DNA of 64,000 bases. Source: Malacoraja senta (lineage: Eukaryota). The notes beneath the pieces were generated by a model. That model was given only the letters and a program-made list of their open reading frames with translations, ran no database searches and had not been told where the DNA came from. Positions within the stretch are counted from its first letter, which is position 1. The number at the start of each line of letters is the position of its first letter. Position numbers and translations under genes: made by a program. The DNA lies in contig CM075989.1 of assembly GCA_038087875.1 (NCBI GenBank), positions 24,740,001 to 24,804,000 of the forward strand, read 5' to 3'. Positions 1 through 64,000 of this stretch are shown here, one piece after another.

Positions 1-168
1 AACCAGCGATCACACCCCATACACTAGCACTATCCTACACACAAGGGACAATTTACAATTTTTTTACCCAGTGTGTAGGATAGTGCTAGTGTACGGGGTG
101 TTTGTTGGTCGGCACGGACTCGGTGGGCCGAAGGGCTGGTTTCCGCGCTGTATCTCTAAAGTCTAAAG
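1..168. mobile_element. Two HE1/V-SINE 3' fragments in inverted orientation
   Basis: ACACTAGCACTATCCTACACAC (21-42) is the exact reverse complement of 71-92; the right part ends in the SINE/CR1-shared tail GGGCCGAAGGGC..TGTATCTCTAAA. Confidence 0.8.
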
Positions 169-477
169 ATCTCCTTTCATTCCAAGTATTTTCATTCATG
201 GTGCAAGCTGCATTTTTGTTTACAATATGCCTGGTTTTGGAGATGCACTGAGGTGCAAAGGGTTTTCATGGAATAAAGAATGAAAAAGTTTAAATAAGAA
301 GCTGTATATAAAAGGTATTATGAAAATATGATTGTATACAATTGTACTTACTTCTAATAAAATAAAAATATTAAAAAATAAAAAAAAGAATGAAAAAGTG
401 TTTCCACTGGTAGTGAGGCTGTACTACAACTGACTGGAAGTTGATGGGATAGTGGGTCACCTCATCTTTAAAAGAAT

Positions 478-992
478 TTAATTGAATAAATTTTATTAGC
501 CAAGTATGTACACATACAAGGAATTTGCCTTGGTGCTCTGCTCGCAAGTAGCAACATGATATACAATAGACAATTAAAAATAAAACATTATAATTTAAAC
601 ATGTGAAGAATAAAATAAAATACCAGAGCAAAAGGAGGCTACAGACTTTTGGTTATTGAGTAGAGCTACTGCTCGTGGATAAAAGCTGTTTTTATGTCTG
701 GCTGTGGCAGCTTTGACAGTCCGGAGTGGCCTTCCAGAGGGAAGTGATTCAAAGAGTTTGTGGCCAGGGTGAGAGGGTCAGAGATGATCTTACCCACTCG
801 CTTCCTGGCCCTTGCAGTGTACAGTTCGTCGTTGGGGGGAAGGTTGCAGCCAATAACCTTCTCCGCTGATCGAACGATGCGCTGCAGCCTCTGGGCTTGG
901 TGGCTGAGCCAAACCAGACCATGATGGAGAAGGTGAGGACAGACTCTACGATGGCAGTATAAAACTGGACCATCATTGCCTGTGGTAGAACA
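478..992 (-). mobile_element. Rex1/Babar-type LINE 3' fragment (frameshifted RT C-terminus plus 3' UTR)
   Basis: Overlapping frames give FYTAIVESVLTFSIMVWFG and RLQRIVRSAEKVIGCNLP, homologous to the ORFs at 28503 and 36604. Confidence 0.8.
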
Positions 993-994
993 AA

Positions 995-1106
995 ACCAAA
1001 CATCCTCTCCACATCCACTCAATCCTGGCCTTTCACTATTCGGTAAGTTTCAATGAGGTCTCCCCTCATCCTTCTAAACCAGTGAGTCCAGGCCCAGTGC
1101 CGTTCA
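995..1106 (-). mobile_element. CR1/HER1 LINE fragment
   Basis: Reverse complement matches the CR1 copy at about 54470-54570 (TTTAGAAGGATGAGGGGAGACCTCATTGAAAC). Confidence 0.7.
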
Positions 1107-1149
1107 GGAGAAAGTGGGGCTTAATTAGAGAGCACACTGAGGCAGTTGT

Positions 1150-1168
1150 CACACACACACACACACAC
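1150..1168. repeat. (CA)n microsatellite
   Basis: Direct reading. Confidence 0.9.
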
Positions 1169-2267
1169 TGAGCTAAGTGGCATCCTTGTAAGAGTTTATG
1201 ACTTTGAGTTACAGCAAACAAAGGTTTAAAAGACATTAAGTTCATTTCTTTTCTCAAGGGCTAATTTCAAACAGGCATTTATATGGAGCTGAAAAGGGGC
1301 TTCACCCTTCAAGACCATATCACCTTTCCACAGGTCATATTTCTGTCTTAACAAACCATGATTGACGATGAAAAGAGGGGAGCGTGGGGTAAAAGGATTC
1401 ATCTGCCCGGCAACGAGGCTGTAAAACGGGAGAACACTCTACAAAAAGTATGCCTCCATTATCTCTAATATCTCCCTGCAAACTCTCCATTCAGCACAGC
1501 TTAAATGACTATTGTAAATCACAGTGTCACTTTTCATCAATTGAAACCATCGGTTTGGTGCTCAGCAAGGTCCTTAATGAACATGCCACAACTCATTCCA
1601 TTCAAAATAATGTTCATTGCAAAGCTACATGAAACTTAATCTGTCTTCGACTAATGTTTCTACTGCAAAAAAAACTTTAATGGATTCAAACTCTCTTATA
1701 AAGCAGTTTCTCCTCTCATCCATTTTATTCCTTGTATTTAATGTCCTGAAGTTTGAACAGAGGCACAATATTATCCCTCCCTAAAACACAAAAGCTGAAA
1801 ATCACATTGCAATGCTGTACCGGTTCATGCTAGACAAAAGCAACAATTATTTCATGCTAACACTGAGATTAAACCACTTTCAGCGTATGCGAGTGGTATG
1901 CCATGATAGGATGAGACGACTTTATTTAAAGTGATCATATAAAGCGTGACCAATGATGCAGAACATTCAGAGAGACAGGGAAAGTGCTGGTGACTGGTAG
2001 TGATAAGAGATGTGTATTTTACAGGTTATGTAGGAGCCATGTCTAAATGTGCTCTTTCATCTCCTGCAGGAAGTAATGACAATATGTCACAGTTCAATAA
2101 AAACATTATCATATTTTGATTTTCAATTCATATCAAGAGAGAAGAGCAGTTTAATTGTCACCTGCACTGGGACCAGAGCAAGGGGATTCTTCCTGCTGCT
2201 TTTACAGCCTTTGTGGGGAGTTTCTCTCTACCTGACCTAATGTAACTGAAACCCCAGTTCTACAAAA

Positions 2268-2465
2268 TGGGCAACAAAGCAGTGCAGCAGGTAGAGCTGC
2301 TGTGTCACGGCTCCAGAGACCCAGGTTGGATCCTGACCTCCAGTGCTGTGTGTATGGCGTTTGCATCTATAGATCCTTATAGGAGCAGAATTAGGCCATT
2401 ATGCCCATCGAGTCTTCTCTGCCATCTGATCACGGCTGATCTATTTTTCCCTCTCAACCCCATTC
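2268..2465. mobile_element. HE1 SINE tRNA-like head (+) followed by CR1 3' tail (-)
   Basis: GGTAGAGCTGCTG..CCAGAGACCCAGGTTGGATCCTGAC head, then ATAGGAGCAGAATTAGGCCAT.. tail. Confidence 0.65.
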
Positions 2466-2644
2466 AACACTGACTACTGGAAGCATGCGGTTGAAGAGGG
2501 TCTTTATGTGTAGCATCATCTTCTGTGTTGTTGGATTGTGTCTGAAGGCACTCCTGTGAATAACCTCAGATTGATGTGAAGAGCACGGCAAAACATCACG
2601 TTAACTCCTGTTTGATGATATTGGGGTAAACCAGACTGGCATAT

Positions 2645-3215
2645 GGATTCTGGTTCTGGTGGATTACTACTCAAACACCTCATCAGTGGTTATCTCGCGC
2701 AGGTCGGAGTAGCGATTACATTTTGAAGTGGGCCTTTTTGACCAAGTTGAGATCTAGTTGCTCAATCCCCTTTTCAAATGACTTAACATCGGGAGCAGCG
2801 CGTGTGTTGGGTGGTAACATACTCCATTCCCTTATCGTCCTTGGGTAAAGGGAATATTGGCAGCAAAGTTGATTGAAATTCCGCGAGTTGGTGATCATGT
2901 AGGGACCGTTATTTTGTCTTGTTTCATGGCAGTTGGTGCTCTGGGATGACGAGAGATTTAATGCCGTGATTTTGTGAATCTCCTTGTAAATTGCAATAAG
3001 TCTTAGCCTGATTCTGCGGAGCTCTAGGGTATCCCATCCGAGAGAAGTCAGCATATTATTCACGCTTGATTTGCGTTTGTAGTAATTACATACAAAGCGG
3101 GCTGCTCGGCGTTGTACTTTCTCCAGGGTGATCTTGTTGTTGTTGTTGCAAGGATCCCATACGGCTCCACAATACTCCAATTTGGGCCTGACCAAGAACT
3201 TGTAGGCCTTTAGCT
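2645..3215 (-). mobile_element. Divergent CR1-group LINE, 5'-truncated, with an open C-terminal ORF (2716-3195)
   Basis: AYKFLVRPKLEYCGAVWDP..LEKVQRRAARFV..LGWDTLELRR..YSLYPRTIREW; short 3' UTR ending in (CCAGAA)n; clearly different from the dominant CR1 family here. Confidence 0.75.
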
Positions 3216-3937
3216 ACTAGGAGTCCAGTCCTTCCACTAGGCTACCAATGATTGCACACGTACTGGCAACTCCACAGACTCCTTGAAGAGGAGCAACTAC
3301 AATGCATGTCTGTAAAATTACCAGCTGATGTGATTGTGCAGAGTGCAAACCCCATGTTTTATTTCCTACATGACCACAATGATACACCTTCATAAGCACA
3401 TCACTCACTGCACTGGTTTAATACAATTTGAGGATGAGAAAGCCAGTAAAAAAGCACAGCTACTTTCTTTCCTCTTTAGTGTTAAACTTAACAGAGATAA
3501 TTTATCACCATGTGACAGAGATGGAGGTTGAATTGACAATGCACACAGCAAAGTGCTTGCTTTTGCTCGTGTCAATGTCTTGTGTGTAATTATGTTGCCG
3601 TTTCAGTGAAGACATGGGGCAGAGTCTGCCTTCTCAAAGTATTTTATGTGGAACCTAAACTAACTGAACATTATTGGCTCATTTATTGGAAAGGAACCAC
3701 AATTGAAGCGTTTACAAGCAGAGATCAGAAAAGGACGACCTTATTAAACAGAGGAGAAGTGAAAAAGGTCCTGTTCAAATTGAAGGCTTTTACTGGGAAA
3801 TCAGATGTCCAATATATGTACACGAAGTGCCCCTTACACACAGCAAGCTGTTTAATTTAATGAAGTGAATCAGTTTTACACCATCCCTGTCCAGGATTTG
3901 CAAACATGGATTTATGTGAATGTTGGCTTGTCCAGAT

Positions 3938-4035
3938 CAGTCGGAAGAAGGGTCTTGATCAGAAACATCACCCATTCCTTCTCTCCAGAGATGCTGCCTG
4001 TCCCGCTGAGTTACTCCAGCACTCTGTGTCTTTCT
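3938..4035 (+). mobile_element. Penelope pLTR-derived short repeat (degenerate hammerhead motif)
   Basis: GAAGAAGGGTCTTGATCAGAAACATCACCCATTCCTTCTCTCCAGAGATGCTGCCTGTCCCGCTGAGTTACTCCAGC. Confidence 0.75.
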
Positions 4036-4694
4036 AGTCTTTGATTTTTCCATGCTGTGAAAAAGGTTCTGACCACCTACCTTACCAATACCTGCCATAA
4101 TGTTATAAACTTCTATCACGTCTCCCCAATGAATTCAAATGTGCAGATGTTTCTGGTCTCCTTTGGTTGAATAATATTTGTATAGAAGAGTACTGAGGAA
4201 TTTCAGCAAGCACTTGCCTTATGTCAGGACCTCGTCCAGTGGGGATTTGAAGTGCTCTAGAGGCTTGCGTAAGGATAAGGAAACCTGCATCGCAGAGTCA
4301 ACAGAGAGAGAAAGGAGAGAACTGAACTGAGCAAAACCACAGTGATGAGAAAGCACTCAACAGACCTGGGTCTTTGGGGAAGATTCCACTGCAGGAATGC
4401 ACAGAGAGATTTACATAAAGGACAAGTGAAGCTTTGGCAGCAGTTCAAAGAAGATCATCAGGAATGGGAGACATTGTCAGATCCATGAAGAAAGGCAGGC
4501 TGTTGTCAACGAGAGACAATTGAGACAAGTTGTGGGCTGGAGAGGGGGTGGGGAGCTTCACAATGCAAGTGTTAAAACCACTGGTGGGCGGATTCCAGTC
4601 ATTTGACCTGAATACTATGAAGAGAATGATGGATTTTATTATCAAAACCTCTAAATAAATACAGCCTAAGGAGGTACTAGTTTCATATTTTACA

Positions 4695-4890
4695 CATTGG
4701 AGGCCAAGTCAGTGGATATTTTTAAGGTAGAGATAAATAGATTCTTGATTAGTACGGGTGTCAGAGTTATGAGGAGAAGGCAGCAGAATGGGGTTAGGAG
4801 GGAGAGATAGATCAGCCATGATTGAATGGTGGAGTAGACTTGATGGGCCGAATGGCCTAATTCTACTCCTATCACTTATGACCTTATGAC
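4695..4890 (+). mobile_element. CR1/HER1 3' end
   Basis: Near-identical to 40625-40812 and 54705-54890; (CTTATGAC)n tail. Confidence 0.8.
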
Positions 4891-4943
4891 CCTAAACTGC
4901 CATAAAGGCTACATCTCCCATTGACTTCAATTCCCACCCTTTG

Positions 4944-5160
4944 TAGGTAGACACAAAATGCTGGAGTAACTCAGCGGGACAGGCAGCATCCCTGGATAGA
5001 AGGAATGGGTGGCGTTTTGGGTCGAGTTCAGACTCTTTTAGTAAAGATGAGGAAGTGGGGACCTGGAAAACGGAAGGCAATGAAGAGACAAAGGTCATGT
5101 GAGGCTGAAGAGATGCTGCCTGACCCGCTGAGTTACTCCAGCTTTATGCGTCTATCTACT
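4944..5160. mobile_element. Inverted pair of Penelope pLTR-derived repeats
   Basis: Minus copy about 4944-5035, plus copy about 5108-5160. Confidence 0.7.
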
Positions 5161-6053
5161 GTGTAACATCTTCATAACCAGCTCAATCAATTAACCTGTT
5201 GACAGCCTCTCCATTTATTTGTGCTAAATTAATCTTCAGGACAATCTTTCAACTCAATCAAGCTAATCATTTATCTGCTGAACCAAATTTAAATAACATC
5301 CATATCTAATTTGCTGGTAGCAATATCTAGTAACTTTAGTGAGATTTGTGGATATGCTAGTTACCAAGATATGGTCTGAAGTTATAATTGCCTAAGCGTA
5401 AACTAACAGTGTGTAGGAAGGAACTGCAGATGCTGGTTTATACCAGACAGACACAAAATGCTGGAGTAACTCACTGGGTCAGGATGTGTAGAACTTTAGT
5501 TGGACCACGTCTTAGGATTCTGGTTACATGTTGCTCTCCAAAGCACACAGTAAAAGGTAAAAAAAATATATTTGTTAGAACCTTGTAGGAGCTGAAAGAC
5601 AGCGTTACCTGGGAAAGAACAAACAGTTTGAGAGTTCCTCTTTCAGAGTAGAGAAAGCAAGATGTGGAAATAGCTGCTGGACATCGGAAACATCGTGAAT
5701 GTGTTGGGCAAGATAGATGTGGGGAAGATGTTTCCACTTGTGGAGGTTCCAAAGCTGGGGGCAGAAATACAAGGCAGCCTCTAATAAATCCAGAGAAATA
5801 AAGAGAAATATCTTCATTGGAGCGGGGTTAGAATGTGAAACATGTTACCACAGGAAATGGTGGAGGAAAAATAGTTTAAATGCTTCCAAAAAGAGACTCG
5901 ACAACTACATCAGAGAAAAAGGAATATACTGTAAGGACATGTTTAAAAACTAAAATGTTGCAGATGTAATGAGAGGCTTGTGTTGTGTATAAACTCCAGT
6001 AAAGACTGTTTGGGCAACATGGAAGCCTTTATTTTTTATGTAAAGTGTGGCAT

Positions 6054-6250
6054 CTATGGAAAAAGAGGGGCTCTTTCTGCTTTGATATGACCGGTCCAGG
6101 AAAAATTGCTGGTGATATTTATTCCTGGGAATAAATGCCCAGGTTCCTTATTAAACCCAAATCTTTCAACCATCTCTACTTCAATGCCATCAATGTATAC
6201 TAGGGTATGTCTACCACTTTGCTTCCTGAAGTTGATCACTAGCTCCCTTA
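6054..6250 (-). mobile_element. Degraded Rex1-type RT fragment
   Basis: INFRKQSGRHTLVYIDGIEVEMVERF..GINITSNFSWT resembles VDFRKSRGGMHTPIHINGREVERV..GVNISDDLSWT in the 28503 ORF. Confidence 0.7.
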
Positions 6251-8546
6251 CCCTGTGTGAAATCTAGATGCTGCCTGACCTGCTGTGAACATTTCCAGCA
6301 TTTTCTGTTTTAAGCTGAATATAAAGTCTCATTCCATTTCAGCACAGGGTCACTTTGACCATGTGTATTCTGCTCAGCTGGTTTGCCTTTGGCCAATTGG
6401 ACTCAATGCTTCTGGAACTCGGTAAGGAAACAGGTCTTGAGTGAAGGAGGCACTGAAAGAAATGAACCATAGTCAATGAAAAAGTATTGGAGAAATGAAT
6501 GGAACAGTAACTGGCCCTGGAGTTGATGAGCTGCGTGCGAGGGTGTCCATACGTTCCTGTCATAGGAGCAGAATGAGGCCATTCGGCCCATCAATTCCAC
6601 TCCGCCATTCAATCATGACTGATCTATCTTTCTCTCTCAACCCCATCCTGCCTTCTCCCCGTAACCTTTGAAATGATGAGATGACTCCTGTTTCTGTTTG
6701 CTCTTAGTTTACCTGAATTAAAGTCAGATCTGTGTGCCGGTTCTCGTGTCAATGTATGAGCAGAGAGGCTCTCGTTCAACCTGCTTCTGATTTAGAGCCC
6801 CAGTCAAGAGTAGCAGCATTCACTCAGACAGACACAGTGATGTTCGCGACTACTGCTTTGTCCACATTGAACCAGAGGACTCCAGTGCTGAACTGGTTAA
6901 TGAAAATCAATTGATTAGTGGCTGGGGTGCTTGCCCGATGGATGGCATGTCAGTGGACAGTAAGGTCTCTCATCTCCTTCTGTGGCTCAGGGTTCAGGCC
7001 AGAAGGTTGCAGAGCAGTGAGAGCCTTGGTGCTTTGATGACCATTAATGAGTGGACAACCAGCCTTCTCACCACTGGCACTGTGGGAACCCTGCACAGGA
7101 GCCTTGCTGCATGGTGCCGAGTGCTCACCAGAGTTGCATCAATTAATGCATCACCTTTCTGATGACACCACTCCATACCGGTAACAACCCGATTCGGCTT
7201 CTGGCTGCTCATGGTCAACCTCATCCATTGTGAAATATCTCCTCAGCTTCCTTCCTTTAGAGTTGTAGAGACATAGAGGCAAACAGGCCCTTCAGCCCAA
7301 CTTGCCCTTGCCTACCAACATGCCCCCATCGACACTAGTCCCACCTGCCTGCGTTTGGACCACTTACGTGTACCCCTTTCCTATCCATGTACCTGTCTCA
7401 ATTACCTCCTCGGGCAGCAGGTTCCATATACTTACTACCCTTGATGTAGAGTTGTTTATTATTTTTAATATTAACCTATCTTGTCTAACTTTCTAAAGGT
7501 CCTTGCTGATGTCACCTCAGCCCACCCCAATGAAACGTTTTTACCCAACACAAGGAACGTCGAGCTACATTGGCCCAATCTCCCCTCCTTCAACCCACAT
7601 TCTTATCACTGTATTTCATTTCTATCCAGATGGTGTCTAAGGATTAATAAAAGATTCCAAAGTTTTATCCATAATGAAGATCAAACTCGCTGGTCTCCAT
7701 TTCCCTAGCTCACTTTCTCTACTATATAAAAAAAACAAGTTTAACATCTGCATTTGCCAGTCCCCAGCCTCCAGTGCTCACCCTCAGAGTTTTCTGGCAG
7801 ATTAATGCCCAGATTCCTGCAATTTCCACCCTTATTTCCTTACGGATCCTAAGATGCATCTTATCCGGCCCCTTTGATTTATTCACCTTAAGTTTGCACA
7901 GCTGTTTGGCACCACGCTGGTAGTAAAAAGAACTGTGTCACAATTTCCCCCTAAAACATTTTATAGTTCCCTTTCTCAATCAAATAAATGGAGCTGTTTC
8001 TTCTTTGGTTTAAAAAAACGAGGCCAAATGCTGGTTTAATTAAACTGGGCGTAAACGCTGGTTTGCACAGATGCCCAGATCACACTCGCAAAGGCCCACC
8101 AGCCACCTCATTATTATTTATCACTTACTATAACTCTTTGTCATTATCCTTCCCTTCTCTTGCACAAGTGTCGAGTGTGGCACGACGGTACAAGGTGAAC
8201 CAAAGAGAATGCTTTGTGTTTTTTCTGTGTTTTCTCAATCATCAGTAAACCCACTCGTGCTTTGCAGTGAGCTCGCCATAATAAAGCATCTTTATTGGCA
8301 AGTTAACATTCTTTGCTTTGGTCAATTTCCAACCAATTTAGAAAGACTCTGCTTGTCCGGTTAATGTCACGTTGGTCAACAAACGCAGTGAATTAAACCA
8401 ACCAAGGAACTTGATGTTCTGCAAAACTCTTCATGACCAGGGCTTCGCAACACCTAGAACTTATGCAGAACACTGGAAGAACTCAGTGGGACAAACAGTA
8501 CCTGGAGAGCCAAAAGGTATAGGTTATTGGGACTAGCTTAGAAGGG

Positions 8547-8818
8547 GTGTGTCGGAAGGAACTGCAGATGCTGGTTTAAACCGAAGATAGACGCAAAATG
8601 CTGGAGCAACTCAGCGAGACGGGCAGCATCTCAGGCAGACTGAATGAAGGTGTTCAGCGAAACGATCGCCCAGTCTACGTTTGGTCTCGCCGATGTATAT
8701 GAGTCCACATCTGGAACAATGGATACACTAGATGAGGTTGGTGGAGGTGCAAGTGAGCCTCTGCCTAACCTGAAAGGACTGTCGGGGTCCCTGGACAGAG
8801 TCGAGGGAGGAGGTAAAG
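8547..8818 (-). mobile_element. Penelope-like element fragment: GIY-YIG endonuclease pseudo-ORF (8633-8818) joined to the pLTR repeat (8547-8632)
   Basis: Manual translation of the minus strand: FTSSLDSVQGPRQSFQVRQRLTCTSTNLI*CIHCSRCGLIYIGETKRRLGDRFAEHLHSVCL, i.e. the PLE signature NLIYC..CxxC..YIGET.R...R..EH with one in-frame stop; this frame is absent from the ORF track. Confidence 0.9.
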
Positions 8819-9049
8819 AGTCTATCTTAGAAGGGGCATATTGGTGAGCATGGAAGAGTTGGGTGGAAAGGTCTATTTCAGTGTTGTGTTACTCTATGAC
8901 CTTATATATAACATTTTGTCAAGACCTGCATCTGGACAAAGAGGGGACAGGAAAGATTGCCAGTGTATATATACATTGTGGGAGGTGATGGGGGAACAGG
9001 GATGGCAAAGAGTCTGGTAGGTGACTGATGGAACCTCATGGCAAGTTTG

Positions 9050-9365
9050 GGTGGCATGGTAGTGCAGCCGTATTGCAGCGCCAGAGACCCAGGTTTGATC
9101 CTGACCACCAATGCTGTCTGTGTGGAGTTTGCACCTTCTCCGTGACCATGTGCGTTTTCTCCGGGTGCTCCGGTTTCCTCCCACATCCCAAAGATGTGCA
9201 GGTTTGAGGGTTAATTGACTTCTGTAAATTGCCCTTAGTATGTAGGATGCAATCGTGGGATAACATAAACTAGTTTACAGGTGATTGAAGGTTAGTCTGG
9301 ACTCAGTGAACAAAGGGCCTGTGTCCACACTGCATCTCTGAACTAAACTAAACTGAACTAAACTA
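9050..9365 (+). mobile_element. Near full-length HE1-type V-SINE
   Basis: tRNA-like head, V-domain TGTGTGGAGTTTGCACCTTCTCC..GGTTTCCTCCCACATCCCAAAGA, CR1-like tail and (CTAAA)n. Confidence 0.85.
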
Positions 9366-9586
9366 ATAGTTCCTGCTGTACAATTCAATGGCTGCAAATC
9401 GCTGCTTTCATAACTGCTGTCAGTTTGGTATTAGACATATAATGGCCAGTGATTCAGAAGTGGTCAGTTTCAGTAAGAAGGAAAGGGCTCAAGTTAAGGG
9501 CACAATAGTCCAGTTCCCATCCTGGACAAGTTATGGATTCTGTAATTGGACACAGAGGACTGTCATTTGTGCAAATGTGAACTGAT

Positions 9587-9820
9587 TCATAGAGTCAGAG
9601 TGGCACAGTGTGGAAACAGGCCCTTCGGCCCAACTTGCCCACACTGGCCAACATGTCCCAGCTACACGTGTCCCACCTGCCCACGTTTTGTCCATATCCC
9701 TCCAAACCTGTCCTATCCATGTACCTGTCAAACTGTTTCTTAAACATTGTGATATTCCCAGCCTCAACTACCTCCTCTGGCAGCTCGTTTCATATACCCG
9801 CCACCCTTTGTGTGAAAAAA
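9587..9820 (-). mobile_element. CR1/HER1 3' end
   Basis: Reverse complement matches 48970-49200. Confidence 0.8.
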
Positions 9821-11146
9821 ATTGTTGAGATCCAGTGTGGATTTTTTAAGCTTATTTCTCTCATGTCGAGTTGAATTTTTTGAATAGTAAATCCCTTAAG
9901 TTGCCTTTGGTTTTGTGGTTAACATCCCTTCAGCTATTCTTGGCATAATCCTTTTTATCAAATCCCTTTGCTCTTTCTACCTTCCAAGCTTTAATGCTAA
10001 CAAGACAAATTTCTCCAGTCTCGCTCCATGACTACATCCTCATCTCTGGAATTATTCCATTGAACCTTTTCTGTAATCTTGCCAAAGCCTTTACATCCTT
10101 TCTAAAATCAGTACACAGAGTCTGATCTGGTGCCAAACTAGTCCATCCCTCTATTTCGATTTAGCAACAAAAATATTACCTAGAACTCTATCAAAACCTT
10201 CTGAAAATCAATACATGCTACAAAATTCACATTTTATTTTTCCTCACAATGATTGTCCCTGGAGATGGGGGGGGGGGGGGGGTAGGTGGATGGGGATGGA
10301 AGGTGGGTTGCTAATGGTTTACTCCAGTCCACTGACCACTGGTCACTCTCCAGTGGTACAAGGTAGCCAGTCAGACTGAGCAACTCCACTGCTTGGACCT
10401 GTTCCTGCCTTGTCATCTATTTAACGTAAACAGAATATTCCTCATTCGTCGCAAGCACCACGACTCTTCAAGACGGCCGTTACCTAAAGACAGTGAGAGG
10501 TTCTCGTTAAAGGCTGATCCCGTGAATGTTCAGGTGGAGACTGACACTACACAAGCTGGGACGGGCTACATGCAGAATTGCCAATATCGATGGGATTAAA
10601 TAAAACGGTCGCTCCAATCATTCTCATCGTTTAGTGTTGTGCTGTACTTTGGAAACCATTCCACGTCATTGCAGGGGAGAGGCGATGAAGCTCCCCTCGG
10701 CTCCAGGTCTGGAATGGATCCTTGTTCAGCATGTCTAATTTTCTCACACTTGGTATCCCTGTTTCCAAGTTGCTGGAAATACTTGCTGCTGGCTCAGGGC
10801 CATTATGCAAGGGCGAGAACTGGTATCAAACAGTGACTGTTATTTAACAGAGGAAAACAGGAGTCGTTGCTGTTTGACTTTACTGGGGAACTATTCTGCA
10901 CACAATAATTAATACAGCCATATTGTAATGAGGCCAGAGGCAGTATTTTACAAACCTTTGAACGAGCCCTCTTCAACCACAGCTAGGATTGCTCTGGAGT
11001 TAACAATTAACTGGAGGAAATTCCAAGGAGAAGTTTCACCCTTTGTTTGACTTTTGATCATAATGATGACAGGCTAAAAGGAAAGGACAGAGTGCTGGAG
11101 TAACTCAGCGGGTCAGGCAGCATCTCTGGAGAACATGGATAGGTGA

Positions 11147-12290
11147 CATAGAAACATAGAAAATAGGTGCAGGAATAGGCCATTCGGCCCTTCGAGCCTG
11201 CACCGCCATTCAATATCATCATGGCTGATCATCCAACTCAGTATCCTGTACCTGCCTTATCTCCATACCCCCTGATACCTTTAGCCACAAGGGCCACATC
11301 TAACTCCCTCTTAAATATAGCCAATGAACTGGCCTCAACTACCTTCTGTGGCAGAGAATTCCAGAGATTCACCACTCTCTGTGTGAAAAATGTTTTTCTC
11401 ATCTCGGTCCTAAAAGATTTCCCCCTTATCCGTAAACTGTGACCCCTTGTTCTGGACTTCCCCAACATCGGGAACAATCTTCCTGCATCTAGCCTGTCCA
11501 ACTCCTTAAGAATTTTGTAAGTTTCTATAAGATCCCCCCTCAATCTTCTAAATTCTAGCGAGTACAAGCCAAGTCTATCCAGTCTTTCTTCATATGAAAG
11601 TCCTGACATCCCAGGAATCAGTCTGGTGAACCTTCTCTGTACTCCCTCTATGGCAAGAATGTCTTTCCTCAGATTAGGAGACCAAAACTGTACGCAATAC
11701 TCCAGGTGTGGTCTCACCAAGACCCTGTACAACTGCAGTAGAACCTCCCTGCTCCTATACTCAAATCCTTTTGCTATGAATGCTAACATACCATTCGCTT
11801 TCTTCACTGCCTGCTGCACCTGCATGCCTACTTTCAATGACTGGTGTACCATGACACCCAGGTCTCGTTGCATCTCCCCTTTTCCTAATTGGCCACCATT
11901 CAGATAATAGTCTACTTTCCTGTTTTTGCCACCAAAGTGGATAACCTCACATTTATCCACATTATACTGCATATGCCATGCATTTGCCCACTCACCCAGC
12001 CTATCCAAGTCACCTTGCAGCCTCCTAGCATCCTCCTCACAGCTAACACTACCCCCCAGCTTCGTGTCATCTGCAAACTTGGAGATGTTGCATTCAATTC
12101 CCTCGTCCAAATCATTAATATATATTGTAAATAGCTGGGGTCCCAGCACTGAGCCTTGCGGTACCCCACTAGTCACTGCCTGCCATTCTGAAAAGGACCC
12201 GTTTACTCCTACTCTTTGCTTCCTGTCTGCCAGCCAGTTCTCTATCCACATCAATACTGAACCCCCAATACCATGTGCTTTAAGTTTGTG
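11147..12290 (-). mobile_element. Young 5'-truncated CR1/HER1 LINE with an uninterrupted RT C-terminal ORF (about 350 codons, stop at 11238)
   Basis: GVPQGSVLGP, SKFADDTKL, LVRPHLEYCVQFW and FFTQRVVNLWNSLP with no stops; (TTTCTATG)n tail at 11147-11162. The N-terminus of the called ORF runs into the adjacent SINE and is not LINE. Confidence 0.95.
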
Positions 12291-12319
12291 TCGGGTTCCT
12301 TCTTCAGACTCTGATAGAC

Positions 12320-12572
12320 AGCACGGTGGCACCAGAGACCCAGGTTCAATCCTGACTACGGGTGCTGTTTTACAGGATTTGCAACTTCTTCCTGTGACCG
12401 CGTAGGTTTCCTCCACTTACTCTGATTTCCTCCCACATTCCAAAGATGTGCAGGTTTGTGGGTTAATTGGCACCTTGTGTCTCGCGTGTAGGATGGAGCT
12501 AGTGTACGGATGATCAATGGTCGGCGTAGACTCGGTGGGTTGATGAGCTTGTTCCTGCGCTGTATCTCTAAC
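12320..12572 (+). mobile_element. HE1 V-SINE
   Basis: Head, V-core and tail matches. Confidence 0.8.
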
Positions 12573-12879
12573 GTTAACTCAACACACAGAGTTAGTAATG
12601 TTGCCACACGCACACAGACACACACACACACACACATGCACGCACACACACACACGCAGGAGACTCGACATCTACTCATTCCCCAGTGAGCAATGCCAAG
12701 CCACTGGCCATGACTTATTTATGGGATCTTGCACAAGGCCCCATATATCTTGTAGACGGAGCTTTGTAAACCTTTGTTTATGATTCATTGGCATAACGGG
12801 AATTAAACGCATTAAACCGGTCATTCCCTGAGATTTCTATCTGAACACTGAGGTCGGATTCTGAAAGAGTAACAGGAGA

Positions 12880-12976
12880 CTGAAGAAGGGTCTCGACCCA
12901 AAACGTCACCCATTCCCTCTCCCCATAGATGCTGCCTGTCCCACTGAGTTACTCCAGCATTTTGTGTCTGTCTTCA
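12880..12976 (+). mobile_element. Penelope pLTR-derived short repeat
   Basis: CTGAAGAAGGGTCTCGACCCAAAACGTCACCCATTCC.. Confidence 0.8.
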
Positions 12977-13009
12977 GTAGGATTCTTTCCTTTGGACGGG
13001 ATATACGGT

Positions 13010-13160
13010 ATATTGATAATATATATTAATAATATAATATAATGGAATATAATATAAAATAATATATACTATAATAATATATTAATATAATATATATAAT
13101 GTAATATATTAATATAATATAATGGAATATAACGTAATATAATATAATAATATATAATAG
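13010..13160. repeat. AT-rich low-complexity tract with a degenerate internal duplication
   Basis: AATATAATATAATGGAATATAA occurs twice. Confidence 0.85.
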
Positions 13161-13563
13161 ATCACAGTGGAACACCACTGGTCACGGACCTCCAGCCAGA
13201 ATAACACCCTTCCACCAGTATCCTCTCTTTGATATCTTGTCATGACTAACTAGGTAACTGTCTTGCATGCCTTCTTCACCACCGTGCCCACCATTGCTGC
13301 CACCTTCAGGATCTTTGGACTTTTACTCCCATCTACCTCTGCTCTTCAAATAAAAATATAGAAAAAACCTTTCCGGTGCTGTAAATCAGAAGTTTAAAAA
13401 ATCTTGGACTCACATCAACTAGGAATGGGAAATAGTCAAAGTTTCAGATCTGAGACCCTTTGTCAGAAAGAGGGAAAATGAAGAAACAGCAGAAAAAAAA
13501 GAACTGCACACACTGTTTTATACCAAAGATGGACAAAATGTTTTGGCCACCATGTTATAGGAA

Positions 13564-14339
13564 ATAATAATAATAATAATAATAATCATTTTATTTACTG
13601 GCGCCTTTCTAAAACCCAAGGACACCTTACAATGCATAGAATCACAAAAAAATACAAAACACATAATCGGAATAAATTAAATATAAAAACACCACAATAC
13701 ACAAATCAAGGACAGAATTCAATTTCAAGAGCACCAAAAGAAAATAAGAAACACAATTTGAGGAGAGAGCAGCGGCGACCAATTCGCGCCAGCGTCCACT
13801 CTCCCCTCCGACCGCCATCTTGTACACGGACTAACAGGCACAGCACACAAATCATCCCCCCACAATGACCACCACTGTGGGGGAAGGCACAATGTCCAGT
13901 CCCCAACCCAGTTCTCCCCAGAGTCAGGCCCATCGAGGCCACCACAGTTGCCTCTACGGAGGCCCGATGTTCCTGGCCGTCGGGAGAGTCCTCGCAGCGG
14001 CTGAACGGCCGGTTTCCCAGCGGAGTCAATGGCACCTGAAGCCGACAGGGCCGCGCCGATTTGGAGCCACGAGGCTCCCGATGTTGGAGTCGGCGCCGCC
14101 GCCCGTGGCTGGTCGCTCCGCAGTCCCGCAGCCCGGAGGTGTTGATGTCGGCGGTCAGCGCATACCGGAGCTCCAGCGCGTCGATCTAGCGCGGCGACCC
14201 AGGCAAGGCATCGCCCGCTACGCTCTCCGATAGCGCTCCAGCGCTGTGCCGCCACCGAAGCTGAAGGTGCTGGGCGGTCTCCGTCAGGAAACGGCGCTCC
14301 ATGCCCGCTGGTAGGCCACGAGGACGGGTCGACGAGGCA
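13564..14339 (-). mobile_element. CpG-rich non-coding retroposon with an L2-type 3' tail, inserted into a CR1 fragment
   Basis: Minus strand ends GTGTCCTTGGGTTTTAGAAAGGCGCCAGTAAATAAAATG(ATT)n; the flanks rejoin into CR1 sequence (..CCATGTTATAGGAAA | ATGTTGTCAAG.., compare 48683-48710). Confidence 0.7.
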
Positions 14340-14434
14340 GAAAAATGTTGTCAAGTTTGATTGGATTCAGAGAAGATTTATCAGGATGTTGCCGACATTG
14401 AAACGGAGTTGGCCTTTTAAATTGAAGTAATTCA

Positions 14435-14580
14435 GCCGGTCAGGCAGCATCTCTGGAGAAAAAGGATGGGTGATGTTTCTGGTCGGGAGGAAAGGGTCCC
14501 ATCCTGAAACGTCACCCATCTATTTTCTGCAGAGATGCTGCCTGACCTGCTGATTTACTCCAGCACTCTGTGTCTATCTT
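14435..14580. mobile_element. Palindromic Penelope pLTR-derived element
   Basis: GTCAGGCAGCATCTCTGGAGAA..GATGGGTGA / TCACCCATC..CAGAGATGCTGCCTGAC. Confidence 0.75.
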
Positions 14581-15550
14581 TCTCATACAAGTTGTTGGTT
14601 TTGAGCACCTAGTATGGAAGAGTCTACAGGTCCTACACTGGTCTCTCCGGTCACCTCCAAACCCACTCAACTAGAGTAGAAACTCAAAATCAAACTAAAC
14701 TCAAACTCAAGTCATAGCCTGAGAAGAAAGTGATACCATTAGCCCTGAGGCTTGTAGACTATAAATCTCACATGTGGGAACATGTTGATTGTCCATCTGG
14801 ATCTGTTCAGAGTGTCAGTGAATTTCCACTTACACATGCACATGAAAAATATACACATTAATAGATTTGATTCGGAGCAGATGGATGTCCCATCAGGGTC
14901 TGAGCTCTCCACAATGAAACGCTACATGGTAAGAGATACTAAAAATAACCGCTGTGCCTACCACATGGAGAGGATTAGCAGCTATAGGATAGCCAAATAA
15001 GGCCCAAGGCCTACATGGTCTTCATTACTGTGGTGTAGCATGGATCACATACGCTTTGGCAGCGCACCAAATATGAGCAATAAGTGGCCCACTGGCCACT
15101 TACAGCAAAGAAGGCATTTCTGTGCCCAACATTTGAGATTGATATAGGATTTCACTCATAGTTCTGGCAAGATCTTCAACCACCTTCCCAACTATCACAA
15201 CTCCCCAGTTTAGTTTAGTTTAGAGATACAGCCCGGAAACGGGCCCTTCGGCCCACCGAGTCCGCACCTACCAGCGATCCCCGCACACTAACACTATCCT
15301 ACACACACTAGGGACAATTTTACAATTATACCAAGACAATTGACCTACTGAAAAGGAAATATGATTGAACAAAATTATTGGAGTTTTTTGAAGTTGTGTT
15401 TAGCAGAATAGATAAAAGTTGCCGTGGAGTATTTGGTCTTGTGAAGGCATTCAATTATGTTCCACACCGGAGTTTATGAAACAAAATTAGAATGCATATT
15501 GGCGGGAGTGTGGATTGAAGATAGATCAATGGACAAAAACAGAGTTTAGT

Positions 15551-15745
15551 TTTCACTTAAGGCAGTTTACAACCCAGTGGCATCAACGTTGATTTCTCTA
15601 ATTTCAAGTAAGTCCTGTATTCCCTCCCCACCTCCTCTCTCCCCCCTTCCCCACCTCCTCTCTCCCCCCCCCCTTCCCCCACCCTGGTCGTCCTATGTTC
15701 CACTCTTTGCATCTTGAATCCCTCTTGTTAGTACACCTTCCCCAG
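15551..15745 (+). mobile_element. Penelope ORF C-terminus and C-rich 3' UTR fragment
   Basis: GGCAGTTTACAACCCAGTGGCATCAACGTTGATTTCTCTAATTTCAAGTAA reads GSLQPSGINVDFSNFK*, a typical end of the PLE GIY-YIG domain; homologous to 38368 onward. Confidence 0.7.
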
Positions 15746-17204
15746 TGTGCTGGTTTGTAGGTTAATTGGCCCTCTGTAATTCCCCCTAGTGTGCGGGGAG
15801 GGGATGAGACAGTGGGAGAACATAGAACTAGTGTGAACTAGTGATCGAAGGTCAACATGGACTCAGTGGGCCGAAGGGCCTGTTTCCGTGGTGTATCTCT
15901 AAACTAAAGTCTACACTTGTGACTGAGTGAGTGCAGTGAAGATTCACTGGAGTAATTCCTGAATGAGGTGCTGGTTGTGTGAGGATAGATTAATCAAACT
16001 GATCCAATTCTGTCTTGAGTTGAGATTAATGAGAGGTTATTCATTGAGATGAACATGGGGTTTACAGAGTGGATGGTGTGTTGATGTTTAGCCTGTCGGG
16101 TGTGTAGAATCACGGGTGAGAATCTCAAAATAAGTTGGCCATTTGGGACAGGGAGGAGGAACATTTCTTCTTTGGAATTGGCTACTCCATAGACTTGTAG
16201 AGTCTCCTTTGCTGAGAGTATTAAAGACAACATGTTAAATGTTTAGACATTATGGGAATGCAGTGACTGAGCTGATAAATAGGAGATAACTTTATACTCC
16301 AACGAGCAACAAGTGGGCAACATGATGTTGGAGCAACTTATCTTAACGAGATAAAGAGTTGGATGGAGGCTGTGGACAACGTTTGCAGCTCGAGCAACGT
16401 GATGAGCTTGGGGTAGACCGTGACCTTTTCTGACACCGTGGAGTCGTGTAGGAATGTGGTGGCTCTTCACATCCTCCCTGGCACAGCTTCTATTCCTGGC
16501 GCAGCCAATACTTACGGTTGAACACAGAATGCCAACCTAACTCAAGTGCAACAGTGAGGCTGCCTCTTTAAACTTGAGACACAGCGCGGACATGGTGGAC
16601 CGAAGGGCCTGTTTCCCAACTAATGATCACCCCGTACACCAGCACTGTCCTACACACTCGGGACAATGTATAATTCTGCCGATGCCAATTAACCTACAAA
16701 AAGCTGGAGTAACTGAGCGAAAATGGTGCTGTGAGGCAGCAACTTCACCGCTGCACCACCATACTGCACCAGCATTCACCTGCCAAGAGTTGCTGTGCTT
16801 TTAATGTCTCAGTGATCCTCAGAGCCGGTGCCAGCTTAAGATCCAGCCTTGTCTGGCGTCAGGAACACCAGATGATGGAGACACCTGCTTCCTCCTCCCC
16901 ACCACACCATTACATCCTCACCAGCTCCACCTAAAAGGCAATTGCAACCCATAATTACAGGCTTGCCACAGTGTAAATTAATCCTTGTTCCAGGCAGCAG
17001 GAAACTCATACCTAACTGCTGATTTAACTAATTTCCTCTCCTGGCCTGTGTTTACTTATTCAAAGTTACATTTGATATTGAAGGTAGACACAAAAAGCTG
17101 GAGTAACTCAGCGGGACAGGCAGCATCTCTGGAGAGAATGAATGGGTGACGTTTCGGGTCAAGACACTTCTTGATCACACAAATGATCAAGGATAAGGAC
17201 AAGG

Positions 17205-17497
17205 ATTTTAAGAATAAGGGGTAGGCCATTTAGAACGGAGATGATGAAGGAAAAATGTTTTCACACATAGGGTTCTGAATCTGTGGAATTTTCTGCCTCA
17301 AAAGACAGTGGAGGCCAATTCTCTGGATGTTTTCAAGGGAGAGTTAGATAGAGCTCTTAAAGATGGCGGAGTCAAGGATATGGGGAGAAGGCAGGAACGG
17401 GGTACTGATTGAGGATGATCAGCCGTGATCATATTGAATGGCTGTGCTGGCTCGAAGGGCTGAATGGCCTTCTCCTGCACCTATTGTCTATTGTCTA
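17205..17497 (+). mobile_element. CR1/HER1 3' end
   Basis: Homologous to the 3' end of the 11147 copy; (CTATTGT)n tail. Confidence 0.8.
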
Positions 17498-18791
17498 AAT
17501 GAGTGATCAGGTGTGATCTTCTAATGGCAGTTCTCTGGCATTTACATTGGTGAAGTACCCTGCAGGATTAACAAAGCAGATGCTGATGCAAGAACATCCA
17601 GATTCTCCACTGCTCCACATCCAAGCTTCATGAGCTCCCTGCTAATTAAACCGTGTACAACAACACCAGAGCATTGGGTATCGTTAGGTTGACTGCACCA
17701 GCAACAAGGTATAATTAATTACTCTTAGCACTTGCACGAGCGTACAATGATTGTCACTTTTATTTTCAAACGTGATTGCCAAAAGCAAACTTTATTTTCC
17801 TGTGTGTTTCCCCAGAGAGTGGAGTTAGATTACACAAAGCATTGTGCCAAAGTTAGTGACAGGTTCAGGGAGAGTTTCTTCACAGTTGTCGTCAGGCAAG
17901 TGAACCATCCCATCACCAGCTAGAGAGTTGGCCTGACCTTTCATCTACCTCATTGGAGACCTTTGGAAGGTCATTAATTGGACTTTACTGGACTTTACTT
18001 TGCATTAAACATTATTCCCTTTATCCTGTATCTGTACACGGTGGACAGCCCACTGAGTCCACGTGAACCAGCGCTCCCCGTACACTAGCACTATCCTACA
18101 CACTCGGGACAATTTTACAATTTTACAGAAGCCAATTAACCTACAAACCTGAACATCTTTGAAGTGTGGGAAGAAACCGGAGCACCCAGAGAAAACCCAC
18201 GCAGGTCACGGGGATAACGTACAAACTCCGTACAGACAGCACTCCATTCACGAGTGGCCAGTGTATTTTCATTTCTGGCAGAGTTGCTGATCGGTTAATA
18301 ACTTACAAACTTCAAGCTGATCTGAATTCGTATTCCATGACTTGCTTTTGGAAGAGAATGTTGAATACTCGCTTGAGGCTTGAATAAAAGCTGGTTTAAC
18401 TAAGGCAGGGAGACAGTTCATACAAGTATAAATCTGGAAAGGTCAGCTTTTGGTCAGGTTGTTCTGATCTGAACATCATCACATTGCTGCATAAACCAAA
18501 CCAAACCCTTGTTCCATTCTCTCCCTCAGTGAGTAGTCAGCTCCTTTTTGAAACACTAAACATACTGCTACCCTGACACGACCTTCCGTAAACTGTTACC
18601 CAGAGGAGTGAAACAAGAAGCACACATTGTGCCAATGCAAGATGTAGAGAGAGTCCTACTGTGCCAGACCTATACAACACACAAACAGGCCATTTGCCCA
18701 ACATGTGTGACCTTCCAATAGCCATCTTCTCTAAACCCATTACCCACAGCCTATAAGTCCATGGCTAGGTACATCTTCACATTATATATGT

Positions 18792-18919
18792 GTAGGAAGG
18801 AACTGCAGATACTGCTTTATACGAAAGATAGGCACAATGAGCTGGAGTAAATCAGCGGGACAGGCAACATCTCTGGAGAGAAGGAATGGGTGTTGTTTTG
18901 GGTCGAGACCCTTTTTCAA
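18792..18919 (-). mobile_element. Solo Penelope pLTR-derived insert with target-site duplication
   Basis: Flanked by ATTATATATGT (18781-18791) and ATTATGTATGT (18920-18930). Confidence 0.75.
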
Positions 18920-19053
18920 ATTATGTATGTCAAGTTAGGAGTGTTTTCTTGTCATATGTCCTAAAAAGGTATGTGTGACTCTGTGACTATGGTGAGGTCA
19001 GTAAGTATTCCCTCACTTTCTCAGGAGAAGGCAGTAGTGAGACAATAGTCATG

Positions 19054-19345
19054 GAGATATAGCATGGAAACAGGCCCTTTAGCCCACCATCCACACTCAC
19101 CTTTACACAAATCTAATCCAACTTTATTCTCTTCATTTTGTCATCAGTTCCCCCCAGATTCTACCACTCGGGGCAATTTCCTCCCAAAAGAGGCCAATTA
19201 ATCTACAAACCCGCACGCCTTTGGGATGTGAGAGGAAACCAGAGCATCCAGAGGAAATCCATGCGGTCACAGGGAGAACGTGCAAACTCCATACAGACAG
19301 CACCCGAGGTCAGGTTCGAACTTGGGTCTCCGGCGCCGTGAGGCA
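19054..19345 (-). mobile_element. HE1 V-SINE
   Basis: Tail, V-core and tRNA-like head on the minus strand. Confidence 0.8.
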
Positions 19346-19417
19346 GCGGCTCTACCCACTGTGCAGTTCAAATCTTTTTTTTTAAAGTGTCATCTTGATC
19401 AAACATGAGAACAGCAG

Positions 19418-19515
19418 GTAGACACAAAATGCTGGAGTAACTCAGCGGGACAGGCAGCATCTCTGGAGAGAAGGAATGGGTGAAGTTTTGGGTCGAGACC
19501 CTTCTTCAGCCTGGT
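19418..19515 (-). mobile_element. Solo Penelope pLTR-derived insert with 14-bp target-site duplication
   Basis: CATGAGAACAGCAG (19404-19417) and CATGAGAGCAGCAG (19516-19529). Confidence 0.8.
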
Positions 19516-20871
19516 CATGAGAGCAGCAGCACAGTGACAGACGGACAGGCAAATGAAGAATGGGGAAGAGAAGCAAATTGAGTTCGCAGCAACGTCAACA
19601 CTTTCAGATGATCTAAATAAACAAATATATCATCTGGACATATCTTACATCTCAACAATTTGTTCCATAAGTTCATAAGTTAAAGGAGCATTTGGCCCAT
19701 CAAGTCTACTCCGCCATTCAACCATGGCTGATCAATCGTTCCCTCTCACCCCATTCTCCTGCCTTCTCCGCATAACCCCGGACACCCGTACTAATCAAGT
19801 TGTCCACATTAATCTGAGTTGCAACACCAGCAGATTAATTCCGCAATGGTGTAATCAATACTTGCACATGTTCCAAACCTGTCCAGTTTGAACAACCTGG
19901 TGACCCTTGCCTGAACCTTTGTTAGGTTTGCAGACTGTTTTCCCAGCCCCTTTCCCCGGCTCAGTGATCAAGGTGGTGAAGTCTAGCGGCCTTAATGACC
20001 GTCCCCTCAGGAATCCACCGGTGACCGATCTACACTGCAACCACAGGCATTAACAACCACCTTCTGTCTGCCAGAGAGCAGCCCGTTCCTTATCCAAACC
20101 AAGATCAGTCTGCTAATTCAGTTTGCAATGTACGACCTGTAGCTGGGCCTTCCTGTAAATTCCCTCAGGAAGATTAATGGTGGAATGCGGTTTGCAGGTT
20201 AATGCCGGCTGCCTCTCACAGAGCTAAGTGCTAGATGGGCAGATTGTTGGGGCAGGAATAGGCTCCAATACTCCTGTGGATCCAAAGATCAGGAAGGAGC
20301 GGCAACATAATTTCAAGTCAGTATGACGGCATTGCGATCTTAATCCAACTCTCTGTTAGAATTGGGACTGATTTAGTGAACCATTTCACTGTGTCTCTGG
20401 GCAAATCCCTTGGACCGAGTACACCTGTCAACTGAGACTGTTACCTAGTTCTTCTTTGGCAAATTCTTTATCAGATCATTAGACAAAGGAGCAGAATTAG
20501 GCCATTTGGCCCATCGGGTCTGCTCAACCATTTGATCATGGCTGATGTATTTTCTCTCTCAACCCCATTCTCCTGCCTTCTCCCTGTAACCATTGATGCC
20601 CTTTGACTACCAGCATCATAGCAGCGTTTGGCTGGTTGAAGTCCAGAAGCGTCACCCAACCCAACAGCCTGGCCTGGACATTGGCTTGTCACAGCCTGGT
20701 GGATACTTCCATTGGAGATGATCTTATGGACCATGAGAGTGAGCGGGATGGAGAGGAAGGCAAGATCTGGGAGGAAGTGACAAGCAGGAAGAGAGGAATG
20801 ATTGGGAATGAAGATGTTCAGCCTTCTGAATTTTATAGTCGGCAGGGCAGTACTCCGCATATCGCCAACTT

Positions 20872-21042
20872 GGACAATTTAACATTTATACCAAGCCAAT
20901 TAACCTACAGACCTGCACGTCTTTGGAGTGTGGGAGGAAACCGAAGATCTCGGAGAAAACCCACGCAGATGACGGGGAGAACGTACAAACTCCATACAGA
21001 CAGCACCCGTAGTCGGGATTGAACCCGGGTCTCTGGCGCTGC
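20872..21042 (-). mobile_element. HE1 V-SINE fragment
   Basis: V-core and head match. Confidence 0.8.
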
Positions 21043-21419
21043 ATTTTGTGACTGCCTCACATCACATAGTCCAGAGGAACCATGTAGGTAATGAGGATCA
21101 TGGTGACAATGTCAACCAGAAAGTCTATTGCACTACAAGCTTCCTTCAGTCTATGTGGAACATGTCATGGAATCATAACGCACAGACAGGCCCTTCAGCC
21201 CAACTCACCCATGCCGACCAGAATCTAGACTAGTCCCATTTGACCTGCTCCATCTTCCCACTCCAGGTGACTATGTGGAACATGTAGACCCCGCATTCAA
21301 TGAACCCCAACCATGGCTTGTAGTTCACAGATTGTGCATTCCTTGTAGGCAAGGTAACCATGTGATCAGGCCTGAAAATATTTTGAACATTTAGTTTTAT
21401 GATGAAATGACTGATAGGA

Positions 21420-21690
21420 GTTTAGTGATACAGTGTGGAAACAGGCCCTTCGGCCCACCCAGTCCACACCGACCAGCGATCCTTGTGTACTAACACTACC
21501 CTACACACCCTAGGGACAATTTAACATTTTACACTTATGCCAAGCCAATTAAGCTACAAACCTGCATGTCTTTGGAGTGTGGGAGGAAACCGAAGATCTC
21601 AGAGAAAATCCACGCAGAAATCAGGGAGAACGTACAAACTCCGTACAGGCAGCACCCGTAGTCAGGATCGAACCCGGGTGTCTGGTGCCG
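21420..21690 (-). mobile_element. HE1 V-SINE
   Basis: Tail, V-core and head match. Confidence 0.8.
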
Positions 21691-22451
21691 AGAATGTTAA
21701 GTTGTGGTGGGATATCTGATCCTGGGTGAACAACAAGACCCTCTATAGTTAGAAACATAAATAAATATGATAAGAAGGAAAGATGGATTTGATTGCAAAA
21801 GGGAAGTAAATGAAAAGCAAGTTTGGTTTTAACCATTGCCTGAAGGAAGTGCACAGTTTGAATTGTTCACTTTCTGGGTGAGAGCATTTCAGAGACAATA
21901 ATTGACAATTACCTCATCATTAAATGGTTGCTTGTGCTGTTAATTACTAGATTTAACTTTCAGCACTGTTTAATTGTCAATTAATTTGCAATTGCAGCAA
22001 TGTTGTGCAAATCATTGAGAGAGTGATGGGAAGTTGCCACTTTCACAAGGCTAAAAACAGGGCAATACAAATCATTCTGAAAGGTGACAATTTGCAATTT
22101 GTGGCGAACCTTTGCCTTCAATGTTGCTGGTTGATTTACACATTGATAGCAGCAGCATCTTTCACTCAGTGTGACTGTACAGTAAGTTCTAGGACATGCC
22201 CTGGTTACAGCATTGATAAACAGGGAGATGCCTCCCACATTAGATGCGTCACCTCTGGTCTGGTGCACCACATTACATGAGGTATGATTGAACGTAGCCT
22301 TCCCAAGGTATTCCCCAGCTCAGCGATCACCACTCATTCATACATTTTCATGAATATGTAATAAACAGCAGATCACAAATCAAATTAACAAACAAAACTC
22401 CACAGGTGCTGGAAATCCAAAACGAGGAAAGACCATGAGGTCAGGAGTGAA

Positions 22452-22620
22452 TAGGAAGGAACTGATGCTGGTTTACACTGAAGATAGACACAAAATGCTG
22501 GAGTAACTTAACGGGACAGGCAGCATCTCTGGGTTGAAGGAGTGGGTGACGTTTCAGGTTGAGACCCTTCTTCAGTCTGCGGAAGACTCTTGACCTGAGT
22601 TACTCCAGCATTTTGTGTCG
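22452..22620. mobile_element. Palindromic Penelope pLTR-derived element
   Basis: Minus copy with a near-intact hammerhead motif (CTGAAGAAGGGTCTCAACCTGAAACGTC), then a short plus arm. Confidence 0.75.
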
Positions 22621-24199
22621 AGGTCAGGAATGAATCTGGGTCTCTGCACCAATTACTGTGCCTCCGAGATGATGTCTGGATCTTGATGGAGTCATGGAGC
22701 TGCCTGACAACCCCTGGCAACTAGCCCTGATAGATCCTCCAGATAGAAATAGACCATTATTTGAAGTCTGAGCCACTCAGCAGGGTCTAAGCATCTGCAC
22801 ATCACATACACAGGAAACACCAAACACATTTTTCTAACAAATACCCAATCACGTTCAGGGAGCTTGTCTACCCAACGATGCTCTGGGCTCCTCCAATTCT
22901 GAGCCCTTGCACATCCTCCGCTATGTATATTGTACATTTAGCTTCTTCCATCTTCCACTCAACCTGACCTTCCCTGCCTCTCCTCTCTCTCCCCTTCTTT
23001 AAGGCAATCCTTAACACCTACGTATTAGCCTAAGCTGTGAATCATAGAACATAGAACAGCACAGGAAAGGCCCCTTCGGCCCACATTGTTTGTGCCAAAC
23101 ATGATATCAAGTGTGATCTTCTATTCTGTTCTAATATCCCACATTGTGGATGATCAGCCATGACCACATTGAATGGCGGTGCTGGTTGAATGGGAGTATG
23201 GCCTACTCCTGCACCTATTGCCTATTGTCTATTGTCGAATGTCTCTGGGCATAAGTGTTGGTTGCCAATGCTCCTGAGTCTTTTACTATATTGACACCGT
23301 TATATACATCAAGCTGTTGCTGTTATTAAGCACAGTTTTGATCAGTTCATTCATTTTCTGATTTATTTTCTAACCTTAAACCTACATCTGATCCATGTAC
23401 CTTCACTATAACAAACTAAGTCTTGTGCATAGTTTGAATTGCTGATATAATCTGTAAACTAATTCAGCAGCAAACCATACCTTGTCAGGGATTTCCTCAG
23501 TATTAACAAAATGAAAAGCCACGGCTGACATCCCTGGGAATCAAACTGACACCAAGAAGCATCTATTGCCTTCACAACGTCTCTGAGATGATGATTGTTC
23601 AGAATCCAAGCTTGCATGATGTTTGATATTATGGAACCCATGATTGCCAAGAGCTGACAAAATTGGATTAATTCATCTTGCATCAAACCGAGTGTTGGAA
23701 TAACCAAACATCGTCAGCCTTCGACTTGTTCAACAATGGGTGAAGAGGAAATAACAAGAAGAGGAAATTCCGCACCACTGTTGGCAAGTTGATAAGATGT
23801 TGCTGTCTTCACCAATGGCACCATCATGAACGCTGGGACATGGTTGCAAAACAAGCAGACCCTCCTTTAAAACCGGGGTGTGTAGAAATGTCTACTTTCA
23901 GACGGTATCTGAAATTGTGGAATTCTCTGTCCCAGCGTGTGTGATGAGGGGGTGGGGAGGTTCTGGTGGAGAGAGATGAATATTTGTAACATCGATGAAT
24001 TGAGGGTTCTGAGGAAGAGGAATGAAGGACAGCTGTGATTATATTGAATGGCAGGACAGGATTGATGGGCAAGAGGGCATACTCATTTTATATTTTCTTG
24101 TGATCTTATGACCCTGCTAAATTACCTCTAGTCTTCAGGTGAGCGGCAGAATATGGGAAGTTGATCATACTGTGGGCAGAATTAGTGTAAGCAGGTTAG

Positions 24200-24592
24200 A
24201 ACATAGTAAATAGAACAGTCAGAAGAGGAACAGGCTCTTCAGCCCACAACATCTGTGCTGAACATGATGTCAAGTCCAACAATTATCTGCCTGCATGTGA
24301 TCTACTCCATATCTCTCCATTCACTGCATATCCATGTGTCTATCTAAAAGCCTCTTAAACGCCACTATTGCACCACCACCCCTGGCAGTGCGTTCTAGAC
24401 ACCCACCACCCTCTGTATAAAAACACCTGCCCCGCACATCTCCTTTAAACTTTGCCCCTCTCCCCTTAAAGCTATGCACACTCCTGTTTGATATTTCCAC
24501 CCTGGGGAAAAGGCTCTGACTGTCTACCCCATCTATGCCTCACAACTTAATATTCTTTTACCAGGTCTCCCCTCACCCTGCGGTGTCCCAGA
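24200..24592 (-). mobile_element. CR1 3' end (older subfamily)
   Basis: Homologous to 32027-32637. Confidence 0.75.
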
Positions 24593-25058
24593 CGTTCTTG
24601 ATAATGGGCTCAGACTCCTTGGGCTGAAGAGGGTGTTCCTGAGCTGAATGACCTGTGGAGCCAGTGGGATGATCACACACCAAATCTCAAGGACTGGAGT
24701 TTGGGTCTTGGTTACAAACTAGTCCCGAGCCTAATGGAAGATACCAGTGTGAGTAGTGTTATGTGCAGTCCTTTGTTCTTGCTGGAACAGACAGCGAGAT
24801 GTACAAGACACTTGGAATTAGAATCATAGATTCAAACGCAGTTCAAATCAGTGGAATATTTTATGAGCTCAGCCATTAAATGGAAACAGATGTTACAATT
24901 TTCCAAAAATAATTGGAGATTACATTTGCTAATGAAAATATTCTGTTTGACATTGGTAATGAAGCTCATTCTGAAGGCAATTTGTAAATGTAGTTTTAAT
25001 GGTTGTTTTATAATGAGTTGGTGATAATTTTCAGTTACCATTTCAGAATTGAGAATGA

Positions 25059-26085
25059 TCAAGTCAAGTCAAGTCACATTTATTTATATAACACATTTAA
25101 AAAACAACTCTCGTTGGCCAAAGTGCTTTACATTTGTTATAAGAATAGCATAAACAAAACAAACTACATACATATATACATGTAGCCCTCACTCAGAGGA
25201 CGGCAGGAAAGGCTTGGGAGTATAGATAAGTCTTTAGTCTTGACTTAAAAGAGTCGATGGAGGGGGCAGTTCTGATGGGAAAGGGGATGCTGTTCCACAG
25301 TCTAGGGGCTGCAACCGCAAAGGCGCGGTCGCCCCTGAGCTTATACCTAGACCGTGGGATATTCAGCAACCCCAAGTCGGCCGATCTGAGGGGCCTGGAG
25401 GTGGAATTGTGGGTGAGAAGACTTTTTATGTAGGTGGGGGCAAGCCCATTGAGGGCTTTGTAGACATGGAGGAGGATCTTGACGTTTATACGGAACTGCA
25501 CAGGGAGCCAGTGGAGAGAGGCCAGGATCGGGGTGATGTGGTTCCTTTTTCGGGTGCCATCAGGAGTCTCGCTGCGGCGTTTTGGACCAGTTGCAGGCGT
25601 GACAGGGAAGATTGGCTGATGCCAGTGTAAAGGGAGTTGCAGTAATCTAGGCGGGAGGAGATGAATGTGTGGATGATCTTTTCGAGGTCATCAAACTGGA
25701 GGAATTGTTTTATTTTAGCTATCGTCCGAAGCTGAAAGAAGCTAGCTTTTACCACGGCATTGACTTGTTTGTCAAATTTCAGTGCTGAGTCAAATATCAC
25801 GCCAAGGTTTTTGACGTGAGGTTTGAGTAGTGGGGTAAGGCTTCCAAGGCTGCCTGCTATCATTTTGATTGAGTCCGAGGGGCCGAGAAGGATGACCTCA
25901 GACTTACTCTCGTTTAGTTGGAGGAAGTTCTGGGCCATCCAACAATTTATATCCTCGAGGCAGTGGGTAAGGTTAAACAGATTTGATTGTTTTTTGGGCT
26001 TCAGGGGGAGATAGAGTTGTGTATCGTCTGCGTAGCAATGGAAGGAAATGCCGTGCCTTTCAATGACTTGGCCTAAGGGAGAAGA
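25059..26085 (-). mobile_element. L2 LINE, 5'-truncated, RT C-terminus with a single frameshift near 25560
   Basis: HGISFHCYADDTQLY, LQLNESKSEV, SRLDYCNSL, LQLVQNAAARLL, then RAFAVAAPRLWNSIP; (CTTGA)n tail. Confidence 0.92.
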
Positions 26086-26394
26086 GAATGGGGCCAAGGA
26101 TGTGTGTGTTATTAGTGTGCATTGTGTTGATGTATCGTTTTAACCTGAAACTGTGGACACAAAGCTCACCAGTCCTTCCCATCAAAACCCTGTACTCAAG
26201 TGGAATCTCCACACCAATAAATAGGGCCAAAATGTCACCTTACAACAGTCAAAATGAAATAAGTAAGCAGGTTCAGACATGGCAGGCCACCAGTATTGCT
26301 TGAAGTGCACAGCATTGTAATGTGTGCTGGTTATTTCTTCAGTTCTTCTGTAAGTAAGTTGAGTGGTGGATGCAGCTGACAAGTGGGGAGGGAG

Positions 26395-26706
26395 TTTAGT
26401 TTAGAGATACAGCACGGAAACAGGCCCTTCAGCCCACCTAGTCCATGCTGACCAGCGATCCCCGCACACTAGTGCCGTCCTAAACACACATAGACATCTC
26501 CCATGAGGTCGCAAAACGCAGGCTTCAGGTCGGCTACAACCCTGCATGTCCATGGAGTGTGGGAGGAAACCAGAGCACCCGGAGAAAACCCACGCAGTCA
26601 CAGCGAGAAAGTACAAACTCCAGACAGACAGCACCCGAGGTCAGGATCGAACCTGGGTCTCTGGCGCTGTGAGGCAGCAACTCTACCGCTGCGCCATCGT
26701 GCCGTC
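26395..26706 (-). mobile_element. Full-length HE1 V-SINE
   Basis: Minus strand GGGACGGCACGATGGCGCAGCGGTAGAG..CCCAGGTTCGATCC (A/B boxes) through to the (CTAAA)n tail. Confidence 0.85.
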
Positions 26707-27217
26707 CCCTATGCACCCAGAGTGATTTGGGTTTGTGATGTGGGATTAGAATCAATTTTAATCCATCTTAGAAATAGTAAAGGGCAGACAATATCAGTAA
26801 GATTTATTTATAGGCTAACAAATAGTGGTTACAATATTGGGCATGGCATAAATCAAACATTTAGAGATGCTTGAACTTAGGAGACTTGAACCTAAATATA
26901 GACTACACAGAGCCAATGTACTGTAATACTGTAAGGAGGAGAATGGATTGTATGCGTGATGCTTTTCTGCAGCAACATGTGGAGGAAGCAACCTGGGAAA
27001 AAGGTTTTTTTAATTGTCTTTTGTGCAATAATAAAGGGATCATTATTGTAAAGGTGCCCTTTAATCTGGGGTACTTTGCAGTGCGGAATATATAGGGTGA
27101 ATGCCCAGGATAGAGGAATCAAAGGTCTTTTACCTAGGATAGCGGAATCAAACACAATGAGGACAAATGTTTAAGGTGAGAAGGGCAAATGATTCAAACA
27201 TGCCTGGCCAAATGATT

Positions 27218-27315
27218 CAGTGTGAAGAAGGGTCCTGACCTGAAACGTCACCCATTCCTTCTCTCCAGAGATGCTGCCCATCCCGCTGAGTTACTCCAGC
27301 ATTTCGTGTCTATCT
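27218..27315 (+). mobile_element. Solo Penelope pLTR-derived insert with 13-bp target-site duplication
   Basis: TGGCCAAATGATT (27205-27217) and TGGCCAAAAGATT (27316-27328); the insert begins just 5' of the hammerhead core. Confidence 0.8.
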
Positions 27316-27477
27316 TGGCCAAAAGATTACACTGGACCAGATCTGGCAATACCAAACCTGCTTCCTTCATTATCACAGCAGCACAGTCGTAGTGGTAAAA
27401 CTATAACATGTATCCTGTAGATTACGGAGGCAATAAAGAAGAGGAAGACAAATGGAATATGTTTAAAACGCATCGCA

Positions 27478-27835
27478 ATAAATCGCAGAGAGTTGTGGAC
27501 GCAGCCCAGGACCATCACACAATCCACCCTCCCTTTCATCGACTCCATCTGCACCTCACGCTGCCTCGGCAAGGCCATCAGCATAATCAAGGACCAGTCT
27601 CACCCCGGTCACTCCCTCTTCTCCCCTCTCCCATCAGGCAAGAGGTACGGAAGTGTGAAAACGCACACCTCCAGATTCAGGGACAGTTTCTTCCCGGCTG
27701 TTATCAAGCAACTGAACCATCCTCTCACCAAACTAGAGAGCGGTCCTGACCTCCCATCTACCTTGTTGGAGACCTTTGAACTATCTTTAATCGGACTTTA
27801 CTGGACTTTATTTTGCATTAAACTTTATACCCTTT
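27478..27835 (+). mobile_element. Rex1-type LINE 3' end (host of nested insertions; tail continues at 28367-28456 and 29362-29420)
   Basis: TSRCLGKAISIIKDQSHPGHSLFSPLPSGKRY..RFRDSFFPAVIKQLN. Confidence 0.8.
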
Positions 27836-28366
27836 CATCATCTTCATCATCAAGCGGTCACTCGAAACGAGTATGACTGCCCTCTCCTCTCCATAGGGTC
27901 GTCTAGTTGTGGGTCTGCAGATGTCTGTAGAGGCCGATCCGTGATCCACACACCTTGGTGCAACGTGGGCAGTGGAGACTGGCGGTGGTTGGTAGTCGTC
28001 GAGCCCCCTTCTCTCTCTCCTTACGGTGCTGTTGCTTTGTCTCTGCGACACGGCGTAGTTCCGTTTCGTGACGTGCAGCTCCTTCCTGCACGGATTTCCT
28101 CCAGGAGCTCCTGTCCAGTGCAATGTGCTCCCAGTTGCTCGATGTGATGTGTAATTTCTTCAGACTGTTCTTGATGTTGTCCTTGAAGCGTTTCTTTGGC
28201 CCACCGGGGCTCGCCAACCTTCCTTCAGTTGAGAGTACAGGATGTGTTTAGGGAGACGTGTGTTGGACATGCGGATGACATGGCCAGTCCATTGAAGTTG
28301 GTGCTGCATTGTTGTGGTGGTGATACTGGTCATGGTGGCTTCCTCCAAAACGCTGATGTTGGTGCG
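27836..28366 (-). mobile_element. RTE/BovB-like LINE 3' fragment with C-terminal zinc finger and 72-bp target-site duplication
   Basis: QLQWTGHVIRMSNTRLPKHILYSQL..GGPKKRFKD..CPRCTKVCGSRIGLYRHLQTH; (GAT)n tail; direct repeat 27764-27835 / 28367-28438. Confidence 0.9.
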
Positions 28367-28456
28367 TGTTGGAGACCTTTGAACTATCTTTAATCAGACT
28401 TTACTGGACTTGATTTTGCATTAAACTTTATACCCTTTATCATGTAGCTGCACACC

Positions 28457-29361
28457 TGTACATGGTACTAACACCATCATCAAGTATGCAGATGATACAA
28501 CGGTGATTGGCCTCATCAGCAACAACGATGAGTCGGCCTATAGGGAGGAGGTCCAGCTCCTAGCAGCATGGTGCGCTGACAACAACCTGGCCCTTAACTC
28601 CAAGAAGACCAAGGAGCTCATTGTAGACTTCAGGAAGTCTAGGGGCGGCATGCACACCCCCATCCACATTAACGGGAGGGAGGTGGAACGTGTTTCCAGC
28701 TTCAGGTTCCTGGGGGTCAACATCTCCGATGACCTCTCTTGGACCAACAATACCTCAACTCTGGTCAAGAAGGCTCACCAGCGTCTCTTCTTCCTGAGGA
28801 GACTAAAGAAGGTCCATCTGTCTCCTCGGATTCTGGTGAACTTCTACCGCTGCACCATCGAGAGCATCCTTACCAACTGCATCACAGTATGGTATGGCAA
28901 CTGCTCTGTCTCCGACCGGAAAGCACTGCAGAGGGTGGTGAAAATTGCCCAACGCATCACCGGTTCCTCACTCCCCACCATTGAGTCTGTCCAAAGCAAG
29001 CGTTGTCTGCGAAGGGCGCTCAGCATCGCCAAGGACTGCTCTCACCCAACCACAGACTGTTTACCCTCCTACCATCCGGGAGGCGCTACAGGTCTCTCCG
29101 TTGCCGGACCAGCAGGTCCAGGAACAGCTTCTTCCCTGCGGCGGTTACACTACTCAACACTGTACCTCGGTGACTGCCAATCACAACCCCCCCCCCCCCC
29201 CCCCCCCGGACACTCCTCCCACCAGGATTTATTAGATTAGATTTATTTATTTACTGCTCATATTTATGTCGCTCTTCTAGGGAGATGCTAACTGCATTTC
29301 GTTGTCTCTGTACTGTACACTGCACAATGACAATAAAGTTGAATCTGAATCTGAATCTGAA
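28457..29361 (+). mobile_element. Young Rex1/Babar LINE, 5'-truncated
   Basis: IIKYADDTTVIGLI, KTKELIVDFRK, KKAHQRLFFLRRL, FYRCTIESILT; frameshift near 29048; AATAAA then (GAATCT)n tail. Confidence 0.92.
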
Positions 29362-30034
29362 GCATGCAACAAAAAGCTTATCACTGTACCTCGGTAAACG
29401 TGACAGTAAAGTAAACTAGACACATAAAGAAATACCCTGGTGACAGAGATGTGACCATGGTACCATCCATCACATTGATGGTGCTGCTCCTGAATGATTG
29501 TATTAGTTCCAATTTAAGAGATTCTATTCAGGCACCGATCCTACATGTTAAAAATAACTGTGAGCCAAACAAAGCCTGACCTACATTGAACAGTAAAGTA
29601 GGCCAGTTATCTTGTTCTGACATCGCCATCTCCTGAGCTTCCCGCTGTGCTCCGATCTAACTACGCTACACTTGGCTTAGAGATCCACTAAATCAATGTG
29701 AAGCCTGGCATTCCTTTGAAAATGCAGACAAACATATGACGGAGGCTGCATTTCAGCTAATACATCGTCTCCTGCATTTCTTTCTTTAAAATTATCACTG
29801 AATTCTGAGCTTGCTGCTTTCATGAAGACAAAGGATCGTGCCGATGGAATGTGGAGCAGAATGCTGGAAGAACTCTGTAATCAACAGCATCTGTGGAGAT
29901 AAAAGCTATCAACGACCCACCCTCTGCCTCCACAAATACTGCTTCACCAAATCTATCCTTGCAGTGTTTTGTTTATTTGTACCTGTCCAGTTTCCATTGT
30001 AGTCTTGGAGTAATTCACACCTTATAACACTGCC

Positions 30035-30490
30035 CGTATTCGATCCTGACTACGGGTGCTGTCTGTAAGCAGTTTGTACATTCTCCTTGTGAACGTGTGG
30101 GTTTTCCCTGGGTGCTCCAGTTTCCTCCCACATTCTAAAGACGTGCGGGTTTGTAAGTTAATTGGCTTCTGTTAATTGCCCGTTGTGTGTAGGATAGAAC
30201 TAGTGAACGGGTGTGATCGCTGTTCGGTGTGGACTCGGTGGCCGATGGGCCTGTTTCCATGCTGTATCTTTAAATTAAACTAAAGTTGTATATAGATGCA
30301 TGTTAGTTTAGTTCAGAGATATTAGCATGGAAACAGGCCCTTCGGCCCACTGAGTCCATGCCCACCAGTGATCACCGCACACTAATACTATCCCATACAC
30401 ACTAGGGCCAATTTTACACCAAGCCTATTTACCTACAAACCTGTAAGTCTTTGGAGTGTGGAAGGAAACTGATCTCAGAGAAAATTCACA
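30035..30490. mobile_element. Tail-to-tail pair of HE1 V-SINEs
   Basis: Plus copy to about 30285, minus copy from about 30303. Confidence 0.75.
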
Positions 30491-32026
30491 TAATAAGTGA
30501 TAGGATGAGCAGAATCAGGCCATTCGGCCCATCATGTCTACTCCGCCATTCAATCATGGCCGATCTATCTCTCCCTCCTAACCCCATTCTCCTGCGTTCT
30601 CCCCACAACCCCTGACACCTGAACTGATCAAGAATCTATCTATCTCTGCCTTAAGAATATCCATATCCAATATTCCCCAGCCCGTCATTCACATATTCCT
30701 ACCATTGAATCAATTTGCTTTGCGATTATTTGTCTCTCTGCAGTGGAAAGTTACCAGTTACATGCTGGAACAAGAAGAGGCATACGTTTCTGTGCCATTT
30801 CAGTTTGAGTTTCAGTTTTCAACTAATAACATCAGAGGAGATGTACTTTTAATTGAATCAATGGGAGAATCTCCGATGCTTAAATGAGGTGATGTGAAAC
30901 CGGGCTGCGACTTTGGGTCAGTTTCTGTGTTAGCGTGAGATCACAGTCAGTGTGAACATGCCAATTCAACAGAGACTTTATCTGTACAGTCTGAAGATCT
31001 CATTGCATTTAAACAGGAAAAAAAATACTACTCAAGATAGACACAGAGTGCTGGAGTAACTCAACGGGTCAGACAGCATCACTGGAGAACATGGATAGAT
31101 GTTATTTAATCCTGCTTGCCATGGTCAATGGGCTCAGGAATCGCGACTTATGTCGCCTGCTACAGCCCGAGAGGAAGCCATGATTCTGGGCTGCTGTAAG
31201 TTGATTAAAGCAGGCGGTGGGTGGTATGACTGGTGCCATGTGTGCACGATAACACCATCAGGGGGAGGGTTGGAGTGACCTATAGCCATTTCCACCACAA
31301 CACCAGCGGTAAGCATTGCACCACCCCGCTCTCTGCTGCCACTGCCTAGTTGCCGCACTGCGCCAGCAATGCAATTAACTGGATCTACCTTATACCTCAT
31401 GGCTGGTCACATCAACAGGATCAATAGGATCAATAGCTGAGATGTAAGATTGCTGGCTGGAGTGGAGTGCTGGAGTGGAGACGATATTGATGAAGCATTA
31501 AACTATTGTACTTATTGGCGTGAGGTGCCTGTGGCGGAAGGGAGTTGCCAGCATCAAGGGCAATACCATTCAGTCATCTCCAACATCAGATCTATTACCT
31601 CATCTTTGCATTCACTGATATATAATTCATGATGACATTTGGTATTTGACCTCTCCTGGAGTATCCTTTTTCCATTCACGAAAGCAACCTGATTCAGGGA
31701 AATATTGAATGACATGAATTATAAATGACTTCATTGATAGCTTAGTGCATTTCCTCTCTCAGTGTCTCCTGACATATGACCTCTGATAATAGATTGGGTG
31801 GGTGGGGTGGGGGTGAGAAGTGGAAGTGGGCTCTTCTGGGAGTTTGGTTTTCGCTGGGTAGTTCAGCATCCTGGGTTAATAAACATCTGTCTCCTTGAAC
31901 AGCTTCAGATGGGATAGGGGCCACAGAAACGGCACTCGTATATTGAGCACAGGTTGAAGGCAAGATAGGCAGCCTGGCTACAATCAAACTGAGTCAACAA
32001 ATCTTAGCAAAGAGAGGTCAAATAAT

Positions 32027-32637
32027 CATAGAACATAGATGTACAACACAGGAACAGGCCCTTCGGCCCACAATGTCTGTCCTGTACATGATGCCAAGAC
32101 CAATTCTTATCTGATGCACAAAACCAATATCCATCCATTCTCGATACGATACAACTTTATTTATCCCGGAGAGAACTTGGTCTACCGACAGTCAAAAGAT
32201 GCAGTTACATGGCATTGAAGGTGCCATGTGCATTATAATAATAATGAAATTCAAGTAACCAGTTATTGTACAGCACATATCCACCTGCCTGTCTAAAAGT
32301 CAATTAAACACCACTATCGTATCTGCCTCCACCACCACCCCTGGCAGCGCGTTCCAGGCCCCCACCAACCTCTGTGTAAGAAACTTGCCCCGCACATCTC
32401 CTTTAAACTTTACCCCTCTCACCTTAAAGCTGTGCCCCCTAGTATTCGAGATTTCTTTCCTGGGACAAAAGGTTCTGACTGTCTACCCCATCTACGCATC
32501 TCATAATTTTATAAACTTCTATCAGGTCTCCCCTCAACATCCAACGTTGCAAAGAAAACAATGCAAGTCTGTCCAACCTCTCCCTGTAGTTAGTACCCCC
32601 TAACCCAGGCATCATTGTGGTAAACCTCCTCCGCACC
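32027..32637 (-). mobile_element. CR1 3' fragment, interrupted at about 32143-32275
   Basis: RRFTTMMPGL..YRERLDRLALFSL..LRGDLIEVYKIM; (TTCTATG)n tail. Confidence 0.8.
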
Positions 32638-32807
32638 TTTGCTCCACATCTGGAGGAGCTTCAGGAAGTTGTTGCCAAGCAGATGTTGATACCAAAATTC
32701 CGAGGCGGGAGATTGGTCCAAGTTATTGGGTTTAGATAATATTTTAAGGAAGAAAAGTGACAGGAAGAGATGTCTCTTTGAGACATGTTAGAATGAGAGG
32801 TCAGTCT

Positions 32808-33138
32808 AACAATGAACCATTCTACATTTCCTTGATCACCGTCCCTTTTGATCTGTGTTTTCACAACTTACTCTTCCGTATCTCTTTGTCTCCTTCTCCC
32901 CTGATTTTCAGTCTGTAGAAGGGTCCCAACCCAAAACGCCACCTATCCATGTTCTCCAGAGATGCTGCCTGACCCGCTGAGTTACTCCAGCACTCTGTGA
33001 AACGTCACCTATCCATGTTCTCCAGAGATGCTGCCTGACCCGCTGAGTTACTCCAGCACTCTGTGAAACGCCACCTATCCATGTTCTCCACAGATGCTGC
33101 CTGACCCGCTGAGTTATTCCATCACTCTGTGCCTCTCT
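32808..33138 (+). mobile_element. Penelope 3' UTR/pLTR with 3 tandem 66-bp units (32933-33130)
   Basis: Unit GAAACGTCACCTATCCATGTTCTCCAGAGATGCTGCCTGACCCGCTGAGTTACTCCAGCACTCTGT. Confidence 0.85.
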
Positions 33139-33729
33139 GTGTGCAACATCAGACCTTGTTTGCGTACGTTGTCTTTTCAGTCCCCTCTCATCTAGATATT
33201 ATAACAGAGCACACACTGAGAGCTTCACATTTTTTATTTAATCATATTTAAACGAGGCAACTCTAATTTGATTACACATCTCTGCCTCTGTAGTTTGTTC
33301 GTTTCCGGACGGCCGCTCCCACGTAACTTGTGATCGGGCGACCGTCAGTTCAAATCTGGAAGTCAGAGTATTTTTTAACCTTTATGGGACATGGTGAGCT
33401 GAGACCATATTTATTGCCGATTCTTCACAGCCGCTGAGAGGAGCTTGTGGTGGACTGCTAGAGCATGATGACAGAGGAATACAAGAACCAGGGGCAGGAG
33501 TTGACCTCATGGCCTCTGGGTGGGTCACTGGCCATCTGTAAAATCTTGCTTGATCTGGGGTCACAGCTGCCCCATAACCCATAATGTTCAATTCACTTGT
33601 GCTCCAAAACTCCACCGTGAATGACTGCACTCCATTGCTGGAGGTAATTTCGTAACTTTGTTGAGTGGGACGGTTAGATTTCAAACATAAGAACAGTGAA
33701 GGAATGTCAATTCAGGAGAGTTGCAATAG

Positions 33730-34520
33730 ATGGCAGCATGGGTGGAGCAGCGGTAGAGTTAGTGCCTCACGGCACCAGAGACCCGGGAATCCTGACTACG
33801 GGTGCTGTCTGTACGGAGTTTGCACGCTCTCCCGATGACTGCGTGGGTTGCTCCAGTTTCCGCCTTCATCCCAAAGATGTACAGGTTTGTAGGTTAATTG
33901 GCTTCGGTAAAATTGCAAATTGTTCCGAGTGTGCAGAATAGTGTAAAGGGCCTGTCCCACGAGCATGCGACTGCATGCGGCAAGCGCGACCAAACCGGAA
34001 GCGGGGGCCGCGCGGAGGTCGAGTGATCCCCGTAGAGGGCCGGTCCCACCAGCATGCGACTACATGCGGCGAGCGCGAGCAAACCGGAAGCGGAGGCCGC
34101 GCGGAGGTCGAGTGATTGACGTGAAGTTCGAGCGAAGTCCGCGGGAAGTTCGCGCGTGACGTACGGCGTCAAGACGCTGCGTACGGCGTCGAGACGCTGC
34201 GCACGCCCGTCGAGGCGGTGCGTACGGCCTCAATACGGCTGCGGGCTGGCAGGCCGTTGCCGCGGAATATTTGGACAGTGTCAGTTTTTCGGAGCCCCGC
34301 GTGATGTCGGGACCAGCTCCGCACAACTCCATGCGGCTCCGGCGATCGAAGTGGGACCGGCCCCGCGAGGCCGCACGGCTCAAGCGACCACGTTAGGTCG
34401 CGCTTGCCGCATGCAGTCGCATGCTCGTGGGACAGGCCCTTTAGTGTACAGAGTGATCACTGGGCTGCATGGACTCAGTGGGCCGAAGGGCATGTTTCTG
34501 CGCTGTATCTCTAAAGTCTA
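33730..34520 (+). mobile_element. HE1 V-SINE split by a Harbinger-type MITE
   Basis: SINE sequence ..GAATAGTG | TTAGTGTACAGAGTGATC.. resumes after the MITE. Confidence 0.8.
33947..34440. mobile_element. PIF/Harbinger-type MITE, CpG-rich, with perfect 45-bp TIRs
   Basis: AGGGCCTGTCCCACGAGCATGCGACTGCATGCGGCAAGCGCGACC at both ends, inverted; flanks TAA and TTA; degenerate internal copy of the left end at about 34036-34115. Confidence 0.88.
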
Positions 34521-35206
34521 TACACCTTCCTCTGCTATTATTGCTTTAAGACGTTGCTTAAAAACCTTTATTGACCAAGCTTTTACTGCCAATACCAAGG
34601 ATGCCTTAAGTGACCTGATATCATATTAACTTTATGATGCTCTTGCCATCAATAAAGTATGTTTGACATGCCTCTATCTTTACACAGGAACTCCAGCACT
34701 CAAGCTCCGAGAGCTAGCTCCCTCAAAACAAACTGCAACAGTGAGACGATACCCTGTACGTTTACAGATGTTAGAGGTGTAGATTGTGTGGCGAGCTGCT
34801 CAAAGCCTCTATGTTAAGGGTGTGATCACATTGTGTTTAATACCATCATTGATCGCTGATTGTAACTCAAGGCACATGTGGATTTTTGGTCATTTCACAA
34901 CCGGTCTATTTTACTTTCCACTAAAGAGGAAAAATGATCAGGGTTTATAATAACATGGGGCTGCAACCTGCCAGGCACATGGTGTTCAATTCATCCCCTT
35001 GGTATTGAGCTCCGGTCCCAGAGGTCAGAGATTCAACTATTCCTGGTAACTTGTGAACTGATCCCAGGAAATACCCTGAAATACAATTGCAGCTACTTCC
35101 AGGAAGGGGTTTTACGACCCAGTCTGGTCATCAACTCGTCTCAGTCCACCATGTAGCTGGCTTGAATACCCTTAGACAGACAGCCAGGGTGAGGACATTG
35201 TCTGTG

Positions 35207-35577
35207 GATAGACACAAAATGCTGGAGTAACTCAGCGGGACAGGCAGCATCTCTGGAGAAAAGGAATAGGTGACGTTTCGGGTCGAAACCTTTCTTCAGA
35301 CTGAAAGTCAGAGGAAAGGAAAACAAGAGATATAGATGGTGATGTAGAGAGGTATAGAACAAATAAATGTTCTATGACTTTTTTGCATATCTTTCATTCA
35401 TTTTTTCAATATCTCTATATCACGGTCTATATCTCCCGTTTGCCTTCCCCTAATACTCGGTCTGAAGAAACATCACCTATCCCTTTTCTACAGAGATGCT
35501 GTCTGACCCGCTAAATTACTCCAGCATTTTGTGTCTATCTTCGGTGTAAACCAGCATCTGCAGTTCCTTCCTACACA
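35207..35577. mobile_element. Palindromic Penelope element including 3' UTR on both arms
   Basis: Minus arm 35207-35370, plus arm about 35380-35577. Confidence 0.8.
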
Positions 35578-35599
35578 GGCCATTGACTCTGATCTTTCC

Positions 35600-35800
35600 C
35601 ACACATCAAATATCGAGGACGGGCCACGTGGGGGCCGGAGGCAGGAACTGCCGGCAAGAACAAAGGGGGACCCGGCGTGGGGGTCAAAATGGGAAATAAT
35701 TGTAACTTTGGCGGAGTCCTTTGCACACCTTGGGTATGCAAAACAAATATCACTGTGACTTGTCACATGTGACAATAAAGTATCAGTCATTCATTCGTTC
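35600..35800 (+). mobile_element. Non-coding retroposon fragment with a Rex1-type tail
   Basis: GC-rich body, then TCACTGTGACTTGTCACATGTGACAATAAAG and (CATT)n. Confidence 0.55.
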
Positions 35801-36162
35801 AAAAAACATTTACAGCAATAACTGATGGAACTTAGAAAAGAAAATAGGTGCAGGAGGAGGCCATTTGGCCCTTTGAGCCAGCACCGCCAACTGGATTGCC
35901 AACTGGATTGTCAGTGGAAGGCTAAGGTGGTTGTGTTCCAATGTATGGAGGTAAATCAAAGCCATGGAAAGTGAGTTCTGAGATTATTTTCACCGCCATT
36001 AGCCATTTGTTAGTAATAACTCTTTCCACATCTCTAATGTATGTTGTCAGAGCTGAACAACATGCTTTGTGCAAAGCGCCCAGACTTATAGAGACTTGCA
36101 TCTATGGAGACTTTCAGAATCTCACAATACCTCAGATTACTTTGCAGCCAGGTTTAAAGCAC

Positions 36163-36475
36163 AGTTTAGTTTAGTTTGATTTAGTTTAGAGATACAGCGT
36201 GGAAACAGGTTATTCGGCCCACCGAGTCCGTGCCAACCAGGGATCACCCCGCCACACTTACACTATCCTACACACATTTGTGACAATTTATAATTGTACC
36301 AAGCCAATCAACGTACAAACCTGTACGTCTTTGGAGTGTGGGAGGAAACTGGAGTATCCGGAGAAAACCCACACGGTCACGGGAGAACGTACAAACTCCC
36401 GTACAGACAGCACCCGTGGTCAGGATCGAACCCGGGTCTATGAGGCAGCAAACTCTACCGCTGTGCCACTGTGTC
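36163..36475 (-). mobile_element. HE1 V-SINE
   Basis: (TTTAG)n tail, V-core and head. Confidence 0.85.
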
Positions 36476-36580
36476 GCGCAGCAGGGGAGAAGGAGTGGGA
36501 GTGATCTACTGTGTAAAGAGCTGGTGCAGAAACAATGGGCTGAATGGCCTGTTTTGCTCTGATTCTGTGACACTTAGCTC

Positions 36581-37405
36581 CCCTATACATCAACGGCGAG
36601 TGTGTGGAGAGGGTCTACACCTTCCGGTTTCTCGGCGTCCTCATCTCCGCTGACATCTCCTGGACAGACAACATCACAGCGGTCATCAAGAAGGCTCAGC
36701 AGCGGCTGCACTTCCTGAGGGTCCTCAGGAAGTACAACCTGGACTCCAACCTGCTGCTGACCTTCTACCGCTCGTCCATTGAGAGCCTGCTGACATACTG
36801 CATTACAGCATGGTACGGCAGCTGCACCATGGCAGACAGGGAGAGGCTTCAGAGGGTAGTTAGGGCAGCACAGAAGATCATTGGCTGCCCTCTCCCCTCC
36901 CTGATGGACATTTACACCTCCCGCTGCCTCAGCAGGGCGAAGAACATCATCAAGGACAGCTCCCATCCTGCGTTTGGCCTGTTTGACCTGCTGCCCTCAG
37001 GGAGGCGCTATAGGTGCATCAGAACAAGGACAAATAGACTCAAGAACAGTTGCTTTCCAAAAGCCATAACCTCTCTGAACTCACACATGCACTGACTTCA
37101 CAGCTTAACCCCCGGACTTCCATCTATCCACCTACTGTAATTTGTACTGTAACTGTAATTTTTAATATGTGCAATAACCCATACTGTATATAAGAATCCT
37201 ATTTATTCACTCTATTTACCCATTGTCTTTTTATAGATATGTATATAGCGCCGCAGAGCTGTGCACCTTATCCCCCCACCCCCCCCCCCCCCTTTTGTTT
37301 TGTTTTTTTGTTTTTTGAACTAACTACATGTCTGCACTGAGTACGAGCTGCTTTTAATCTCATTGTACACGTGTATAGTGACAATAAAATGGCATTCATT
37401 CATTT
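36581..37405 (+). mobile_element. Young Rex1/Babar LINE 3' end, ORF open to its stop at 37095
   Basis: FRFLGVLISADISW, KKAQQRLHFLR, FYRSSIESLLTYCIT, LLPSGRRYR; ACAATAAA then (CATT)n tail. Confidence 0.92.
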
Positions 37406-38026
37406 ATCCTCAAACAAAACATAAAAGAAGATTTGTATTTTTCTGATGCCTTTCAGAACCTCAAGGAGTGTAGAATGTTTCAACATGCAAGTGTGTTTGT
37501 AGAAGAAAAGGAGGCAGGCTTTTAACACCCCTGGTATTTGTTTGAGTTTTATGTTCAGAATAAACCTTTCTGTTGGAATATATATTCAGGAAACACAAAC
37601 GTGTTGCTTTCTGTTCTGAAGCCGTTCAATTTTGCTTCAAACAGAAATGTACATTTTTGGAGTTTTAGAGTTTTGCACAAGGGATTTTAACATTTGTTCA
37701 TTTCGAGAAGAAAAGACTAAGACATTGATATAAATTCATACACATACATGTCTGTTTAAAACAGCTGCTCTTTCTGCAGTTTATATGTTAAAATCCAAAA
37801 TAATCATTCATTCTTAAAGTAAGACCTGTTTATACAGCTGTGGTGTAAAAGGCAAACACTACTTATGAAGGCTTAAGATAGTTCTTTCCAAATGCAGTCA
37901 GTGGGGCCCTGCACTGCCATGTTTTCCTGCACATCGCCACTTCAGTATCTAGATATAAACATCAAATATATACTTGTTCAGTGCAACCTTGCCTCATTGT
38001 GTACTGGGATAAAATGGACCATTTTG

Positions 38027-38310
38027 CAGTTTAATTTAGAGATACAGCACGGAAAGAGGCCCTTTGGCCCACCGAGTCCGTGCAGACCAGCGATCACCCT
38101 GTACACTCGTTCTATCCTACGCACTAGGGACAATTTACAATTTTAACCAAAGCCAATTAACCTACAAACCTGAACGTGTTTGGAGTGTGGGAGGAAACCG
38201 GAGCACCCGGAGAAAAGCCACATACAGAGAGCACCCTTAATTAGCATTGAACTCGGGTCTCTGGTGCTGCAAGCGTTGTAAGGCAGCAACTCTACCGCTG
38301 TGCCACCATG
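38027..38310 (-). mobile_element. HE1 V-SINE
   Basis: Tail, core and head match. Confidence 0.8.
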
Positions 38311-38367
38311 CTGCATCAGTTGGTTCCGGCCTGGTGCAAGGTGCCACACAGTTTGCCCACTTCTCTC

Positions 38368-38760
38368 TACAACATTGACTTCTCTAACTTCAAATAACCC
38401 CTGCATCCCCCTTCCCTCCATCCATCCCCCACCCTAGATGTTGTACGAGTTTTACTGTGGTCTCATTGAGATCCTCTGTCTATATAACTAGTTGTCATCC
38501 TATCCCACGGCTAACGATGGTCTATTGTGTGCCCCACATCTCCTTGATCATCGTTGCTATTTACATATCATCCATTTCTCCTAAGTACTGTCTATGGATA
38601 TCTCACGTTTCCCTTTCCCCTGACTCTCAGTTTGAAGAAAAGTCTTGACCCGAAACATTCCCCATTCTTTTTCTCCAGAATGCTGCCTGACCCGCTGAAT
38701 TACTCTAGCCTTTTGTGTCTGTCTTTGGTTTAAACCAGCAACTGCAGTTCCTCCCTGTAC
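38368..38760 (+). mobile_element. Continuous Penelope 3' end: ORF stop, 3' UTR and pLTR
   Basis: AACATTGACTTCTCTAACTTCAAATAA (NIDFSNFK*), C-rich UTR, then CAGTTTGAAGAAAAGTCTTGACCCGAAAC.. to GCAGTTCCT. Confidence 0.8.
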
Positions 38761-39191
38761 ACTATCTACGACACCAGCTACTTTAGTGTCTGCTGCATGT
38801 TCTTCATGGTATTGTTAATGCACAGAGGGGGTGTTGGCTTCAGTCCAAGTCGATAAATCTTCGCAGCCTCAAAATAAATGATCCCACCGCACAAGTTGAA
38901 GCTCAGGGTTATTCTGTTTGGTGACCTGTCCAGTTATTGACTCTCATCAAATCACTAAGTCAGATGATCTGCCCATTTATTTCAATGATGTTTGTGGAAG
39001 CCGTTATCTGTGTACTGTGGACAGCTTGATTGTATTTGTGTATTGTCTTGATTTTGACTGGATAGCATGCAAACAAAAGCTTTTTGTTGTGTCTTGGTAC
39101 ACATGACAATAACACACTTGCTGTGCGTACATTGGTGGTAGATGTTCCTACATCACCATGTTATCTGCTCTTCAGATACTTCATTGGACCC

Positions 39192-39524
39192 AGAAGGATC
39201 CCGACCTGAAACGTCACCTATCCATGTTCTCCGGAGATGCTGCCTGACCCGCTGAGTTACTCCAGCACTCTGTGAAACGTCACCTATCCATGTTCTCCAC
39301 AGATGCTGCCTGACCCGCTGAGTTACTCCAGCACTCTGTGAAACGTCACCTATCCATGTTCTCCACAAATGCTGCCTGACCCGCTGAGTTACTCCAGTAC
39401 TCTGTGAAACGTCACCTATCCATGTTCTCCACAGATGCTGCCTGACCCGCTGAGTTACTCCAGTACTCTGTGAAACATCACCTATCCATGTTCTCCACAG
39501 ATGCTGCCTGACCCGCTGAGTTAC
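39192..39524 (+). repeat. 66-bp tandem array (about 4.8 units) derived from the Penelope pLTR
   Basis: Units start at 39208, 39274, 39340, 39406 and 39472. Confidence 0.9.
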
Positions 39525-40449
39525 ATTTTGGACCAAGATGAGCACATTGCAGACGATGCTTTTAGAGAGTCCATTGGACGCATGGTTAAGACAAGCACTC
39601 ACTCTTGCTGGATGTTGGGTGAACAGGGACCAGCTCTCTCCACTGCTCCATTAAAATTGATTTTTAAATGAGATTTCAGAAAGGCCAACACTCCAGAGAA
39701 TTAGTGCCACAGTTTTTTTAATTTAATTCTTTTGAGCTTAGGTTGATTTTGAAAGATCCTACGTCATAATGTTGAGAAAAACTGGAACTGCCAAATGCTC
39801 GAGAAATATTTCATTGAGTTTATCGGGAGATATTTATAACTGAATGGCAGGAAATAAGTGAAATTAAATCGTTAAAAACTCATGTGCAATAAATCTAAAG
39901 CTTCGCGTTCTGGGAAAGTTGGAGAATTTAGATAATATTTTCTGTGTTTGTACATTGATGCTGGTTTTTTAATGTGTGGGACAGAAAATGCTGGAGTGAC
40001 TCAGCGGGACAGTCTTCCTCAGTCTGAAGAAGGGTCATGACCCAAAACGTCGTCCATTCCTTCTCTCCAGAGATGTCACCTGTCCGCTGTGCTCAGGACT
40101 GCTATCTAGTTAGTGGTTGGATGGACAGTGAAACTTTGAACATGGTATCTAATTCTGAGTGCCTGGAGTGTCAAATGTGGGTTTCCCAAATTCAGGAAAG
40201 GCATTCTTATTGCACACATCACTCAGGCACCCAGACTAGAGTGCAAGATCAGACAGCATCCGTGGTCAAGATCAAACCCGGGTCTCTGGCACTGTAAGGC
40301 AGCAACTCTATTACCATGTATCTATACACTGTGAATGGCTCGATTGTAATCATGTATTGTCTTTCTGCTGACTGGTTAGCATGAAACAAAAGCTTTTCAC
40401 TGTACCTTGGTACATGTGACAATAAACTAAACTGAAACTGACACTGGAA

Positions 40450-40812
40450 TAGTGAAAGGCCTGGATAGAATGGACGAGGAGAGGATGGTTCCACTTGTGG
40501 GAGAGTCTAGGACCAGAAGTCACAGCCTCAGAATTAAAGGGCCTTCCTTTAGGAAGAAGATGAGAAGGAATTTCTTTAGTCAGAGGGTGGTGAATCTGTG
40601 GAATTCTTTGCCGCAGAAGGCTGTGGAGGCCAAGCCAATGGATATTTTTAAGACAGAGATAGATAGATTCTTGATTTGTACAGGTGTCAGGGGTTATGGG
40701 GAGAAGGCGGGAAAATTGGGTTAGGGGGGCGAGATAGATCAGCCATGATTGAATGGCAGAGTATTGATGGGCCGAATGGCCTAATTCTGCTCCTATCACT
40801 TGTGACCTTATG
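40450..40812 (+). mobile_element. CR1/HER1 3' end inserted in a Rex1-type tail (40312-40445)
   Basis: KGLDRMDEERMVPLVGESRTR..FFSQRVVNLWNSLP; ACTGAAACTG on both sides. Confidence 0.85.
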
Positions 40813-41276
40813 AAACTGAACTGAAACTGCTGCACCACTGGTTGTGTGCTGGGTGGGGGAGAGACCAGGGTAAAGCACTCTCACTTCTAAATTAGAGCTG
40901 GGAGCTGCCTTTGGAGACTCCAGGAATGCTGGCTGTCTCCCTGGAGAGAGGGGAGCAGTGTCTACAGGGCAGTAAACAAAGTCACCATGGGAGTTCACCA
41001 AAAACTCGCAATGATTCTTGGCTGCTTGCCCTGCAACCAATTAGGATCCAACTATCACACAAGGCTCTATTTACTGATGTTGGATGATGGATAATGTGCA
41101 ATGCAAGATTTGTCTCAGGAATAAAGTCTGTGAAAGACATTAACAAGATTAGAGTGTGTGTCGGTGTGGAAGAGATTATGACTCATATTCCTCACTGTAT
41201 GGAAGCATAAGATGGTGCAGTAACACCCATATTGTTTGGTTATCTGCGTGAAATGGTTGTCATTTAGGTTTAGACA

Positions 41277-41635
41277 GAAGATAGACGCAAAATGCTGGAG
41301 TAATTCAGCGGGTCAGGCAGCATCTGTGGAGAACATGGATAGGTGATGTTTCACCGAGTGCTGGAGTAACTCAGCGGGTCAGGCAGCATCTGTGGAGAAC
41401 ATGGATAGGTGACGTTTCACAGAGTGCTGGAGTAACTCAGCGGGTCAGGCAGCATCTGTGGAGAACATGGATAGGTGACGTTTCACAGAGTGCTGGAGTA
41501 ACTCAGCGGGTCAGGCAGCATCCTTGGAGAAAAAGAATAGGTGATGTTTTGGGTCAGGACCCTTCTTCAGACCGAGAGTCAGGGGAGAGGGAGACAGAGA
41601 TATGGAAGGGTAAGGTGTGAAAACACTGATCAAAG
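41277..41635 (-). mobile_element. Penelope 3' UTR/pLTR with 4 tandem 66-bp units
   Basis: Reverse complement of the unit at 32933 and 39208. Confidence 0.88.
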
Positions 41636-42001
41636 GTTGGGGACTTGCACAAGTGAGTTACTCTTGTGAAAGGAATGTGTTTGCTGTAAGTAAGAGACAT
41701 AAATGGCCAGCAGAGGGTGAAGATCAATTATTGGGGCTGATTTACAGTTTGATGGGGTGGGTAGTAACTGGAGTAGATTGTGTTACAGCTCAAGTGATCA
41801 GGCTTATGCACATTCTGTAAACCAGAAGAAAGAGCTACGATCACACAAATCTAAATTGTTAGTTTAATTCAATACAGGTTAATATGTTGCTGGACATAAA
41901 TGTTAACAGGCCTCTTTGAGACTCATTCCGTTTCTAGAAAAGGTCCCATTTAAGTAATAATTAATGGCAAAGTAAGCAGCTTCTGACCAGAGAGAAATTA
42001 A

Positions 42002-42747
42002 AGGGGCTGTCCCACTTGGGCGACCTAATCTGCGAGTTTAGAAGAGTGTCTTCGACCTTCAAACTCGCAGTATGGTCGACACGTGGTCCTAGGAGGTCCT
42101 ATGAGGTTGCTGGAATTCTCCTTCATGCTCGAGGGAAGTTCCCGAATACTCGCGGCCTCAGCTAGGTCGCGAAAAATTGTTCAGCATGTCGAAAAATGTT
42201 CCGCCAGTAAAATTTGGTCTGGTTGTGCAGTGGAGTGGGGTCGCTATTTAGTTACAGGCAGTCGAGGGCAGCCGTAGGCAATCTCCTTCGCTGACCGGGC
42301 ATTTTGATTGGCTCATTGGAGTTTTCAGGACCAAGGAAAACCGACCGGTAAGTAAAATGCCCGCTAAACTTTATTACACTTCTTTAAAGTGTCTCCACTA
42401 CTTCTCCCCATCTTCTCTCCCCTCTCTCCACCCTTTCTCCCCCTCTTCTTCCCCCTTCTCTCCCCTTCTTCCCCCCCCCCCCTCCGCGCTCTCTAAAGGA
42501 CTTACCGTACACTGTGCAGCCGTCTTTTTACCTTCCTCTTCATCGCGGGTGTGAATTTCAGACAGTGCTCCCCCGCTTTCCCTGGCCCCCGCCTTTGCGA
42601 TGTGTTTGTGTGTGTGTGTGTGCGGTCGGTCGATCCAGCTCGCGGTTTCATCCCTGACGGTCGATCCAGCTCGAGGTTTTCCAGGCGAGTGCCCTCGAGC
42701 TTGAAGGTCGAAGACACTCTTTGTAACTCGCAAGTGGGACAGCCCCT
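42002..42747. mobile_element. PIF/Harbinger-type non-autonomous DNA transposon
   Basis: 17-bp TIR AGGGGCTGTCCCACTTG, subterminal inverted repeat AAGAGTGTCTTCGACCTTCAA, and TAA duplication at 41999-42001 and 42748-42750. Confidence 0.88.
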
Positions 42748-43357
42748 TAACTTGCTGCCACTTGTGAGCAAAATGCCATAAACTGTTCCAAGTGGAGAGA
42801 GGTCACATTGTGTATCTCGGCATGGTTACGCCAGACTTACTGCTCGGGCTCAGCCAGCTTGCCCTGCATGAGCTTCAGATAACACGAGGTACTGGGTCTG
42901 TAGACAGGAACCTGACAGGCCAGGTACCTGGACAAGCTTGCTCTCTATCTCTCTCTATACTGTATCTCTCTATATCTCTTGTTTCCCTTTCCCCTGACTC
43001 TCAGTCTGATGAAAGATCTCTATTCCTTCTCGCCAGAGATGCTGCCTGCCCCGCTGAGTTACCCCAGCATTTTGTGTCTATCTTCAGGGTAAAGCAGCAT
43101 CTGCAGTTCCTTCCTACACAAGGTGGTGAAGCATATCGATGCATGCAGGGTGATGTCAGGAGATGTTGCTGGATGAAGGTGCTGAGGACCACCAAGCCAC
43201 AACAACCCCTCGTCTCTCTATCAGTCCACTAACACAGCAGAGGACAGGTCAGCAGCCCTTGCGTAAGATGCAGAAAAGAACAATTAGAACAAAAGCAATA
43301 TTATAAAATATTAAAATTTTAAGAAAATAAAAATGGCCAAAGAAGAAGAAGGAGGGT

Positions 43358-43820
43358 CTGGTGGCACAGCGGTAGAGTTGCTGCCTCACAGCGCCAGAGA
43401 CCCAAGGTTTGGTCCTGACTATGGGTGCTATTTGTACAGAGTTTGGACATTCTCCCTGTGACCACGTGAGTTTTCTCCGGGAGCTCCGGTTTCCTACCAC
43501 GCTCCAAAAATGTGCAGGTTTGTAGGTTAATTGGCTTCAGTAAAAATTGTAAATTGTCCCTAGTGCATGTAGGGTTGGGTCCTTGCTGGTCAGTGATCAC
43601 CCCAGTAGATTAGCACTATCCTACACACTAGGGAATTTATACAAGCCAATTAACCTTAAAGTATGTGGAGTGTGGGAGGAAAGAGGAGCACCTGGAGAAA
43701 ACCCACATGGTCACGGGGAGAACATGCAAACTCCATACAGACAGCATCCGTAGTCATTATCGAACCCGGGTCTCTGGCGCTGTAAGGCAACAACTCTACC
43801 ACTGTGCCACCGTGCCACCC
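43358..43820. mobile_element. Tail-to-tail pair of HE1 V-SINEs
   Basis: GGTGGCACAGCGGTAGAGTTG at the left and CAACTCTACCACTGTGCCACC at the right. Confidence 0.8.
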
Positions 43821-44997
43821 ATGCTGATGAAGTCTTTGGACTTAGAACAACTGAAGCAAAAATAAGAGCTTTCGAGTTCCAGGCCAACACCAACAATATC
43901 ATTTAAATTCCATTTTGTACTTTCCATTTTATACCCATACACTACATTTTATTCATCAGCTAAAGACCAGTCAAGGATTTGTGTACAATTTCCCAATAAA
44001 TGATTGGAGGAATTAAAAACTGTGAATAAAATGTCCCTCATTAACAAAGCACCTAAAAGCAACCAGCTCAAAGCTTTAGATGACAACAGAATGCATGACA
44101 TTGGATCATAATCAGAGTTGCAAATCTAAAGCTGCCATAGCAACACTGAGGAACCCTGGATAATACAGGGGATTATCTCTTTCCTCCCACACTCCACATA
44201 CTGGAAGGTTAATTGGCTTCTATAAATTGTATATTGTCCCCAGTGTGTAGGATAGTGCTAATCTACTGGGGTGATCACTGGTCAGCAGGGACCCAGTGGG
44301 CTGAAGGACCTTTTCCCACGCTGTATCTCCAAAGTGTAAAGTTAAGTCTGAAGCCCACACCTTCTGAAATAACCCATTCTCCTCCTTTCTATTCATGCTG
44401 CCCTTCCTCTCCGATTGCCGTCCACCCAATGTCCTCCTCCCTGCCGGTATCGGGCACATTATATCTACTGAGGATCAGCCAGAGTTTCATGTGCCTTCCT
44501 TGAATCTGCACTCTGGTTGACAAGACAGGAGATCCAGGTTGTTTCTTTAACAGCTCACTCAACCTGTTCTGCCACTTTCAGAGAAGCAGAAGATTCACAA
44601 GCATGGAGGTGCACGGCACACTCACTCAGCTCATTTTTAAAGCCAGCTGCATTCGATGCCTTGCAGAATAACTTTGGTAGATTTTCTAATTGCTGCCTGG
44701 GGTGGAATTAGCGTTGCAAATCGGCTGCCCTTTATAGAAACCATCTGATTTCCCTTAGCATTGAGATCAGCATTGCAGAAAGAGTTGCTTTCCATTAACT
44801 CTTCAAGTCCTGGAGTAAGGCTGGAACCCCTGGCAGGGCTATGTGCTCCATTAACGGAGCTGGCCAATAGATGAAGGGGTGCAAGGGTCACTGGTGGTTC
44901 TAGTGAGCTGCAGTGTTACGGCATTGGGACACCAAACGTCGGGACAATGGGAAAGGAATTGAAGAGCTGAGATGAGAAAGAACCATCCACTCTGTAT

Positions 44998-45318
44998 GTG
45001 TAGGAAGGAACTGCAAAAGATAGACACAAAGTGCTGGAGTAACTCAGCGGGTCAAGCAGCATCTGTGGAGAACATGGATAGGTGACGTTTCACAGAGTGC
45101 TGGAGTAACTCAGCGGGTCAGGCAGCATCTGTGGAGAACATGGATAGGTAACGTTTCACAGAGTGCTGGAGTAACTCAGCGGGTCAGGCAACATCTCTGG
45201 AGAAAAGGAATAGGCGACGTTTCGGGTTGAGAACCCTTCATCAGTCTGAAGACAGGTCTCAACTTGAAACTTCACCTATACCTTTTCTCCAGAGATGCTG
45301 CCTGTCCCGCTGAGTTAC
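44998..45318. mobile_element. Penelope pLTR element with 3 tandem units (-) and an inverted arm (+)
   Basis: Inversion centre TCAGTCTGA at 45241-45249; CCACTCT on both flanks. Confidence 0.85.
45216..45244 (-). ncRNA. Minimal hammerhead ribozyme core (best-preserved copy found in the window)
   Basis: Minus strand CUGAUGA-A-GGGUU[CUC]AACCC-GAAA-CG-UC: conserved core, helix II, palindromic ACGU helix III and GUC site; helix I is disrupted by the inversion junction, and activity is untested. Confidence 0.6.
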
Positions 45319-45862
45319 ACCCACTCTACATTTGTGGAGGAGACCATGGATCAAGGAGATAAGTTGCTATCCCGTTTGCAAAGGGGAGTGAGCGTGATGT
45401 GGGAGATGATGGGCATGTGGTGTATCTCTACACCGCTGGAGCTGGGCAGACTGGGGACATGAACGATCCTGCTCCTGTGGAGAGGGAGAGGAGATAGAGC
45501 ATGCGGTGGCCATTGGCCAGGACTGAGCAACAAGAAGTATAATGACCGCACTGTGGGTGTGAGTGATGTGTCAGCAGAGTGAGGTCAACCAAAGATTAGT
45601 GAGGACAAGGAAGAACGAGAAATAGACCGTGTGGGGAGTAGGAGAGGGGTGAAAGTTAAAGCAGAAACTAATCAACGTTGTTTCATTCACCAGGAAAAGT
45701 GGAAAATGTCGATGTAACAATGACAGCCAAGCTGGCAAAAGACACTGACCTGTCCGTGAGGGGGGGAGTGTTAGGGGTAGTCCACCCCACTCCTAAACCG
45801 AGGAATGTCAGGCACAAAATAGGAGAGAGACAGGGTGAAAATAGAATATAAAGTGAGGGAAC

Positions 45863-45874
45863 ACAGAGACAGAC

Positions 45875-45905
<31 letters not shown>

Positions 45906-45982
45906 GAGACTGACAGAGAGAGAGACTGACAGAGAGAGAGACAGAAAGAGAGAAAAGCAAGAGGAAGACAGAGAGAGAGAGA
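45863..45982. repeat. (GA)n-rich microsatellite
   Basis: Direct reading. Confidence 0.9.
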
Positions 45983-46556
45983 GCTCGACATTCTAATCAA
46001 GTACAACAACTTCAGTTTTGTTCAATGATTCCATTTATCTCCCTGTATAAGAATGAAAGGAAAGGGAATAGAGAGAGACACACACACACACAGACTTCCA
46101 GCCAAGGAAGGTAGCTTCAGTTTTGCCCCATTTTGCCAATTAGTTCCCTGTATTAGCTTGGCTAGTTCAGTAAATCAGGTATGTTATTATAAATCGTGGA
46201 CCTTAACTAAACTTAACCAACTTGATATCCAGCATTGAAAGGCTCCATAGTAATAAGATTTAATACTAAAGAACCAATTAACCTCCAAGTCAAGCAAGCA
46301 GAACCGATCAGAATGGTTGGACAAGAGACCACAGGTTGACCGATGTTGGTCGAAAAACAATACCTAATTTCACTATGAATTTTGTGGTTGAATAATCTTC
46401 AGATTTTAAACATCTGTGACGTACGTGCGGGGTAATGGGAGAAATGAGCCACGAACGGGCTCAGTATATCCTTGACTCAACTGATAATGGGCATTCCAAA
46501 CTAACACTGGGATTTGAGAACAAAGAGCCTTTAGTGAAATGAATGATAGCCAGAAG

Positions 46557-46768
46557 GAAGGTAGACAAAAATGCTGGAGAAACTCAGCGGGTGAGGCAGC
46601 ATCTTTGGAGCGAAGGAAATAGGCGACGTTTCGGACTTCAGTCTGAAGAAGGGTCTCGACCCGAAACGCCACCTATTCCTTCGCTCCATAGATGCTGCCT
46701 CACCCACTGAGTTTCTCCAGCATTTTTATCTACCTTAGATTTTTCCAGCATCTGCAGTTCCTTCTTAA
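46557..46768. mobile_element. Palindromic Penelope pLTR element (TTCGCTCCATAGATGC subfamily)
   Basis: Arms meet at CTTCAGTCTGAAG. Confidence 0.85.
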
Positions 46769-48589
46769 AGATAACCTGACGGATGTACTTCAAGTGAAAG
46801 ATTGTGCTCAAAGAAAATGGACGACTATGTTTTAAAATAGAAATTGGTTTCAGTCTGTCAAACCTATATAATCTCCATGCATTGGGGTGGAAGGTTTTGT
46901 GACATTGAAATAGTGTTCGTGACCCTTCATTATGAAGGGAAAGTTTGCAGAGCAACCCTCCACAATATAAGACACAAGATGCTGGAGTAACTCAGCAACT
47001 CAGAATGTCTGAAGAACTCTACCTGATCTATTCCCCTCATGATTTGGCACTCCTCTATAAGGTCACCCCCTCATCCTCCTGCGCTCCAGTGCAAGCCTGC
47101 TCAGCTTCTCCCTATAGCTCAGACCCTGGAGTCCTGGCAGTGAATACTATGGAGACATATCGAGACCAATTGCATTGTGCCACAAGTTCAACACCTTGTT
47201 CACAAGTTCACGAGTTATAGGAGTAGAATTAGGCCATTCGGCCCATCGAGTCTACTCTGCCATTCAATAATGGCTGATCTCTGCCTCCTAATCCCATTTT
47301 CCTGCCTCCTCCCCATAACACTTGACACCCGTTCTAATCTATGTCTCTCAGCTTTGCTCCATACAGATGCTGAGAGGTAGTTACACTGGCCCCAGCCCTC
47401 AATGTTCAGTACTGACAGTACCCCAGACTGTGTTTATTTTTTAATCAAACAATACTAGTCAACAAAATGCATTTTAACAACAGCCCAGTAGTTTTTAAAT
47501 CATCATTCCTGAAGACGGTTTTGTATTCCAGATGAAATAAATTACTTGAATTTAAATTCCTGACTGCTGTGTGCGGCTTCAAGCTGAGGCCTACCCATCA
47601 ATAGCCTGTGTCCCTGGACAATGGTGGAGTAACTTAACCTCTAGGCTACAGTAGCAGGCGAACATACAGCAGCGCATGGCCTCAGGCTCACGGTACACAC
47701 TGCATAACTGGTTGAAGTGCAGCCACAGTGGGCTTTTAATAAATACCCCTGGGATCATGAAATCATCCCCTTGTTCAGACAGAGCCCATAAATTGCCAAT
47801 TTATTACAGTCTGCCTCAGGCCTCACGACAGTGCACTTTGGTGATAAAGGAATGGAAGGAAAAGATTGGTGCCTAACGTACAGGAGATGGAGTTAAAGGT
47901 GGAGACCTCATGTACTGGAGCTGACATTGATGTCCTTACACTGAGTGAGACCAACTTCACATTCTCTATCTTTCAACACAGTTTGCAGCAGGTCCTGTGA
48001 AGGTTCGTGCTGTGATTGTCCACACCCCCACTGACCTGCACAAGTGGACAGAATTCTTCAGCAAAGACAGGAGGTGCAAACACATATCTCCATGCACAAG
48101 GTGCACAGAACTGTTAGTTTAGGAAGGAACTACCAATAACGCAGCTGGTAGTTTGGAGTTTAGTTGGAGTTTGTAGTGTTCAATAGCCTGATGGCTGGAG
48201 GGAAAAAGCTGATCCTGAACCTAGACGTTATGGTTTTCAGGCACCCGTACCTTCTGCCCAATAGCAGGAGTGAAAGGAGAGCGTGGCCAGGGTGGTGTGG
48301 GTCTCTGATGATGCTGGCTGCCTTACTGTCTCTAACTCACCCCCCTAACCCCGTTCTCCTGCCTTCTCCCCATAACCTCTGACACCCGTGCTAATCAAAC
48401 GTCTATCAATCTCTGCCTTAAAAATATCCACTGACTTGGCTTCCACAGCCTTCTGTGGCAAAGAATTCTGTGGCACAGATTCACCACCCTCTGACTACAG
48501 AAATTCCTCCTCATCTTCTTCCTAAAGGAACGTCCTTTAAGGTTCAACTCCTACCACGTGTGTGCCAGAGTTAGCGGCTCCCTTGTTGG

Positions 48590-49200
48590 TCTTCATCAGT
48601 CAGAGAATTGAGAAAAGGTCATGTTGCAGTTGTACAAGATGTGGGTGAGGCCGCATTTATAGTATTGTGTTCAGTTTTGGCAACATGTTATAGGAAAGAT
48701 GTTGTCAAGCTGCACAGGGTGCAAAGAGGTTTCATGAGGATGTTGCCAGGACTCGAGGGCCTGAGCTATAGGGAGAGGTTGAGTAGGCTGGGACTCTATT
48801 CCTTGGAGCGCAGGAGGATAAGGGATGATCTTATAGAAGTGTATAAAATCATGAGAGGAATAGATCGGGTAGATGCACAGAGTCTCTTGCCCAGAGTAGG
48901 GTAATCAAGAACCAGAGGACATAGGTTTAAGGTGAAGGGGAAAAGATTTAATAGGAATCTGAGCGGTAACTTTTTCACACTAAGGGTGATGGGTATATGG
49001 AGCGAGCTACCGGAGGAGATAGTTGAGGCAGGGACAATCGCAACGTTTAAGAAACATTTACAAAGGTACATGGATAGGACAGGTTTAGAGGGATATGGGC
49101 CAAATGCAGGCAAGTGGGACTATTGTAGATGGGGCATGTTGGTCGGTGTAGGAAGTTGGGCCGAAGGGCCTGTTTCCATGCTGTATCACTCTATGACTCT
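48590..49200 (+). mobile_element. CR1/HER1 3' fragment, with its 3' end repeated at about 49295-49412
   Basis: YRKDVVKLHRVQRGFMRMLPGLEGLSYRERL..FFTLRVMGIWSELP. Confidence 0.88.
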
Positions 49201-50784
49201 AATTGAACCATCCTATTACCAACTAGAGAGCGATCCTGAACTACTATCTACCTCATTAGTGACCCATAGACTATCTTTTGTTGCAAGATATAACATGGTA
49301 GGTACATGGGTAGGACAGGTTTAGAGGGATATGGGCCAAACGCAGGCAGGTGGGACTAGTATTGATGGGGTGTTGGGCCGAAGGGCCTGTTTCCATGCTG
49401 TATCACTCTATGACAACTCCAACAAACAACACTAGAGAAGCAGCAACTCATGGCTGATCAAAGAGGCTGGTCAGAGCAGAGGAGCTGAGCGACAGAGGAG
49501 CCAGCCACATTCTCTTTGTCGTTGCAGTTTCAGTTCAGTTTATTGTCACGTGTACCGAGGTACAGTGAAAAGCTATGGTTGCGAGCTAACCAGCCAGCGG
49601 AAAGACAATACATGATTACAATCGAGCCATTCGCAGTGTACAGATACAGGATAAGGGAATAACGTTTAGTGCAAGGTAAAGCCAGCAAAGTCCGATCATA
49701 TGGTGGTGCACTGATTACATTATTGTAAAGGAGGGTCTCGACCTGAAACATCACCCATTGCTTCTCTCCAGAGATGCTGCCTGTCCCGCTGAGTTTCTCC
49801 AGCTTTTTGAGTCATACATTTTTGAAAGCAGCTTCCTGAGTAAGATTGCAACTTTGCGCTGAGTGTTTGGAATCTTTCACTGACCCCATTACTGTTTCAC
49901 TCACTTACAGGGGGCATGCAGAGTGCAGTGGGATCATGTGTTGTGATGGTCTCTCACCAGATGGAGGGCAGCCCTGATATGTGAGCATCATGCAGAACGA
50001 TTGCCATGTGAGTAGAGGCAGCTTCAGCAACAACAGGCACATTTAACAAACCATCTACATTTTTCCGTTGGTAACTACAGCCCGGTCGGTCCTCAGCAGA
50101 GTTGTGACAGGAGGCTAAGCAGTTAGCAGGTCTGTTTTAACAACAGCTAATTAATGCATTCCCTGCACAACTTCGCAGAGTAAATGGTCCACTGAGGAAC
50201 AGGGACAATGAGACATACCAGTGTCCCTGACGCCTGTAACATTTGCAACCACTCTGAGAAGAGGCCAGAATCAAAGCCAAAATCAGCTTTAATCACTGAT
50301 AGCCTTTTGCTGCACAAACAAGCCTTTCAGAGTGACCGAATACATTCCATCTTGCAATTAATGGATCCTAAAACCGCAGGGTTCTTGGCTTGTGAAGGAA
50401 ACCAAAATCAATTATTGACAGTGGCTTAGTGCCTGGCTTTTTTTGTCTTGTATTTCAAAGGTTCTGCTTACCTCAGCAGAAACCTAATGAGCTCCCAAGA
50501 AAGGGAGCTGGGAAGATGCACAGTCCACGTCTCACTGCATCCTCACATCTGTCTGTCTGCAGTGCTGTAGCTCTGATGCCGTTCCATACAGCCTCCTCAG
50601 CTGGCCTTTGCTGCTGCTTGCTTGGCCCATGATTTATCAAGATTCACAAGTTCTTACATTTGACCTCCAAAACGCAACATCTCACACTTATCCAGATTAA
50701 TTTCCATCTGACATTCCTCTGATCACATTTCCAACTGGTCTATATGTAGAAACAAACAATTGGAGATGTTGCTTAATGCACAAA

Positions 50785-51080
50785 AGGATACAAAGTGCTG
50801 GAGTAACTCAGCGGGTCAGGCAGCATCTGTGGAGAACATGGATAGGTGACGTTTCACAGAGTGCTGGAGTAACTCAGCGGGTCAGGCAGCATCTGTGGAG
50901 AACATGGATAGGTGACGTTTCACAGAGTGCTGGAGTAACTCAGTGGGTCAGGCAGCATCTGTGGAGAACATGGATAGGTGACATAGAGTGACATCTGAAC
51001 GGGGATCCCGACCCGAAAGTCGCCTATTCCTTTTCCCCAGGGATGCTGCCTGACCCTCTGAGTTACTCCAGCACTCTGTG
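50785..51080. mobile_element. Penelope pLTR element with 3 tandem units (-) and an inverted arm (+)
   Basis: Same 66-bp unit as the other arrays. Confidence 0.85.
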
Positions 51081-51605
51081 GGGTTTTATAAAGAACATTA
51101 TCTATCAAGTGAGTCAAGAGCGTTTTATTGTCATGTCACAAAATGGAACTATGAAACGTCTGATAGACACAAAATGCTGGAGTAACTCAGCGCAAACCTC
51201 TGTCTGATTACTCCATCATCTTGTCACCTCAACGGCGTGGTGTTCAAAATATAAAAGATAAATACTGGGCAGGTCAGGCAGGGTCTGTTGTGAGAGAAGC
51301 AGAGGCTGTTTCAGCTCACAGCATTCATCATATCCTGGTCCATTTACCATCCTGTCCCTCCACTTTTCTCTGTTAACTGCAGAGACAGGGAACTGCAGAT
51401 GCTGGCTAACAGAAAAGGACACAAAGTGCTAGAGTAACTCAGTGGGTCATGTATCGTGGTGTCAGATTTTGTCCACCAGTCACTGCCAGCTACCGGGAGC
51501 GTTCAAAGTGCCATGGGCATGTATGTTGTTACTGTTCCCAGCTGTTTCTCATCATTTAGCCATTGAGTCTGAATCACTGCCTGAAAGGAGCCTCACCAAA
51601 TGATT

Positions 51606-51830
51606 TGTGTAGGAAGGAACTGCAGATGCTGGTTTAAACCGAAGATAGACACAAAATGCTGAGTAACTCAGCGAGACAGGCAGCATCTCCGGGGAGATGG
51701 AATGGGTGAAGTTCTCTAGAGAGAAGGAATGGGTGATATCTGAAGAAGGGTCTCGACCCAAAACATCACCCATTCCTTCTTTCCAGAGATGCTGCCTGTC
51801 CGCTGAGTTACTCCAGCATTTTGTGTCTAT
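51606..51830. mobile_element. Palindromic Penelope pLTR element
   Basis: Inverted arms; degenerate flanking repeat CACCAAATGATTT / CACTAAATTATCT. Confidence 0.8.
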
Positions 51831-52948
51831 CCACTAAATTATCTGCTGTAGTCAGATACATAATGCATTTAATTAGGTCCGAGGTAACAGAAAAGTAATT
51901 GGAAGATAAAGCTATTCCTTTGTTGTTGCTAATATCCACTTTTCCAAGCAAACTTGGGTCAATTTGCATCCCACAATTGTCCTGTAACTTTACAGATCCA
52001 GTTAACATTTATTCACAAGGGCTATGTATATTTAAAACTGTAAAACCATAACTATGACCACAATGTAAGTTTAATTGCCAGATATAACGTAGATTGTATA
52101 AATTACAACTGTATACCAATGTTAGAACAAAATGGGAGACACCAGATCTTTCATTTAAATTCACATCCTTTGACATTTAAAATATAATTCTTGTTCTCAC
52201 TAGTAAGTTGGAGCATAAAACGTCAATATTTCACGGAGTATCCCATTACAGAGAGAGGCATTTCTAGCCTGCAGCCCACTGCAGATGGAGAACACTTTGC
52301 TCTTGGGTGTGACAGGCTGCAGACTGGGTAAGGCCCCTCTGTTTCTGACGGTTCCCCTGAAATGGATACGGGATTAAAAAGGTGTCAGGCTCACTGACAA
52401 ACATCTATTGCACCGACCCGATCCTGCCACGATAATTCAACAATAGTGAAAGAGAAAGGAGAGGAATTATTGAAACTCTGAAAAACAGTCACAGGCTTGT
52501 CCGATTCTGCTGGGAAGAGGAACAGCCCAGTGAATTCAGGAGACACACAGGGCTGAGGACTGAGATATTTACAGCAATCCCCACCGCCATTGTGCACGTT
52601 TATATGGTCCCAGCCCCAGACAAAGGTGGGAATAGAACCATGGTGGGGGCCTGGAACCTGCTGCCAGGGATGGTTTAGTTTAGTTGGTTTAGTTTGGAGG
52701 TACAGCGTGGAAACAGGCCCTTCGGCCCACCGAGTCCGTACCGACCAGCGATCCCCACACACCAACACTATCCTGCACACACTAGGACAATTTACACTTA
52801 TACCAAGCCAATTAAGCAGGCGGTGGAAGCAGATATGATAGTGGAGTTTAAGAGGATTTTAGATAGGCACATGGATATGCAATGGAGGCAGGATCATGGG
52901 CAGGCAGAGGAGATTGGTTTAACTTGGCACCGACATTAGAGAGAGTCA

Positions 52949-53225
52949 TGTATAGGAAAGAACTGCAGATGCTGGTTTACACTGAAGATAGACACAAAGT
53001 GTTAGAGTAACTCAGCGGGAAAGGCAGCATCTCTGGAGAGAAGGAATGGGTGGCATTTTGGGTCGAGACCCTTCTTCAGACTGAGTGTCGGGGAGAGGGA
53101 GACACAGAGATAAGGAAGTGTACGAGATCAAAAGAGATGCAGATCAAGGGAAATGTAGAATAGACAATTGTTAGCTCGGAGAAGGTGACTACAAAGCAAA
53201 CAGAGATACAATGTAATCAGTGGCA
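52949..53225 (-). mobile_element. Penelope 3' UTR plus pLTR
   Basis: Homologous to 32808-32990 and 41277-41635. Confidence 0.8.
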
Positions 53226-53392
53226 CAGGAGGACTTGTGGGTCAAGAGAGAATCAAGTGTATTGTCAGATGTCCCAGACAGAACAATGACACTATGGCCT
53301 GAAGGGCCTGTTCCTCTGCTGTTTTGTTCTATGTTCTATATTCTAGTATTTCTCATTGATCCCAGTCCTGTAGCTATTTAGTTGCATCACTC

Positions 53393-53888
53393 CCCACCCT
53401 CATCCTCACTCCCACCCCCAACTCCACCTCCACCCACACCTCACCCCCACCCCCACCTCCATCCCCACCCCCAACTCCACCCCCACCCTCACCCCGACCC
53501 CCACCCCCACCCCCACCCTCACCCCCCACCTCCACCCTCACCCCCACCCACACCCTCTCCCCAACCCCCCCACCCCCACCCCCACCCTCAACCCCACCCC
53601 CACCCCACCCCACCCCCACCCCCACCCCACCCTCACCCTCACCCCCACCCTCACCCCCACCCCCACCCCCACCCTCACTCCACCCCCACCCTCACCCCCA
53701 CCCCCACCCCCACCTCACCCCCACCCTCACTCCACCCCCACCCCCACCCTCACCCCACCCCCACCCTTACTCCACCCCACCCCCACCTCACCCCCACCCT
53801 CACTCCACCCCCACCCCCACCCCCACCCCCACCTCCACCCTCACCCCCACCTCACCCCCACCCTCACTCCACCCCCACCCTCACCCCA
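53393..53888. repeat. (CCCCAC)n-type C-rich hexamer tract
   Basis: About 500 bp of CCCCAC, CCTCAC and CTCCAC units. Confidence 0.92.
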
Positions 53889-54319
53889 ACATGAAGCACA
53901 GTATAAAACCCACATGCCCCTCCTCAACTGGTGAATAATCCTTTATCTTCTCCTGTTCTATTTTAAGCAACTATTTCTGGTGATTAACACTCAGACTGGA
54001 TTCATTTGTTAGATATGCATATTCAAAACAAATTGATGTGTAAACCTTCAGTCTGTTTTTTAATAAGAATAATTAAAAATGAATTACCTGGCACGTGAAG
54101 GAAGGATGCGACCTTCTAACGATCTTCCCTTGATTAAGACAGGCCATTTAACCAATCAGTCAGAATCTCCCATTGACAGTCAGTCAATCAATCTAATGTG
54201 AATTAGGTTGTGTAATGATGAGAAATAAGAGTCTATGAAACAGTGGCCCACTTGGCCCAGAGACTGCTCTGTGTTCTAACTCAATCACAGCTGACCTGTT
54301 GTGTAAGAAGGAACGTCAA

Positions 54320-54890
54320 GGCGCTGGTCAGGCACATTCAGAATATCGTGAGCACTTTTGGGCCCCGTATCTGAGGAAGGATGTGCTGGCTCTGGAGCGG
54401 GTCCAGAGGAGGTTTACAAGAATGATCCCAGGAATGAGTGGGTTAACCTATGATGAGCGTTTGGCGGCATTGGGCCTGTACTCGGTGGAGTTTAGAAGAA
54501 TGAGGGGGGACCTCATTGAAACATACAGAATAGAGAAAGGCTTGGATAGAGTGGATGTAGAGAGGATGTTTCCATTAGTGGGAGAGTCTAGGACTAGAGG
54601 TCACAGCCTCAGAATTAAAGGACGTTCTTTTAGGAAGGAGATGAGGAGAATTTTCTTTCGTCAGAGGGTGGTGAATCTGTGGAATTCTTTGCCACAGGAG
54701 GATGTGGAGGCCGTCAGTGGATATATTTAAGGCAGACAAAGAGAGATTCTTGATTAGTACGGGTGTCAAGGGTTATGGGGAGAAGGCAGGAGAATGGGGT
54801 TAGGAGGGAGAGATAGATCAGCCATGATTGAATGGCGTAAACTTGATGGGCCAAATGGCCTAATTCTACTCCTATCACTTATGACCTTAT
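54320..54890 (+). mobile_element. CR1/HER1 3' fragment
   Basis: FWAPYLRKDVLALERVQRRFTRMIPG..FFRQRVVNLWNSLP. Confidence 0.9.
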
Positions 54891-55819
54891 AATTCCAGTT
54901 GCTGGTTTACACCGAAGATAGACACAAAAAGCTGTAGTAGCTCAGCAGGACAGGCAGCATCTCTGGAGAGAAGGAATGGCTGACGTTTCGGGTCTGAAGA
55001 AGGGTCTCGACCCAAAACGTCAGCCATTCCTTCTCTTCACAGTTGATCTGATACTTGGTCTCAACTCCACGCACTGCATACTTTCCACATCAGATTCCTG
55101 CTGCTATTTTGTTACCAGTTCACTCAACCTATTCACATCACGTTGTGAACAGGGATTCTCCGGATCAACGGGAATATCGGTAGGTGGGGCCATTTGGTCG
55201 TTGTTGTTGGGTCTCACTCCCGCATCTCACAGGCTAATCGCACCGTGGGAGGAACCGTCGTGGGTCAAGGAGATGTCCCATCATCTTCTCAGGGAAAACT
55301 AGCCATGGACAATAAATCCCGAGCTGCACTATTGCCCACGTTCCATAATTGACATAACATCAAATATTATAAGTGAGATTGCAGATACTGAGTTTGCAAT
55401 CCTTGGAAGTTCGAATGTTAAACAGTGTTTGATGTTGCTTAAGATATTAAGTGAGGTTGATAGAATAATAGAGAGAAACTATTTCTTGCTGGTTGTGTAA
55501 TCTAGAGCAGATGGCATTGTTAAATACTTGGAGCTGGTGCAGTAGTGAAGTTGGGAAGCCCATGCACATGGAGGGCAGATGATATTTCATACTCTCTTCA
55601 TTAAATAATAATTAATGATGGAAATAGATTTGAGCTTGGTAGGGTTTTGGTGATCAGCAGTAATAAGAATTGTGAGAATAATGTGGGTAAATAGACAGTT
55701 CCTAGTTCTCAGACCAGTCTGACTGTCCTCCTGATGACATGTTAACTGTACTCGCTGTCCTTGCAGATGTTTATCATTCACGGTGCCCATTCTACTGGAG
55801 GCAACTCCTGCTGAAGATT

Positions 55820-56006
55820 TTAAGAAGGAACTGCAGATGCTGTAAAATCGAAGGTAGACAAAAAATGCTGGAGAAACTCAGCGGGTGCAGCAGCATCTAT
55901 GGAGCGAGGGAAATAGGCAACGTTTTGGGCCGAAACCCTTCTTCAGACTTGCCCAAACGTTGCCTATTTCCCTCGCTCCATAGAGGCTGCTGCACCCGCT
56001 GAGTTT
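55820..56006. mobile_element. Palindromic Penelope pLTR element with a perfect 15-bp flanking direct repeat
   Basis: CTCCTGCTGAAGATT at 55805-55819 and 56007-56021. Confidence 0.88.
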
Positions 56007-56099
56007 CTCCTGCTGAAGATTAATAAGAATATAGTCCATGTGCTGAATTAAAGTGAACTATCCTCTCTCTGACTATTTTGGAGCATGGTGAATAATATT

Positions 56100-56472
56100 A
56101 CATAGAAACATAGAAAATATGTGCAAGAGTAGGCCATTCGGCCTTTCGATCATCCAAAATCAGTGCCATGTTCCTGCTTTTCCCCCCATATCCTTGATCT
56201 CCAGAGATGCTGTCTGTCCCGCTGAGTTACTCCAGCATTTGGTGTCTCCCTTGATTCCTTTAGCCCTAAGAGCTATATCTAACTCTCTCTTGAAAACATC
56301 CGGTGAATTGGCCTCCACTGCCTTCTGTGGCAGAGAATTCCACAGATTCACAACTCTCTGGGTGGAAAGTGTATTTCCTCATCTCAGTCCTAAATGGCTG
56401 ACCCCTTATTCTTAAACTGTGACCCTGGTTCTGAACTCCCCCAACATCGGGAACATTTTTCCTGCATCTAGC
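56100..56472 (-). mobile_element. CR1 3' end carrying a 50-bp pLTR insert (56199-56248)
   Basis: Matches 11147-11495; the insert is flanked by CCTTGAT (56192-56198 and 56249-56255). Confidence 0.85.
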
Positions 56473-59400
56473 TTGAGACTGAGCTCCTGATCACAGCCTT
56501 GTTCTCCAGGATTGCAGATCAGAAAGTCCTGCACTTGATTATCCAGGCCATTAAAATTAAGTGGAGCATTTCCAACATGTGTCCCTTGAGTCTGAGGCAG
56601 ACAATTCCCAAATAGCCTCTCGTATCACAGACGGGTAGTAATCCATTGGCTCAACCTAGCTAAACAACTTCTCAAAGTGCATGAGAAATAAAAGACTTGG
56701 CCTCACAAACCCTCTGCAGCCAGAAGAAATGAAGCCTTTTACTGTCGTAGTAAATAAAGAATACCTGCAGACGCTGGCAATCTGAAATCAAACTGAAAAT
56801 GCTGGAAAATCTCAGCAAGTCCAGAAACAACAGAAAATGTTTCAGGGACAGGACCCTTCATTAGAACTGGCCAACTATCACAGATGGATTTCATGGTTTA
56901 GAGTTCTAACCTATTCCTTATATCATGGCCTATAAATCTCCAGGAACATTGGTACTCAGACCAAGTGGAGACCATTTGGCCCCTTGATCCTGTTCTGCTT
57001 TGGGCTGGATGCACCTTCCGTACCAAGTTCGTTTCTCTAAGCATTAGTACCATCACCTACAAAGGAATTCAAACAATAGAGTCTTGATTTTTTTTTGTGT
57101 TAAATTTCGTCCCAGGATTCTTCCCAGGAGCTGAGGGTCCAAAGCTCTTTCTCTGAAACCTCCCTGGTTACCAGCACATACATAAATCATTCTTTCTGAC
57201 CTTCCAACTTCTGTGCTGGGCTCATCAGTCTCAATGTACTGTTGTACTTGGTGCGATGAGGTAATGGTCTGGCACGCCACCGTGTTACTGTGGTAACTAC
57301 AGCTGGAGACAGTGACACTCATGGTTACAGTAGATCCCTCATCGACCCATAGAGGGATGGGTGATCCCATAGCTGTTGGCGAGGCTGATATCTGGGCATG
57401 GGGAAGGTGCCGTGATGCTCCCTCTGTTTGGGGAAGGGCAGACCCATTGACTGGAGCTCACCGCTCAATCAGAGACTCCACTCATGACGACTGAAGGTTC
57501 GGGATTGCGTTACACAATTGCGTTAGTTGTAGACTTAGTTTTTAGTTATACAACATGGAAACAGCAGCCAGGAGATGCACAGCTAAATATCGGTTGGTCC
57601 TGACACATTGAAGAGCTTCCCACTGGCTGTAACCTCTACAGAGAGAAGGTAATTGATCACGATCCTGGAAGCATTGGCAGCATTGAGGGAAGTGTGGAAT
57701 CTGTCATAAATACAGGTTCATATGTTATAGGAGCAAATTAGGCCATTCGGCCCATCAAGTCTACTCTGCTATTCAATCATGGATAATCTATATTTCCCTT
57801 TCAACGCCATTCTCCTGCCTTCTACCCATATCCCTTGATATCTGCCTCTTCACACCTTCCACTCCCATCCATCACGTATAAACCCAAAATACTTGGTAAA
57901 ATGGCATTGAAGACTTTTAAGAAACATTTAGACAGGTACATCGATAGGACAGGTTTGGAGAGATATGGGCCAAACACGGGCTGTGGGACTAGTGTAGCTG
58001 GGACATGTTGGCCGGTGTGGGCAGCTTTCCACACTGTATCGCTCTATGACTCTATGGAGCAGTAGCTACTCCATATCAAGTGTCATGTTGTGGATGGACC
58101 TACTATTGCATCCTACAAACGGGCAATTTGCAAACGCCAATTAACCTACTAGAAGAGTGGTGTTTTCCTGCTGCTTTGGACAGTAATTATCTCATCTCTG
58201 CCCCAATGTTGGACGTGGGATCTTGCCAAGTATAAATCCTGACATTACAACAGTGATTGCAATTCTCTGTGACTAAATGGCAATGAGGTTGTTTGGGATA
58301 TCTTAAACTCACCTGAAATAAATAGAAAAATTTGTTTATTAATCTTTCCAATTCAGGAAGGCAGATTGAGCGCAAAATTGAAATTCCGTTTTTCTCAATA
58401 CAAGTGTTTTCCCGACGTGTTTATGAATTTCTAAACCTTGCGACAAGCTCAGTACTTCAAAACTCACAGTTGACCCCAAGGTGGTGAAAGTGAATCCCTT
58501 CTGAGATGAAGGATTTGGAAAGACATGCAGGTGTCTTCTCCAGATTCAGGTCTGCTACTGGTTCAGTGTGTGACGTTAATGAAACAATTGGTTGTCCATT
58601 ATAAACCCCAAGCTGCGTTGGAATCGTTAAGCTGCGGATTCTCCACTTCAGTGACTGCCTTCAGACACAATACACCACCCTCACATCAGAGAAAAGGCGA
58701 AGGCTTACAATTACTGCAGGAGATGCGTGTCATTCCTCATTCTCTGCCGGCAATGAAGCGAGCCGTGCGCAGTTGGCAATGAGCTGTATGTGGCCACAAG
58801 GTTGGCTTAAGCTGGTGGACGTTTTGTTGCAGAGTTAGGAGTTGTCCAAAAACTCTGTGTGCTTGCTTTAGGTAACACTGTTGGGACCGAACGAACGACT
58901 AAACAAGGACGCAACACTGATTCGAGGAGAGAGGGAAATTATTGATGTTTGTGCCTGGACTGTGAAAGATACAGAGCAGAAACAGGCAACGTAGCAAAAG
59001 CCTGAGGCCTTCTTGATTCCAATCAAAGTAGTGGGTGAGTTGACTTTATGGTATTCATGGCCTGTGGTTGTTGGCATTTGTGTTAAGGATGTCAAAGAAG
59101 CAACACTATTAACATCTTGTGCAGTTGTTGCATTTGTAGTGAGGTGAAGTGATTGTGATCATAGACATCTTCTCATCTTTACTCGACATTGTCCTTCAAA
59201 GATAAACTAGGCCATGGCTTCATTAGTCACACGAGGGGAACTGTTCAAAAATGCTAACACCATTTTAAGAATCAAAAGCTTAAAGTCATGGCCGCACACA
59301 TTTCCCTCACCTATTTCTCATTAAACTTTCTGAGTAGATTTCAGGCTCCACAGACCAGGCCTGGCTGGTAATCTGATACACACTTACGATCACAGCATTT

Positions 59401-60120
59401 CTTGTGTATTTCGCATTAAGTTAATCAAGAAGCTTACTGACGGAGGAGATTTAACAAAGCTTTGCCATTTTCCAATCCTTATATTGCAGGTCAAAGGCAC
59501 GGTGACCTTGTGGCCTTGCCTTGCCTCCGTGGAGCTCCCATTGAATGGCTGCATTGTCAACCTGGCATTGCAGAATGAAAGTGCTTCTCCAGGCTGTGAG
59601 AGCTTGCATTGAGGAGGGGGGGCTGCAAGGGGGGCTGCAAGGTGACACAAAGCATTTGTCTTTTTGGCCAAACATTCTCACCTCTGGATCTATACGCTGC
59701 GGCCTCTACAGCAACAATGGGGCTTTCGTTATCATTGTACGGCCGTCATTGATCAACACCAAGCTAATTAAACGGCTCACAGGACCACATTAGTGAGCCA
59801 ATGGAAGGCGGTCATGTGGTCCGTGTGGTCAGCCACGTATGAACAAGACGCCATTGTCCCTGACCATGGACCAGTGGATGGGGATAAAGAGATAGCCAGA
59901 CTCTACACTGACCAATAGCTGGTTACATTCTGGGTTTGGTTAGGATTCGGAACCGGCTGTAAACCTGATCTTTTTAGGAGCAATGTCCTTTCCTCGAGAC
60001 AGCCCTTTAGCTAAATAGACGGTGAGATGTTTCTGATATTGTGACCTCCCTCAGGTGTCAGCTCCGACCACGACCTGTGCTTTTTTACTCTCCTGTGTCC
60101 AGCTGATCTATATTCCTAAT

Positions 60121-60280
60121 GTAGACACAAAATGCTGGAGTAACTCAGCGGGGAAGGCAGCATCTCTGGAGAGAAGGAATGGGTGACGTTTTGGGTCGAG
60201 ACCCTTCTTCAGTCTGAAGTTGAGTTACTCCAGCATTTGTCTATCTTCGGTTTAAACCAGCATCTGCAGTTCCTTCCTAC
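60121..60280. mobile_element. Palindromic Penelope pLTR element
   Basis: Arms meet at CTTCAGTCTGAAG. Confidence 0.8.
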
Positions 60281-60508
60281 AACACAGCAATGTTTCTAAG
60301 GTGATGCACCCTTCAGTGGCACTGACAGAACATTGTTTCTCACTGGTACATTGAGTTGGGGAAGTATTGGGAATGATTAGCTTATTGAATTGTTTTGTTT
60401 ATAAGATGTTATCTATGAGTTTTGTGTTTACTGGCCTGTTCTGCAGCGAGTAAGAATTTCATGGTTACCTTGTCGGTACATGTGAGAATTTAACATCCTT
60501 GACTCTTA

Positions 60509-60658
60509 TGGGCCTGTCCCACTTGACTGCTCCTGACGTAGATGCTGTCGTAGGCTGTCGCCAGGATGACGTAGGTTGTCGCCGGTTTTTCGGCGACTGG
60601 CTACGACTATGGCAGTCGCCGGCAGTTGCTTAAAATATCGCCAAGTGGGACAGGCCCA
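60509..60658. mobile_element. 150-bp PIF/Harbinger-type MITE
   Basis: TIR TGGGCCTGTCCCACTTG / CAAGTGGGACAGGCCCA; flanks TTA and TAA; internal GTCGCC repeats. Confidence 0.82.
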
Positions 60659-60696
60659 TAACCTTTTCACTTCTCTTTCACATGCATTTGTATTGG

Positions 60697-61081
60697 GTGA
60701 CACGGTGGCACAGCGGTAGAGTTGCTGCCTCACAGCACCACAGACCCAGGTTCCATCCTCAACAGAGGATGCTTCTCTGTACGGCTTGGAAACAGGCCCT
60801 TCGGCCCACCGAGTCCACACTGACCATCGCTCACCTGTTCACCCTAGTTCTATGATATCCCACTTTTGTGTCTACTCCTTACACACTAGGGGCAATTTAC
60901 AGAGGGCCAATTAACCTACAAACCCGCATGTCTTTGGGATGTGGGAGGAGACCAGAGAACCCATATGGTCACAAGGAGAACATGCAAACTCCACACAGAG
61001 AGCACCTGCGGTCAGGATCGAACGAACCTGTGTCCTTGGTGCTGAGGCAGCAGCTCTACCAGTTGTGTCACCGTGCTGCCC
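60697..61081. mobile_element. HE1 SINE head (+) fused to a near-complete HE1 SINE (-)
   Basis: tRNA-like heads at both outer ends. Confidence 0.78.
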
Positions 61082-61898
61082 AATCATTATTGGTGTCCTA
61101 TCACAGGGTCCTCACCGACACACACCCATGCAGCAACATAAAGAAGGCAATGTCTAAATTATACCAAAGATAGACCCTCTCTCACTGCTCCCCCTCAGTG
61201 ATTCCTACATTTCTCTCCCACTCAGCCACTGTTTAAATGTATCCAGCTCTTCATCACCCACTCCCCCCCACACCCTCACCCCCCCAACCCTCCCACCCCC
61301 CTCCACCCCCTTAATTTCAGTCTGAAGGGTCCCGACCAGAAACGTCACCTATCCATGTTCTCCAGAGTTGCTGCATATCTGACCCGCTGCGTTACTCCAG
61401 CACTCGATGTTTATCTTTGGCATAAACCAGTGTCTGCAGTTCTTGGTTTTGAAGTAATGGCGAGTGGGATGCAGAGGCCCCGGCTATTTGTATTTGCCGA
61501 GTGTGACTGTGGTGCCTCGGGGCCACTGACTGATACTCGTGTGTAGATATTGTGTGGGACTAGGGAGGAAGCAGCTGCTCACCGCTGGCTGCAGTGGGCA
61601 GGCTCTTCCTGCTGGGTCTTGGCAGCTCACAGTACAGGTTCCAGTCTATAAACAGGCAAGATGCTGACAGGACTAATTCCCTGTGTTTTCCTCGCCAAGC
61701 CTCTGCATGCCAAGTGTCCGTGGTTCCATACACACTGTGCTTTGCCGAGGAAATACCTCAGTGCAATCCAATCTTTTAATTACACGTTTCGCTTTTGAAA
61801 TGGGCTGGATCTCTCAGAGACTCTGGAGAACGCAAGTGGGAAGGGCCAGAGGAGGTTATTCAGCCCCTTGAGCCTGCTCCGTAGTCGAAGAAGATCAC

Positions 61899-62089
61899 GT
61901 GTAGGAAGGAACTGCAGGTGCTGGTTTACACCGAAGATAGACACAAAATGCTGGAGTAACTCAGCAAGACAGGCAGCATCTCTAGAAAGAATTCCGTTTA
62001 TCCAGAGATGCTGCCTGTCCCGCTGAGTTACTCCAGCATTTAGTGTCTATCTTCGGTGTAAACCAGCATCTGTAGTTCCTTCCTACACA
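61899..62089. mobile_element. Near-perfect fold-back Penelope pLTR element (arms about 87 bp)
   Basis: GTGTAGGAAGGAACTGCAG..CAGCATCTCT / AGAGATGCTG..TTCCTTCCTACAC. Confidence 0.88.
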
Positions 62090-62181
62090 CTACCGGAGAT
62101 CCAGGAGGAAAGGTAAATGTGTGTGACTTTCTGTGTGAATATCCTGTATGCCTTGTATGTGACTGATAGGAGTTGCTCTCA

Positions 62182-62287
62182 AACGTTGCCTATTTCCTTC
62201 GCTCCATAGATGCTGCTGCACCTGCTGAGTTTCTCCAGCAATTTTGTCTACCTTCGATTTTCCAGCATCTGCAGTTCCTTCTTGAAC
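62182..62287 (+). mobile_element. Solo pLTR insert with 10-bp target-site duplication
   Basis: GTTGCTCTCA (62172-62181) and GTTACTCTCA (62288-62297). Confidence 0.75.
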
Positions 62288-62907
62288 GTTACTCTCATGA
62301 TGTTGTGGACATGCATTCCAACATCTTGCAGTAGCTTCACATTACTCTAAATTCCCTTATTGCTTTTCCCCAAATGCATTCACTCACACGTTTCTGGATT
62401 AAATCCCATTGACTACTTTCTGCCCAAATAGCCAGACTATTTATAACTTCTTGTAGCCTGAAGCTTTCCTACTCATTGTCAAACAATGCTGCCATGTTCT
62501 GCTGATTTCTTTATCGTCGTTCTCATCTTTAGATCCAAATCATTCATACATAGTTCTCAAAATGTAAGTGAGTGAGTACTAGTCTCTGTGGAATCCCGTT
62601 GGTAAACACCTGCTGTTACTAAAACTCCACCTTCAAACCTTTGTCTCCTGTCTCTGAGCCCGTTTTGGTTCTGTATTGCTACTGTGATTTGGATCTCATG
62701 GCCTTTTACCTTCAGGCTTCCGAAAACCCACAGAAACCGCTTCAAACAAAGAGTATTCATTAACCTCCTTACACCTCCACAATGAACACAGTGCTGGAGT
62801 AACTCAGTGGGTCAGACAGCATCTCTGGAGAACATGGATAGGTGACGTCTCGGGTCAGGACCCTTCTTCAGTTTTGTTGCCCCTTGGCCACTCTGACTAC
62901 ATCAGAG

Positions 62908-63035
62908 ACACACATGCATGCTGTGTTGCATTGCGTGTTTGTGTACAAGCACGCATATTTGTGTGTGCACATGTATATGTATGTACATGTACATGCCAGT
63001 CTGTGTGTGCACATGTACATGCACACGTGTGTGTA
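62908..63035. repeat. Alternating purine-pyrimidine (TG/CA/TA) tract
   Basis: GTGTGTGCACATGTATATGTATGTACATGTACATGC and similar. Confidence 0.8.
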
Positions 63036-63609
63036 AGGCAGTGCTTTTCCTGTAGACAACAAGATGCCAGTACACACGTCAATTTAAAATTAAGCCACAT
63101 TTATCAACATTTATTTCCATCCCCTTTACTGTTTTGATTTTGTGACCAATCAACTAATTTAAGAAGCTAATAATTAAATATGACAAGTTCTAAACAAATG
63201 AAAATCCAGCATTGCAGATTTTCAATGGGCCAGTACACCATAGTGAACACAGTGGTGGGGAGATACAGCGATGTAGAGGTAGGTTATAGGTGAAATAAAC
63301 CACCCGGCCCCCTTACTGTGGCTGGAGTCTGGTCAGTAAGTACATCTTGTATTAAAATCCATTTTTACAACTTCTGTTGTGAGTGCCTTTTTTAATAGAT
63401 AGTCTGTAGAAATGGTGCAATGGGCATGATCGAAGCAGAGGGCAATGATTGATTTGTTCTCCACATCATCATTTCATCAACCTGCCATTCTCAAAAGCAT
63501 TAAGTGGTCATAAGGTCCTAAGATCATAAGTGATAGGAGCAGAATTAGGCTATTCGGCCCATCAAGTCTACACTGCCATTCAATGGTCAGCAACATCAGA
63601 AACATTTGC

Positions 63610-63865
63610 TAATCTCTTACCTCGACGGAGATGCGATTTTTTTCCGTATCGTATCTCTGTCCGCACTGCGGGTTAACATCAAGGAGTTGGCGGCCTTTGC
63701 TGGAGACCGACTTCGGGAGCTCCAATTGAATGTTTATATGAACTTTTAAGTAGTTGTGTGCCTTGTTGTTGTTTTTTTTAGCATGGCTGTATGGTAATTC
63801 GAATTTCACTGTACCTTAATTGGTCCACGTGACAATAAACTGACCTTGAAACCCTTGAAACCTTA
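63610..63865 (+). mobile_element. Non-coding retroposon with a Rex1-type tail
   Basis: CpG-containing body, then TTTCACTGTACC..CACGTGACAATAAAC and (CCTTGAAAC)n. Confidence 0.55.
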
Positions 63866-64000
63866 AAGATTCAGAACGATTGAGGAAACCATCTGCCACA
63901 AAGGGCAGGAGTGGATAATCTCCAGCAGCTTGGCAGAGACGGTTGGACAAGCCAAACTTTCATCTAACACCCAGAGTTTCACAAAGAAAATTGCCCTGGA

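What the first reader, a model, noticed from the sequence alone, without database searches (positions are those of the whole stretch)
3938..62871. The most abundant short repeat is a hammerhead-ribozyme-bearing Penelope pLTR that inserts as SINE-sized units
Seen: about 40 loci (eye count) share a 100-130 bp sequence whose 5' consensus is CAGT-CTGAAGA-A-GGGT[CTCG]ACCC-GAAA-CG-TC-ACC. Established: this matches the minimal type I hammerhead described in Penelope-like elements (CUGANGA core, short helix II, GAAA, palindromic helix III thought to need dimerisation, NUH site). Helix II loops vary between copies (CTCG, TTCG, CCTG, CCCG) while the GGG/CCC stem is mostly kept. The commonest defects are CCCG to CCCA or CCTG, consistent with CpG decay after insertion. 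Helix I is only 2-3 bp. Inference: a retrozyme-like non-autonomous family occupying several percent of this DNA.
Basis: partly seen in the sequence, partly recalled or inferred. Interest (0 to 1): 0.8.

Follow-up and report, generated by a model that had tools for sequence, protein, structure and literature searches.

The report
Penelope retroelement's hammerhead-bearing start-end copies
This very abundant 100-135 base repeat is the terminal repeat of an intact Penelope-like jumping gene and carries that gene's small hammerhead-ribozyme motif; the short copies are likely made when copying starts near the front of the gene's RNA and runs off its capped start, rather than being a separate ribozyme-cut mobile family.

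Summary
In detail: 68 unit matches at 42-43 loci cover 8.9% of the window (0 in controls) and about 4% of a 600-kb genome sample. The unit is the pLTR of autonomous Penelope-like elements (RT plus C-terminal GIY-YIG, Neptune-type linker). Intact copies carry it on both sides of an open 1,212-1,290 aa ORF. Its first 32 bases fit the minimal type I hammerhead published for such elements; cleavage is untested and most copies are decayed. The retrozyme reading is not supported. Short copies do not begin at the ribozyme cut (position 33). They begin at positions 2-3 inside a TCAGT initiator-like motif, very often behind an untemplated G, and end at two 3' sites (97-100 and 128-136). Of 74 young copies, 55 start within the unit, 18 start 132 or more bases upstream, and none start between -12 and -131. 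Best model: internally primed reverse transcription in the 5' pLTR runs off a capped RNA end and that short cDNA integrates. Known kind of element; I did not find this run-off origin in my limited literature searches.

The parts
3938..4046 (+). solo unit, positions 1-104
4944..5033 (-). solo unit, 3-99, helix II partly deleted
5105..5168 (+). unit fragment 46-114
5413..5483 (-). unit fragment 60-132
6266..6310 (+). diverged unit fragment 52-94
8465..8635 (-). two unit fragments (31-90, 48-129)
8638..8817 (-). fragment of the element's ORF just before and into the GIY-YIG domain (aa 1115-1174 of L116, 80% identical), abutting a unit fragment
   Evidence: tblastn
11081..11148 (-). unit fragment 29-96
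12877..12979 (+). solo unit 2-104; a G stands before position 2
13498..13545 (-). weak unit fragment 80-127 (second model only)
14421..14581 (.). head-to-head inverted pair
17075..17172 (-). solo unit 8-105
18793..18920 (-). solo unit 4-131 with tail; 11-bp candidate TSD (1 mismatch)
19410..19512 (-). solo unit 2-104; 14-bp candidate TSD (1 mismatch)
22453..22621 (.). inverted pair, main unit on minus with strict hammerhead core; 16-bp candidate TSD (1 mismatch)
27219..27318 (+). solo unit 2-101; 13-bp candidate TSD (1 mismatch)
29857..29902 (-). diverged fragment 42-89
31030..31107 (-). fragment 26-103
32910..33152 (+). unit plus two 66-bp repeats (positions 25-90), with about 100 bp of element 3' UTR upstream
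35207..35574 (.). fold-back pair joined through short pieces of 3' UTR
38629..38756 (+). unit 2-130 with short 3' UTR piece upstream
39192..39525 (+). unit plus four 66-bp repeats; 11-bp candidate TSD (1 mismatch)
39958..40090 (.). inverted pair
41266..41573 (-). unit plus three 66-bp repeats, short 3' UTR piece upstream
43003..43117 (+). unit 2-132 with internal deletion of the core, short 3' UTR piece upstream
45001..45325 (.). unit with strict core plus two 66-bp repeats on minus, inverted partner on plus
46557..46768 (.). inverted pair overlapping at the unit start
46970..47015 (-). fragment 45-94
49727..49834 (+). solo unit 7-115
50751..51082 (.). three 66-bp repeats on minus plus inverted unit
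51161..51192 (-). fragment 67-98
51386..51453 (-). fragment 58-128
51609..51831 (.). inverted pair with partial duplication
52953..53228 (-). unit 1-131 (52953-53083) with about 145 bp of pyrimidine-rich element 3' UTR upstream
54891..55045 (.). inverted pair
55820..56013 (.). inverted pair of the TTCG-loop subfamily; exact 15-bp TSD
56189..56253 (+). fragment 36-100
56763..56864 (-). diverged unit (second model only)
60109..60280 (.). inverted pair, main unit on minus
61319..61447 (+). solo unit 2-129 with small deletion in the core
61901..62086 (.). inverted pair of 3' halves, both with tail
62174..62285 (+). unit 19-132
62785..62872 (-). solo unit 4-93

Best explanation
The repeat is the pLTR of autonomous, Neptune-type Penelope-like retroelements of this genome, and the 100-135 bp copies are likely run-off cDNAs made from the capped 5' end of the element's own RNA. 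Shown: the unit flanks intact RT/GIY-YIG ORFs; short copies end at two 3' sites, start at positions 2-3 inside TCAGT, often behind an untemplated G, and carry target-site duplications. Inferred: RNA polymerase II starts at the TCAGT initiator-like motif, so the hammerhead is the first structure of the RNA and helix I has only 2 bp; the endonuclease nicks the target and RT primes internally at about +98 or +133, as shown in vitro for an anole Poseidon element; priming in the 5' pLTR reaches the RNA end after 97-133 nt, copies the cap as C, and then joins the target, folds back (inverted pairs) or jumps to another template site (partial duplications). Long copies come from priming in the 3' pLTR or from a jump into it. 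After insertion the copies decay neutrally. The hammerhead is kept by selection in master elements but is uncut on the templates of these copies.
For: Unit lies 76-280 bp behind the ORF end in 18 of 18 GIY-YIG loci of this protein family (17, L045) and not next to the ORF in any of 16 loci of a second family. In 13 of 13 long-ORF loci it starts 116 bp behind the stop, and in 4 it also lies whole in front of the ORF. 74 young copies picked by an internal 49-mer: 3' ends 97-100 in 50, 128-136 in 20; 5' ends 55 at -1 or later (24 at 0 to +4), 1 at -11, none from -12 to -131, 18 at -132 or further. Genome-wide exact counts of apparent 5' ends: position 2, 2,028; position 3, 3,128; position 7, 698; cut site 33/34, 269 under a stricter filter. 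At unit-to-unit junctions starting at position 2 the preceding non-C letter is G in 23 of 25 (young), 16 of 20 and 23 of 36 (older subfamily; these two lists overlap) distinct junctions against about 30% expected (listings counted by eye; P). 2 of 19 inspected ORF-start loci (L294, L302) have an ORF-containing segment that begins at position 0/1 and is joined to a short unit. Flanking direct repeats of 9 bp or more in 19 of 67 solo copies against 2 of 67 mismatched controls. Core positions vary in 0 of 11 columns between 4 subfamily consensuses against 29 of 85 others (P=0.015).
Against: No RNA evidence: the start site and cap are read from DNA junctions only. Against host flanks the G excess is weaker: 38 of 100 (position 2) and 47 of 100 (position 3) against 28 of 100 at position 7, and part of it comes from jumps onto the GGG of helix II. 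An RT could add C at any abrupt template end, capped or not. 30 of the 55 short young copies start at +6 to +48, so ordinary junction loss or fold-back also contributes. Solo copies carry the start motif and might be transcribed themselves. Most end-mapping is on the young subfamily, while most window copies belong to older ones. In the anole work cleavage needed the protein and was not needed for insertion in vitro, so the ribozyme's role stays open.
Confidence: 0.7

Rival explanations
1. Solo units are SINE-like masters: they keep an internal promoter, are transcribed from TCAGT and are mobilised in trans by the Penelope protein. Same chemistry as the best model, different template.
For: Short copies far outnumber ORF-start copies (18,950 exact matches of a unit 49-mer against 335 of an ORF-start 33-mer). 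D. virilis Penelope has an internal TATA-less promoter (passages). Identical 66-bp array junctions recur at 5 window loci, which points to a master with that structure.
Against: The three largest subfamilies are each found on ORF-bearing copies; two of the arrays carry element 3' UTR upstream; 50 of 74 young copies stop at 97-100 and lack the sequence up to +133 that the second priming site needs.
Confidence: 0.15
2. The units are extreme 5' truncations of ordinary 3'-primed insertions, with a stall or microhomology hot spot at the hammerhead's 5' edge.
For: Strong 5' truncation, tails and inverted partners are standard for these elements (passages); many short copies start at +6 to +48.
Against: No ends in the 120 bases from -12 to -131; untemplated G at positions 2, 3 and -1; ORF-containing segments that begin at the same place.
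Confidence: 0.08
3. Retrozyme model: hammerhead-cut, possibly circular monomers of a non-autonomous family are reverse-transcribed and inserted.
For: The motif fits the minimal hammerhead and is conserved between subfamilies; hammerhead-bearing tandem arrays exist elsewhere in the genome (13 x 384 bp), which fits the retrozyme definition of Li et al. 2026.
Against: 0 of 74 young copies start at position 33; at most about 740 scaled ends there against about 4,300 at position 3; junctions into the unit start leave the upstream unit over a spread of positions 24-36, not at the cut alone; the window's 66-bp units lack half of the ribozyme.
Confidence: 0.04
4. The pyrimidine tract plus CAG upstream of the core is a splice acceptor, and the sharp 5' edge is an exon boundary, as for the D. 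virilis intron that ends at helix I.
For: All subfamilies have a pyrimidine-rich 3' UTR ending in CAG; precedent.
Against: No shared upstream exon: in many copies the TSD abuts the unit and filler letters differ between copies; ends at -1 and +2 keep part of the supposed intron.
Confidence: 0.03

Closest known systems
Minimal type I hammerheads in pLTRs of metazoan Penelope-like elements (Cervera and De la Pena 2014, PMC4209133; read parts 1-2 of 4, two supplement files searched)
   Same: CUGANGA and GAAA cores, one extra base before G10.1, G10.1-C11.1 pair, palindromic zero-loop helix III, location in both pLTRs, mostly single dispersed copies.
   Different: Helix II is 4 bp and helix I 2 bp here (7-8 and 4-5 bp in their Schistosoma consensus; 2 bp in D. 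virilis). Copy number here is far higher than the 4,000-9,000 they give for coelacanth and Xenopus. Activity untested.
Neptune/Nematis-type EN+ Penelope-like elements (Craig et al. 2021, PMC8557442; passages)
   Same: One ORF with RT and C-terminal GIY-YIG, CX2-5CxxC linker, partial tandems, inverted 5' copies, optional 30-40 bp tail.
   Different: ORF of 1,212-1,290 aa with a long Pro/Ser/Thr-rich variable region; a discrete unit-length class dominates. No tree was built, so Neptune against Nematis is not resolved.
Poseidon of Anolis carolinensis, PAc (Frangieh et al. 2024, PMC11167929; read parts 1-2 of 4)
   Same: Two adjacent internal RT start sites that give the tail; hammerhead not needed for insertion in vitro; truncating the RNA 5' end shortens the product.
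   Different: In PAc the ORF starts inside the hammerhead and priming is 111-118 nt into the ORF; here both 3' ends lie in the 5' UTR, about 35 and 70 nt before the first ATG. They did not report genomic copies ending at the RNA start in the parts I read.
Non-LTR retrozymes (Li, Clavereau, Pollet 2026, bioRxiv 10.64898/2026.07.22.740005; read parts 1-3 of 5, supplements closed)
   Same: pLTR-derived, type I hammerhead, monomers dispersed; they include one chondrichthyan genome.
   Different: Defined as tandems with a complete hammerhead in at least two consecutive units; the window's units are solo, inverted or in arrays lacking the core.
Retroviral minus-strand strong-stop DNA (recalled, no call)
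   Same: Priming near the RNA 5' end gives a short cDNA that runs off the cap and can transfer to a repeat at the 3' end.
   Different: Priming here is inferred to be from nicked target DNA, not tRNA, so the short product integrates directly.

Membership tests
EN+ Penelope-like element | Single ORF with RT and C-terminal GIY-YIG endonuclease | tested here: met
   L116 ORF 1,238 aa: RVT_1 E=6.6e-6, GIY-YIG E=0.0015, both just under Pfam cut-offs; open frames
EN+ Penelope-like element | pLTRs on both sides of the ORF from partial tandems; inverted 5' copies | tested here: met
   Whole unit on both sides in L113, L115, L116, L117; 51 of 190 core-bearing hits have a head-to-head partner
EN+ Penelope-like element | Optional 30-40 bp 3' tail | tested here: met
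   3' ends 97-100 in 50 and 128-136 in 20 of 74
Neptune clade | CX2-5CxxC linker before the endonuclease | tested here: met
   C-x4-C-x2-C in the ORF; feature, shared with Nematis
Neptune clade | Placement in the RT phylogeny | not tested
   No reference PLE proteins were fetched
Minimal type I hammerhead (min-HHR) | Core C3-A9 and G12-A15.1, U16.1, H17, extra base before G10.1, G10.1-C11.1, palindromic 15.2-16.2 | tested here: met
   All 4 subfamily consensuses and intact elements; strict core in 2 of 25 window and 43 of 147 sample hits
Minimal type I hammerhead (min-HHR) | Covariation of helices I and II | tested here: inconclusive
   Only one-sided U-A to U.G changes at 16:21 and 4:33; no two-sided change; MFE folds favour other pairings
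Minimal type I hammerhead (min-HHR) | Self-cleavage as dimer or with protein | not testable with these tools
   Needs in vitro assay
Non-LTR retrozyme | Tandem units each with a complete hammerhead | tested here: not met
   Window arrays repeat positions 25-90 only; such tandems do exist elsewhere in the genome
Non-LTR retrozyme | Unit ends defined by the ribozyme cut | tested here: not met
   0 of 74 start at 33
Non-LTR retrozyme | Circular RNA | not testable with these tools
   No raw RNA reads offered
SINE in the strict sense | Head derived from tRNA, 7SL or 5S RNA with Pol III promoter | tested here: inconclusive
   No Rfam match to such RNAs over the unit; no dedicated tRNA scan was run; the whole unit is element pLTR

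The most novel reading that the evidence does not exclude
These units are integrated strong-stop products of a Penelope-like element. Priming in the 5' pLTR, run-off at the cap and transfer of the cDNA end to the identical sequence in the 3' pLTR would be the normal replication route. That would explain how pLTR tandems are regenerated, and the hundreds of thousands of short copies would be failed transfers. The hammerhead region would be the shared terminal repeat used for the transfer.
Probability: 0.3. Interest if true: 0.75.

Novelty: new member of a known kind. Interest (0 to 1): 0.5.

Why it matters
The element class and its hammerhead are known. The useful part is that this genome holds thousands of very young insertions whose ends record the RNA start and the two priming sites to the base. 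This gives in vivo support for internal priming, which was shown only in vitro, and it argues that ribozyme cleavage does not define the templates of these copies. It also makes an open question testable: Schostak et al. 2008 (PMC2377424, passages) state that no mechanism for pseudo-LTR regeneration is known. About 4% of the sampled DNA should be annotated as Penelope pLTR rather than as a SINE.

Tried and rejected
Rfam: no hammerhead family matches; the miRNA hits are inverted pairs. Covariation scan: the top-scoring column pairs reuse the same columns (45, 51, 62, 63, 76, 96) and reflect subfamily linkage, not structure; the consensus fold of 56 copies gave no structure. MFE folds of two natural copies, monomer and dimer, do not give the hammerhead fold. 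RNA: no RNA holder listed and no raw reads; contigs of four runs from other organisms, RNA by guess only, cover the unit but cannot show starts, ends or strand. Idea that the ribozyme cut forms the RNA 3' end used for template jumps: older-subfamily junctions seemed to cluster at 32-33, but with a shorter anchor they spread over 24-36, none sits at the cut in the young subfamily's first 100, and a 3-base microhomology explains part; not supported. Strand-transfer test by shared rare variants at both ends: none in the two direct tandems tested (L113, L115), so inconclusive. Host-exon splicing onto the CAG: rejected. Literature: searches for strong-stop/template jump/cap and for non-templated G with Penelope gave 0 papers, as did initiator plus pLTR; the library lacks most subscription papers, and Lunse et al. 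2017 on PLE hammerhead dimers was not held (recalled and seen only as a citation). Dfam and Repbase could not be searched, so the family may already be named. One supplement file of Cervera 2014 and all supplements of Li 2026 were not visible and may list this family.
Full report
Observation. An HMM from seven window copies finds 68 unit matches (5,723 bp, 8.9% of the window) and none in a reversed and two shuffled windows. They form 42 loci, 43 with a second model: solo units, head-to-head pairs and five arrays of a 66-bp sub-unit. No other repeat in the window overlaps more than 19 others. In 60 evenly spaced 10-kb stretches of the 1.94-Gb genome there are 261 matches covering 4.2%, with 0 in the reversed control. 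Scaled up this is roughly 0.8-0.9 million matches (a rough figure from large contigs only). Positions below count from the C of CAGT as 1.

The motif. Positions 5-32 read CUGAAGA, one extra A, a 4-bp helix II with a tetraloop, GAAA, and the palindrome ACGU followed by C or U. This is the minimal type I hammerhead that Cervera and De la Pena described for metazoan Penelope-like elements, including the extra base before G10.1 and the palindromic 15.2-16.2 pair. Helix I has two pairs, 4:33 and 3:34. Rfam hammerhead models do not hit it. Between four subfamily consensuses 0 of 11 core columns vary against 29 of 85 others (P=0.015). Single copies differ from their consensus at 5.4% of non-CpG core sites, 7.5% of other non-CpG sites and 21% of CpG sites. 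G12 sits in a CpG, so only 2 of 25 window hits and 43 of 147 sample hits that cover the core keep it strictly. There is no two-sided covariation, only U-A to U.G changes at 16:21 and 4:33. The hammerhead is therefore supported by anatomy, context and conservation among masters, not by covariation, and cleavage is untested.

The parent. A GIY-YIG search of the genome gave two families. In 18 of 18 fetched loci of one family the unit lies 76-280 bp behind the ORF end on the same strand; it is not next to the ORF in any of 16 loci of the other. Thirteen long-ORF loci all carry it 116 bp behind the stop, and four carry a whole copy directly before an open ORF of 1,212-1,290 aa from the first Met. 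The protein has RT and C-terminal GIY-YIG matches just under Pfam's cut-offs and a C-x4-C-x2-C linker, the Neptune/Nematis mark. The window's main older subfamily and the one that forms 66-bp arrays are also found behind endonuclease remnants. Their 3' UTRs differ widely in length and sequence, and similarity begins at TCAGT.

The ends. A 49-mer from the middle of the young subfamily has 18,950 exact matches. I analysed 74 distinct copies from the first 70 fetched loci, all from the first 8.3 Mb of contig 1. Their 3' ends fall at 97-100 (50) and 128-136 (20), with 4 elsewhere. This is the two-site tail that Frangieh et al. traced to two internal RT starts. The 5' ends form two classes: 55 at -1 or later (24 at 0 to +4), one at -11, none from -12 to -131, and 18 at -132 or further. 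None starts at the predicted cut, position 33. Genome-wide exact counts of apparent starts are 2,028 at position 2, 3,128 at 3, 698 at 7 and 269 at 33/34 under a stricter filter; scaled by hand for the letters allowed these are about 2,600, 4,300, 960 and at most 740. Solo copies have flanking direct repeats of 9 bp or more in 19 of 67 cases against 2 of 67 controls.

The extra G. Against host flanks, the letter before the start is G in 38 of 100 (position 2, 29.5% expected), 47 of 100 (position 3, 31%) and 28 of 100 (position 7, 31%) listed matches. Where one unit is joined to the start of another the upstream sequence is known and G-poor, so the test is cleaner. Among junctions starting at position 2 with a non-C letter before it, that letter is G in 23 of 25 distinct junctions of the young subfamily (29 of 31 rows before near-duplicates were merged). 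In the older subfamily it is G in 16 of 20 (19 of 23 rows) and 23 of 36 (26 of 40 rows; overlapping list). I counted these by eye from the first 100 rows of each listing; rows starting at other positions were left out of these counts; P is 1e-10, 6e-6 and 3e-5. G also precedes starts at -1 and +3. An untemplated G at the 5' junction as the mark of a copied cap, and TCAGT as an initiator consensus, are recalled knowledge; an initiator-like TCACT in a rotifer pLTR is noted in PMC3846280 (passages). Two of 19 inspected ORF-start loci have an ORF-containing segment that begins at position 0/1 and is joined to a short unit (L294, L302), which ties this start to the autonomous RNA. Short duplications of positions 6-14 in front of the start occur in 5 of 30 position-3 loci, as expected if RT reaches a template end and jumps.

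Mechanism. Shown: pLTR identity, two 3' ends, a sharp 5' limit, extra G, TSDs. Inferred: capped RNA starts at about +2/+3; target-primed RT starts at about +98 or +133; priming in the 5' pLTR runs off the cap and the short cDNA is joined to the target, folded back or extended after a jump. I put this at 0.7. Rivals are solo SINE-like masters using the same chemistry (0.15), a truncation hot spot (0.08), ribozyme-cut retrozymes (0.04) and a splice boundary (0.03). The bolder reading, that transfer of the run-off cDNA to the 3' pLTR regenerates the tandem, fits the seamless upstream 3' UTR in most ORF-start loci, but my shared-variant test was inconclusive, and junctions do not single out the ribozyme cut.

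Limits. There is no RNA evidence either way. End mapping rests mostly on the young subfamily. No RT tree was built and Dfam/Repbase were not available. Three literature searches for this run-off origin found nothing in a library that lacks most subscription papers. Two earlier AI notes on other genomes also call such repeats known-type Penelope pLTR hammerheads; they are leads, not support, and the second reads the copies as truncated tails, which the end data here argue against.

Verdict. Real feature, correctly recognised as a Penelope pLTR hammerhead, wrongly filed as a retrozyme-like family. New member of a known kind, with a testable mechanism for the short copies. Interest 0.5.

Noticed in passing
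L026 (G000:C5550:20000-29999); also L011-L025, L031: A second, very young Penelope-like family: 758-aa RT/GIY-YIG ORF preceded by a 597-aa ORF with a weak GDSL/SGNH hydrolase match (E=0.004). Near-identical copies sit in tandem arrays, often about 7.5 kb apart, near the ends of C14 and C17 and on small contigs. It lacks this repeat, and a simple hammerhead pattern found nothing in L026.
   Followed up: partly
L279-L291 (G000:C1:28.90 Mb); listing at C1:256.83 Mb: Tandem arrays of 13 x 384 bp and 10 x 275 bp. The 384-bp unit holds the 3' UTR, the whole hammerhead and the ORF start, which fits the published retrozyme definition; the 275-bp array was not fetched.
   Followed up: partly
G000 C2:192.7-195.4 Mb, C4:84.9-85.7 Mb, C6:30.2-31.9 Mb, C15:8.0-9.9 Mb: Local clusters of one and the same unit-to-unit junction, some as 43-46 bp tandem repeats holding only the hammerhead, which suggests local or satellite-like amplification.
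   Followed up: no
window:32910-33152, 39192-39525, 41266-41573, 45001-45248, 50751-50983: Five arrays share the same 66-bp sub-unit and junction (position 90 to 25), so the duplication was probably present in a master element.
   Followed up: partly
unit positions 52-59 with 110-117, and 68-83: A conserved 8-bp stem and a hairpin can form downstream of the hammerhead, near the two 3' ends; 83-97% of copies keep each pair but there is no clear two-sided change. Candidate protein-binding structure.
   Followed up: partly
window:9058-9364, 33733-34027, 43359-43821, 60692-61084 and others: A second abundant short repeat (up to about 20 copies) that looks like a tRNA-headed SINE of cartilaginous fishes (recalled, not tested), and several LINE RT fragments such as 11238-12416.
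   Followed up: no
L116:1363-1400: In the young subfamily the TTCG loop variant makes a 7-bp alternative hairpin that would tie up the GAAA core in the predicted fold.
   Followed up: no

Follow-up and report, generated by a model that had tools for sequence, protein, structure and literature searches.

The window analysed here, a 64,000-nt stretch of Malacoraja senta DNA, contains five 66-bp tandem arrays, which sit in a very abundant Penelope-like element (PLE) pseudo-LTR (pLTR) family with a minimal hammerhead ribozyme. There are 57 core matches in the window, about one core per kb, and heads are present in 22 of the 41 copies examined. The majority sequence of 24 monomers yields the minimal hammerhead motif; this table of monomers omits the gapped copies at 38679, 51042, 61371 and 51687, the CGCTCCATAG subfamily (5 copies) and copies truncated within the core. 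A scan of the window at the Rfam gathering score gave no matches. The 3' ends cluster 13-16 nt (12/41 rows) and 46-50 nt (7/41) past the core, with gaps having shortened further rows, and the monomers show the optional 30-40 bp tail of EN+ PLEs. As in EN+ PLEs, copies are truncated at the 5' end and are found as head-to-head inverted pairs: 13 head-to-head core pairs within 300 nt occur at 8 places, and there are no tail-to-tail pairs.

A GIY-YIG endonuclease fragment, fused directly to an element core with its full tail, is located at 8549-8811 on the minus strand. The fragment comprises 59 amino acids (8635-8811) with one internal stop, and the fusion to the core is at 8630, which links the repeat family to a PLE open reading frame. 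Its match to the Pfam GIY-YIG family (E=0.039) is below the curated cut-off. Eight of 23 candidate proteins match the fragment, the best being a protein of Leucoraja erinacea (E=2.6e-21, 76%), and among these candidates it is closest to skate and ray PLE proteins. The homologs P0002 and P0004 have an RYIDD motif upstream of GIY-YIG, with no RT family passing in Pfam. The Zn-finger-like Cys motif of the RT-EN linker, a mark of the Neptune clade, is found in P0001, P0002 and P0004, and the fragment in the window begins just after it. A PLE RT motif was not found in the six frames of the window.

TRF detected period-66 arrays on the plus strand at 32934-33131 (3.0 copies) and 39207-39524 (4.8), and on the minus strand at 41293-41549 (3.9), 45025-45223 (3.0) and 50790-50982 (2.9). 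The five arrays of 3, 4.8, 4, 3 and 3 units reported in the first-pass annotation are thus real. They are named here by order as A (32933), B (39208), C (41290), D (45030) and E (50793), and the units are numbered within each (A1, A2 and so on). Array A is preceded on the plus strand by a pyrimidine-rich part of the PLE 3' region or pLTR at 32800-32912. The left edge of this part is approximate and corresponds to a climb in repeat depth at ~32800 in three sequencing runs; the part resembles the upstream parts of the copies at 41634-41568 and 53174-53077. The head of array A (32913-32933) is a decayed 5' half of the minimal hammerhead, with CUGUAGA and helix II, in which G12 is lost. Three 66-bp units and a short tail follow at 32934-33138, and the units have 2, 1 and 3 differences from the unit consensus. 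Array B, also on the plus strand, has a 5'-truncated head made of helix II only (39192-39208) and 4.8 units (39209-39524), the final one stopping within the core. It is flanked on both sides by an imperfect direct repeat of 13-15 nt, possibly an old target-site duplication.

The other three arrays are on the minus strand. Array C has four units (41267-41549), and its head, with CUGAAGA and helix II but without G12, lies with an upstream pLTR part at 41550-41634. The first 5' half of this array and its last 3' half with the tail are of the TTCYTTTT/TTTTG subfamily, while the three modules between them follow the consensus. Array D (44998-45222) consists of three units, the first of the TTCCTTTT subfamily, and a tail with an internal deletion. 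Its head (45223-45244) has the sole intact core motif among the 22 heads found, with A-G as the first helix I pair, and an inverted monomer on the plus strand adjoins it head to head at 45241-45327. Array E (50789-50982, 2.9 units) is truncated at the 5' end within its first unit and is without a sense-strand head; it abuts an inverted head-to-head monomer at 50994-51081 on the plus strand. The tail after the last unit differs from array to array.

The units had been assigned to one subfamily, and this holds for 16 of the 18. The first units of arrays C and D belong to the TTC(C/T)TTTT subfamily and have 5 and 7 differences, respectively, from their own second unit. CUGANGA and helix II had been described as missing from the units and present only before the first one. 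They are indeed absent from all 13 non-first units, but only the arrays at 41290 and 45030 have the full set ahead of their first unit; the motif is mutated at 32933 (CUGUAGA), and CUGANGA is truncated away at 39208. The further claim that every unit keeps GAAA-CG-UC is incorrect, as the motif is altered in 8 of the 18 units: by substitution in A1, A3, B5, C1, C4 and D2, by truncation in E1, and in D1 at the base that follows it. A1 and C1 also lack G12. A diagnostic C at unit column 25 distinguishes 12 of the 13 non-first units; it is found in none of the four head-bearing first units and in none of the 24 in-register monomers. Array A holds one AGAG-type and one ACAG-type module, which differ at two sites. 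Units B3 and B4 share a private T, and bases are also shared by A1 and A3 and by A1 and A2. The mixed types in array A and the private T of B3 and B4 indicate that local conversion or duplication has been at work too.

Every one of the 13 internal junctions falls in the same register, between CACTCTGTG and AAAC, with one of them reading CACTCGGTG; the same junction is used at all loci, as had been claimed. A model monomer offers, for periods of at least 40, 108 possible junctions with at least 2 nt of microhomology and 372 with at least 1 nt, so that five independent matches to one register are not due to chance. The junction is not the normal RT start, since it is 7-8 nt short of the common monomer 3' end, nor is it the ribozyme cut, since it is 7 nt upstream of the cleavage site.

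The same joint was found in raw reads. In X22, an RNA run from another organism, 437 of 449 reads in 14 listed go-back rows land at 32934-32943, as aligned at a likeness of at least 85% to a reference that ended at the junction; 259 further joint rows exist in addition to those listed. Among the listed rows, the exact period-66 go-back joint is carried by 320 raw reads with 138 distinct starts, split evenly by mate orientation (154 and 166). Go-back rows with ambiguous joints also land at 32947-32955. The exact 66-nt joint is also present in 17, 20 and 34 contigs of X1, X6 and X7, and it predominates among the listed tandem go-back joints in runs of the organisms labelled A, C and D. The contigs of the sequencing runs end at the repeat, and the unique flank of array A is absent from the X6 and X7 contigs, so that no orthologous site with the monomer alone came to light there. 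Exact-pattern scans of the metagenome_contigs, genome_contigs and viral_contigs sets gave no matches. An assembly artefact was rejected because the raw reads carry the joint and the units have private substitutions. As the first-pass annotation had argued, the shared junction rules out independent local slippage.

The modules and the element parts that hold them differ in their load of mutations. Rare non-CpG alleles number 5 in 651 nt of modules and 8 in 199 nt of the host flanking parts (Fisher p=0.003), a comparison of five loci and eight host events in which nucleotides are treated as independent, homologous ranges were chosen by hand and the rare-allele rule is lenient. In this count, the G at column 7 was scored as shared, being present in two copies outside the monomer table, and the indel-bearing part of head D was excluded. 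With matched columns the counts are 2/403 and 4/124 (p=0.03). The modules are thus about 5 times less mutated than the host parts. The latter look, from their sequence, as old as the monomers, in which rare non-CpG alleles number 70 in 1779. The rare alleles of the hosts could also be variants of source elements unsampled in the window. CpGs are intact at 24 of 26 positions in non-first units and at 28 of 42 for the same sites in monomers (p=0.019), while the array heads keep 2 of 8. The upstream part and head of array A differ from those of array C at 11 of 85 aligned positions, whereas the repeats inside these two arrays are 0-3 of 66 away from the consensus. The four array heads have no private variant in common.

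Our preferred explanation, to which we give a probability of about one half, is that one young 66-bp module entered older resident PLE ends by homology-directed copying in the shared core. Each array can be read as a monomer head and 5' half, n permuted modules, and a monomer 3' half with its tail, and both switch points are within a 33-nt core common to the subfamilies; in arrays A and C, the head and tail subfamilies match monomer types within the window. Because the modules have far fewer mutations than the surrounding copies, they likely spread by copying into older copies rather than by slippage; a repeat of single origin, without a catalytic core and seemingly younger than its holders, points to transfer between dispersed copies. 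The junction would have a single origin, an RT template jump or slippage event in which synthesis left the base of the hairpin predicted for the unit and resumed further back, at the base of hammerhead helix II, with 1-2 nt of microhomology. Nicking or breakage of a resident copy within its core, plausibly by the PLE GIY-YIG nuclease, would then be repaired by copying an array-bearing template; this template could be a multimeric RNA, used through the PLE RT, or a DNA donor in the form of another array. Copying would pass over the junction n times until the product re-annealed in the core, and array-bearing copies may afterwards retrotranspose whole. On this reading, the units probably carry their half-ribozyme as a passenger. 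Nicking by PLEs in their own pLTR has been proposed (PMC11167929); a nuclease cut site was not identified.

The strongest alternative, although a distinctly less probable one, is that a few source PLEs or non-autonomous derivatives with a 66-bp repeat inserted head, units and tail together. Recombination between sources, for which our estimate is equally low, would then account for the varied heads and tails. Multicopy head-to-tail insertions have been described for non-autonomous PLEs (PMC8557442), and an abundant lineage exists, as a G>C variant makes up 11-15% of depth in 4/4 runs. Divergence within and between arrays was compared and is alike (1.25 vs 1.38, for non-first units over 52 columns), which also favours the preferred explanation, and the truncation of arrays B and E within units is expected of whole-array insertions. 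Moreover, every host is of the A38 lineage: column 38 is A in 5/5 hosts, and the commonest subfamily, T38 (16 of the 24 monomers), hosts none. This restriction fits a homology requirement and fits plain vertical inheritance in one lineage equally well. The single multimeric master offered in the first-pass annotation does not fit, because differences among the four heads and among the four tails contrast with near-identical modules that are so much less mutated. The heads show monomer-like decay and differ in subfamily. At least four already decayed masters would be required, each having itself acquired the module.

Copying of a small circular RNA, also offered earlier, is doubtful. Here a 66-nt RNA would be excised by the head ribozyme at successive GUC sites, ligated and reverse-transcribed round and round; priming of this step from a core, whether of a resident copy or of an RNA, is just as doubtful. 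The distance from cleavage to cleavage is exactly one unit, circles have been proposed as PLE templates (PMC4209133), and the process would give exact multiples of a permuted module inserted within the core, as in the arrays. The predicted fold of the circle (-10.7 kcal/mol) has z=-2.2 against 300 mononucleotide shuffles, but most of this energy is from a hairpin that monomers form too, and as a circle the AGAG form is no less stable than the ACAG form (-11.6 vs -10.7). Against a circle are also the two sites at which the modules of array A differ, and the size of reported retrozyme circles, about 170-400 nt. The unit is without a catalytic core and a complete ribozyme survives in none of the five arrays, so that neither the circle nor a partner-helix role is supported. 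Helix I has 2-3 bp in the family majority and in array C and is broken in D, short of the 4-5 bp of minimal type I hammerheads; a 2-bp helix I has been reported for D. virilis. The extra halves had been thought to supply a partner helix III. Such ACGU/ACGU pairing is feasible, but the cost of the active fold in ViennaRNA is +10 to +13 kcal/mol for a model RNA and 14.6 kcal/mol for a full-head dimer. As ViennaRNA ignores the tertiary core, only the comparison with shuffles counts, and the junction letters bring no gain there (12.2, against a mean of 12.0 and a range of 10.0-17.2 for 40 shuffles). No RNA end pile was seen at the cleavage site (32940/32941) in ~6% of X22, a polyA library that could not reveal a circle; the sole listed pile has 5 reads at 32884.

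Reiterative jumping of the telomerase or DRT2 type, in which the RT, while copying a single monomer RNA, is halted at helix II and makes n backward jumps at each insertion, is very improbable. Both sides of the junction are at predicted hairpin bases, PLE RTs are relatives of telomerase, template jumps have been invoked for PLE rearrangements, and the GIY-YIG/core fusion at 8630 resembles a jump product. However, jumping on a single RNA predicts identical units, the first included, and does not fit first units that differ from the repeats at diagnostic sites: column 25 differs in all four head-bearing arrays, two of which differ at 5-7 bases, and the process is contradicted for arrays B, C and D. 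The position of the junction relative to the monomer 3' end and the cleavage site also stands against it. Independent slippage or unequal crossing-over at each locus is the least probable origin and we regard it as refuted, since one register of 108-372 recurs at five loci, the repeats in C and D were not copied from the first unit of the same array and the joint is common to three organisms, although the bases shared within arrays A and B indicate some local copying, which likely modifies the number of units.

The element class is already known; it is the behaviour of the module, as seen at five loci, that is unusual. EN+ PLE pLTRs with minimal hammerheads (Cervera and de la Pena 2014, PMC4209133; Craig 2021, PMC8557442; Frangieh 2024, PMC11167929) share with this family the consensus CUGANGA, the extra base before helix II, G10.1-C11.1, GAAA, the palindromic CG and UC, as well as the optional ~35-nt tail, 5'-truncated and head-to-head inverted copies and the fused GIY-YIG fragment. 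The partial tandems described there repeat the pLTR with its ribozyme, whereas the arrays here repeat a fixed sub-pLTR module that begins inside the catalytic core and is younger than the host copy. Animal non-LTR retrozymes (Cervera and de la Pena 2020, PMC7229834) are likewise small, non-coding, dispersed tandem repeats derived from PLE pLTRs, mostly of 2-7 units, but they carry a complete type I hammerhead per unit, with circles of about 170-400 nt shown, while the units here carry only GAAACGUC. A 66-bp unit is outside the retrozyme size range of about 150-450 bp. A recent preprint (Li, Clavereau and Pollet 2026, 10.64898/2026.07.22.740005) gives family consensus lengths down to 51 bp; its pipeline would skip these arrays because it requires complete motifs in two consecutive units.

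Chlamys non-autonomous PLEs such as MRC1 are also PLE derivatives with multicopy head-to-tail insertions; there the element itself is repeated, and the passage on them in PMC8557442 makes no mention of a young module inside older copies. The arrays resemble minisatellites derived from Alu, B1 and MaLR elements (review PMC9659126) in that the tandem unit is part of a high-copy retroelement and occurs at many dispersed loci. They differ from these, as described in the available part of the review, in that a single junction and a single diagnostic base recur at separate loci, in different subfamilies and in more than one species, and in the evidence that the module has passed from copy to copy. 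DRT2 and telomerase repeat addition (PMC12039810) also give precise head-to-tail repeats with a fixed junction bounded by RNA structure, but from a single RNA template copied reiteratively, whereas in these arrays the template of the first unit is not that of the repeats.

Tandem pLTR derivatives are usually ascribed to RNA circles or local amplification. If multimeric masters are the source, the arrays are an ordinary repeat-bearing PLE subfamily. It is improbable that the module is a ribozyme-less circular RNA, a parasite of a parasite that is rolling-copied by the Penelope RT and homes into resident cores; if it were, it may account for at least a tenth of this family among skates and rays. 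It would then be smaller than any other retrozyme-like unit, and would offer a natural example of retrohoming in which the targets are a retroelement's own dead copies. If the preferred reading, a young module copied into older PLE ends, holds, self-targeting by a PLE nuclease, or ectopic conversion, would be a candidate way for a retroelement to give rise to a dispersed minisatellite family. If it holds genome-wide, skates probably offer thousands of dated events, given the 11-15% share of the family and the density of cores in the window.

The five tandem arrays with a period of 66 bp described in the first-pass annotation are borne out. Arrays A (32934-33138) and B (39209-39524) lie on the plus strand, and arrays C (41267-41549), D (44998-45222) and E (50789-50982) on the minus strand, with 3.0, 4.8, 3.9, 3.0 and 2.9 copies of the unit, respectively. 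The single shared junction also stands, as one register is found at 13 of 13 junctions in the five arrays. Since a model monomer, i.e. an ordinary single copy of the element's 3′ end, offers 108 possible junctions with at least 2 nt of microhomology, this register is not due to chance. The assignment of all arrays to one subfamily needs correction: the first units of arrays C and D are of a different subfamily, and the tails that follow the last units differ between arrays. The CUGANGA said to precede the first unit is intact in arrays C and D and in no other array, and GAAA-CG-UC is not kept throughout, the GAAACGUC remnant being changed in several units.

The repeats are 3′ ends of Penelope-like elements (PLEs), because they combine hammerhead features, an optional tail, head-to-head copies and fusion of a GIY-YIG fragment to the core. 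The 32-nt core has 57 matches in the window at 9 or fewer mismatches. Across 24 in-register monomers, the majority sequence gives a minimal type I hammerhead with the unit after it, and it agrees with the features set out in PMC4209133, except that helix I has just 2-3 bp. Copies stop 13-16 or 46-50 nt past the core, two classes that match the optional tail known for PLEs (PMC11167929 and PMC8557442, in excerpt). Inverted neighbours in the window are head-to-head at 8 places and tail-to-tail at none. The GIY-YIG fragment (8635-8811), whose best matches are skate and ray proteins (66-76% identity), continues directly into an element core; a linker Cys motif in the matched proteins suggests, by sequence, the Neptune clade (PMC8557442, in excerpt). 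From the protein matches, the DNA is probably that of a skate or ray. DUF4518 is joined to a PLE GIY-YIG region in the predicted Leucoraja erinacea protein P0001, possibly through fusion of gene models or exaptation of a fragment. Copies of a separate subfamily of this PLE, of CGCTCCATAG type, lie at 46572-46722, 55866-56013 and 62181-62240, mostly in head-to-head pairs, and none of the five forms an array. At 61949-62070, a head-to-head pair cut almost to the core, with a full tail on each copy, forms a near-perfect palindrome.

The arrays can be read as old monomers that carry modules, the repeated non-first units. A C at column 25 of the unit is present in 12 of 13 non-first units, in none of 4 first units bearing a head (the hammerhead 5′ half) and in none of 24 monomers. 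An old diverged core relative at 29857-29899 (minus strand; 78% over 45 nt) likewise has the CTCCACAG form, so this base is not exclusive to modules in deep time. In array C, the TTCYTTTT/TTTTG type is seen both in the first unit's 5′ half and in the last unit's 3′ half and tail; once exactly three permuted modules are taken out, what is left is an ordinary monomer. The same reading fits arrays A, B and D, and both switch points fall within columns 26-58, the core common to these subfamilies. An imperfect direct repeat of 13-15 nt, its two copies differing by a 2-nt indel and one mismatch, flanks array B at approximately 39182-39194 and 39524-39538 and may be an old target-site duplication.

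Rare alleles, defined as non-CpG alleles found in fewer than two monomers, occupy 5/651 nt of modules and 8/199 nt of unambiguous host parts (p=0.003), or 2/403 and 4/124 when matched by column (p=0.03), in a sample of five loci where source variants absent from the sample may inflate the host count. The ambiguous core has 5/303 nt and monomers 70/1779 nt. Intact CpGs number 24/26 in non-first units, 28/42 in monomers and 2/8 in array heads; since head sites decay fast in monomers as well (13/33 intact), the figures that can be compared directly are those for the units alone. Distances within and between arrays are alike. The low rare-allele load, the intact CpGs and the like distances thus point to a module that coalesces far more recently than its host copies.

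Part of the region is present in at least twenty sequencing runs from nine organisms. Four of 22 runs listed were compared with 32760-32999 (array A head plus one unit), a reference that stops at the junction; in the RNA run, sampled to about 6%, 14,237 reads were placed on it. The joint from 32999 back to 32934 occurs in at least 320 RNA reads with at least 138 different starts (about 6% of one run). In the 14 go-back rows listed, 437 of 449 reads land at 32934-32943, and where the intervening letters are shown, most of these joints restore a period of 64-66 nt with a mutated junction; a further 259 joint rows lie outside this listing, and some joints outside the count. The exact joint is present too in contigs from organisms A, C and D, sources of the runs. 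Some rows land instead at 32947-32955. A G>C variant at 32959 makes up 14, 13, 11 and 15% of the depth in the respective runs, to which older relatives may contribute.

The junction connects the base of helix II with the base of the hairpin predicted for the unit, a hairpin that the diagnostic C lengthens to the unit's last base. The junction precedes the cleavage site by 7 nt and falls 7-8 nt short of the 3′ end at which copies usually stop, so it is neither an RNA end nor a normal RT start. We infer, with about an even chance (roughly 0.5), that it was founded once, by a single jump or slippage, and that a nick in the core of a resident copy, followed by homology-directed copying from donor RNA or DNA, would have carried the module in. 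Against such spread count the origin of all hosts from one lineage (A at column 38), the unlikeness of the array A modules to each other, a base common to units B3 and B4, and the lack of an array-free orthologue in the runs compared with array A. Derivation from several decayed multimeric master elements is a doubtful alternative, and a 66-nt circle as the source is improbable.

The proposal that extra halves supply a partner helix III holds in principle, as a downstream unit could provide the substrate strand and pair through a helix III of 4 bp; the junction letters bring no gain. For a model RNA, adopting the active fold costs 10-13 kcal/mol; shuffling the junction letters hardly alters this cost, and it is slightly higher for a full-head dimer. 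Every array ribozyme is defective: core bases are lost in A, CUGANGA is missing from B and E, C is without G12, and helix I is broken in D. No RNA-end pile was seen at the predicted cut site in one RNA run, sampled to about 6%. For the anole PLE, such ends were not seen either, and its insertion in vitro did not require cleavage (PMC11167929, in excerpt).

Elsewhere in the window, a GC-rich element (33943-34243) contains about 4 tandem copies of a 20-bp unit as well as an 89-bp dimer, and a (CCCCAC)n-like array with roughly 84 copies (53392-53887) adjoins a long monomer (53005-53174). A 392-aa open frame at 11238-12416 (minus strand), similar to the C-terminal RT region of a LINE, probably of CR1 type, adjoins with its 3′ end a 5′-truncated, nearly unmutated PLE copy at 11147-11088. 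Open frames resembling LINE RT fragments of several kinds are found at 2716-3213, 25193-26139, 28425-29240, 36571-37095, 48905-49324 and 54239-54730.

In the open-access literature, as distinct from Repbase and Dfam, we found no description of this 66-bp PLE repeat family or its behaviour among the search results listed; so abundant a family is probably already catalogued in those databases. The supplements of preprint 10.64898/2026.07.22.740005 list chondrichthyan families and may bear on novelty. The arrays are a real feature of an element class already known, and they are not a retrozyme under the published definition. Their unusual aspect is a module of single origin that would be younger than its hosts.
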